In this document: piece by piece, positions 1 to 32,000 of the stretch
How the letters are laid out: every line of letters begins with the position of its first letter
Position numbering within the stretch: position 1 is the first letter of the stretch
Source: Verrucomicrobiota bacterium
GTDB taxonomy: Bacteria > Verrucomicrobiota > Verrucomicrobiia > Chthoniobacterales > UBA6821
Length of the DNA stretch: 32,000 bases
Assembly (NCBI GenBank): GCA_008932965.1
Contig: WBXG01000004.1
Location: forward strand, 18,768-50,767
Reading direction: 5' to 3'
Position numbers and translations under genes: made by a program
The notes under the pieces: model-generated
What the model was told of the DNA's origin: nothing
Databases searched by the model: none
The model's input: the letters and a program-made list of their open reading frames with translations, nothing else

Positions 1-1
1 T

Positions 2-196
2 CCCTTTGCAAGACTCCTCCATCATGAATCCCAAAGTCGCAAGAGTGATACTACTCCGGCCAAGAAAAAACGATTTCGTTCAGAAATAGAGACGATGCGT
101 ACTCGCTGGGGGTGGCTCTTAGATCACGATCCTGCCTACAATCCGAACCTAACGCTCGAGCATGAGAATTGGGGATTGGCCTGGCCACCACGGTGA
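2..196 (+). CDS. 3' end of a gene running in from the left edge (partial); C-terminal tail reminiscent of large family-2 glycosyltransferases
   Basis: The frame is open from nt 2 to TGA at 194-196 (...KKKRFRSEIETMRTRWGWLLDHDPAYNPNLTLEHENWGLAWPPR*). It is missing from the ORF track only because no start codon lies in the window. The functional guess rests on my recollection of a DP-x-YNPNL...PPR C-terminal motif in glycosyltransferases and is not verified. Confidence 0.4.
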   Translation, partial: PFARLLHHESQSRKSDTTPAKKKRFRSEIETMRTRWGWLLDHDPAYNPNLTLEHENWGLAWPPR

Positions 197-206
197 ATTC
201 ACTCAT

Positions 207-971
207 TCACTTTGTTTCAGGAACCAATGGCTGGAGTGCCGAGGTAGCAATCCAGCCTTTCTGGCCAGATTCCATCTTGACGTAGGACCAGACTCCATGA
301 CGTGATTGCAAGAGAAGGAGGGAGCCTGTGGGAATGGAAGCAAGAATCGGTCCATTTTCGACTGGATTGGAACGAAGCGGTGTTGTTGCTGGCCTCTCCT
401 CACGATGCTCTGGACTTGTTTTGAAATCGTATTTGGGAAGCACTATCACGATCTTGGCAGCCCTTGTTCGAGGATCGAGTGTTGTTCCTAAGAAAGCCAG
501 AGCACTTCCTAATAAAAAAATGAAGGAGAGAGAAAGCAAGAGAAAATAGGACCTCTTCTTAGAGGATTCTTGTGCTCCAAGATAGCGTGTAAAAAAAATC
601 CAGACTACTAGGAAAGAAGCACTCCATGCGAGGAGGGAGCCGATGATCACAAGAAAATCGGGAGAGCAGAGGGACACGAGTTTTGTTCTCCAGGTTGCTT
701 GAATTGGAATTCCCATTTTTCCAAGTAGTTCATTTAATTTTTCTCTAGCCTGAGAAAAATGAGGGTTGAGGACGAGTGCACGGCGTAAGGCTAAGGAGGC
801 ATCAGCAAGATCTCCTCGTGCTTCTGCTTCTAAACCATCGTTGTAGAAGTGCTCTGGAGAATTGATGATCTGTGGTCCCGATGTGGAGGGAGGGTTCGAT
901 GCATCAGCAGCACGGAGTGGAGTGATTCCGTAGCCAAATAAAGCTATTAAAAAAAAGAGAGACCATTTCAT
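207..971 (-). CDS. batE: BatE-like TPR/SH3b membrane protein, last gene of the aerotolerance-type operon
   Basis: 254-aa ORF with a signal peptide (MKWSLFFLIALFGYGITPLRA), a TPR-like segment (YNDGLEAEARGDLADASLALRRALVLNP), central TM helices and a C-terminal SH3b-like segment (VWSYVKMESGQKGWIATSAL). Its ATG overlaps the batD stop (ATGA at 968-971). Confidence 0.7.
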   Translation of the reverse strand: MKWSLFFLIALFGYGITPLRAADASNPPSTSGPQIINSPEHFYNDGLEAEARGDLADASLALRRALVLNPHFSQAREKLNELLGKMGIPIQATWRTKLVSLCSPDFLVIIGSLLAWSASFLVVWIFFTRYLGAQESSKKRSYFLLLSLSFIFLLGSALAFLGTTLDPRTRAAKIVIVLPKYDFKTSPEHREERPATTPLRSNPVENGPILASIPTGSLLLLQSRHGVWSYVKMESGQKGWIATSALQPLVPETK

Positions 972-2782
972 GAGTGATGACCATGTTGAAAAACATTCAA
1001 GATCTGTACTATTTTCTGCCGCTCTTGAGGACGCAGTACAGTTTCACGTGCCCCATAATTCATTTCATCACGACGCTTAAAGATTTCCTCTAACTCAGAA
1101 AATCGAGAGGGATCTTTTTTTAATAATTCCTCCGCATAGAGGACTGCTGTTTTATAAAAGAGATCGGGAGCAAGCTGATGGTCTTGAAGTTCAGACCACA
1201 TTTTTTTGAGGTGTTGTTGTAGCACTAATGATTCTCTTTTTTGATACCTCTGAAAGCCGAGATAAGCGCTCCATACAAGCAGGGCCAAGAAAAGAGCTCC
1301 TGTGGCTAGGAGGTATTCTTTACGCTGCAGAAGAGGCTGCCATGATCGTGGCGAGTAATCCTTCACCATTAAAGTCTGTGGTGCAGGAGGGATAACTGGT
1401 GGTGATGAAACTGGGGCAACAGCATTCATTGCCGATGAAGGAGTAGCTGCAGCAACTGCAGATGGAATGACTTTGAGTGGTTGTGGCTTTGTGCTCAGCG
1501 TTACATATTTTCCACTAGTGGGATTAAAATAGGAAAATAGCGAACCGGGAGTCGATGTTTTTGGCTCCTGAGCAATCATTGATATTTCAAAGGTTTTGAC
1601 TCCATGGAGGGAGCCTGGATCGGGAGCATCAACTCGATCTGTCGGAGGATATATTTTCCAACCATTGGTATCAGTGAGCTCTGGCATGCTAATAGCTTTT
1701 ACATTTCCATCTCCGTCGATGGTGATAGCCAGGGTTACTGGATCTCCGAGAGTATATTTTTTAGGTAATGCCATGGCATCGATATGGAATTCTCCTATAG
1801 CTCCCGAAAAATGATCAGGACGACCTTCACTTGGAAGCGATATTGCCTCCAAGGAAATTGTATTCGATTTTAATGTTAAGGAGTGCTGTTGCATCATTCC
1901 AGCATGCCCCATTAATTGAGCCACAATATCGGGAACGTCAGCAGGAGTTGATGCAGGAAGATCAATAGCAAGATCGAGCTTTGCAGGACCTACATTGATA
2001 GGACCTGGCTTTACAGCAGAAATGAATGTATGGAAAGTAGCAACATTGTAGAGAATTCCGTTCCGTTCTTCGGTGCTAGAGAGGGGGTCACTGAGGCGTT
2101 CTACTAAAAGGCCTTCATTACTAAAATCGATACCATGACGTGGAGAAGCATTGTAATGGGCATCGACATAAAAGCGAATTTCCGCTGGAACTACCTCTCC
2201 GACATAGAGCCTCTTTTTGGGAACAATAAGTTCACTAAAGGCAATTTGGTTATTGGATGAGGGCTTTGTGTTAGGTGTTGTCCGAACAGGAGGAAGAGTC
2301 GCGGCAGCACCCGGTGATAAGGGGGTTTGAATGCTGTTGTTCGAGGTAGTTGAAGATCCCTCAATGGTGAGCTGCTGAGGTGATGTCCGAAAATATTTTC
2401 CATCGGCACGTACTTGAATCGATGGAATCGTAAATGTTCCAGAGCGAAGCGGTATAATAATGTACGAGTAAAGTGAAGAAGAGCTCACTGCAAAGTTGAC
2501 TATTTGCACTTGCTTGGATTGACCTGCAAGGTTGATTTGAAGACCATCTACAGCGATTTTATGGGGGACATCTGCCTCTTGAGCCCCTGTGACTTTTAGG
2601 TCCATCTGAACCATCTCACCAGCAGCAGCACGATGACGGGATAATTCTGCTGAAACTTGAACCTCCGAAGCAGCGAAGAGAGAACTGATAAAGAACAAGA
2701 GGAATCCAAGAAAAAGGGGAAGGAAGGGCTGACGCAGCCTAGTAAAGAGCAATGAGTAACGGGTCATGGGTAAAAGGCACAT
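968..2782 (-). CDS. batD: BatD-like oxygen-tolerance protein (large extracytoplasmic beta-rich protein with a C-terminal TM anchor)
   Basis: 604-aa ORF with an N-terminal hydrophobic signal/anchor, a long beta-rich region, a late TM helix (LLATGALFLALLVWSAYLGF) and a helical tail. Size, topology and position after BatB/C match BatD. ATG at 2780-2782. Confidence 0.65.
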   Translation of the reverse strand: MCLLPMTRYSLLFTRLRQPFLPLFLGFLLFFISSLFAASEVQVSAELSRHRAAAGEMVQMDLKVTGAQEADVPHKIAVDGLQINLAGQSKQVQIVNFAVSSSSLYSYIIIPLRSGTFTIPSIQVRADGKYFRTSPQQLTIEGSSTTSNNSIQTPLSPGAAATLPPVRTTPNTKPSSNNQIAFSELIVPKKRLYVGEVVPAEIRFYVDAHYNASPRHGIDFSNEGLLVERLSDPLSSTEERNGILYNVATFHTFISAVKPGPINVGPAKLDLAIDLPASTPADVPDIVAQLMGHAGMMQQHSLTLKSNTISLEAISLPSEGRPDHFSGAIGEFHIDAMALPKKYTLGDPVTLAITIDGDGNVKAISMPELTDTNGWKIYPPTDRVDAPDPGSLHGVKTFEISMIAQEPKTSTPGSLFSYFNPTSGKYVTLSTKPQPLKVIPSAVAAATPSSAMNAVAPVSSPPVIPPAPQTLMVKDYSPRSWQPLLQRKEYLLATGALFLALLVWSAYLGFQRYQKRESLVLQQHLKKMWSELQDHQLAPDLFYKTAVLYAEELLKKDPSRFSELEEIFKRRDEMNYGARETVLRPQERQKIVQILNVFQHGHHS

Positions 2783-2850
2783 CGTTCGAATACTATTTTT
2801 TATAAATGGAAATGTTATGATTATTATACTTTAAAAGAATTCACAAACTT

Positions 2851-2903
2851 TACTCATCACTCATCACTCATTACTCATTACTCATTACTCATTACTCATC
2901 ACA
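2851..2903. repeat. Heptanucleotide microsatellite (TACTCAT/CACTCAT) x7 plus a partial unit
   Basis: Direct reading: tactcat cactcat cactcat tactcat tactcat tactcat tactcat cac. It lies in the 161-bp gap between the batB/C stop (2944) and the batD start (2782). On the coding strand it reads ATGAGT(A/G). Confidence 0.95.
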
Positions 2904-2943
2904 GATTAGGTAAATATGCTTTGTAATTTCCACTCATCCCCTT

Positions 2944-5148
2944 TTACCAATCCTTCATCGTTTCTTCTGTTTCTTTGCGGTGTTGAAATTGCACCTGCTG
3001 CTCTTCATCCTTCATCGATTGAAGAACCGCTTCTGCTTGAGCTCGAGACATCATTCCCCCCTCACCATCTTGCGAAGGGACTGCGGCAGCGGCTTTTTGT
3101 TCTCCTCCAGAGAGAGCCCCTTGCTTTTTCTCTTGAGGTGATGGTGCAGCTTTCTCATTTTCCGAGGCAGCATTATTGAGATTTCCAGAACCTGGACTAG
3201 GAGCAGACGGATTCTGATTCTTGTTTTGAGATTGCTGGTTAGAAGACTGTTGCTGAGGAGGTGTTGGAGATTCTTGTTCACCTGATTGAGGTTGCTGCTC
3301 TTGAGCGGGGGGAGGCGATGATTTTTTTTCTTTTTGCGAATCAGGAGTAGAGGCCTCATTTTTAGCATCACTAGGAGAGGGAGAAGGGGAGGCCTCAGGA
3401 TTGGAATTCCTATTAGGAGGGACCCCATTGGAATTTTTGGGGTCTGGCGAAGGGGACTCTTTTTTTGGATCTTGAGAGGAGGATTGATCTTGATCTCCCT
3501 TGTTTGAAGGATCCTGGGAAGAATTACTATTCTGCTGAGCATCTGATTTTTGTTGGTCTTGATTTTTTTGCTGCTGGTTTTGAGCATTGTTCCCTTGCCC
3601 ATTGTTGCTTGGATTTTGCTGTTGATTTTGATTGTTTTGGGGGTTCTGTTGTTGATTTTGATCCTTCTGAGGATTTTTTTTCTTTTCTTCTTCTTGTTTG
3701 TTAAAATCATCAATCATCTTTTTAACAATCGCTTGATTTTCTTGAGCCTGTTTGTTTTTAGGGTCTGCTTTGAGCACAGTGTCATAGTGTTCGAGTGCGC
3801 TCTTCCAATCTGAAAGTTTTTGAGCTCCGTCACTGATCCCTTCCCCCTCTCTCACAAGGGAGTTTGCTAGGTTGTAGGTAGCAGCTTGTTGAATTTTTGA
3901 AGAAGAGGAGGTCATTGCTCCTGTAAAATAATCGATCGCTTTTTTATAATTCCCTTCTTTGTAGGCAGCAGCACCGGCATCAAAACGGGCCTCATCCGAG
4001 GCGTTACCATGCTTGAGTTGCTGCTCAAAAGTGGTGAGTGCTGCTCCGTAGTTACCTTGGTTATAGTCATTTAATCCAGGTGTTGTTTTTCCTAATGCAG
4101 GAAATAAAAATAAAACTAGAATCGCAACACCACGTGGAAGGCGCCGTCTCTCATCAAGAAGCCACCAGAGCGTGAGCAGAGCAATGGCCATGCTCAAAGG
4201 CCACTCATAACGTTCAATCGGACGCCGGGTGATCTGTACTTTTCCATTAATTCCTGAGAGAGGAAGAATTCCTTTTTGAACAATGCTTCGTGCTGCATCA
4301 CTTCCGAAGGGCTCATAAAACCCACCTGTTAGGGAGGCAATCTCTTGTAACCGCTTCACATCAAGTTTTGAAAGGACCGGTTTTCCATGTTCGTCACGGA
4401 CAAAATCATTCTGATAATGCTCGTTAGAAATGGGAATTAAAGAACCGTCAGGAGAGCCGATCCCAATAGTAAAAATTTTAATACCTGCTTCTTTTGCTTC
4501 TTGTGCAGCTTCCATCGAATCTCCCGCAAGATCCTCTCCGTCGGTCATCAGGATGAGGGCACGTTCTGAACCCTCCCCTTTCCCAAGCGCAGTGATGGTA
4601 AGACGAATCGTTTCAGAAATATTAGTACCCCCTTTAGGAATAATATTCGTATCTAATTCATTGAGGGCATCACGAACGGCACCATGATCGAGTGTCATGG
4701 GAGCCTGTAAAAAAGGCTTTCCAGCAAAGGCAATGAGTCCGATACGATCCCCAGGAAGCAACTCTAGGACATCTTGTGCAAGAAGCTTTGCCCGAGCAAG
4801 TCGAGTAGGAGCGACATCGGTAGCTAACATGCTCCGTGATGTATCAATGGCGAGCATAATATCCCGACCGTGGCTCGGCGTAGCATGTTCCTCATAACCG
4901 AGACGCGGTTTTGCAAGTGCAATCAGTAAGAAGCCTATGGCAAGGAGAAGTAGTAGAGACCGTACTACTCGTTTAGTCATGCTCACACGACCTACAAGGG
5001 AGGAGCGTAACCTCACTGCGACTATTTTGGAAATAAGCTCTCCTCTCTTTCTCTGTGCATAGAAAAACAGCATCGCTAAGGGCACTAAAAAAAGAAGAGA
5101 CCACAACCACAAAGGATATTGAAAATGGAGCGTAGAATCAGATGGCAT
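2944..5148 (-). CDS. batB: BatB/BatC-like fusion: membrane-anchored von Willebrand factor A domain + TPR repeats + long Q/N/S/P-rich low-complexity tail
   Basis: 734-aa ORF with two N-terminal TM helices, a MIDAS motif (DIMLAIDTSRSM), LILMTDGED, a third TM, TPR repeats (YNQGNYGAALTTFEQQL..., AAAYKEGNYKKAIDYF..., ALEHYDTVLKADPKN), then ~200 aa of Q/N/S/P-rich sequence and a conserved-looking acidic C-terminus (MSRAQAEAVLQSMKDEEQ). Confidence 0.8.
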   Translation of the reverse strand: MPSDSTLHFQYPLWLWSLLFLVPLAMLFFYAQRKRGELISKIVAVRLRSSLVGRVSMTKRVVRSLLLLLAIGFLLIALAKPRLGYEEHATPSHGRDIMLAIDTSRSMLATDVAPTRLARAKLLAQDVLELLPGDRIGLIAFAGKPFLQAPMTLDHGAVRDALNELDTNIIPKGGTNISETIRLTITALGKGEGSERALILMTDGEDLAGDSMEAAQEAKEAGIKIFTIGIGSPDGSLIPISNEHYQNDFVRDEHGKPVLSKLDVKRLQEIASLTGGFYEPFGSDAARSIVQKGILPLSGINGKVQITRRPIERYEWPLSMAIALLTLWWLLDERRRLPRGVAILVLFLFPALGKTTPGLNDYNQGNYGAALTTFEQQLKHGNASDEARFDAGAAAYKEGNYKKAIDYFTGAMTSSSSKIQQAATYNLANSLVREGEGISDGAQKLSDWKSALEHYDTVLKADPKNKQAQENQAIVKKMIDDFNKQEEEKKKNPQKDQNQQQNPQNNQNQQQNPSNNGQGNNAQNQQQKNQDQQKSDAQQNSNSSQDPSNKGDQDQSSSQDPKKESPSPDPKNSNGVPPNRNSNPEASPSPSPSDAKNEASTPDSQKEKKSSPPPAQEQQPQSGEQESPTPPQQQSSNQQSQNKNQNPSAPSPGSGNLNNAASENEKAAPSPQEKKQGALSGGEQKAAAAVPSQDGEGGMMSRAQAEAVLQSMKDEEQQVQFQHRKETEETMKDW

Positions 5149-5160
5149 CGTGTTTAGAAA

Positions 5161-6201
5161 TTAGGGGATTTTTCTCCAGAGTGTTTGGGAGAGTAACGTT
5201 TCGATCACGAGTAAGAGGGAACCTAAAGCAATCAACCACAAGAAAAAATCCCGATGATTCACATTTTTTTCAATTTCGATTTTGGTTTTTTCTAACCGAT
5301 CAATTTCTTGGAAGGTTTTGTCTAACGAGGCAGAATCAGCAGCTCGGAAGTATTTTCCATCTCCAATTTTTGCAATCTCTGCCAATAGTTTTTCATCAAA
5401 ATCAAAAATGACCGTTTGATAGAATGTCCTTCCAAAACGATCCTGAACGGGAACAGAAACTGGTCCTGAACTGCCAGCTCCAATAGTATAGATGCGAATA
5501 CCAACGGCTTTGGCTGCCTCTGCTGCAGTCAAGGGCATGATTTTTCCAGCATTGTTGGCTCCATCGGTAAGGAGGAGAATGAGCTTGGTTTTAGCATTTC
5601 TATTTTTGAGGCGTGCAGCAGCAGATGCCAATGCCGAGCCGATAGCAGTTCCATCCTCCACGAGGCCGAGCTGAACACGATCCAGGTTATCAATGAGCCA
5701 TTCGTGATCCAGCGTGATTGGACTCACGAGATAGGGACGTCCTGCAAAGGCAATGATTCCAATACGATCATTGGGTCGTGCTTCAATAAATTGTTCTGTC
5801 ACCCGTTTTACTGCTTCAAGACGGCTCGCACGCTGATTTCCAATAGTATAATCCTCGGTGGACATCGAGCCAGAAACATCCAATACCAGCATAATGTCAA
5901 TCCCACTTGCTTTGACATGTTGAGTAGTTTGACCTAATTGAGGACGTGCTAGAGCCACAATAAAAAGCCCCATAGCAAGATAAAAAAAAGTGGCAAGAAA
6001 ACCTCCAGCACGGGCTCGCCGCTCCTTACCTAAATTTAGGAGCGGTTGTATTGAGGAAAAGAGCACCCCTGGAGTTCCTCCAAAACGGCCTTTCAGCCAT
6101 GCAAAAAGCGGTAGCACCAGTAATCCGAATAGAACCCATGGATGAGCAAAGGAGAATTCACCCCAGTGAGTATTAAAAAAGTGGTGCAGAAAAGAGGTCA
6201 T
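5161..6201 (-). CDS. batA: BatA-like membrane-anchored vWA domain protein
   Basis: 346-aa ORF with N-terminal TM helices, a MIDAS motif (DIMLVLDVSGSM), LILLLTDGANN and a C-terminal TM. Its ATG overlaps the upstream stop (ATGA at 6198-6201). Confidence 0.85.
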   Translation of the reverse strand: MTSFLHHFFNTHWGEFSFAHPWVLFGLLVLPLFAWLKGRFGGTPGVLFSSIQPLLNLGKERRARAGGFLATFFYLAMGLFIVALARPQLGQTTQHVKASGIDIMLVLDVSGSMSTEDYTIGNQRASRLEAVKRVTEQFIEARPNDRIGIIAFAGRPYLVSPITLDHEWLIDNLDRVQLGLVEDGTAIGSALASAAARLKNRNAKTKLILLLTDGANNAGKIMPLTAAEAAKAVGIRIYTIGAGSSGPVSVPVQDRFGRTFYQTVIFDFDEKLLAEIAKIGDGKYFRAADSASLDKTFQEIDRLEKTKIEIEKNVNHRDFFLWLIALGSLLLVIETLLSQTLWRKIP

Positions 6202-6845
6202 GATACGACCTCCTCTTCGGTTTTTGGAGCCTGTTCTACGATCTCTCCTCGAACAAACTCCTCGGCCGCTTCAATGAGGGAGAGCCGGTCGCTTTCGCTG
6301 GCTTCTCCATGAGCGAATTTTAAAAAATCAGAGCGTACCAAAAACGCCTCTAACGACTCTCTTTCCATAGGAGTAAAGCGATTGTGGTCACGTAGCGACA
6401 GGAGGAATTCCTCTGTTGTTTGGCGTGGAGCAGCTAACCCAAAAGCCGTCCCCAGATAGCCGCGCAGCAGTCCAGAAACAAAGATTCCAAAGCTATCATC
6501 ACTCCCTTCCATGAGGTTTTCTTTTATTTTAAGAAGGCTTTGCAAACAGGCCTCACGCGGAGTTAGAGGTGCTTTTTGACGTAATTTTCGAATTCCAAAA
6601 AAAAGGAGAAATAGAAACAGAATAAATACAACAAGGGTAAAAATTACCTGCATCGGAGTGTAGGCAAAAAAAGAAAAAGGGCCGACGATATCATGAAGTG
6701 GGGCTGGAGCGACCTGAGGCACTTGCGGAATCGATGCTCCCTGGAGCGCCTGCGGCAAGGAAGTGAGTGATGGCATACTTCCTAATGAGGGAGGAGGGAT
6801 CTGAGAATTTGTAGGAGCGATGACTGCTAGGAGAGGAATGTTCAT
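6198..6845 (-). CDS. DUF4381-like single-pass membrane protein typical of MoxR/Bat operons
   Basis: 215-aa ORF with a Pro-rich N-terminus, one TM helix (VIFTLVVFILFLFLLFFGI) followed by RKLRQK and a helical C-terminal domain. It is translationally coupled on both sides (ATGA overlaps at 6198 and 6842). Confidence 0.6.
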   Translation of the reverse strand: MNIPLLAVIAPTNSQIPPPSLGSMPSLTSLPQALQGASIPQVPQVAPAPLHDIVGPFSFFAYTPMQVIFTLVVFILFLFLLFFGIRKLRQKAPLTPREACLQSLLKIKENLMEGSDDSFGIFVSGLLRGYLGTAFGLAAPRQTTEEFLLSLRDHNRFTPMERESLEAFLVRSDFLKFAHGEASESDRLSLIEAAEEFVRGEIVEQAPKTEEEVVS

Positions 6846-7732
6846 CTTGTTTTACGGCGTTCGCGTGATGCAAAAAATGATCGTAGTGTAGGCAGGTAAT
6901 CCTCGTTTGTTCGCAAAGGAACCATATCAATACGGCGTGCTCCAAAGAGATGCAGGAGCTTGGAGGCATGACTCCTTGCTTCCTCTTGATATGCTTCACG
7001 AACTTTTTTTGAAGCAGTGTTGACTTCGATTTGAGCTCCTGTTTCAGGGTCCTCTAAGGTAATCACCCCCACATCAGGAAGCCTCTCCTCTACGGGATCA
7101 ATCATGGGAAGAGCAATAAGATCGTGGCGTTTTGAAGTCACGTTCAAGGGCCGAGAAAAATCGTGCTCATCTAAAAAATCTGAAATGACAAAGACAATGG
7201 CTTTGCGATGCATCACTCTATTGAGATAATCCAATGCCCCATGAATATTGGTCTTACATCCCTGAGGCTGAAAATAAAACATTTCACGCAGAAGCCTTAA
7301 ATGATGCATGCGTCCTTTTTTAGGAGGCAAGAAGAGTTCAATCTGATCGGAAAAAAGAAGTAATCCTACTTTGTCATTGTTGTAAAGAGCGCTCAAAGCA
7401 AGCACTGCTGCTACTTCCGCAGCCACTTCTCGTTTACTTTGCTCCACACTTCCAAAGTTTCCTGAAGCACTCACATCCAAAAGAATCATGACCGTTACTT
7501 CCCGCTCTTCTTTGAATTTTTTGATATGGAGGTCCCCAGTACGTGCACTCACATTCCAGTCAATCGAGCGAATTTCATCTCCTGCAGCGTACGGGCGCAC
7601 CTCTTCAAAATTCATACCCTGTCCTTTGAAGACACTTTGATATTGGCCTGCAAAGGAAGATTCTACCAAGCGCTTGGTTCGAAGCTCTAGTCGACGGATT
7701 TTACGCGTCATTTCTTGGGAGTCTTTCATCAC
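6842..7732 (-). CDS. DUF58 family protein (vWA-like, MoxR partner)
   Basis: The ORF carries the DUF58-type block RPYAAGDEIRSIDWNVSARTGDLHIKKFKEEREVTVMILLDVSAS. The track start at 7732 is GTG; the adjacent ATG at 7729 (MKDSQEM...) is equally possible. Confidence 0.85.
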   Translation of the reverse strand: MMKDSQEMTRKIRRLELRTKRLVESSFAGQYQSVFKGQGMNFEEVRPYAAGDEIRSIDWNVSARTGDLHIKKFKEEREVTVMILLDVSASGNFGSVEQSKREVAAEVAAVLALSALYNNDKVGLLLFSDQIELFLPPKKGRMHHLRLLREMFYFQPQGCKTNIHGALDYLNRVMHRKAIVFVISDFLDEHDFSRPLNVTSKRHDLIALPMIDPVEERLPDVGVITLEDPETGAQIEVNTASKKVREAYQEEARSHASKLLHLFGARRIDMVPLRTNEDYLPTLRSFFASRERRKTR

Positions 7733-7815
7733 ACTAATAAAAAATGATCATGAGAAGATTGAAATTTATTTTTCCTTAAAAAAGAGGAAGCAAGAAGAAT
7801 CGTGCTTCCCCGTGG

Positions 7816-8805
7816 CTAAGGAACAGGGAGCCCCTCAAAAATTCTCCCAATAACCTCCTCTGAGGTGATCGAATCTGCCTCTGCTTCGTAGCTTACGGCA
7901 ACACGATGGCGCAAGACATCAAGACCCACAGATTTCACATCATGAGGAGTGACATAACCACGACCATGGAGAAAAGCGTGGGCCTTGGCTGCAAGCGTAA
8001 GAAAGATGGTAGCACGCGGGGAGGCTCCATAACGAATCAACCCATCGAGTTTTAGCTTGTAGACCGCTGGCTCTCGTGTGGCCCAAACAAGATCCACGAT
8101 GTAATCTTTCACCTTTTCATCCACATAGATCTCATTGACCACATCCCTAGCTCGAAGAATTTGCTCTTTAGAAACGAGGCGCTCCACATGGAGTCGTGGA
8201 GAGGAGGTTGCCATGGCATCTAAAATCTGTCGCTCCTCTTTACGCGTAGGATACCCAACCACAATCTTGAGCATGAAGCGGTCTAATTGAGCCTCTGGCA
8301 ATGGATAGGTCCCCTCTTGCTCTAAAGGATTTTGTGTGGCCAAGACAAGGAAGGGATCAGGGAGAGGGAAAGTCTCATCACTAATGGTCACATGCCTCTC
8401 TTGCATGGCTTCTAGCAAAGCGCTTTGCACCTTGGCTGGAGCCCGGTTGATTTCATCGGCCAAGATCAGATTGGCAAATAGAGGGCCTTTGCGTGTCGTA
8501 AAAACACTCTCTTTAGGATTGTAGATAAGCGTCCCAACAAGATCAGCTGGAAGAAGGTCTGGAGTGAATTGCAAACGTTGAAAGGAGGCATCAATACAGG
8601 AGGAGAGGGTTTTGACCGTTAATGTCTTAGCAAGGCCTGGAACACCTTCTAGTAACACATGCCCATTACTCAGCAAGCCGATCAGCAATCCTTGAACGAG
8701 CCCTTGCTGACCGATGACAACGCGACTGATTTCTTTTGTGAGTGGAGGCACCCAAGAGCCTGTTTCTTGGACCCGACGATCAAGTTCTTGAACAGAATGA
8801 TTCAT
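7816..8805 (-). CDS. moxR: MoxR-family AAA+ ATPase, first gene of the operon
   Basis: 329-aa ORF with Walker A (LLEGVPGLAKT), Walker B and sensor region (LILADEINRAPAKVQSALLEAMQE) and the typical MoxR C-terminal lid (ASPRATIFLTLAAKAHAFLHGRGYVTPHDV). Confidence 0.92.
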   Translation of the reverse strand: MNHSVQELDRRVQETGSWVPPLTKEISRVVIGQQGLVQGLLIGLLSNGHVLLEGVPGLAKTLTVKTLSSCIDASFQRLQFTPDLLPADLVGTLIYNPKESVFTTRKGPLFANLILADEINRAPAKVQSALLEAMQERHVTISDETFPLPDPFLVLATQNPLEQEGTYPLPEAQLDRFMLKIVVGYPTRKEERQILDAMATSSPRLHVERLVSKEQILRARDVVNEIYVDEKVKDYIVDLVWATREPAVYKLKLDGLIRYGASPRATIFLTLAAKAHAFLHGRGYVTPHDVKSVGLDVLRHRVAVSYEAEADSITSEEVIGRIFEGLPVP

Positions 8806-8908
8806 AGACTGGAATTTTAAATGAAGTTGGAAAAAAAGGATTTTATTGAATCGACACTAAAAATAAAGAAATGTTCAAAAAAAATTAAAAATTTTTTTCT
8901 ATTTCCTG

Positions 8909-9092
8909 CTAGCCCGGATATTTCATACTGATCGTGACGAGGAGGCAGCGAAGGCTGATGGGGCAAGGCGAGCGATGAAGTCTGACGACGGCTGTATGAG
9001 TACATACTGCCCGAGGAAGACTTCGAGATCAACGCAGCATCCATCTGACTTCCCGGTCTCCGTAGTAGATCAGAATGAAATATTTGGGCTAA
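8909..9092 (+). mobile_element. MITE-like palindromic element, copy 1 (type A), first unit of a tandem dimer
   Basis: Left end CTAGCCCGGATATTTCATACTGATC, right end GATCAGAATGAAATATTTGGGCTAA (reverse complement of the left end with 3 mismatches). Core GACGACGGCTGTATGAGTACATACTGCCCGAGGA. 184 bp including the flanking tetranucleotides. Confidence 0.9.
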
Positions 9093-9272
9093 CCCGGATA
9101 TTTCATACTGATCGTGACGAGGAGGCCGCGAAAGCTGATGGGGCAAGGCGAGCGATGAAGTCTGACGACGGCTGTATGAGTACATACTGCCCGAGGAAGA
9201 CTTCGAGATCAACGCAGCATCCATCTGACTTTCCAGCTTATGCAGGTGATCAAGATGAAATACCTGGGTTAA
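9089..9272 (+). mobile_element. MITE-like palindromic element, copy 2 (type A), second unit of the tandem dimer; its right end forms the purD 3' end
   Basis: It starts at the shared CTAA junction. The interior is nearly identical to copy 1 (2 differences by eye over the central ~130 nt). The right arm is more diverged (GATCAAGATGAAATACCTGGGTTAA) and contains the purD stop codon. Confidence 0.9.
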
Positions 9273-10536
9273 AAGAAGCTCCTCCAATGTCCCGTCGATA
9301 TTGCTTTCCTTCAAAGTTAATCAAATCGGTAGCGGCATACGCCTTTCTACGAGCCTCTTCGAGTGTTTCTCCCAGCGCAGTCACTCCTAGGACACGTCCT
9401 CCAGCAGTGTAAAGAGTACCATCTTCCTCTTTGGCTCCTGCATGAAAGAGCACCACTTCTGGGTCAGAGGCCAAAGCCGCTTCCATTCCGTTAATCACCT
9501 TTCCTTTCTCAATGGTTCCAGGATACCCACCCGAGGCTACGACAATACAAACGGCAGGGCGTGAATCCCAGAGAGGCTTGTGCGTGGCAAGCGTTCCATC
9601 GAGTGTCGCCTCTATAAGATCGAGTAGATCGCTCTTAAGACGTCGCATGAGGACTTGAGTCTCGGGATCTCCAAAGCGACAGTTAAATTCTAGCACTTTG
9701 GGGCCTTGAGGAGTGATCATCACCCCAGGGAAAAGCATCCCTTGAAAACCAAGACCATCGGTTTCAAGCCCACGTAAAAAAGGTTTTAAGAGGATACGTT
9801 GAAGTTCTTCCAGAATGCTTTGGGGACACACTCCGGAAGGGGAGATGGTTCCCATGCCTCCGGTGTTGAGTCCTTGGTCTCCCTCAAGCGCCCGCTTGTG
9901 ATCGCGTGCATCAGGAAAAAGAAGGGCCTCTTTCCCATCTATGAGTGCGTGCAGAGAACATTCTACTCCCGTGAGGAATTCCTCAATGACAATGGTTGCT
10001 CCAGCAGCTCCAAAAATTTTCTCCTCCATCGATTGCCGCACTGCTTCACATGCCTCTTTTAAATTCTGAGCAATCACGACCCCTTTTCCAAGAGCGAGTC
10101 CATCGGCTTTCACAACGATTGGATAAGAGGCACTTCGAACATACTCGTAAGCAGAAGCAGCATCGGTGAATGTTTTTGAATCGGCTGTGGGAATTCCATG
10201 GCGTTGCATGAAATCCTTAGCAAACGATTTGGAAGATTCTAAACGTGCTCCGGAGGCCGTAGGGCCAAAAACACGAAGTCCTGCTTCTTTAAAAAGATCA
10301 ACAATACCGAGTGCCAATGGATCGTCTGGACCGACAATGGTGAGATCGATTTTTTTCTCTTTCGCAAAGGCGAGTAACCCTGCGCAATCGGAAGCTGCAA
10401 TCGGAATATTCACTCCGAGGGCCGCTGTGCCCGAATTTCCAGGAGCAGTAAAGAGACGTGTGAGCCGAGGACTCTGTTTTAATTTCCAGGCGAGGGCATG
10501 TTCTCGGCCGCCGGAGCCGATGAGAAGAATATTCAT
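9250..10536 (-). CDS. purD: Phosphoribosylamine-glycine ligase
   Basis: Canonical N-terminus MNILLIGSGGREHALAWKL from ATG 10534-10536; the track start at 10554 is an upstream TTG. ATP-grasp blocks are present throughout. The last ~6 codons (NPGISS*) lie inside element copy 2. Confidence 0.93.
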   Translation of the reverse strand: MNILLIGSGGREHALAWKLKQSPRLTRLFTAPGNSGTAALGVNIPIAASDCAGLLAFAKEKKIDLTIVGPDDPLALGIVDLFKEAGLRVFGPTASGARLESSKSFAKDFMQRHGIPTADSKTFTDAASAYEYVRSASYPIVVKADGLALGKGVVIAQNLKEACEAVRQSMEEKIFGAAGATIVIEEFLTGVECSLHALIDGKEALLFPDARDHKRALEGDQGLNTGGMGTISPSGVCPQSILEELQRILLKPFLRGLETDGLGFQGMLFPGVMITPQGPKVLEFNCRFGDPETQVLMRRLKSDLLDLIEATLDGTLATHKPLWDSRPAVCIVVASGGYPGTIEKGKVINGMEAALASDPEVVLFHAGAKEEDGTLYTAGGRVLGVTALGETLEEARRKAYAATDLINFEGKQYRRDIGGASFNPGISS

Positions 10537-10593
10537 GTTGGAAAAATTAGCCAAGAGAGATAGCCTCGTCCATCTTCAACTTGTTCCATTTCT

Positions 10594-10938
10594 ATGACCC
10601 TCTGCCTGCTTAAATCTAAAATTCACCGAGCCACAGTCACTGGTGCTTCGCTTGATTACGAAGGAAGCTTAACTATTGCTGCAGACCTCGCAGAACGTGT
10701 AGGACTCCTTCCTTATGAGAAAATCCTAGTTGGCAATATGGCTAATGGAGAGCGTTTTGAAACCTATGTCATTTATGGAAAAGTAGGGTCTGGAGTTATT
10801 GAACTTAATGGAGCTACCGCCTTGCTTGGAAAAATTGGAGATCTTCTTACCATCATGTCCTTTGCATGGATAGAGGCTGCTTCTACACATCACCCTAAGA
10901 TTATCACTCTTGGACGTAGTAATATTATTCAGTCGTAA
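10594..10938 (+). CDS. panD: Aspartate 1-decarboxylase proenzyme (pyruvoyl-dependent)
   Basis: 114-aa ORF. KSKIHRATVTGASLDYEGSLTI contains the conserved K-x-H-R and the G-S self-cleavage site. The stop TAA (10936-10938) is the first 3 nt of element copy 3. Confidence 0.9.
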   Translation: MTLCLLKSKIHRATVTGASLDYEGSLTIAADLAERVGLLPYEKILVGNMANGERFETYVIYGKVGSGVIELNGATALLGKIGDLLTIMSFAWIEAASTHHPKIITLGRSNIIQS

Positions 10939-11119
10939 CCCGGATATTTCATTCTAATCGTGACGAGGAGACCGCGAAGGCTGATGGGGTAAGGCAGAAG
11001 AGCATTTTGATGCCGGGCTGTATGTGTACATACTGTCCAAATCAAAATGTGAGTCTAACGCAGCATCCACCCTTGCTTCCCGGCCTCCGCAGTAGATTAG
11101 TGTGAAATATCCGGGTTAA
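10936..11119 (+). mobile_element. MITE-like palindromic element, copy 3 (type A with a different sub-apical stem)
   Basis: TAACCCGGATATTTCATTCTAATCGTGACGAGGAGACCGCGAAGGCTGATGGGG ... ACGCAGCATCCA ... TAGTGTGAAATATCCGGGTTAA. 184 bp. Internal stem CATTTTGAT/ATCAAAATG. Confidence 0.9.
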
Positions 11120-11143
11120 CCCGCATATTTCATTCTAATCGTG
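11116..11143 (+). repeat. Solo left terminal repeat abutting copy 3; supplies the last codons and stop of tadA
   Basis: TTAACCCGCATATTTCATTCTAATCGTG shares the TTAA with copy 3, and no matching interior or right end follows. The tadA stop (TGA, complement of 11130-11132) lies in the ATGAAATAT core. Confidence 0.8.
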
Positions 11144-11651
11144 CAGTGGTTGCTGCATTTAGATCCAAGCTATTTCGTTTTTCATTGAAGAATTTTTTGA
11201 GGAGGCGAGCGCACTCCTCCTCTCGTACTCCACTTTTAATATCGCATTTATGATTGAGGGTTGGCATTTGAAGAATATTAAGAAGCCCTCCAGCTGCACC
11301 TCCACGAGAATCACCACAGCCAAAAATCACCCGCCTCACACGTGCATTTACGGAGGCTCCTGCACACATGGGGCATGGCTCTTTAGTGACATAGAGATCA
11401 CACTCATTTAATCGCCAGTCCCCAATGACCGATGCAGCTTGAGTAATTGCTAAGATTTCTGCATGTGCTGTGGCATCTTTCAACGCCTCTACTTGATTGT
11501 GAGCACGGGCAATGATGCGATCGCAATAGACTATGACAGCTCCTACGGGGACCTCCTCCTTTTCATATGCATGTAGGGCCTGGCGCAATGCTTGCTGCAT
11601 AAAATAATCGTCACTCTTAAGGTCAATCGTCTCTGTTTGATAAAAATCCAT
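11130..11651 (-). CDS. tadA: tRNA-specific adenosine deaminase
   Basis: 173-aa ORF with cytidine/deoxycytidylate deaminase zinc motifs HAEILAI and PCPMCAGA, and the TadA-like N-terminus FMQQALRQALHAYEKEEVPVGAVIV. Confidence 0.9.
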   Translation of the reverse strand: MDFYQTETIDLKSDDYFMQQALRQALHAYEKEEVPVGAVIVYCDRIIARAHNQVEALKDATAHAEILAITQAASVIGDWRLNECDLYVTKEPCPMCAGASVNARVRRVIFGCGDSRGGAAGGLLNILQMPTLNHKCDIKSGVREEECARLLKKFFNEKRNSLDLNAATTARLE

Positions 11652-11675
11652 AAATTTAGTTTTAAAAGAAAAGTC

Positions 11676-11929
11676 TTAACCCGCATATTTCATACTGGTT
11701 CCTTGCAAGGCGCTGCGAATCCTGATGCAGAAACCACCGGCGGTCGGGAGACCACGGTGGAGACTGCCCTGAAAGGGCGAGACGAGCGGGAGCGAGCGAG
11801 TCAACGAAGGTGATGGATTGCAACGACGGCTGTATGTTTCATACTGCCCGAGGAGCAATTCGAAGCTGACGCAGCATCCATCTCACTTCCCGGCTTCCGT
11901 AGTAAATGAGTATGAAATATCCAGGTTAA
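11676..11929 (+). mobile_element. MITE-like palindromic element, copy 4 (type B, long 254-bp variant with a ~70-nt GC-rich insertion)
   Basis: Ends TTAACCCGCATATTTCATACTGG ... GAGTATGAAATATCCAGGTTAA. Core CAACGACGGCTGTATGTTTCATACTGCCCGAGGAGCAATTCGAAGCTGACGCAGCATCCA. The extra segment at 11731-11805 is absent from the other type B copy (21669). Confidence 0.9.
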
Positions 11930-12008
11930 AAGAACGACTCCTATTTTTGAACACCAATAATGTAGCTATTGTTGATATGAGAGGTCACAACAGCTACGGT
12001 ATTGCGAT

Positions 12009-13406
12009 ATGAGAGCAAAACAGATCAGCCAATATACCCTTATTTTGTTAATTATCAGTGCGATTGATAATATTAGAAATCTCCCTCAGATAGCTCTTTT
12101 TGGAACGACATTAATTTTTTTCTTTGCCCTATCAGCTCTTTTTTTCTTGATCCCTGTGGCTTTAGTTTCAGCCCAACTCTCTGCTTCCTCGCAGGAACAG
12201 GGAGGAATCTATCACTGGACCTGTATGGCCTTTGGACCAAAAATTGGTCTTATTGCTGTCTGGCTTCAATGGATTAATACACTTGTCTGGTTTCCTTCCA
12301 TTCTTTCCTTTATCGCTGCTACAGCGACCTATTTTTTTAATCCTGCATTAGCGAGTAATAAAACGTATCTCGTGAGTGTGATCCTTGTTGTTTTTTGGGG
12401 AATGACCTTTATGAACTTAGCTGGGGTTCGTCGCTCTGCATCACTAGCAACTATTTTTTCAGTCCTAGGGGCCCTGATTCCTATTGGCCTCATTATTGGC
12501 TTTGCAGTGCTGTGGGTTGTTACAGGAAGGCCTCTACAGATTCATTTTAACCTTCATAATTTACTACCTACCTTTAATCATGCTGAAAGTTTTTCTTCCT
12601 TAACGGCATTAACGGCAATCATGACCTCGTTTCTTGGAGTAGAGCTGGCAACTGTTCATATCAACGATGTTACAAACCCAGAAAAATCTTTCCCCAGAGC
12701 GCTCGGCGTGTCAGTGCTCATTATTCTAGGAACAATGACACTAGGATCACTTGGCATCGCACTAGTCTTACCTCTCGATCAAATTAATTTAGTCGATGGA
12801 GTCATGCAAATCTTCACTCTTTTTTCAAAAACATATCATTTCACAGTTCTTATTCCGGTCATTATGCTCATGATTATTTGTGGAGGATTGGGAGGTATGA
12901 TTAGTTACATTATTTCACCAGTAAAAGGAATATTACAGGTTGCGGAGAGCGGCTATCTACCTCCCTTTTTTACCTTCAAAAATCGTCATGGTGTTCCCAC
13001 TCGATTACTAATCACTCAAGCCATGATTGTTAGTTTGGTCTGTTCTGCATGGGGGCTGATGCCAAGTGTCAATGGATCCTACTGGCTACTAACAGATTTG
13101 AGCACTGAACTCTACATTCTCATGTATGTTTTTATGTTTCTGGCAGCATTAAAACTAAAAATAAAAATAATGCCGGCAGCACATCTTTTCAAAATTCCTG
13201 GTGGTATCTTCGGAACCGGAGTCATCTGTTTTTTAGGACTCGTAGGTTGTATCATCACTCTTGTTGTAGGATTTATCCCCCCAAGCAACATCGATGTTGG
13301 AAGCAACATGCATTACTTCATTATTTTTGCCTCTGGAGTGATCCTAATGATTCTTCCGGTATTTGGATTCTACGCTTACAAGAAACATCAGGATTCACGG
13401 GGATAG
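12009..13406 (+). CDS. APC-superfamily amino acid antiporter, GadC (glutamate:GABA antiporter) family, paralogue 1
   Basis: 465-aa polytopic ORF. Blocks FLIPVALVSAQLS, LGVELATVHINDVTNPEKSFPRAL, KNRHGVPT and FKIPGG...GFIPPSNI parallel E. coli GadC blocks as I recall them. It is clearly paralogous to 23533-24948. Confidence 0.85.
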   Translation: MRAKQISQYTLILLIISAIDNIRNLPQIALFGTTLIFFFALSALFFLIPVALVSAQLSASSQEQGGIYHWTCMAFGPKIGLIAVWLQWINTLVWFPSILSFIAATATYFFNPALASNKTYLVSVILVVFWGMTFMNLAGVRRSASLATIFSVLGALIPIGLIIGFAVLWVVTGRPLQIHFNLHNLLPTFNHAESFSSLTALTAIMTSFLGVELATVHINDVTNPEKSFPRALGVSVLIILGTMTLGSLGIALVLPLDQINLVDGVMQIFTLFSKTYHFTVLIPVIMLMIICGGLGGMISYIISPVKGILQVAESGYLPPFFTFKNRHGVPTRLLITQAMIVSLVCSAWGLMPSVNGSYWLLTDLSTELYILMYVFMFLAALKLKIKIMPAAHLFKIPGGIFGTGVICFLGLVGCIITLVVGFIPPSNIDVGSNMHYFIIFASGVILMILPVFGFYAYKKHQDSRG

Positions 13407-13438
13407 AAAAATTCTTGAGTTTCACCAACAGAGTGGCA

Positions 13439-14845
13439 TTACTTCCCAATTTTTCGAAGTGGTTTTCCTGAAAGCAAGTTGCTTTCAATTTTTTCTAATG
13501 AGATTCCTTTGGTCTCTGGAACAAAAAGCACAAAAAAGATAATGAATAATGCTTGAATAGCACCATACATGAGAAAGGTGTTTCCGTTTCCTAATTTGGC
13601 AAGCATTGTTAAAAATGTTCCCCCAATAATAGCATTAGAAATCCAGTTTGCCGAAGTGCTGAAGGTAATTCCAAGATCACGTCCTCCCAACGGAAAAATT
13701 TCAGAACAGATAATCCAGATGATAGGACCTGCGCTCATTGCAAATCCAATAATAAAGAGCAGCAATGCGATGATAGCATAATAGCCTAGGACAGGGGCTT
13801 GCTCGAGGTTCATATTTAAGAAAGCTCCAACTGCCAACATCGATAATCCCATCACCACAAAGCCAAAATACATCATCGGTTTACGGCCTAATTTATCGAC
13901 AAAGGCAATGGCAATAAAGGTGGCTAGCATATTAGTGATGCCAACAATAACTGTTCCCCACATCTGACCAGAGGTGCTTGCAAAACCAGCCATCTTAAAA
14001 ATACGTGGAGCATAGTACATCACAACGTTGATACCACTGAGCTGTTGAATAAATTGAAGAGAAATACCGAGAAAAATAGCACGACGAAAATTTGAATTAC
14101 TCAGAAGCAAATGAAATCCATTTTGTTTTTGTTCTAAATTTCTTTTAATTTCTGCAACCTCAGTAGCAATCTCTTCCTCTTGAAGTAACATGCTGCGAAA
14201 GACGTTTTTTCCTTTCTCTTCAAATCCTTTAAGAAAAAGCCACCGTGGACTCTCAGGAAGAATCAACATTCCTAAAAACATGAGACTAGCTGGAAGAGCT
14301 ATGACACCTAACATGATTCTCCAGTGACCACCTATTTGATGATGAATCATAGCAGTAGTTCCAAAATACATATTACTAAAATAGGCCATCATGATTCCAA
14401 TGGTGATCATGAGTTGATACATTGAAATCATACTACCACGGATACGTTGTGGAGAAATTTCCGATAAATAAAGTGGTGCTGTGAAGGAGGCAACTCCCAC
14501 TGCAATTCCAAGAAAAAAGCGAGCTCCAATAAGCTCATTGGGAGAACTACTAATAGAGCAGTAGAGCGAGCCAAGGATAAAAATCAGAGCGCTCACCAGC
14601 ATGGTTTTTTTGCGTCCAAGTTGATTGGAAAGAATTCCTGAAATCAGGGTCCCAAAAACGGCCCCCCATAAAAGTGAGCTCACGATGAATTCAAGAACGT
14701 GGTCACTCACGCTGAAATCCTTTTGAATAAATTCTAGTGCGCCGGAGATGACCCCGATATCGAGTCCAAACAGAAGTCCTGCCAGTGCTGCTGTGAATCC
14801 AATGAAATAAACAATGGAATTTGGTTTAGAATGGAGTGTTTTCAT
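13439..14845 (-). CDS. MFS sugar porter family transporter (XylE/GalP/IolT-like)
   Basis: 12-TM ORF with sugar-porter signatures GRKKTMLVSALIF, PESPRWL, PETKG and VDKLGRKP. The start was moved to ATG 14843-14845 (MKTLHS...); the track start at 14857 is TTG. Confidence 0.88.
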   Translation of the reverse strand: MKTLHSKPNSIVYFIGFTAALAGLLFGLDIGVISGALEFIQKDFSVSDHVLEFIVSSLLWGAVFGTLISGILSNQLGRKKTMLVSALIFILGSLYCSISSSPNELIGARFFLGIAVGVASFTAPLYLSEISPQRIRGSMISMYQLMITIGIMMAYFSNMYFGTTAMIHHQIGGHWRIMLGVIALPASLMFLGMLILPESPRWLFLKGFEEKGKNVFRSMLLQEEEIATEVAEIKRNLEQKQNGFHLLLSNSNFRRAIFLGISLQFIQQLSGINVVMYYAPRIFKMAGFASTSGQMWGTVIVGITNMLATFIAIAFVDKLGRKPMMYFGFVVMGLSMLAVGAFLNMNLEQAPVLGYYAIIALLLFIIGFAMSAGPIIWIICSEIFPLGGRDLGITFSTSANWISNAIIGGTFLTMLAKLGNGNTFLMYGAIQALFIIFFVLFVPETKGISLEKIESNLLSGKPLRKIGK

Positions 14846-14967
14846 ATGGCAAACCAAGCAGAAGAAGAAAAATAAGCAAGCTTTTTTTGCAATTGATAAT
14901 TATTCCATGATCAACACTAGTATTAATTAATAAATCGTCCTAGAATTGAAGCTTCCATTGGAAATTT

Positions 14968-16494
14968 ATGCAACGCGCCCTTCTCTCGGTCTCTAATAAA
15001 ACAGGTCTTATTGAATTTGCACGTGGTCTCCTCGCTCATCATGTAGAGTTGATTTCAACAGGTGGTACAGCCAAGGCATTAAAAAACGCTGGTATTGCTG
15101 TCCTAGAAATTTCTGATTTTACAGGCTTACCTGAAATGATGGAGGGTCGAGTTAAAACACTGCATCCTAAGGTTCATGGGGGCTTACTCTATCGTCGCGA
15201 TCAGCCCACTCATTGTGCAGAAGCAGAAGCACACGGTATCCTCCCGATTGATCTAGTTTGTGTGAATTTATATCCCTTTGTTGAAACAATTGCCCAAAAA
15301 GGAACAACATTAGAACAAGCTATTGAACAAATCGATATTGGGGGGCCCTCCATGATCCGGAGCGCTGCTAAAAATCATGCTTCTGTAACCGTGGTAGTCG
15401 ACCCCGAAGATTACCCACGTATTTTAGAAGCGATGGCCAACAACAATGGTTCTACCACCCCAGAATTACGTGCTCGATTAGCAACGAAAGCCTTTTCAAC
15501 AACAGCTTCCTACGACCACGCTATTAGCTCTTATCTTGATGGAGAGGTAGTACCAGCCACCTCTTTTTCTTTGAAACTCCCTCAAGTATGTCGCCTCCGG
15601 TATGGTGAGAACCCCCATCAAGAAGCAGAACTCTATGGGCATTTCTTTGACTATTTTGAAAAACTCCATGGTAAAGAACTTTCCTTTAATAATATTCTCG
15701 ATATTACGGCAGCCACCCATTTGATTGCGGAGTTTGATAAACCAACTATCGCGATTCTCAAACATACGAATCCCTGTGGTGTCGCCAGTGACCCAGATCT
15801 TTGTACAGCGTGGGAAAAAGCTTTTGCGACCGATCGCTCTGCTCCTTTTGGAGGTATTATCATCGTGAACCGACCAATCGATGAAAAATTAGCTCATGCG
15901 ATTTCAGAAATTTTCAGTGAGGTTATTATCGCACCTGAATTTCATGTAGAAGCACGCTCGTTATTACAAAAGAAAAAAAACCTTCGCCTCATGCGCCTTT
16001 TACAGAAAGCACCGCCTACAGAACGTAATCTACGATCGGTGATTGGTGGTATTCTTTTACAAGATGCCGATATCGATTCTTGGAATAAGGTAGGAACGAT
16101 GGAGCAACGTGTCGTTTCGGAGCGCCCCCCCACGCGCGATGAGCTCGAAGCAATGGAGTTTGGTTGGAAGGTAGTAAAGCACGTCAAAAGCAATGCCATC
16201 GTCTATGCTGGTCGTGATCGAACGTTAGGTATTGGAGCTGGTCAAATGTCCCGTGTTGATGCTTCACGTATCGCTGTCTGGAAGGCTGCCGAAGCAGGTC
16301 TCTCTCTCAAAGGAAGCGTCGTCTGCAGTGATGCTTTTTTCCCTTTTGCTGATGGCCTTGTTGCAGCCGCTGAGGCAGGAGCAACTGCTGCTATCCAGCC
16401 GGGGGGATCGATACGTGATCCAGAAGTTATCGCTGCTGCCAATGAGCATCGCATTGCAATGGTCCTAACTGGCATGCGTCATTTTAGGCACTAG
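14968..16494 (+). CDS. purH: Bifunctional AICAR transformylase / IMP cyclohydrolase
   Basis: 508-aa ORF with the MGS-like N-terminal domain ([21 protein letters not shown]...GGTAKAL) and an AICARFT domain ending in the conserved ...TGMRHFRH. The stop TAG (16492-16494) coincides with the TA flank plus first base of a truncated element. Confidence 0.95.
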
Positions 16495-16535
16495 CCCGAA
16501 TATTTCATACCGATCACCTTAGTAGACCGGGCAGC
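16491..16535 (-). repeat. Truncated element end (best match: right arm in reverse orientation)
   Basis: CTAGCCCGAATATTTCATACCGATC-ACCTTAGT-AGACCGGGCAGC. The GATC...AGACCGGG spacing matches the reverse complement of the copy 1 right arm (GATCTACTACGGAGACCGGG). Confidence 0.6.
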
Positions 16536-16560
16536 TAGCCCGGATATTTCACGCTTAGTC
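16535..16560 (+). repeat. Second solo terminal repeat directly abutting the first
   Basis: CTAGCCCGGATATTTCACGCTTAGTC. The first 19 nt match the left end of copy 1, after which similarity is lost. Confidence 0.6.
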
Positions 16561-16615
16561 TATGACTGCTTGTGCAAAGCTACTACCGTGAAGATTTAAA
16601 AATAATATTTACCCC

Positions 16616-17455
16616 ATGATTCTTAAATACACTCTTCTTCTAACTGCTTTCTTTCTTAGTCCCTTGGCTCTCTATGCTCAGCCACTTAAAATTGTTGCAG
16701 CAGAAAATTTTTATGGTGGTGTAGCAGAGCAGATTGCTGGCTCCTCCGCAGAGGTGACTAGTATCATGAGCAATCCGAATCAAGATCCTCATGAATCTCA
16801 ATCCAATGCTAGAACTGCCAAAAAAGTTGCTGATGCCACGATCATAATTTACAACGGTCTTGGCTACGATACCTGGATGGAAAAATTGCTAGGTGCAGAT
16901 AAAAAATCAAATCGTGTCATCATTAATGTAGCTCAACTTGTAGGGGCACAAGAGGGATCTAATCCACATCTCTGGTATGATCCAAAAACAATGCCTGCTC
17001 TTGCTGCAAAACTTGCTGCTATTCTCCATAGGCCAGAGGCTGAAGTTGCCTTTTTTGAGTCGATGCAGCCTCTGATTGAAAAAATCAAAAGATTGAAATG
17101 CATAACAGCAGGGATGAAGGTAACGGCGACGGAACCTGTCTTTGGCTATATGGCCTCAGCACTCGGATTTCAAATGCTCAACGAGGGTTACCAGCAGGCG
17201 ATCATGAATGATGCAACACCTCGTTTTCAAGAAATCGTGAACTTTGAAAAAAGCCTCACAGATCATACTGCTCAGCTTCTATTTCAAAATAGTCAAACGA
17301 TCAATCCCTCGACACTGCGCCTGATTTCAATCGCTAAACAACATCATATCCCAGTCATTAACATTACAGAAACAGAACCTCCTGGTGCTAAAAGTTACGT
17401 TGATTGGATGATGTCGCAATTAGAAGAGATCGAGTCCTCTCTTCCTGCTCATTAA
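16616..17455 (+). CDS. Metal ABC transporter substrate-binding protein (ZnuA/TroA, cluster A-I family)
   Basis: 279-aa ORF with a signal peptide (MILKYTLLLTAFFLSPLALYA) and metal-site motifs NPNQDPHE and NPHLWYDP. It is followed by the cognate ATPase and permease. Metal specificity cannot be called. Confidence 0.85.
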   Translation: MILKYTLLLTAFFLSPLALYAQPLKIVAAENFYGGVAEQIAGSSAEVTSIMSNPNQDPHESQSNARTAKKVADATIIIYNGLGYDTWMEKLLGADKKSNRVIINVAQLVGAQEGSNPHLWYDPKTMPALAAKLAAILHRPEAEVAFFESMQPLIEKIKRLKCITAGMKVTATEPVFGYMASALGFQMLNEGYQQAIMNDATPRFQEIVNFEKSLTDHTAQLLFQNSQTINPSTLRLISIAKQHHIPVINITETEPPGAKSYVDWMMSQLEEIESSLPAH

Positions 17456-17520
17456 AATAGGGAACCTCTTTCCTAAAACGACATTTCGCTTTTTTCATTG
17501 TTCCTATAACCTCTTTTGCC

Positions 17521-18312
17521 ATGGCACTGCTCTCTTTTCAAAATGTTGGAATACGCTTCGGCTCCCGAGAAATTATTCATCATTTTTCTGCAGAGATTGA
17601 GGAGGGAGAATTTATCGGTATTTTTGGCCCCAATGGGGTAGGTAAATCAACGCTCATGCGTGCTATCTTAGGTCTTTGCCCGATTCAGAAGGGATCGATT
17701 GATCTCTTTGGAGAAAACCCTGGAAAAATGAATCGCTTTATTGGGTATCTGCCACAATCTCAAAGCCTCCTTGGAACGACCACACTCTCGGCACGCGCTC
17801 TGGTAGCAGCCGTCCATCATGGTGAACAATGGGGAGTCCCTTGGCTCTCTTCCAAAGATTCTTATCAAGTAGAGAGAGCTCTAGAGCTCTCCGAAGCAAG
17901 AGACTATGCAGATATCCCTTTTTCACTTCTTTCCGGAGGAGAGAAGAAAAGAGTAATGCTCGCACAAGCCCTCATCGATGAACCTAAATTACTTATTTTA
18001 GATGAGCCTCTTGCCAGTCTTGATCCTAAAAATCAGATGCTCTTAGTACAACGGATTCGTGATATTCAAGAAGAAACAGGACTCACCATTCTCTTCATTG
18101 CTCATGATGTGAATCCATTACTTGGAGCTATGACCCGTGTCATGTATATGGCAGAAGGGAATGTGGCTTTGGGAAGCACTCAAGAAATTATTACGAATGA
18201 ATCGCTCAGCGCTCTCTATGGAATGAATATCCATGTCCTTCGTGCTGAAGGGAGGGTTTTCATTGTTAATGCAGAAAGCAATATTGATGAAACAACCTGT
18301 TCTCATGTCTAA
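17521..18312 (+). CDS. Metal ABC transporter ATP-binding protein (ZnuC-like)
   Basis: Walker A GPNGVGKST, signature LSGGEKKRV, Walker B LLILDEP and an H-loop in FIAHD. Confidence 0.9.
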   Translation: MALLSFQNVGIRFGSREIIHHFSAEIEEGEFIGIFGPNGVGKSTLMRAILGLCPIQKGSIDLFGENPGKMNRFIGYLPQSQSLLGTTTLSARALVAAVHHGEQWGVPWLSSKDSYQVERALELSEARDYADIPFSLLSGGEKKRVMLAQALIDEPKLLILDEPLASLDPKNQMLLVQRIRDIQEETGLTILFIAHDVNPLLGAMTRVMYMAEGNVALGSTQEIITNESLSALYGMNIHVLRAEGRVFIVNAESNIDETTCSHV

Positions 18313-18356
18313 AATTACCGCATGCTCCCGGAAGTTTTAAAAAAATAAACAAGTCC

Positions 18357-19163
18357 ATGATGCACTACCTTTCCTACGATTTCGTTCAAAATGCTCTAAT
18401 TGCTGGATCCATTGCTGCTGCTCTTGGAGCTGTAGTTGGTTACTTTGTGATTATTCGCAATGTCGGTTTTGCTGCCCATGCCCTCGCCCACATTGGATTT
18501 ACAGGAGCTACCGGAGCCATCCTCTTTGGACTTACCCCGCTACAAGGGATGTTAGTGATGAGCTCTCTTGCAGGAGCTACTATGGGGATTTCGGGTAACA
18601 GATTTCATCGTAGTGAACTTGCTATCGGAATGGTTCTCTCCATCTCGCTTGGTTTAGGAACACTCTTCCTCTCCCTCTATCAAGGTTTTGCTGGGGAGGC
18701 AACAGCGATCCTTTTTGGAAATATCTTTGGTGTTTCTCATACTCAAGTGATGGAAACCGTTCTACTTTCAACATTGAGCTTGTTGCTCTTGGCCCTTTTC
18801 TCACGTCGCCTCCTTTTTGTAAGTATTCAACCCGATCTTGCAGAATCGCGAGGATTATCACTCACCTTTCTTTCTACTGCATTCATGATCATCCTTGCAA
18901 TCAGTGTTGCCCTAGTAAGTCAGGTCGTTGGTACTTTACTAGTCTTCACTTTATTAATTGGTCCTGCTGGTATTGCAACGCGTCTGAGTCATACTTTCTG
19001 GAGAACAATTTTACTCTCTCTATTCATTGGAATCGTCTCTGTTTGGAGCGGAATCCTTTTAGCATGCTTCACAAATCAACCTCCGAGTTTTTGGATCACT
19101 AGTATTCTTTTTTGCCTCTATATTCTTACAGAGCTCAAGGTAAAGCTTTTTGAGAGCGTTTAG
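18357..19163 (+). CDS. Metal ABC transporter permease (ZnuB-like, ABC-3 family)
   Basis: 268-aa ORF with 8-9 TM helices. It is third in the SBP-ATPase-permease order. The stop TAG (19161-19163) is the start of a truncated element. Confidence 0.88.
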   Translation: MMHYLSYDFVQNALIAGSIAAALGAVVGYFVIIRNVGFAAHALAHIGFTGATGAILFGLTPLQGMLVMSSLAGATMGISGNRFHRSELAIGMVLSISLGLGTLFLSLYQGFAGEATAILFGNIFGVSHTQVMETVLLSTLSLLLLALFSRRLLFVSIQPDLAESRGLSLTFLSTAFMIILAISVALVSQVVGTLLVFTLLIGPAGIATRLSHTFWRTILLSLFIGIVSVWSGILLACFTNQPPSFWITSILFCLYILTELKVKLFESV

Positions 19164-19210
19164 CCCGCATATTTCATACTGGTTCGACGCGAGGTGCTGT
19201 GAATCCTGAT
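19160..19210 (+). repeat. Truncated type B element (left end and left arm only)
   Basis: TTAGCCCGCATATTTCATACTGGTTCGACGCGAGGTGCTGTGAATCCTGAT matches the first ~50 nt of copies 11676 and 21669. The core and right end are missing. Confidence 0.8.
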
Positions 19211-19253
19211 CTATACTACGTCAGATTTTTTGTTTCTATTTACGTTTTTAGGT

Positions 19254-20123
19254 TTATAGCACATCTGCAAAAGCAGGCTTCATCCTAATAAAGAGGGCAT
19301 AGCCTATAATTGCTATGATGATACTCCAAAAAAGCTGAAGACCATACATGGTGATATCTGGCCACTGGTGAAAAACCAGAGCATTGCGGCCCATCGAAAT
19401 AAGTACTGCTGCTGGATTGAGCATTACAACCCAACGCCACGTAGCAGGAATTGCTGTGATGGGAAAAAAGAGTGCGCTCATAAACATTAAAACTGTGATT
19501 GCGGGAGGAATCAGTGCCCCAATATCACGTAAAAAAACACCGAGTGCTGCAAGAATCCAACTGATTCCAAGTGAATAAAACAGGATAGGAACAAAAATAA
19601 AGATGAGGCTTATGGAAGAGAGTCCTATGGTGCCTTGGGAAACGAGAAGCAACAGAAGCAACGGAATGAATCCCATCGCTGTATGTACGAGTGTCGAAGT
19701 GATCATAGCGATCGGTATAATCTCTAATGGAAAAATCACTTTTGTGACAAAATTAGCATTCCCTATTATAAGCCCTGGAGAGGCTGCTATCGATCCTGCA
19801 ATAAGATCCCAGAGCAATAACCCACAAAAGAGACCCAGTGTAAATTGTGTCTTTGTCTCCCCGGGATGCCCATAAGACCCGCCGAAAATATATCCGAAAA
19901 CGAGGGTGTAGACGAGCAACATTAAAAGCGGTGTCATGAATGACCATGCGATACCGAACAATGTTCCTTTATAACGTCGTTCGATTTCACGTTTGGTAAA
20001 TTGCCACAACAACGATTTACACGAGGCAAGATGACGATAAATATTCCACGGAAGTACTAGCTCACTCCAGGAGAGTCGATTGGAGGAGATATAAGTAGGG
20101 CTCATTGTTGGGGCATGTGCCAT
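19254..20123 (-). CDS. ABC-2 type polysaccharide/O-antigen export permease (Wzm/TagG-like)
   Basis: 289-aa ORF with 6 TM helices and the N-terminal block LLWQFTKREIERRYKGTLFGIAWSFMTPLL typical of ABC-2 exporters. It lies 1 nt after the rfbC stop. Confidence 0.85.
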   Translation of the reverse strand: MAHAPTMSPTYISSNRLSWSELVLPWNIYRHLASCKSLLWQFTKREIERRYKGTLFGIAWSFMTPLLMLLVYTLVFGYIFGGSYGHPGETKTQFTLGLFCGLLLWDLIAGSIAASPGLIIGNANFVTKVIFPLEIIPIAMITSTLVHTAMGFIPLLLLLLVSQGTIGLSSISLIFIFVPILFYSLGISWILAALGVFLRDIGALIPPAITVLMFMSALFFPITAIPATWRWVVMLNPAAVLISMGRNALVFHQWPDITMYGLQLFWSIIIAIIGYALFIRMKPAFADVL

Positions 20124-20124
20124 T

Positions 20125-20676
20125 TTATGTGACTATCTCCTTCATAGCCTCTGAAAACGACATTCCTTTTTTATCTTTTTCAGAGAGTTGTATTTCATAC
20201 CCCTGAGGCCACTGAATCCCAAGAGTAGGGTCACTCCATAAAATTGTTCTCTCATGCTCCGGAGCATAATAGTCGGTGGTTTTGTAGAGCACCTCAGCAC
20301 TCTCGCTAAGGACCATGAATCCATGAGCAAAGCCAGGTGGCACCCATAGCTGGTAATGATTTTCTTCTGAAAGTTCTAGCCCATCCCAATGTTTAAAAGT
20401 TGGAGAATCTGGCCGTAGATCGACAGCAACATCAAAAATCACTCCTCGTACAACACGTACTAATTTGCCTTGAGGTTGTTTCACTTGATAATGCAGGCCT
20501 CTCAAGACTCCTTGAGAAGAGCGACTGTGGTTATCTTGAACAAAGGAGAAGAGGAGTCCTGTTTTTTGTGAAAATTCTCTTTTGTTAAAACTTTCAAAAA
20601 AAAATCCACGCTCATCTCCCGAAACCTTGGGCTCGATTAGTAGCAAATCGGGAATCTTTGTTGAAAGAAGCCTCAT
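20125..20676 (-). CDS. rfbC: dTDP-4-dehydrorhamnose 3,5-epimerase
   Basis: 183-aa cupin with DERGFFFESFN, VQDNHSRSSQGVLRGLHYQ and the catalytic-region block LWVPPGFAHGF. Confidence 0.93.
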   Translation of the reverse strand: MRLLSTKIPDLLLIEPKVSGDERGFFFESFNKREFSQKTGLLFSFVQDNHSRSSQGVLRGLHYQVKQPQGKLVRVVRGVIFDVAVDLRPDSPTFKHWDGLELSEENHYQLWVPPGFAHGFMVLSESAEVLYKTTDYYAPEHERTILWSDPTLGIQWPQGYEIQLSEKDKKGMSFSEAMKEIVT

Positions 20677-20677
20677 C

Positions 20678-21622
20678 TTAGTCCTTTTTTTCTTGGAGCA
20701 ATCGCTTCAAATATTTTCCATAGTCATTTTTCAGTAATGGCTCGGCTAATTTTTCAAGCTGTTCCTCATTGATAAATCCACGGTGGTAGGCGATTTCCTC
20801 AGGACAGGCAACCTTAAGCCCTTGGCGATGTTCAATCGTTTCAATAAAATTACTTGCCTCCATCAAGCTCTCGTGGGTTCCGGTATCAAGCCATGCATAA
20901 CCTCGGCCCATGATTTCAACATGAAGCTGATGTTGATCCAGATAGAGTTGATTGAGATCGGTGATTTCAAGTTCTCCACGAGATGAAGGCTGAAGCTGTT
21001 CCACCATCTGAGTAACCTGAGAATCATAAAAGTAGAGTCCAGTCACTGCATAGTTACTCTTGGGATGCATTGGTTTCTCTTCAAGTGCAATCGCTCTTCC
21101 CTGAGCATCAAAAGAAACCACCCCATATCTTTTAGGATCTTTCACATGATACGCAAAAACGGTGGCCCCCTCCTTCTGGTTGTCGGCTTTCTCTAATTGG
21201 GAGTGAAAGTCATGCCCATAAAAGATATTATCTCCCAGAATCAGTGCAGAACTGTTTTCACCGATAAACTTTTTTCCAATAATAAATGCTTCTGCAAGAC
21301 CATTGGGCAAAGGTTGAATAGCATATTGAAAATGAACACCCCAATGGCTTCCATCACCAAGAAGTTTCTCGAAATGAGGGAGATCATGCGGTGTTGAAAT
21401 GATCAAAATATCGCGTATTCCAGCAAGCATGAGGGTGCTCAGTGGATAATAGATCATTGGCTTGTCATAAATAGGAAGCAGCTGCTTTGAAATAACTTTA
21501 GTAACAGGATAGAGCCGCGTTCCCGAGCCACCTGCTAAGATAATACCACGCCGTTGCTTTGACACATTCGACGAAACGATTTCATTTTCAGTGTGTAATA
21601 TATTTTTAGTTCCTTGATTCAT
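20678..21622 (-). CDS. rfbA: Glucose-1-phosphate thymidylyltransferase
   Basis: [37 protein letters not shown] and downstream RmlA blocks. It has a ~24-aa N-terminal extension relative to typical RmlA. Confidence 0.93.
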
Positions 21623-21668
21623 TGAAAATATTTTTTCTACTTCATCTTATACTTAAACGTATTCTCCA

Positions 21669-21852
21669 CTAGCTCGCATATTTCATACTGAATCGTCATG
21701 AGGCGCCGTGAATTCTGATGCAGATCAAGAAGGTGATGGATTGCGACGACGTCTGTATATTTCATACTGCCCAAGGAGTAATTCGAGGCTGGCGCAGTAT
21801 CCATCAGGTGTTCGCAAGTCGCAGCAGAATCAGCATGAAATATTCGGGCTAG
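21669..21852 (+). mobile_element. MITE-like palindromic element, copy 5 (type B, 184 bp)
   Basis: CTAGCTCGCATATTTCATACTGAATCGTCATGAGGCGCCGTGAATTCTGATGCAGA ... GCGACGACGTCTGTATATTTCATACTGCCCAAGGAG ... CAGCATGAAATATTCGGGCTAG. It lies 47 nt upstream of the rfbA start. Confidence 0.9.
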
Positions 21853-21920
21853 TTATTTTAAAGGTGGTAAGCTTTGAACGGCCATTCATGAGACCTGGGG
21901 CTTGAAATATCATTAACAAC

Positions 21921-22271
21921 CTACGAACTCTGTTCGCTTCCTTCCTCTTCTAGAGAGGGAAATTTCAACTTTACCTTATCACCATAGATGACTGCACGCG
22001 CCTGCAAGACCACATCAGGAATTAAGTTATGAGATTTATCCTCAATCATACGAATGAGATGCATGAGTGAAGCTACAATGAGGGCATTACGCGACCAACC
22101 AATGGAATTGGCAATATGATCCGTTTTTTTAAGAATAGCTTGATGACAAGCAAAGCCTGTTCGTGTTTGTGCAGGAGAGGTTTTTGGGGCGCCCATAGGA
22201 ATTAATGAAAGAAAATTGGATTTTGCGATAGTATCCTTTTTTATCGCTTCATGCAAGAAGTGATCTATCAA
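21921..22271 (-). CDS. Small hypothetical protein with a probable ribbon-helix-helix (CopG/Arc/MetJ-like) DNA-binding fold
   Basis: TRTGFACHQAILKKTDHIANSIGWSRNALIVASLMHLIRMI fits the strand-helix-helix pattern of RHH proteins (...SRNALI..A...). The start is uncertain: TTG at 22271 abuts an element, and ATG at 22196 would give 91 aa. The gene is flanked by elements on both sides. Confidence 0.45.
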   Translation of the reverse strand: MIDHFLHEAIKKDTIAKSNFLSLIPMGAPKTSPAQTRTGFACHQAILKKTDHIANSIGWSRNALIVASLMHLIRMIEDKSHNLIPDVVLQARAVIYGDKVKLKFPSLEEEGSEQSS

Positions 22272-22273
22272 AC

Positions 22274-22459
22274 CTAGCCCGCATATTTCATACTGATCGT
22301 GACGAGGAGGCCGCGAAGGCTGATGGGGTAAGGCACGTGATCAAGTCTGACGACGGCTCTATGAGGTCCTACTGCCCGAGGAAGACTTCGAGCTTGGGCG
22401 CCGCATCCACTCTTGCTTCCCGACCTCTGCAGGTAGTTGATATGAAATATGTGGGCTAG
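22274..22459 (+). mobile_element. MITE-like palindromic element, copy 6 (type A, 186 bp)
   Basis: CTAGCCCGCATATTTCATACTGATCGTGACGAGGAGGCCGCGAAGGCTGATGGGG ... TCTGACGACGGCTCTATGAGGTCCTACTGCCCGAGGAAGACTTCGAG ... GTTGATATGAAATATGTGGGCTAG. Confidence 0.9.
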
Positions 22460-22542
22460 ATAACCCAGGGTTGTATTATCAGGAAAACAATTGCAGAAGA
22501 TGCGGTATTTTTTGTTAACATGCGTTAATTATGTTGACATTT

Positions 22543-22737
22543 CTAAAAATGAATACAAGGTGACGAAAGTAGTTTTTCTATTTCATCGTTATGAAAGCGT
22601 TCTACCAAGCCATCACCCACGACATTGTAATGTCGTCTAGGAATGCTATTTTCAACATTCCTCTTGTTGGAGCCAAAAAACTCATGATGTTCGACCTTGC
22701 TAACGCCACCGATGGATTTTTTTTTATTTCTCAGCAT
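22543..22737 (-). pseudogene. Possible degenerate remnant of the C-terminal part of a DDE (rve-type) transposase
   Basis: In this 64-aa ORF, NSIPRRHYNVVGDGLVERFHNDEIEKLL resembles the G-I-x-H-R...NG-x-VERF-x-x-x-L-K-x-E block that closes the integrase core of IS481/IS3-type transposases (from memory). The same frame upstream is broken by a stop (...FEWDGIVAIGS*). No intact catalytic domain is present. Confidence 0.2.
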
Positions 22738-22914
22738 CCTGTGATCTCAGGATCCTATCGCCACGATTCCATCCCATTCAAATCGGTTTTTAGGCATTGA
22801 GGAAGCGCAGCGTCTGATACTATAAATTTTGTAACTTAACATCACTTTTTTAATCATTAACTAACTATGTGAATCCTTAACAATCAATAACGCACCCTCA
22901 ACAACCAAAAACTT

Positions 22915-23169
22915 ATGATGAATGAGAACTATGCCATATTCGCAAAATTGGAGCGATTAATAGATGAGTGGTGTGAACGACGATGTTTAAAACCCCTTTT
23001 TTATATTTTAAGAGATTATCCACTTTGCGGCGAATTAGTTTATGGTTGGAACGTGTTATTAGAATCGTTGCTAGAAATAAAAGATTTTTGCAATCACGAG
23101 CTTACTCTTCAAGAACGAGAATTATTGTTAGAAATTATCGATTGCGCTAAACGAAAGGTTCAGGAGTAA
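22915..23169 (+). CDS. Orphan 84-aa hypothetical protein (predicted all-helical, five Cys)
   Basis: ATG-initiated ORF in the AT-rich islet with no recognisable motif and no obvious Shine-Dalgarno sequence. It is kept because it is the only uninterrupted frame there and no other ORF overlaps it. Confidence 0.35.
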   Translation: MMNENYAIFAKLERLIDEWCERRCLKPLFYILRDYPLCGELVYGWNVLLESLLEIKDFCNHELTLQERELLLEIIDCAKRKVQE

Positions 23170-23400
23170 GTAATCCTAAAAACATGAATAAAAATGAGGA
23201 AGTTTGCGTAAGGAATTGGATTTAAGAATGGTTGAAAAACAACGATATTGGGTAACATTTTTTATTTTCATTCACGTTTTTAGGATAATACCCTTCTCCT
23301 AGGAAGTCAGTCCCGGGTGCAGAAAATAAAAGGTTTTTCTTGCCGAAGAGCTCGATCCTATCTTCTATCTTCTCTCACTAATTTTTTGTCGCTAATGTTG

Positions 23401-23507
23401 AGCCCGGATATTTCATACTAAGTCTCTTACTGCATTGTACAATGCATGATGACTGCTGTTTTGGACTAGAATTATGTTATGACACTTCAGTATGAAATAT
23501 CCGGACT
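23401..23507. mobile_element. Short (107-bp) element with the family terminal repeats but an unrelated interior
   Basis: AGCCCGGATATTTCATACTAAGT ... CTTCAGTATGAAATATCCGGACT. The interior lacks the GACGACGGCTGTATG core and contains a perfect 16-bp palindrome TGCATTGTACAATGCA (23431-23446). It ends 25 nt before the permease ATG. Confidence 0.8.
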
Positions 23508-23532
23508 ATAACAACGTTAAGTGCTATTTCCT

Positions 23533-24948
23533 ATGAATAAAAAAACGTTAAGTCTCTTTGCCTTAGTAATGATGAATGTCGCTGCTATCGACAGTCTGAG
23601 AATATTACCTGTGAGTGCCGAATACGGTCTCTCGTTGATTTTTTACTATGTCATGGCAGCATTACTCTTTTTTGTTCCTACTGCACTTGTCTCAGCTGAA
23701 TTGTCAACCGGGTGGCCTGAATCAGGGGCAATGTACGTTTGGGTGAGAGAAGCATTTGGCCCCAAATTTGGATTTATGATTATTTGGGTGCAATGGATTA
23801 GCAATATTGCTTGGTTTCCAACAATAATGTCCTTCATTGCTGCTACCCTCTTTTATTGTATCGATCCCAACCTGGTGAATAATAAATCTTCCATGATCAC
23901 AGTGATCTTTTTCTTATTTTGGGGTATTACATTCCTCAATTTTTTTGGGATCAAAACGGCCAGTTTTTTTGGAAGCCTCTCAGCGATTCTTGGAACGCTA
24001 GCACCCATGGGATTTATTATTATTCTCGGAGCTATTTGGATGATCATGGGAAAACCACTAAGCATTTCCTTGAGTTGGCATGCTCTTCTTCCTGATGTCA
24101 AAAACATCGATAATATGGCTCTCTTGACCGTGCTTTTATATAGCCTTGTCGGTATTGAACTCTCTGCTGCTCATGCAGGAGAGGTCAAAAACCCTCAAGC
24201 CAACTACCCAAAAGCTATTTTTTGGTCTGTTTTAATCATTCTTGGCAGCCTTATTTTTTCCTCCCTTGCCATTGCCTTAGTTGTACCACAATCCGAGCTT
24301 AATATTATTGCTGGTTTGCTCCAAGCCTTCGAAATCTTTTTTAATGCATTTCATCTTCATGGGCTCATGCCTCTCTTAGCTTTTTTAATCACATTAGGAG
24401 CCCTAGGAGGATTGAATTCATGGATTTTGGGGCCAAGTAAAAGTTTACTCATAGCATGCCACGATGGATGCCTTCCTCCTCAACTGGGAAAAAAAAACAG
24501 TCACGGGGTTCCTATCTTTATTTTACTGCTTCAAGGACTCATTTTTTCTGTACTCACCGCCCTCTTTTTACTGATGCCTACGGTTAGTAGTGGGTTCTTG
24601 CTTTTAACCAATATCGCCTCTCTCCTAGCACTCTTAGGATACATTGCTATGTTTGCTGCTGCTGTGAGATTGAGGTATAAATATCCTGATGTGAAACGAG
24701 CTTTTGTCACACCCGGTGGAAAGGTGGGGCTTTGGTTTGTTTGTACTATTGGCGTTCTGAGCTCCTTATTTACCATCTCTCTTGGCTTCTTGCCTCCAAG
24801 TCAAATCGCCGTTGGTAATGTTTTAAGATACCAGCTTACCATTGGTTTTGGAATTGTGTTCGGCTGTCTCTTCCCTCTAGCGCTCTATAGCCTCCATGAA
24901 CATTGGAAAAAAAAGAGCGCGGTCGCTTCCTCTTCAAGATCAGTATGA
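23533..24948 (+). CDS. APC-superfamily amino acid antiporter, GadC family, paralogue 2
   Basis: FVPTALVSAELST, VGIELSAAHAGEVKNPQANYPKAI, KKNSHGVPI and YPDVKRAFVTPGGKVG...LGFLPPSQI parallel GadC blocks. The start was moved to ATG 23533 (MNKKTL...); the track start at 23521 is GTG. The last ~10 codons derive from an element arm. Confidence 0.88.
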   Translation: MNKKTLSLFALVMMNVAAIDSLRILPVSAEYGLSLIFYYVMAALLFFVPTALVSAELSTGWPESGAMYVWVREAFGPKFGFMIIWVQWISNIAWFPTIMSFIAATLFYCIDPNLVNNKSSMITVIFFLFWGITFLNFFGIKTASFFGSLSAILGTLAPMGFIIILGAIWMIMGKPLSISLSWHALLPDVKNIDNMALLTVLLYSLVGIELSAAHAGEVKNPQANYPKAIFWSVLIILGSLIFSSLAIALVVPQSELNIIAGLLQAFEIFFNAFHLHGLMPLLAFLITLGALGGLNSWILGPSKSLLIACHDGCLPPQLGKKNSHGVPIFILLLQGLIFSVLTALFLLMPTVSSGFLLLTNIASLLALLGYIAMFAAAVRLRYKYPDVKRAFVTPGGKVGLWFVCTIGVLSSLFTISLGFLPPSQIAVGNVLRYQLTIGFGIVFGCLFPLALYSLHEHWKKKSAVASSSRSV

Positions 24949-24962
24949 AATATTTTGTTTAA
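24915..24962 (-). repeat. Element fragment (left arm plus terminal repeat, reverse orientation) containing both convergent stop codons
   Basis: GCTTCCTCTTCAAGATCAGTATGAAATATTTTGTTTAA compares with the reverse complement of the copy 1 left end, GCCTCCTCGTCACGATCAGTATGAAATATCCGGGCTAG. The variant tip GAAATATTTTGTTTAA recurs at 31769-31784. Confidence 0.7.
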
Positions 24963-26808
24963 GTTTTTTTTGAGCTGCTTTCTGGATTTCAGTGTCTTTT
25001 TGATCTCTTATCAATAGATTCAGATCTGTAATGGTCATTCCCTCCATAGCCTCATCTAGAGAATTATAGTCATGCTGGACTGCTTGATGCTGGCGCAGTA
25101 ATAGCTGTTCCCAAGTATGAATTTCAGCCAAACGCTGAGCCTCAGCAACTTGTTCTGGAGTAGCGGTAAAACTGATGGTCTCTAATTCGCCATGTTTAAT
25201 ACAAAAAGCATTGGGACCAGCATTTTTTAATTTTTGCTTATCTTGCTCTAGGTCTTTCTGATATTGAGGATTACCTCGGAGAAACACCTCTAAACTCTCT
25301 TCTGTTTTGGAAAAAATGGTTTTATTGGTAATTGTGGGCGGTCCATTGACGACATTGTAGAAATCACCGTTATCATCAAACCCCAAAACCAAGGTTTTCT
25401 CCTGAGGCTCTTTTGCAAAATATTCTGTAGGGACATTAGAACCGATACCTCCATCCACTAAAGTATCACCTGTATTAGGATCCCTTTTTGCTCGGTAGGC
25501 AAGCGGAAGAGCTGCAGAAATAGTAGCTGCAATCGCAATGGACATGGTAGGGCACGTCTCTGTATTAAAATATATTTCCTTTTGTTCACGAAGATCAAAT
25601 GCAGTCACAGTAAGCTCTTTAAAACGAGGATCCATTTTTTGAAGAAGTGCTAATTCCCCAAAAGTGATCATATGGGTTTTATTTGAATCAAGATCTTCCT
25701 TGAGTTGGTTAATAAGTTGACGGTCTGGATCACTAATACCGTCGATAGCATTAACTTTTTGTTCTAATTCCTCCTTTGATAATGAATCAAGGTAACTTTT
25801 GATACTTCCAGCAATTGATTGATTCATTTTTTCAGTAAGATAGGAGCCGGCAAAACCTATTTGATGCACACTTATCAAATTATGATCGAGGTACGAGTTA
25901 AGCTCTTGAGAAATAATCGGGTCTTTTGATTTTCCAACCAGAGCATTTAAAAGATCCATGCTGCCCGCCGCTTTCTTTACTTCACTTGCACTCATTCCAG
26001 CAGCAATAAAGGTAGCCGTCATCGCTCCTGCGGAACTACCGGCAACAGCTTTCAAACCCTGGAGTGTACCCGAGGCTCCCACCGCAGTTAAAAATCCCAC
26101 ATAAGCTTCTCCTTTGGTTCCACCTCCCGAGAGCACGAGGTTTTTCACAGGAGAAGCTGGACTCACCACCGAATAGGTTCCATCGCTCTTGAGAAAAATC
26201 TGAGGTTCCTTTTGATAGTAAGGCTCAACCTTATTACCCAATTGATAGAAGGCAGAGAGTGTTTCTTTGTAGGCCTCTTGAATAGCCTCTCTTGGAGAGT
26301 TAGGGTGGCGCTCAAGAGAGGCTCTTAATTTTTGAGTGATGGGCTCAAGTGACTGTGCTGCTAAAGCACGAACTTTGTTTGCGTCTTCTGATTGGGGTAA
26401 AATACCTGCTTCTAAAATCACCTTTTCTGTTGCTTCATGATAGTCGTCGCCTAGCCCCTTGATAAGTGATTCTGTATCGATATGGGGTTGCTCTTGAGGA
26501 GTAAAAAATAGAGCTGAAAGAGAGTTGCTAAAAAATGAGAAAGGAGCCGAAAAAAAACTTTGTTCTCCATTTGTATGTTGAAGATTTTTTTCGACTACTT
26601 GTTTCCAGGAAGCAGATGTTGGAGCAGCATGTAGATTGGTTGTGCTGCTAAAAATTAATCGACTCGGCCATTGATTCCGAAGCCATGTGAATGGGGACTT
26701 CCAAAACGATGTTGTCTGAGAAGTCTCAGAGTTCGGTGGAGGAGCTTGGGTTCTTTGGGAAGGATTCCCTTGAGAAGGAGGCACGGATGAACTTCCTATA
26801 CGATTCAT
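24940..26808 (-). CDS. Patatin-like phospholipase (ExoU/VipD-like architecture) with a ~220-aa N-terminal region of unknown function
   Basis: Oxyanion motif GGGTKGEAY, lipase serine motif GSSAG and catalytic Asp motif LVDGGIGSN. The N-terminus is S/P/T/Q-rich. ATG at 26806-26808 (MNRIGSS...); the track start at 26814 is TTG. It lies 12 nt downstream of the gltB stop. Confidence 0.88.
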   Translation of the reverse strand: MNRIGSSSVPPSQGNPSQRTQAPPPNSETSQTTSFWKSPFTWLRNQWPSRLIFSSTTNLHAAPTSASWKQVVEKNLQHTNGEQSFFSAPFSFFSNSLSALFFTPQEQPHIDTESLIKGLGDDYHEATEKVILEAGILPQSEDANKVRALAAQSLEPITQKLRASLERHPNSPREAIQEAYKETLSAFYQLGNKVEPYYQKEPQIFLKSDGTYSVVSPASPVKNLVLSGGGTKGEAYVGFLTAVGASGTLQGLKAVAGSSAGAMTATFIAAGMSASEVKKAAGSMDLLNALVGKSKDPIISQELNSYLDHNLISVHQIGFAGSYLTEKMNQSIAGSIKSYLDSLSKEELEQKVNAIDGISDPDRQLINQLKEDLDSNKTHMITFGELALLQKMDPRFKELTVTAFDLREQKEIYFNTETCPTMSIAIAATISAALPLAYRAKRDPNTGDTLVDGGIGSNVPTEYFAKEPQEKTLVLGFDDNGDFYNVVNGPPTITNKTIFSKTEESLEVFLRGNPQYQKDLEQDKQKLKNAGPNAFCIKHGELETISFTATPEQVAEAQRLAEIHTWEQLLLRQHQAVQHDYNSLDEAMEGMTITDLNLLIRDQKDTEIQKAAQKKLKQNISY

Positions 26809-26820
26809 ATTCAAAAGAGG

Positions 26821-29800
26821 TTAAGCTCCTGGGGTTACAGTAATGGCCTCCGTGATGATGGTTGAAGTCTGTTCCTCTTCTTTTTTAATTTCGAGTTCTA
26901 GTGGCTTCGCAATAGGGATATGAGGAATCACTTTCCAAAATTGAGCACGATAGAGAGACCAATTGCTTAACATTTCTTGAGCAAGGATACTTCCGGTTTT
27001 TTGGGAATGCATTTGGATCAACTTCTCTAGCTCCTCAGTCTCCTCCTCAGGGAGAAGGCGTTGTGCGGTAACTAACTGGGGATTGAGCAGTTTTAAAAAA
27101 TGATCGGATGAATCAAGGATGTAAGCAGTTCCTCCAGTCATACCAGCAGCAAAGTTTTTCCCAGTGGGGCCAAGTACCACCACCGTTCCTCCGGTCATAT
27201 ATTCACAACCGTGATCCCCTACCCCTTCAATAACTGCTGCACCACCAGAATTACGGACACAAAAGCGCTCCCCTGCGCGTCCAGAGGCAAAAAGGACTCC
27301 CCCTGTTGCCCCATACATCACTGTATTACCGATGATACTATTATTTTTGGCGATAAAGTGATGTCCAGGACGTGGTCGAATGATGATTTCACCACCACTC
27401 ATTGATTTTCCAACGTAGTCATTGGCCTCCCCAGTAAGGTAAAGCGAGATTCCAGAAGCAAGAAATGCGCCTAGACTCTGCCCTGCTGTTCCCTGGAAGT
27501 CTAAGGTTATGGTTCCCTCTGGAAGGCCTTCCCCACCGTATTGATAGGCAATCTCTCCAGAGAGTTTTGTTGCAAGAGAGCGGTTGGTGTTATCTATTTT
27601 GTAAGAAAGCCGTACCGGTTTTGCATCACGCAAGGCCTCCTCAGCATCCTGAAGAATGATATCGTCGAGGGGTTGATCATGCTCAGGATCATTTCGTTCA
27701 CGGGTGGCATAGCGAATCGCTGTCGGATCATCTGCCACCACATCAGTAATCATACGGCTCAAATTAAGTTTGTTTGCCTTAGGATGATTTTCAATAGGTC
27801 TTTGACGCAGGTTTTCTGTGTGGCCAATCATTTCATCAATGGTTCGAAAACCAAGACGGGCCATGATTTCACGGACTTCATGGGCTACCGCATTAAAAAA
27901 ATGAACCACATTCTCTGGCTTCCCTTTGAACTTGCCACGAAAGCGCTCTTCTTGTGTGGCAATACCGACGGGGCAATTATTCAAATGACATTGGCGCACA
28001 TAAACACATCCCATAGCAATTAGTGCTGCTGTTCCGAAGTTATATTCTTCAGCTCCAAGGAGTGTGGCATAAATAATATCTTCTCCTGTACGCATTCCTC
28101 CATCGGTCCGCAAAGTGACTCGGTTACGGAGCTGGTTGAGAAGCAAGACCTGATGTGCTTCTGCAAGTCCCAGCTCCCATGGTCCTCCTGCATGTTTGAT
28201 AGAACTTAAAGGAGAGGCCCCTGTTCCTCCTTCATGACCACTGATAAGAATAATATCGGCATGAGCCTTTGCCACACCAGCTGCAACAGTCCCAATCCCA
28301 CTTTCGGCAACAAGCTTCACACAAACGCGAGCACGAGGGTTCACCTGTTTGAGATCATAAATGAGCTGTGCTAAATCTTCGATCGAATAGATATCGTGAT
28401 GGGGAGGGGGGGAGATGAGTGTGACTCCAGGAACGGAGTGACGTAAGGTTGCAATATAATGATTCACTTTTTGACCAGGAAGCTGGCCCCCTTCTCCGGG
28501 CTTGGCCCCTTGAGCCATTTTGATTTCAATTTCTTTGGCACTGGCTAGGTAAGCCGCACTCACCCCAAAACGTCCTGTGGCAATTTGTTTAATAGCACTA
28601 TTGGCCCAATCACCATTTTCAAGACGCTTGTAACGCAGCGGGTCTTCTCCTCCCTCTCCAGAATTTGATTTTCCACCAATCCGGTTCATAGCAATAGCCA
28701 AGGTCTCATGAGCCTCAGGGCTCAGTGCTCCTAAGGACATTCCTGCTGTCGTGAACCGACGACGAATTTCCTCAATCGATTCAACCTCGCTCAGTGGTAT
28801 TGGACCGGTCGTTTTTGGAATAAATTCCAAAAGATTGCGTAAGGAATGAGGGGTTGAGGTTAAAACAGCATCAACATAAGCTTTGTAATCCTCAGGTTTG
28901 TTAGAGCGAATAAAGGTATGGAAATTTTTAATGACAGGGGGAGTCACTGCATGAAGCTCTCCACTGCGTCGAAAGCGATAGAAGCCTGGATCCCCTAGAA
29001 CCAAAGCCTCTCCCTCCTCCTGAGCAGGAGGGGCATAGGCACTCTGATGGCGCAATAAACTCTCTTGAGCAATCTCTTCAAAACCGATTCCCTCCAGTGG
29101 GGATGAGGTCCCACGAAAACATTCCTCAATGAATTCCGACGAGAGTCCAATAGCCTCAAATGTCTGTGCTCCACGATAGCTTCCGATAACCGAGATTCCC
29201 ATCTTGGACATGATTTTAAGAAGTCCACTAGAAATCGCTTTTTTGTAATTGAGAAGTGCGGTGGCATGATCAACAGTGACTTTCCCTTTGGCTCGAATTT
29301 CTCGAATCGTCTCAAGGGCAAGATAAGGATTAATGGCACTAGCACCATACCCAATGAGGCAAGCGATTTGATGGACATCACGTGCTTCTCCTGTCTCACT
29401 CACAAGACTCGCTTTCATGCGCTTACCAACACGTAAGAGATGATGATGGACCGCTCCTACAATAAGTAATGCTGGAATAGCAACCCATTCATGGTCGGCT
29501 TTGCGATCACTTAAAATGAGAATTCTAGCTCCTGCATCAACTGCTTGTTCTACAGCACGACAGACTTCCCGGACTGCTGGAGCAAGACCGTGCGGGCCAG
29601 CAGATACTTTCCAACAGGTGGAAATCGTTGTAGCTTGATGAACTCCTCCACTCTTTTTTAAGGCAAGGAATTCCTCATTGAGCAGTATTGGAGAATCAAG
29701 TGTGATTTGTTCTGCATGTGCTGGGGTTTCTGCTAGGAGATTGCGCTTCCAACCAATAACAGTAAATAGTGACATCACGAGACGTTCACGAATCGGATCA

Positions 29801-31395
29801 ATAGGAGGATTGGTAACCTGGGCAAAAAGCTGGCTAAAATAGGTGTATAGCAATCGTGGACGAAGTGAAAGAACAGCAAGGGGAGTATCACTTCCCATAG
29901 AACCAACAGCCTCAGCTCCATCATGGATCATCGGTTTGAAAATCATTTCTAATTCCTCATTGGTATAACCAAAGGAGAGCTGCTGTTGTCTTAGAGTAAG
30001 AAGATCGAGCTCTTTGGAAGGCTCTTGGAGCTCTTCTGCCAGAATCGGTTTGATTTTAACAAGATGTTCATCGACCATCTTGCGATAATCATTTTGGGCG
30101 GCAAGCTGGTCCTTGATCTCTTGATCTCTTAAAAGAAGACCACGAGCTGTATCGACGGCGATCATTTCACCTGGTCCGAGACGTCCTTTTTCGATAACGC
30201 TGGCTTGGTTTAAATTACTTACTCCGACTTCAGAGCCAATGACAAAAAGTCCATCACTGGTGATTTCATAACGTGCCGGGCGAAGTCCATTACGATCCAG
30301 GCAAGCCCCTACGGTCACTCCGTCGGTAAAGACTAAGGCTGCAGGTCCATCCCATGGCTCTCCAAGACAGGTATGATATTCATAAAAACCAGCTAGTGCT
30401 GGGGAAATATCTTTGTTAGGTCGCCATGCAGGAGGGACAAGCATGGTCATTGCATGTAACAGAGAGCGACCTGACATGGTGAGTATTTCAAGCATGTTAT
30501 CGAGACTTGCTGAATCGGAGCCACCTGGTTGAATAATCGGCTTGAGCAAATCGATATCAGCTCCCCAGAAATCTGCCTCGAGCTCTGCTTCCCGAGCATG
30601 GGTCCACGTACGATTTGCCCTGATAGTATTAATTTCTCCATTATGAGAGAGCATCCTAAAGGGATGTGCGAGTGGCCACGTAGGAAAGGTATTGGTACTA
30701 TAGCGTTGATGATAGACACAAAGAGCAGTTTCAAAATCGGGATGCATAAGATCCGAAAAAAACTTCTCGAGTGATTTAGAGACCATCAGCCCTTTGTAAA
30801 CAAGGGTTCGATGAGAAAAAGAGGGGATATAAAAATCTTCGATCTTATCAGCAGCTGCACGATCTTCGATTTCATTGCGTGCTAAGAACAGACGCTGTTC
30901 ATAATCGTCATTGCTCATTCCTTGTGGGCGTCCTACTAGGACTTGCTCTATAGCTGGCAATGTCATCAAGGCCTTAGTTCCAAGGACATGCTTGTTTACA
31001 GGAACAGGGCGCCATCCCAAAAGATATAAACCCCGTTTCGCGATCACCTCCTCAGTAATGGCCTTGGCTCGTGCCTGAGCATAAAGATTATCCTGAGGAA
31101 GAAACATCATTCCAATCCCTAAATCCTCATCCCTATAGAGTCGATGTCCACGTAACTCGACTTCCTTTCGGAAAATTTTGTATGGAATTTGAGTTGTTAT
31201 TCCCGCCCCATCTCCGGTTCTTGAATCAGCATCGAGGGCTCCTCGATGCATCAAACCACAGAGAGAACGAAGGGCTATTTTTAGAATTCGATTGGAGCGG
31301 GTTCCATCGATCTGTGCCACCATTCCAACACCACACGCATCATGTTCATGCATGGGATCGTAGAGGCCAGAGAGCATTGGAAGAGAATGATTCAT
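26821..31395 (-). CDS. gltB: Glutamate synthase large subunit (Ntn amidotransferase + central + FMN/3Fe-4S + GXGXG domains)
   Basis: 1524-aa ORF with a propeptide then the catalytic Cys (HDACGVGMVAQ), a Cys cluster (CHLNNCPVGIATQ), FMN domain blocks (ISGHEGGTGASP) and a C-terminal beta-helix domain (GDHGCEYMTGG). Confidence 0.96.
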   Translation of the reverse strand: MNHSLPMLSGLYDPMHEHDACGVGMVAQIDGTRSNRILKIALRSLCGLMHRGALDADSRTGDGAGITTQIPYKIFRKEVELRGHRLYRDEDLGIGMMFLPQDNLYAQARAKAITEEVIAKRGLYLLGWRPVPVNKHVLGTKALMTLPAIEQVLVGRPQGMSNDDYEQRLFLARNEIEDRAAADKIEDFYIPSFSHRTLVYKGLMVSKSLEKFFSDLMHPDFETALCVYHQRYSTNTFPTWPLAHPFRMLSHNGEINTIRANRTWTHAREAELEADFWGADIDLLKPIIQPGGSDSASLDNMLEILTMSGRSLLHAMTMLVPPAWRPNKDISPALAGFYEYHTCLGEPWDGPAALVFTDGVTVGACLDRNGLRPARYEITSDGLFVIGSEVGVSNLNQASVIEKGRLGPGEMIAVDTARGLLLRDQEIKDQLAAQNDYRKMVDEHLVKIKPILAEELQEPSKELDLLTLRQQQLSFGYTNEELEMIFKPMIHDGAEAVGSMGSDTPLAVLSLRPRLLYTYFSQLFAQVTNPPIDPIRERLVMSLFTVIGWKRNLLAETPAHAEQITLDSPILLNEEFLALKKSGGVHQATTISTCWKVSAGPHGLAPAVREVCRAVEQAVDAGARILILSDRKADHEWVAIPALLIVGAVHHHLLRVGKRMKASLVSETGEARDVHQIACLIGYGASAINPYLALETIREIRAKGKVTVDHATALLNYKKAISSGLLKIMSKMGISVIGSYRGAQTFEAIGLSSEFIEECFRGTSSPLEGIGFEEIAQESLLRHQSAYAPPAQEEGEALVLGDPGFYRFRRSGELHAVTPPVIKNFHTFIRSNKPEDYKAYVDAVLTSTPHSLRNLLEFIPKTTGPIPLSEVESIEEIRRRFTTAGMSLGALSPEAHETLAIAMNRIGGKSNSGEGGEDPLRYKRLENGDWANSAIKQIATGRFGVSAAYLASAKEIEIKMAQGAKPGEGGQLPGQKVNHYIATLRHSVPGVTLISPPPHHDIYSIEDLAQLIYDLKQVNPRARVCVKLVAESGIGTVAAGVAKAHADIILISGHEGGTGASPLSSIKHAGGPWELGLAEAHQVLLLNQLRNRVTLRTDGGMRTGEDIIYATLLGAEEYNFGTAALIAMGCVYVRQCHLNNCPVGIATQEERFRGKFKGKPENVVHFFNAVAHEVREIMARLGFRTIDEMIGHTENLRQRPIENHPKANKLNLSRMITDVVADDPTAIRYATRERNDPEHDQPLDDIILQDAEEALRDAKPVRLSYKIDNTNRSLATKLSGEIAYQYGGEGLPEGTITLDFQGTAGQSLGAFLASGISLYLTGEANDYVGKSMSGGEIIIRPRPGHHFIAKNNSIIGNTVMYGATGGVLFASGRAGERFCVRNSGGAAVIEGVGDHGCEYMTGGTVVVLGPTGKNFAAGMTGGTAYILDSSDHFLKLLNPQLVTAQRLLPEEETEELEKLIQMHSQKTGSILAQEMLSNWSLYRAQFWKVIPHIPIAKPLELEIKKEEEQTSTIITEAITVTPGA

Positions 31396-31414
31396 TGAAA
31401 AAAGAGTGTGATTG

Positions 31415-31599
31415 AACCCGAATATTTTACATCAAATCTATTACGGCTTGTGGAAAGCCCCATGGCTACTGCGTTGGTCTTGAATGGTGATTGGGGCGAT
31501 AGGGACTCCTACAGCCCAGCATCACAATACTTCGCCCTCCTTGTAATAATGAGCTTTGCACGCCGCCTCATGACACTTCTGCATGAAATATCCCGGTAA
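31415..31599 (-). mobile_element. MITE-like palindromic element, copy 8 (diverged, type B-like, reverse orientation), 20 nt upstream of the gltB start
   Basis: AACCCGAATATTTTACATC ... CTGCATGAAATATCCCGGTAA. The interior aligns with the reverse complement of the other copies (ATCTATTACGG vs ATCTACTACGG; CTACTGCGTTGGTCT vs GATGCTGCGTTGATCT; CGCCGCCTCATGAC vs GGCGCCTCATGAC). Confidence 0.8.
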
Positions 31600-31689
31600 C
31601 GTGCTTGAGATACTACAGGAATCTAGAGATCTGTTGCAATCATAAGAGAATTTATTCCCTATTGGATAAATCATCCCATTTTCATTTGC

Positions 31690-31784
31690 TCAGTGAGTCA
31701 GGCATTATCAGACTTCTTCACACACCTTGCCCCATGAGCCTACGTAGCCTCCTCATCACGATGGGTAGGAAATATTTTGTTTAA
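31690..31784 (-). repeat. Degenerate half-copy (type A left half, reverse orientation)
   Basis: The reverse complement reads TTAAACAAAATATTTCCTACCCATCGTGATGAGGAGGCTACGTAGGCTCATGGGGCAAGGTGTGTGAAGAAGTCTGA, against the copy 1 left half ...ATATTTCATACTGATCGTGACGAGGAGGCAGCGAAGGCTGATGGGGCAAGGCGAGCGATGAAGTCTGA. Similarity fades beyond that point. Confidence 0.55.
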
Positions 31785-31831
31785 ATTGTACTTCCATTGG
31801 GAACTATATTTCTTATCATTCATTCTCCCTC

Positions 31832-32000
31832 ATGAAAATATCGTTTCCCCTGTGTGCTACTGCTCTTCTTTGGATCAGTAGCCCGCACCTCCTCTCACAA
31901 GCATCCCAAGCATCCCAAGCATCCCAAGCATCCCAAGCATCCCAAGCATCCCAAGCATCCCAAGCATCCCAAGCATCCCAAGCATCCCAAGCATCCCAAG
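31832..32000 (+). CDS. 5' part of a secreted/surface protein with a (Gln-Ala-Ser)n tandem repeat (partial, runs off the window)
   Basis: The frame from ATG 31832 is open to the window end: MKISFPLCATALLWISSPHLLS then QAS repeated 11+ times. The N-terminus looks like a signal peptide. It is not on the ORF track because no stop is reached. Confidence 0.5.
   Translation, partial: MKISFPLCATALLWISSPHLLSQASQASQASQASQASQASQASQASQASQASQASQ
31898..32000. repeat. Perfect 9-bp tandem repeat CAAGCATCC, at least 11 copies, truncated by the window end
   Basis: Direct reading of 31898-32000 shows no interruptions, in frame with the ORF starting at 31832. Confidence 0.95.

Follow-up and report, generated by a model that had tools for sequence, protein, structure and literature searches.

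The 32-kb window analyzed here, a stretch of 32,000 nucleotides of Verrucomicrobiota DNA, holds 14 copies of one repeat family, which occupy ∼6% of its length and comprise 8 two-ended copies and ∼6 fragments, all of them intergenic or in the 3′ ends of genes. The end motif CCCGSATATTTCATACTG, with up to 3 mismatches allowed, was matched 18 times in the window compared to 0.03 times in shuffled sequence, and none of 100 shuffles reached 18. The same copies were recovered by repeat finding and by Tandem Repeats Finder, including a head-to-tail pair at 8908–9272. An nhmmer model built on 6 window copies recovered all of the elements listed in the initial annotation except 23401–23507 and 24915–24962, which were supported instead by repeat finding and direct reading of the sequence. 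Thus, the dense repeat family reported in that annotation is real. Its members in the window are as follows.

8909–9092, plus strand: MITE copy 1, subfamily A1 (element proper 8913–9088; nhmmer full length, E = 1.9e-56), flanked by CTAG (8909–8912) and CTAA (9089–9092)
9089–9272, plus strand: MITE copy 2, subfamily A1 (element proper 9093–9268; nhmmer and Tandem Repeats Finder), sharing the CTAA 4-mer with copy 1, head to tail, and followed by TTAA (9269–9272)
10935–11119, plus strand: MITE copy 3, subfamily A2 (element proper 10939–11115; nhmmer), with GTAA on the left, containing the panD stop codon (10936–10938), and TTAA on the right
11120–11156, plus strand: solo left end of a truncated copy (nhmmer model positions 1–39)
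11676–11929, plus strand: long chimeric copy (element proper 11680–11925; nhmmer), flanked by TTAA/TTAA
16491–16569, minus strand: two serial truncated ends (fragment 16495–16569; nhmmer model positions 129–180, repeat family D8)
19160–19210, plus strand: truncated type-B left end (fragment 19164–19210; nhmmer model positions 1–49)
21669–21852, plus strand: MITE copy, subfamily B (element proper 21673–21848; nhmmer), flanked by CTAG/CTAG
22274–22459, plus strand: MITE copy, subfamily A1 (element proper 22278–22455; nhmmer), flanked by CTAG/CTAG
23401–23507, no strand assigned: short derivative of 103 nt (element 23403–23505; both ends by motif search, repeat family D8)
24925–24962, plus strand: truncated right end (fragment 24925–24958; inverted repeats I2–I4, direct repeat D7)
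31415–31599, minus strand: degenerate full-length copy, subfamily C (element 31417–31596; nhmmer E = 2.6e-16, Cluster 1)
31699–31784, minus strand: truncated left half, inverted (fragment 31699–31782; nhmmer model positions 8–84, direct repeat D7)

Copies cluster in intergenic regions, at stop codons and beside one another. The minus-strand purD ORF enters copy 2 by 7 codons, with its stop at 9250–9252, and the tadA ORF, also on the minus strand, terminates within the solo end at 11120–11156 (stop 11130–11132). Both ends at 16491–16569 are preceded by CTAG, the first of which includes the purH stop TAG (16492–16494), and the TAG (19161–19163) in the TTAG before fragment 19164–19210 is the stop of an ABC-3 permease gene (18357–19163; Pfam). 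Similarly, convergent genes for an amino-acid permease (23521–24948, plus strand) and a patatin-like protein (24940–26814, minus strand), assigned from Pfam and the ORFs, both stop inside 24925–24962. The long copy, which combines a type-B left arm, a 74-nt internal module (11732–11805) and a type-A right end, sits between the divergent tadA and amino-acid permease genes, and the inverted copy at 31415–31599 lies upstream of the glutamate synthase large-subunit gene. In the short derivative, both ends are preserved, the interior between them is different and the flanks are degenerate (TGAG/CTAT).

Copies were not confined to the window. Across 587 kb of related loci, the model yielded 192 nonredundant matches (100 full length and 92 truncated), located in four freshwater Chthoniobacterales genomes; among the loci compared, matches were absent from unrelated genomes bearing a chance end match. 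The examined parts of three related genomes held 71, 80 and 13 matches, densities that are biased upward as the loci were chosen for carrying the end motif. The element proper extends ∼176 nt from CCCGSATATTTCATACTG to CAGTATGAAATATSCGGG (176 nt is the modal length, or 180 nt when half of each TA is counted), with terminal inverted repeats of 18 to 20 nt and 303 ends counted across the loci. Instead of the two subfamilies originally described, there are at least four subfamilies of 176 nt, plus chimeras and a long form of ∼250 nt. Identity within a subfamily is only 86 to 90%, and the closest pair is 97.7% identical. ORFs crossing copies contained no Pfam domain. A described noncoding RNA family had been considered as a possible match, but Rfam returned no match over the window at gathering thresholds, and in E-value mode its sole match was a subthreshold chance hit (21 bits versus 38). 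A blastn search of the plasmid collection with a copy gave no match, and the end motif was not found in viral contigs. Pfam analysis of all long ORFs and tblastn both agreed with the initial annotation that the window contains no transposase gene. Hence these are short (under 600 bp), noncoding elements with inverted-repeat ends, a target duplication, many copies and presence/absence variation, as expected of a bacterial MITE of high copy number.

The target duplicated by these elements is the whole 4-mer YTAR (TTAA, CTAG or TTAG), most commonly TTAA, and not the TA dinucleotide proposed initially. Because an empty site would have the same sequence under the TA and 4-bp models, flank statistics were used for the length of the duplication instead. 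The left and right 4-mers were identical in 57 of 94 full copies, including 8 nonpalindromic TTAG/TTAG pairs, and nonidentical in 37. Left and right agreed at position 1 (Fisher P = 2e-7) and at position 4 (P = 3e-10) of the 4-mer, and the combinations CTAA/TTAG and TTAG/CTAA, expected if TA were duplicated and the element had complementary tips, occurred in none of the 94. Moreover, 4-mer type was independent of subfamily (P = 0.85), which places the flank bases outside the element. Nor does TA abut every intact end, as had been stated: over all loci it was present on both sides in 80 of 94 full copies, and the flanks of 23403–23505 and 31417–31596 are degenerate. TAA and TAG stop codons that follow a pyrimidine are themselves YTAR sites, and since the duplication regenerates the stop codon, insertions at gene ends would be tolerated in a gene-dense genome.

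The ends identify the likely source of the family. Locus L013 contains a 1,801-bp element with ends CCCGGATATTTCATACTGG... and ...TATGAAATATCCGGG, flanked by CTAG/CTAG, whose transposase matches Pfam PF13701 (2.7e-97) and the NCBIfam IS1380 model NF033539 (1.6e-72), and locus L097 contains a 2,045-bp IS1380-family element with the same ends and an intact 488-aa transposase. The first 18 to 19 nt of the MITE are identical to these ends. In addition, CCCG[CG]A... ends adjoined by YTAR were found in 46 further full-length metagenome relatives and in annotated IS1380 copies of Pseudomonas putida pKF715A and Rhizobium leguminosarum plasmids; in the plasmid copies and L097, as in the MITE, YTAR lies on both sides. 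The full-length relatives were flanked by CTAG/CTAG in 16 cases, CTAA/CTAA in 3 and TTAG/TTAG in 2, and a tandem IS pair had CTAA at all three of its junctions. The IS flanks did not match in many short metagenome contigs, a probable result of repeat collapse during assembly. Compared to the full elements, the MITE is short (∼176 nt), lacks a transposase gene and has an interior that, past the first ∼19 nt, is unlike that of the L013 and L097 insertion sequences. IS1380 transposases are prokaryotic relatives used as an outgroup for the piggyBac transposons of eukaryotes (PMC10140906, PMC10813416). Taken together, the termini and flanks strongly suggest that the family consists of MITEs that arose from IS1380-family elements and are mobilized in trans by a DDE transposase of that family. 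We envisage that this transposase binds the 18- to 20-nt ends and that the element, once excised or copied, is joined to a YTAR target opened by a 4-nt staggered cut.

Searches for the lineage's own transposase bear on whether the family is still mobile. By tblastn, neither the window nor the ∼580 kb examined from related genomes contained an IS1380 transposase, and over all loci the search returned L013 only. The closest full-length IS1380 elements came from high-GC (58 to 68%) Verrucomicrobia and other bacteria, whereas the MITE lineage is 44% GC; judged by amino-acid composition, none of the best 120 transposase relatives came from a low-GC host. A metagenome scan yielded 80 IS1380 loci, all of 48 to 66% GC and none with the MITE subterminal sequence. 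The family could then be a fossil, its IS1380 transposase since lost and its variation now arising only by deletion, truncation and gene conversion. The divergence within subfamilies, the truncation of 92 of the 192 copies and patchy exchange between copies are in keeping with this. Over 9094–10962, the window and strain L187 show 19 differences, 15 of which fall in copy 2; this copy is present in all related strains compared. Copy 3 is missing by exactly 181 nt, the element plus one 4-mer, in strains L187 and L188, with flanks 99.0 to 99.9% identical to the window, and the solo end at 11120–11156 is kept in the strains without copy 3. This difference could represent either gain or loss of the copy; it is flanked by a 27-nt direct repeat and could have arisen by deletion between the repeats instead of transposase action. 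The site, which reads GTAA/TTAA, is the sole strain-level polymorphic one, and its fit requires a later synonymous T-to-G change.

In strain L186, on the other hand, the copy-3 site is occupied by a copy of a different subfamily, and at the site of the long copy (11676–11929) there is a 176-nt A1-type copy with only the right-most ∼45 nt in common, indicating replacement in place. Different subfamilies at the same site in related strains, and duplications still intact in 57 of 94 copies, argue against a fossil; moreover, the loci give a partial and biased sample of each fragmented genome, and such assemblies usually lack insertion sequences. We consider loss of the transposase a serious but less probable alternative to a family still moved in trans. 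Orthologous sites in other species lacked copies. When flanks were joined and searched by BLAST for empty sites within the related loci, most matches were to neighboring copies, and the two cross-species empty sites found (∼70% identity) were too diverged for the target to be read. Locus L012, considered as an empty site for the copy at 21669–21852, has a single CTAG there but was rejected as its downstream genes differ. Resident copies show decay, truncation, apparent precise loss and patch exchange with other copies.

The copies also form hairpins spanning the element from one end to the other, and compensatory changes are found in these. Indels and chimeras limited RNAalifold, applied to all copies, to the terminal and central stems, and the hairpin test used instead a structure pooled from single-sequence folds. 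In this structure, 79.9% of cells were paired compared to 33 to 43% with the partners slid, and changes on both sides of a pair were found in 240 cells versus 107 in shuffles, with none of 500 shuffles reaching 240. The 18- to 20-nt ends were paired in 64 to 68 of 68 copies at most positions. Specifically, copy 1 (8913–9088) folds at −77.5 kcal/mol (z = −7.2), and the copy at 21673–21848 is weakly folded beyond its terminal repeats (z = −1.2). In 90 of 96 copies, one strand forms the better fold, by about 12 kcal/mol, and on the modeled strand G-U pairs outnumber A-C mismatches (308 versus 152). Inherited wobble pairs favor one strand, in 19 pair columns versus 7, while private mutations are symmetric (27 versus 38). 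The stems covary between subfamilies, and the end-to-end hairpin, which full IS1380 elements lack, is kept in propagating lineages. Its retention there suggests that the fold may matter for the spread of the family. A more specific proposal, which we put forward as speculative and rather doubtful, is that selection in the spreading lineages has favored folding of one specific strand, either as RNA or as ssDNA, with the whole-length hairpin aiding recognition or movement of very short elements by an IS1380/piggyBac-type transposase, or encoding an RNA function, and not being a by-product of the origin of the element.

The stable hairpin with its compensatory changes, the better-folding strand and the location of copies at gene ends would also fit, instead of a selfish element, a structured RNA or regulatory repeat selected chiefly by the host, for example as a terminator, as an mRNA stabilizer or, in line with proposals for ERIC-like repeats, as an RNase target. 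However, there was no orientation bias relative to neighboring genes (25 sense versus 24 antisense at 3′ ends and 15 versus 15 at 5′ ends), resident copies decay, pairing is lost where conversion patches occur, the hairpin lacks a trailing T-run and Rfam has no match. Termini and duplications alike have the character of a transposon, and host selection as the main explanation is very unlikely. Derivation from another YTAR-targeting family, such as the IS5 group or IS701, is slightly less likely still. IS5-group elements and IS701 also make 4-bp YTAR duplications, and the duplication by itself does not point to IS1380 alone, but the first 18 to 19 nt of the MITE are identical to those of elements encoding an IS1380-family transposase, and CCCG ends with YTAR recur in the 46 relatives and the annotated plasmid copies. 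None of the elements retrieved here with these ends was an IS5 or IS701 relative. The original attribution to IS630/Tc1-mariner-type MITEs duplicating TA, as in the Neisseria Correia elements, is scarcely credible: TA is central in nearly every flank, and the tandem junction CTAG/CTAA/TTAA (8909–9272) is compatible with duplication of TA by elements with G..C and A..T tips, but the bases outside TA also match left to right, the predicted flank combinations are absent, each subfamily shows free variation at the bases taken for tips, and the ends are those of IS1380-family elements, with no IS630-like gene seen.

The comparison with Correia elements holds for the general category of bacterial MITE. 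Like Correia and ERIC-like MITEs, these elements are short, noncoding, bounded by inverted repeats, intergenic and of high copy number, may form RNA hairpins and alter gene ends. They differ in duplicating 4-bp YTAR rather than TA, in having IS1380 rather than an IS630-like or unknown partner family, and in bearing no orientation-dependent relation to genes. A TTAA target, a 4-bp duplication and CCC...GGG tips are hallmarks of piggyBac, and piggyBac and its MITEs share these features with the present family, in which TTAA is the commonest target; here, however, the target is relaxed to YTAR, with CTAG and TTAG common, and the host is bacterial. In the literature searched, with ISfinder and Dfam outside the scope of the comparison, no description of an IS1380-derived MITE was found; the family is new, and the kind of element is already known.

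The elements rewrite gene ends, as seen for purD, whose product is 428, 434 or 446 aa depending on the strain, for tadA, and for the two convergent genes that stop in remnants. They also give rise to spurious proteins in gene-caller output and probably break assemblies of these freshwater Verrucomicrobia. If derived from IS1380 as proposed, they would offer a natural collection of short substrates on which an IS1380-type transposase could act.

The window is bacterial chromosome of ~44% GC with housekeeping gene content, including a Bat/MoxR operon, purD, panD, tadA, purH, a znuABC-type transporter, rfbA/rfbC, amino-acid permeases and the glutamate synthase large subunit. The end motif of the MITE, CCCGSATATTTCATACTG, matched 18 times in the window with up to three mismatches, compared to 0.03 matches expected. 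Repeat finders recovered the same copies, including the head-to-tail pair at 8908-9272. An nhmmer model made from six window copies returned seven full-length copies and four fragments in the window. The coordinates in the initial annotation were right. A short derivative (23403-23505) and a fragment (24925-24958) were recovered by repeat search and sequence reading. Every window copy is intergenic or extends over the final codons of a gene. Tandem repeats are also present. The 7-nt repeat TTACTCA (7.1 copies, 2850-2899) sits in the short gap between a BatD-like gene (968-2782, minus strand) and a VWA/TPR gene (2944-5148, minus strand), and could be a slipped-strand tract. A perfect 9-nt repeat, CAAGCATCC (11.4 copies, 31898-32000), runs off the window end inside an ORF that starts at ~31836 and has an N terminus that, read by eye, resembles a signal peptide; it would encode (QAS)n and could vary among strains in multiples of 9 nt.

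The family is not confined to the window, whose contig is also present in a JGI freshwater metagenome. When one genome from each species was scanned, the exact end motif occurred at at least 84 loci and, among those listed, nearly all were Verrucomicrobia metagenome-assembled genomes (MAGs) labelled Chthoniobacterales or Spartobacteria. Across the window and the listed loci (587 kb), the model gave 192 nonredundant matches, 100 of them full length, although copy densities are biased upward because the loci were chosen for carrying the end motif.

Model matches by genome
Kiruna_bin-02438: 71
Tobar2m-G38: 80
Deming_bin.170: 13
SMAG_U8253: 3
Unrelated genomes, each with a single chance end match: 0

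The initial annotation proposed a TA target duplication of the IS630/Tc1-mariner type. For 94 full copies, we compared the 4-mers next to the two element ends (CCCG... at the left, ...CGGG at the right); the commonest of these fit the pattern YTAR. If TA were duplicated and the element tips were complementary, CTAA/TTAG and TTAG/CTAA pairs would be expected whenever an A..T or G..C element enters a site of the other type, and neither pair was seen.

Left/right flanking 4-mers of 94 full copies
TTAA/TTAA: 32 copies
CTAG/CTAG: 16 copies
TTAG/TTAG: 8 copies
All identical pairs: 57 copies
CTAA/TTAG or TTAG/CTAA: 0 copies

The left and right 4-mers agreed at both position 1 (Fisher P = 2e-7) and position 4 (P = 3e-10), and TTAA-, CTAG- and TTAG-flanked members occurred in every subfamily (chi-square P = 0.85). 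As flank type is independent of subfamily and the flanks are concordant, the bases beside CCCG belong to the target and not to the element. The target duplication of the MITE is therefore 4 bp, not TA. These flank statistics are the decisive test, since an empty site would look identical under the two models. Where copies abut one another (23 of 188 flanks), one 4-mer is common to both.

We searched all loci for end pairs spaced more widely than in the MITE. One pair, spanning 1,801 bp with CTAG/CTAG flanks, was found in a Pedosphaerales (Verrucomicrobia) MAG; its ORF matched Pfam PF13701 (2.7e-97) and the NCBIfam model "IS1380 family transposase" (1.6e-72). This transposase ORF carries an internal deletion, and its relatives number in the thousands. 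The whole of another contig (L097) is a single 2,045-bp element, with CCCGGATATTTCATACTGG... at one end and ...GGTATGAAATATCCGGG at the other, that encodes the intact 488-aa transposase. The same CCCG[CG]A... ends with adjoining YTAR were also seen in IS1380 contigs of 4 to 116 kb retrieved by exact protein look-up, in 46 full-length IS1380 copies from a metagenome scan and in annotated IS1380 elements of Pseudomonas putida pKF715A and a Rhizobium leguminosarum plasmid, the pKF715A copy having a perfect 20-nt inverted repeat with CTAG included. A direct tandem pair of full-length IS1380 elements (L092:2403-5915) shows CTAA at all three junctions, and two loci with identical transposases (L087 and L088) have reciprocal flanks (CTAG/TTAG and TTAG/CTAG), which suggests recombination between two copies; both arrangements fit a 4-bp duplication. 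Many 2-kb metagenome IS1380 contigs have unmatched flanks, yet carry YTAR at every end; we attribute the mismatch to repeat collapse in assembly, and these contigs are accordingly weak evidence on flank concordance. Judged by its ends, the partner family of the MITE is IS1380, not IS630 as originally attributed.

As the initial annotation stated, the 32-kb window contains no transposase of any kind, and the fetched Chthoniobacterales loci contained no IS1380 relative. The full-length IS1380 relatives that were retrieved came from DNA of 48 to 68% GC outside the lineage of the MITE, and their interiors show no resemblance to it beyond ~19 nt. With no transposase nearby and relatives from other lineages, we only infer that the MITE is mobilised in trans by an IS1380-type transposase; in this genome the family may be a fossil.

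Where two subfamilies had been described, clustering revealed four main 176-nt subfamilies (A1, A2, B and C), plus a long form and chimeras, with identities of 86 to 90% within and ~60 to 70% between subfamilies. The long form has a GC-rich 74-nt internal module (window 11732-11805) with its own small hairpins (CCACCG...CGGTGG and GCCCTGAAAGGGC). Present at a constant point of the left arm in ~15 to 20% of full copies (e.g., L022:290-550 and L186:1845-2115), this module could be an ancestral part that the 176-nt forms no longer have, or an insert nested in the element. The conserved core at the element center holds an internal version of the end motif, which reads (A/G)T(A/G)TTTCATACTG in type B copies and CATACTG in type A copies and faces a CTGTATG half-site (examples are at window 8990-9012 and 21752-21769); the full-length element of L097 also has an inverted TTTCATAC/GTGTGAAA pair at its left end. 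The internal motif could bind transposase as a second site or be left over from the formation of the element.

Subfamily A1 folds end to end (−77.5 kcal/mol, z = −7.2). A structure pooled from single-sequence folds and scored on 68 copies had 79.9% of cells paired, compared to 33 to 43% with partners slid, and 240 cells changed on both sides, compared to 107 in shuffles (0 of 500 reached 240). Several stem positions have two or three pair types, and one stem exists in three versions: GAAGTCT/AGACTTC (A1), GGATTGC/GCAATTC (B) and CATTTTGA[CT]/[GA]TCA[CA]AATG (A2). The covariation support for the modelled hairpin is real but not strong in the statistical sense, the compensatory events being few because they are at the subfamily level and the structure being derived from the sequences also used to test it. 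In 90 of 96 copies, folding favors the modelled strand over its complement (mean difference, ~12 kcal/mol), and among pairs common to the structures of both strands, G-U exceed A-C cells (308 versus 152, in 19 versus 7 columns), while singleton changes are symmetric (27 versus 38). This asymmetry suggests that propagating lineages are selected to fold as one of the two strands, but a strand-biased mutation history could also produce it. Copies showed no orientation bias relative to neighboring genes (25:24 and 15:15), which speaks against selection by the host for a strand-specific RNA function.

Contigs of close relatives were retrieved by exact TadA and PanD protein look-up. Two of them, L187 and L188, are 99.0 to 99.9% identical to window 9094-12619 and lack the copy at 10939-11115, the difference being exactly 181 nt, the element plus one 4-mer; in both, a solo end carrying the tadA 3′ end comes immediately after the panD stop GTAA. 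In the more distant L186 (93 to 94% identical), the same site holds a copy of another subfamily with TTAA/TTAA flanks, and panD ends in TCT TAA as against TCG TAA. In the simplest history, an ancestral filled TTAA/TTAA site would have undergone a synonymous T-to-G change and then a precise loss in the L187 lineage, via excision or via recombination between 27-nt direct repeats, which are the left ends of the copy and of the adjoining solo end. Independent gains at this site, instead of a loss, are also possible. Across species, two empty sites were found.

Between the window and L187 (9094-10962), 15 of 19 differences fall inside the 176-nt copy 9093-9268 (L187:1-175), a divergence of 8.5% compared to ~0.2% in the flanks. 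Clustered in a patch, these differences match the type-B right arm and break the pairing; they point to gene conversion between dispersed copies, whose sequences change much more quickly than the DNA around them. At the site between tadA and the permease gene, an A1-type copy is present in L186, and the window and L187 have the left two-thirds of the long form of B, with the right-most ~45 nt common to all three. Chimeras therefore form at the occupied site itself, for which gene conversion between scattered copies is the simplest explanation. In L186 and L189 (each 1-130), the copy beside purD is interrupted, a type-B right end and TTAA preceding its right half; seen from one side, this looks like a nested insertion.

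For 15 of 96 copies, a flanking YTAR also serves as the stop of an ORF (120 aa or longer), compared to 6.3% of available YTAR sites (P = 9e-4, on a crude baseline); in the window, this applies to panD, purH and the ABC-3 permease. The stops of tadA and two convergent genes lie within element remnants. The purD ORF (9250-10536) reads through TTAA into the adjoining copy; depending on the strain, the protein has 428, 434 or 446 aa (window and L186-L192 orthologues), so the element sets the purD C terminus. Long ORFs also run through tandem copies (window 8817-9314, minus strand, and 8975-9412, plus strand; L001:5409-5846), one of them annotated as a 145-aa gene in a JGI record. None had a Pfam match, and they are probably spurious "hypothetical proteins" of repeat sequence.

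In how it works, the family resembles other bacterial MITEs. It differs from the IS630/Correia type in the TA duplication that defines that type, and shows the tested features of an IS1380 derivative. The eukaryotic transposon piggyBac has a TTAA-centred 4-bp duplication and CCC...GGG tips, which the MITE parallels in both respects. In published work, IS1380 transposases count as the prokaryotic relatives of piggyBac (PMC10140906, PMC10813416). Neither a MITE derived from IS1380 nor a comparable MITE from Verrucomicrobia was found in the literature searched (with ISfinder and Dfam outside it), and we rate the family as new and the kind of element as already known.

Follow-up and report, generated by a model that had tools for sequence, protein, structure and literature searches.

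A family of MITEs, presumably derived from an IS1380-type insertion sequence, at gene ends in a Verrucomicrobiota genome

A family of short repeats in a 32,000-nucleotide stretch of DNA from a Verrucomicrobiota bacterium (hereafter the window) is a new MITE family of a known kind, non-autonomous and ∼180 bases long. Taking all the evidence together, I consider it likely that these are IS1380-derived MITEs that insert at the tetranucleotide YTAR and duplicate its four bases, and for which stop codons make up a large share of the harmless sites. Every YTAR site carries a TAA or TAG triplet whichever strand is read, and an in-frame TAR within a gene can only be its stop codon, so that in a gene-dense genome many of the harmless targets would be stop codons. 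Many copies lie exactly on stop codons or clip the last codons of a gene, as this built-in triplet would lead one to expect. The original prediction listed seven coincidences between elements and gene ends, and all seven are present.

The core of the element is typically 176 nt long, with ends reading CCCGSATATTTCATACTGATC, and the whole element is a single long hairpin, with an RNA fold of -81 kcal/mol (z = -6.7). It is short, non-coding and multicopy, and its terminal inverted repeats are visible in the window itself, where the 17-nt end motif occurs 19 times against 0.17 expected. The motif is present in many Verrucomicrobiota/Chthoniobacterales assemblies, in which the family is abundant; related loci contain 97 complete copies, mostly of 176 nt. 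Together with one copy of the target, the core makes 180 nt (176 + 4), a multiple of three, and a frame is open in both orientations.

Unless otherwise stated, the copies in the window are on the plus strand. E1 (8913..9088), a complete 176-nt core flanked by CTAG (8909-8912) and CTAA (9089-9092), is the first unit of a tandem dimer; the same CTAA precedes E2 (9093..9268), also a complete core, which is followed by TTAA (9269-9272). The complete core E3 (10939..11115) is followed by a TTAA (11116-11119) that it has in common with E4 (11120..11143), a solitary end fragment of about 24 nt. E5 (11680..11925), a 246-nt long variant upstream of tadA, is flanked by TTAA on both sides. The interval 16495..16581 holds E6, which is degenerate and about 40 nt long, and E7, a left-end fragment of a second subfamily that comes after CTAG (16535-16538), while E8 (19164..19227) is a solitary left-end fragment. 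E10 (21673..21848) and E11 (22278..22455) are both complete and flanked by CTAG/CTAG, the latter abutting the start of a minus-strand ORF (21921..22271). The second subfamily is further represented by E12 (23403..23505; 103 nt, with degenerate flanks TGAG and CTAT) and E14 (31417..31596, also with degenerate flanks). On the minus strand, E13 (24917..24958) is a solitary left-end fragment with a mutated tip, followed by TTAA (24959-24962), and another left-end fragment (31699..31787) has the aberrant tip AAACAAAATATTT in common with it.

Three plus-strand genes terminate on the target site. The TAA of panD (10594..10938), at 10936-10938, lies inside the target GTAA (10935-10938), with CCCGGATATTTCAT directly after it; the TAG of purH (14968..16494), at 16492-16494, lies inside CTAG (16491-16494), and that of an ABC-3 metal permease gene (18357..19163), at 19161-19163, inside TTAG (19160-19163). 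PanD ends at the same position as its element-free orthologue in a related locus (L096), where the native TAA stands, and PurH keeps its native C-terminus (...GMRHFRH) and aligns with the NCBIfam PurH models up to the final position (510/510). These two proteins bear out the claim that insertion at TAA or TAG leaves the stop intact and the protein unchanged. The stop codon at such copies is probably the gene's own, copied in the duplication.

The remaining four genes end in tails that are coded wholly or partly by an element. The minus-strand purD (9250..10554) ends ...IGGASFNPGISS at a TGA (complement of 9250-9252) inside the end of E2: it reads in across TTAA (9269-9272) and stops six codons on, giving the tail NPGISS, so that about its last 6 codons are element-coded. 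PurD orthologues end ...RRDIG(A), and similarity stops at ...RRDIGGAS, which is the element border. A patatin-like phospholipase gene (24940..26814, minus strand) enters E13 in the same relative frame and ends ...KQNISY at a TGA complementary to 24940-24942; the tail (K)QNISY, in a non-conserved region, is coded by the minus strand of E13, which supplies the last 5 codons. From the other side, paralogue 2 of a GadC-like amino-acid permease (23521..24948, plus strand) ends ...AVASSSRSV at the TGA (24946-24948) of ATGAAATAT. Its tail, SAVASSSRSV, comes after ...HWKKK and is coded by the plus strand of E13, inside which the two genes overlap by 9 nt. Finally, tadA (11130..11651, minus strand) ends ...ARLE at the TGA of ATGAAATAT (complement of 11130-11132) in E4. 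The conserved part of TadA ends near residue 161 (...FFNEKR), and its tail of 12-14 residues is not conserved; the last 4 codons overlap E4, and only part of the tail can be recognised as belonging to an element. The proposal that such insertions replace native C-termini with short element-coded tails thus agrees with PurD, the GadC-like permease and the patatin-like protein, in which the replaced tails were non-conserved. In these same three, the element-coded tail lies past the point at which similarity to orthologues stops, which in PurD is the element border, as anticipated; for TadA this is less clear. The seven cases are not all separate events, since the purD, panD and patatin configurations are common to a relative with about 90% protein identity.

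The mechanism that I propose for these observations is as follows. Insertion would take place at YTAR, with a preference of TTAA over CTAG over CTAA/TTAG and duplication of all four bases, and its effect would be set by the reading frame in which a gene enters the element. On the stop codon itself, the left copy of the duplication would keep the whole native stop, leaving the protein unchanged (panD, purH and the permease gene). One frame over, the TGA of the element end would be met after 6 codons, yielding a tail such as NPxISY (purD and the patatin-like gene). In the third frame the element would be open throughout, and its 180 nt would be read as 60 codons, producing inserts of 60 residues such as relatives carry in frame. 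The solitary end fragments beside tadA and the GadC-like gene are most simply explained as leftovers of deletions that would have joined a dispensable tail of the gene to the internal side of an element's end, so that translation would stop at that same TGA.

An autonomous partner is found in a related locus (L015, 4916-6716): an 1801-bp element with the same 18-nt ends and a CTAG/CTAG duplication, encoding an IS1380-family transposase (244.4 bits with NF033539, whose cut-off is 180, and 326 bits with PF13701) that passes the NCBIfam IS1380 equivalog model. A second, partial copy lies in locus L026. These autonomous copies come from other Verrucomicrobiota orders, and none turned up in the loci sampled from the lineage to which the window belongs. 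The short elements presumably derive from an IS1380-family insertion sequence, which would mobilise them in trans.

Occupancy was surveyed in 73 pooled host loci, with genes taken as ORFs of at least 100 codons. Elements occupy 29 of 136 Y-TAR stop codons, compared with 40 of the 330 YTAR sites that lie up to 100 nt downstream; stratification by tetranucleotide gives 27 on-stop copies where 15.7 would be expected, and a Mantel-Haenszel odds ratio of 2.96 (p = 4e-4) for stop codons versus matched downstream sites. This ratio is to be read with caution: the gene calls being ORF-based, some of the control sites may belong to small genes or terminators that went unrecognised, and the stop-codon excess would then be overstated. 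The predicted enrichment of element ends at stop codons stands in the pooled loci, at about threefold over matched sites. The excess is modest, however, and the window alone, with 3 on-stop cases among 11 element clusters, is not significant: about 1.3 are expected, by my own estimate from 8 YTAR stop codons and 51 free intergenic YTAR sites.

This roughly threefold higher occupancy per site, relative to identical tetranucleotides, could also mean that the transposition machinery favours gene 3' ends, or that the hairpin has been exapted as a terminator, mRNA stabiliser or processing site, for which the strong RNA fold and the conservation of the purD, panD and patatin insertions between genomes would speak. 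I regard this as unlikely. Besides being modest and resting on imperfect control sites, the excess is concentrated in convergent gene pairs (14 on-stop copies in 54 convergent pairs, against 6 in 213 tandem pairs), as would follow if selection removed insertions between genes of the same orientation; moreover, many copies are located away from stop codons, and many are decaying fragments. The excess may thus be attributed to purifying selection rather than to active targeting. The stop-codon pattern is real, and target specificity together with purifying selection would account for most of it.

The target site itself was examined at 298 ends (97 loci and the window). TA flanks 85% of these and a purine 97%, and in the window A or G precedes all left ends. 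These figures suit a TA-duplicating MITE of the IS630/Tc1-mariner type, with a purine-first inverted repeat whose insertion into TA rebuilds TAA or TAG. So do ten complete copies with non-identical tetranucleotides and complementary terminal bases, which fit a 2-bp duplication no less well than a mutated 4-bp one; they belong to the roughly one quarter of complete copies with YTAR on both sides whose tetranucleotides are not identical. The rest of the evidence makes a TA duplication improbable. A pyrimidine stands before the TA in 96% of ends, against a background of 50%, and the supposed first base of the element is variable (A in 56%, G in 41%), changing together with the outer flank on the other side (p about 1e-8). 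The outer-left base agrees with the inner-right one (Fisher p = 2e-8), as does the inner-left base with the outer-right one (p = 5e-9). In 58 of 97 complete copies the same tetranucleotide stands on both sides, and eleven of these 58 have perfect non-palindromic repeats (CTAA/CTAA six times, TTAG/TTAG twice, and GTAA/GTAA, ATAA/ATAA and CTGA/CTGA once each), the last without any TA. The variable terminal base, the pyrimidine and CTGA/CTGA are at odds with the 2-bp TA duplication and invariant termini of IS630/Tc1-mariner elements, and the transposases adjoining these ends in the fetched loci are of the IS1380 family only, which is not a TA-duplicating type.

Identical four-base flanks and the pyrimidine before TA place the start of the element at CCCGG, next to a duplicated 4-bp YTAR target, of which the purine is probably best read as a part. 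The original prediction had instead built the stop codon from a flanking TA and the first base of the element. This is not borne out; that TA and a following purine invariably make a stop is owed to the target site, not to the element. Among the orthologous loci compared, no clean filled/empty allele pair was recovered for reading the duplication directly; L096 has syntenic purD and panD ends without an element, and in another related genome (L012) a 339-codon gene spans an unoccupied CTAG corresponding to E10, whose left border is the breakpoint of similarity between the two, the far flank being rearranged.

That elements merely scattered in short intergenic spacers touch a few gene ends by coincidence would suffice for the window's own count, but is scarcely credible given the 29 independent, unrelated genes in the pooled loci, a more than 10-fold enrichment over all TA sites, the excess over matched YTAR sites, and the frame distribution at ends abutting ORFs of at least 100 codons (34 on the stop, 16 with a short tail, mostly of +6 codons, and 11 reading through).

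Among known systems, the insertion sequences of the IS1380 family come close to the present elements; ISfinder describes them as having ends beginning CC and a duplication of 4-5 bp. A core starting with CCCGG, a 4-bp duplication and a partner transposase that passes the family model agree with this general description, while the window copies differ in being non-coding derivatives of 100-250 nt and not insertion sequences. Members of the IS5 group and the IS701 family also make 4-bp YTAR duplications, but the transposase here is of the IS1380 family and the end sequences are unrelated. In the literature searched, no preference of IS1380-family members for YTAR or TTAA targets came to light. 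For IS1247, a 5-bp duplication is tabulated (PMC3281130). IS1380 transposases serve as the prokaryotic outgroup of eukaryotic piggyBac, which targets TTAA with a 4-bp duplication (PMC10813416), and TTAA is also the commonest target of the present family. A 2024 review of prokaryotic MITEs leaves IS1380 unmentioned.

The Correia elements of Neisseria and the pneumococcal RUP are likewise abundant short inverted-repeat elements of compact genomes, often co-transcribed with their neighbours, and some of their size classes have open frames fused to genes (PMC2229807). They differ in duplicating TA, a model disfavoured here, and in their relation to other IS families. The MITEs QMITE1 and QMITE2 of Coxiella burnetii share 1-50 bp with the 3' ends of functional genes, which owe C-terminal residues or stop codons to them, as in an extension of EnhC; the passages on them mention neither a stop-triplet target site nor a statistical excess at stop codons (PMC5896051). 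Going by those passages, they resemble the present family in this placement, but are unrelated in sequence and host, and the direct repeat of QMITE2 differs from copy to copy.

Rickettsia palindromic elements (RPEs), about 150 nt long, occur in frame within unrelated housekeeping genes, which tolerate them (PMC10969869). Like the present family, they form long hairpins and are capable of in-frame residence, for which a length that is a multiple of three and an open frame are found here as well. RPEs are not known to have a system of inverted repeats, duplication and transposase. The family in the window, in contrast, combines clear terminal inverted repeats and a 4-bp duplication with an IS partner, and is mostly intergenic or at gene ends; the hosts belong to unrelated phyla, and the likeness is one of analogy only. 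Even so, the resemblance is closer than the original prediction supposed, as related genomes carry 60-codon in-frame copies inside pheT and glnD, located between domains of PheT and GlnD.

A single repeat family makes up 11 clusters, about 2 kb of the 32-kb window, and its 17-nt end motif, CCCGSATATTTCATACT, occurs there 19 times at three or fewer mismatches, against 0.17 expected. Complete copies with inverted ends and a core of 176–178 nt lie at 8913–9088, 9093–9268, 10939–11115, 21673–21848 and 22278–22455, with a 246-nt variant at 11680–11925. A second subfamily (16539–16581, 23403–23505 and 31417–31596) has the terminal 18 nt in common with the main family, and an unrelated and shorter interior (103–180 nt). 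Solitary end fragments begin at 11120, 16495 and 19164, or span 24917–24958 and 31699–31787. As RNA, a complete copy is predicted to fold back into one long hairpin (−81 kcal/mol, z = −6.7).

Several local features accompany these copies. The fragments at 24917–24962 and 31699–31787 have a common aberrant tip, TTAAACAAAATATTT in place of TTAACCCGSATATTT. With 82% identity across 44 nt, the two represent either a mutated-end subfamily or a local duplication. Head-to-tail dimers with one common tetranucleotide are formed by the first two copies (E1–E2, region 8913–9268) and by the next two (E3–E4, 10939–11115 and from 11120), and a nest of three elements occupies the same purD site in a relative (locus L095, 1686–2121); insertion seems to favour the junction beside a copy already in place. 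The left border of the copy at 21673–21848 (21669–21672) is an exact similarity breakpoint against 7161–7182 of locus L012 (Tobar2m-G38), where a 339-codon gene reads through an unoccupied CTAG. Only its last 6 codons and stop are kept in the window, which suggests an element-associated deletion or rearrangement. Nearby, a 116-codon ORF lacking any Pfam match (21921–22271, minus strand) has its apparent start directly against the CTAG of the copy at 22278–22455 and may have been truncated N-terminally by it. At 31877–32000 stand at least 12 repeats of a 9-nt unit, AGCATCCCA, in an array that continues past the end of the window. It apparently lies within an ORF from an ATG near 31832, where it would encode an (SQA)n tripeptide repeat after a signal-peptide-like start.

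The original prediction had the element inserting into a TA and supplying the first base after it, but both the element boundary and the duplication that this implies are probably different. Across 298 ends, a flanking TA is present at 85%, and A or G follows at 97%; the base preceding TA is T in 59% and C in 37%, compared to 50% pyrimidine before TA in the background. With a pyrimidine constrained before TA and a purine after it, both sides of the copies read YTAR. In 58 of 97 complete copies, the tetranucleotide on the left recurs unchanged on the right, as palindromic pairs (TTAA/TTAA, 35; CTAG/CTAG, 12) or non-palindromic ones (CTAA/CTAA, 6; TTAG/TTAG, 2; GTAA/GTAA, ATAA/ATAA and CTGA/CTGA). 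What was taken for the element's first base varies together with the flank past the opposite end (Fisher p = 5e-9), as do the outer-left and inner-right bases (p = 2e-8), which fits a 4-bp direct duplication of YTAR and not a 2-bp TA duplication beside an invariant terminal base. One position differs in roughly a quarter of the tetranucleotide pairs, which a decayed 4-bp duplication would explain equally well, so the evidence for 4 bp is strong but statistical. No clean filled and empty alleles of one site were recovered among the loci examined, and the nest of three elements at the L095 purD end is too rearranged to give the duplication length. The CTGA/CTGA copy (L061, 7012–7192) sits on an off-consensus target that is still a stop, its TGA being the stop codon of an 836-codon ORF.

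An autonomous partner was found in a Pedosphaerales MAG (L015, 4916–6716), as an 1801-bp element that shares the 18-nt ends, is flanked by a CTAG/CTAG duplication and contains an ORF of 392 residues. The ORF product scores 244 bits with the NCBIfam equivalog model for IS1380-family transposases (cut-off 180) and also matches Pfam DDE_Tnp_1_4. A second, truncated copy flanked by TTAG (L026) has the same spacing from end to transposase start. Because these transposase-bearing copies have the same ends, the short elements can be read as IS1380-derived MITEs, and the family appears to derive from IS1380; it is not of IS630/Tc1 type. According to ISfinder, members of the IS1380 family make duplications of 4–5 bp and have ends that begin with CC. 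A 5-bp duplication is tabulated for one of them, IS1247 (PMC3281130). The literature searched contained no IS1380 target consensus, IS1380-derived MITE or Verrucomicrobia MITE; this source of MITEs is undescribed there.

All seven gene ends are as originally described, and Pfam and NCBIfam agree on the gene names (purD, panD, tadA, two amino-acid permeases, purH, an ABC-3 metal permease and a patatin-like gene). In panD, purH and the metal permease gene, the CCCGG of an element directly follows the TAA or TAG. Given a 4-bp YTAR duplication, these are the native stops, kept in the left duplication copy. Insertion on a stop had been proposed to be nearly neutral, and the three proteins are indeed untouched: PurH fits family models to the last position, ending ...GMRHFRH; the last residue of PanD aligns with that of its orthologue in L096, a syntenic locus that is element-free there, with a native TAA; and the permease extends to position 254 of 258 in the ABC-3 profile.

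Alignments of PurD and the GadC-like protein with orthologues also bear out the proposal that short element-coded tails replace native C-termini. The purD and patatin-like genes both enter an element end and meet a TGA six codons on. PurD orthologues (n = 40) end in ...RRDIG(A), then 0–8 variable residues, while the window protein continues as ...GGASFNPGISS, with NPGISS from the element end. In L096, the purD-moxR spacer is 88 nt and element-free, and its downstream sequence is that of the window beyond the first copy; taking out the first two copies gives a native end of ...AS(F/S)(N/S)RK*. The L095 PurD (92% identity) has the same tail, so this tail dates from one old event. The alignment of the GadC-like permease (23521–24948) with its paralogue in the window and with orthologues stops at ...HWKKK, and the remaining SAVASSSRSV is encoded by ∼42 nt of a left-end fragment. 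For the patatin-like protein, the element-coded ...KQNISY is common to a 90%-identical relative. Homologues at ∼40% identity align only to residues 603–607 of 624 and then diverge, placing the tail in a non-conserved region. The GadC-like relatives (L098–L100) do not keep the patatin neighbour and so offer no empty site from which to rebuild the native tail. The two genes overlap by 9 nt, inside the end fragment carrying the permease stop.

For the genes of this permease and of TadA, translation terminates at a TGA that belongs to the ATGAAATAT of a solitary end fragment. TadA resembles its family model and the L096 protein only as far as ...FFNEKR (residue ∼161); the last 4–8 codons of the tail are clearly element sequence, but the rest is not clearly so. 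These two outward-reading cases are best explained, I infer, by deletions that brought the gene tail up against the interior of an element end. Although L096 carries no element at the ends of purD and panD, it has a solitary end fragment of 18 nt, GCCCGGATATTTCACTCT (4424–4460), starting 17 nt past its tadA stop. This may point to an ancestral insertion at the 3′ end of tadA, already old and since decayed.

The window alone holds three on-stop cases, which is not significant. An exact-pattern scan (one genome per species) gave 94 loci totalling 615 kb, not including the window; the occupancy survey covers the 73 loci with two or more ends, with genes taken as non-overlapping ORFs of at least 100 codons, a crude gene call. 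Over the whole set of 299 distinct ends, 61 adjoin an ORF of at least 100 codons: 34 with the stop in YTAR, 16 with a short tail (+6 codons in most) and 11 read-through. Once the pyrimidine at −1 had been found, the random-TA-site null was replaced by a YTAR-site null. Elements occupy 29 of 136 Y-TAR stop codons and 40 of 330 YTAR sites 1–100 nt downstream of stops, control sites that may hide functional sequence. By tetranucleotide, stop versus downstream occupancy is 24% vs 8% (TTAA), 35% vs 18% (CTAG) and 12% vs 5% (CTAA/TTAG); the loci were picked for element content, which inflates these absolute values but not their ratios. With this stratification, 27 stop codons are occupied where 15.7 would be expected (Mantel-Haenszel odds ratio of 2.96, with p = 4e-4), and the 29 insertions are independent, since the flanks of the genes share no similarity. 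On-stop copies are found 14 times in 54 convergent spacers and 6 times in 213 tandem ones, which fits selection against separating co-oriented genes; at non-stop YTAR sites, occupancy per site does not differ significantly among divergent, tandem and convergent spacers. Stop codons make up ∼29% of YTAR sites between the stop and 100 nt downstream, and most of the on-stop impression is owed to the target sequence itself, with a real but modest residual excess.

In related genomes, some long genes contain a complete element in frame, which adds 60 residues to the protein ([A/T]RIFHTD...YEISGL; L042, L037, also L004 and L076). One lies in PheT between the tRNA_bind and B3_4 domains (L042, 3796–3971), and another in GlnD between the HD and ACT domains (L037, ∼3955–4130); pheT and glnD are thereby among the essential genes with repeat-coded inserts. 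The core plus 4 bp is 180 nt, with one frame open in both orientations.

The motif is present in many Verrucomicrobiota assemblies, mainly Chthoniobacterales MAGs, and it is also to Chthoniobacterales that the nearest PurD, permease and patatin proteins belong, by annotation or by source. Among the loci of the scan, only L012 has a stretch orthologous to the window (90% identity over 788 nt). On a related Chthoniobacterales contig (L097, 1–2245), IpgD-like and CesT-like proteins, of type III secretion effector and chaperone families, are encoded near purD, which suggests a host-associated lifestyle for the lineage.

Target specificity together with selection accounts for most of these patterns: if every 4-bp target of a transposon holds a stop triplet, its copies will accumulate on the stop codons of compact genomes. 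An unlikely alternative is that the ∼3-fold excess reflects adaptation and not passive selection alone, an IS1380/piggyBac-type lineage having evolved its YTAR target and end design to use stops and dispensable tails as a safe harbour in gene-dense genomes. With such ends, a gene reading in would meet its native stop at once in one frame and a TGA 6 codons later in another, while the third frame would stay open for 60 codons, whichever way the element faces; as RNA hairpins at 3′ ends, copies might then be kept. No new kind of genetic system is revealed, and the practical consequence is for annotation, as the stops and C-terminal tails of many genes in these Verrucomicrobia are entangled with repeat ends.

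The repeat is a new MITE family, which its autonomous partner places in the IS1380 lineage. Its TTAA/CTAG preference echoes that of a eukaryotic relative, piggyBac, which is TTAA-specific with a 4-bp duplication and for which IS1380 transposases are the usual prokaryotic outgroup (PMC10813416); the family could serve to study target choice in this superfamily. Coxiella MITEs overlap gene 3′ ends by a few bases or donate C-terminal residues (PMC5896051). Rickettsia palindromic elements are characterised by their in-frame location within genes (PMC10969869), as are some Correia and ERIC classes to a degree (PMC2229807). The family described here does both, and in addition its target, by definition, includes a stop triplet.
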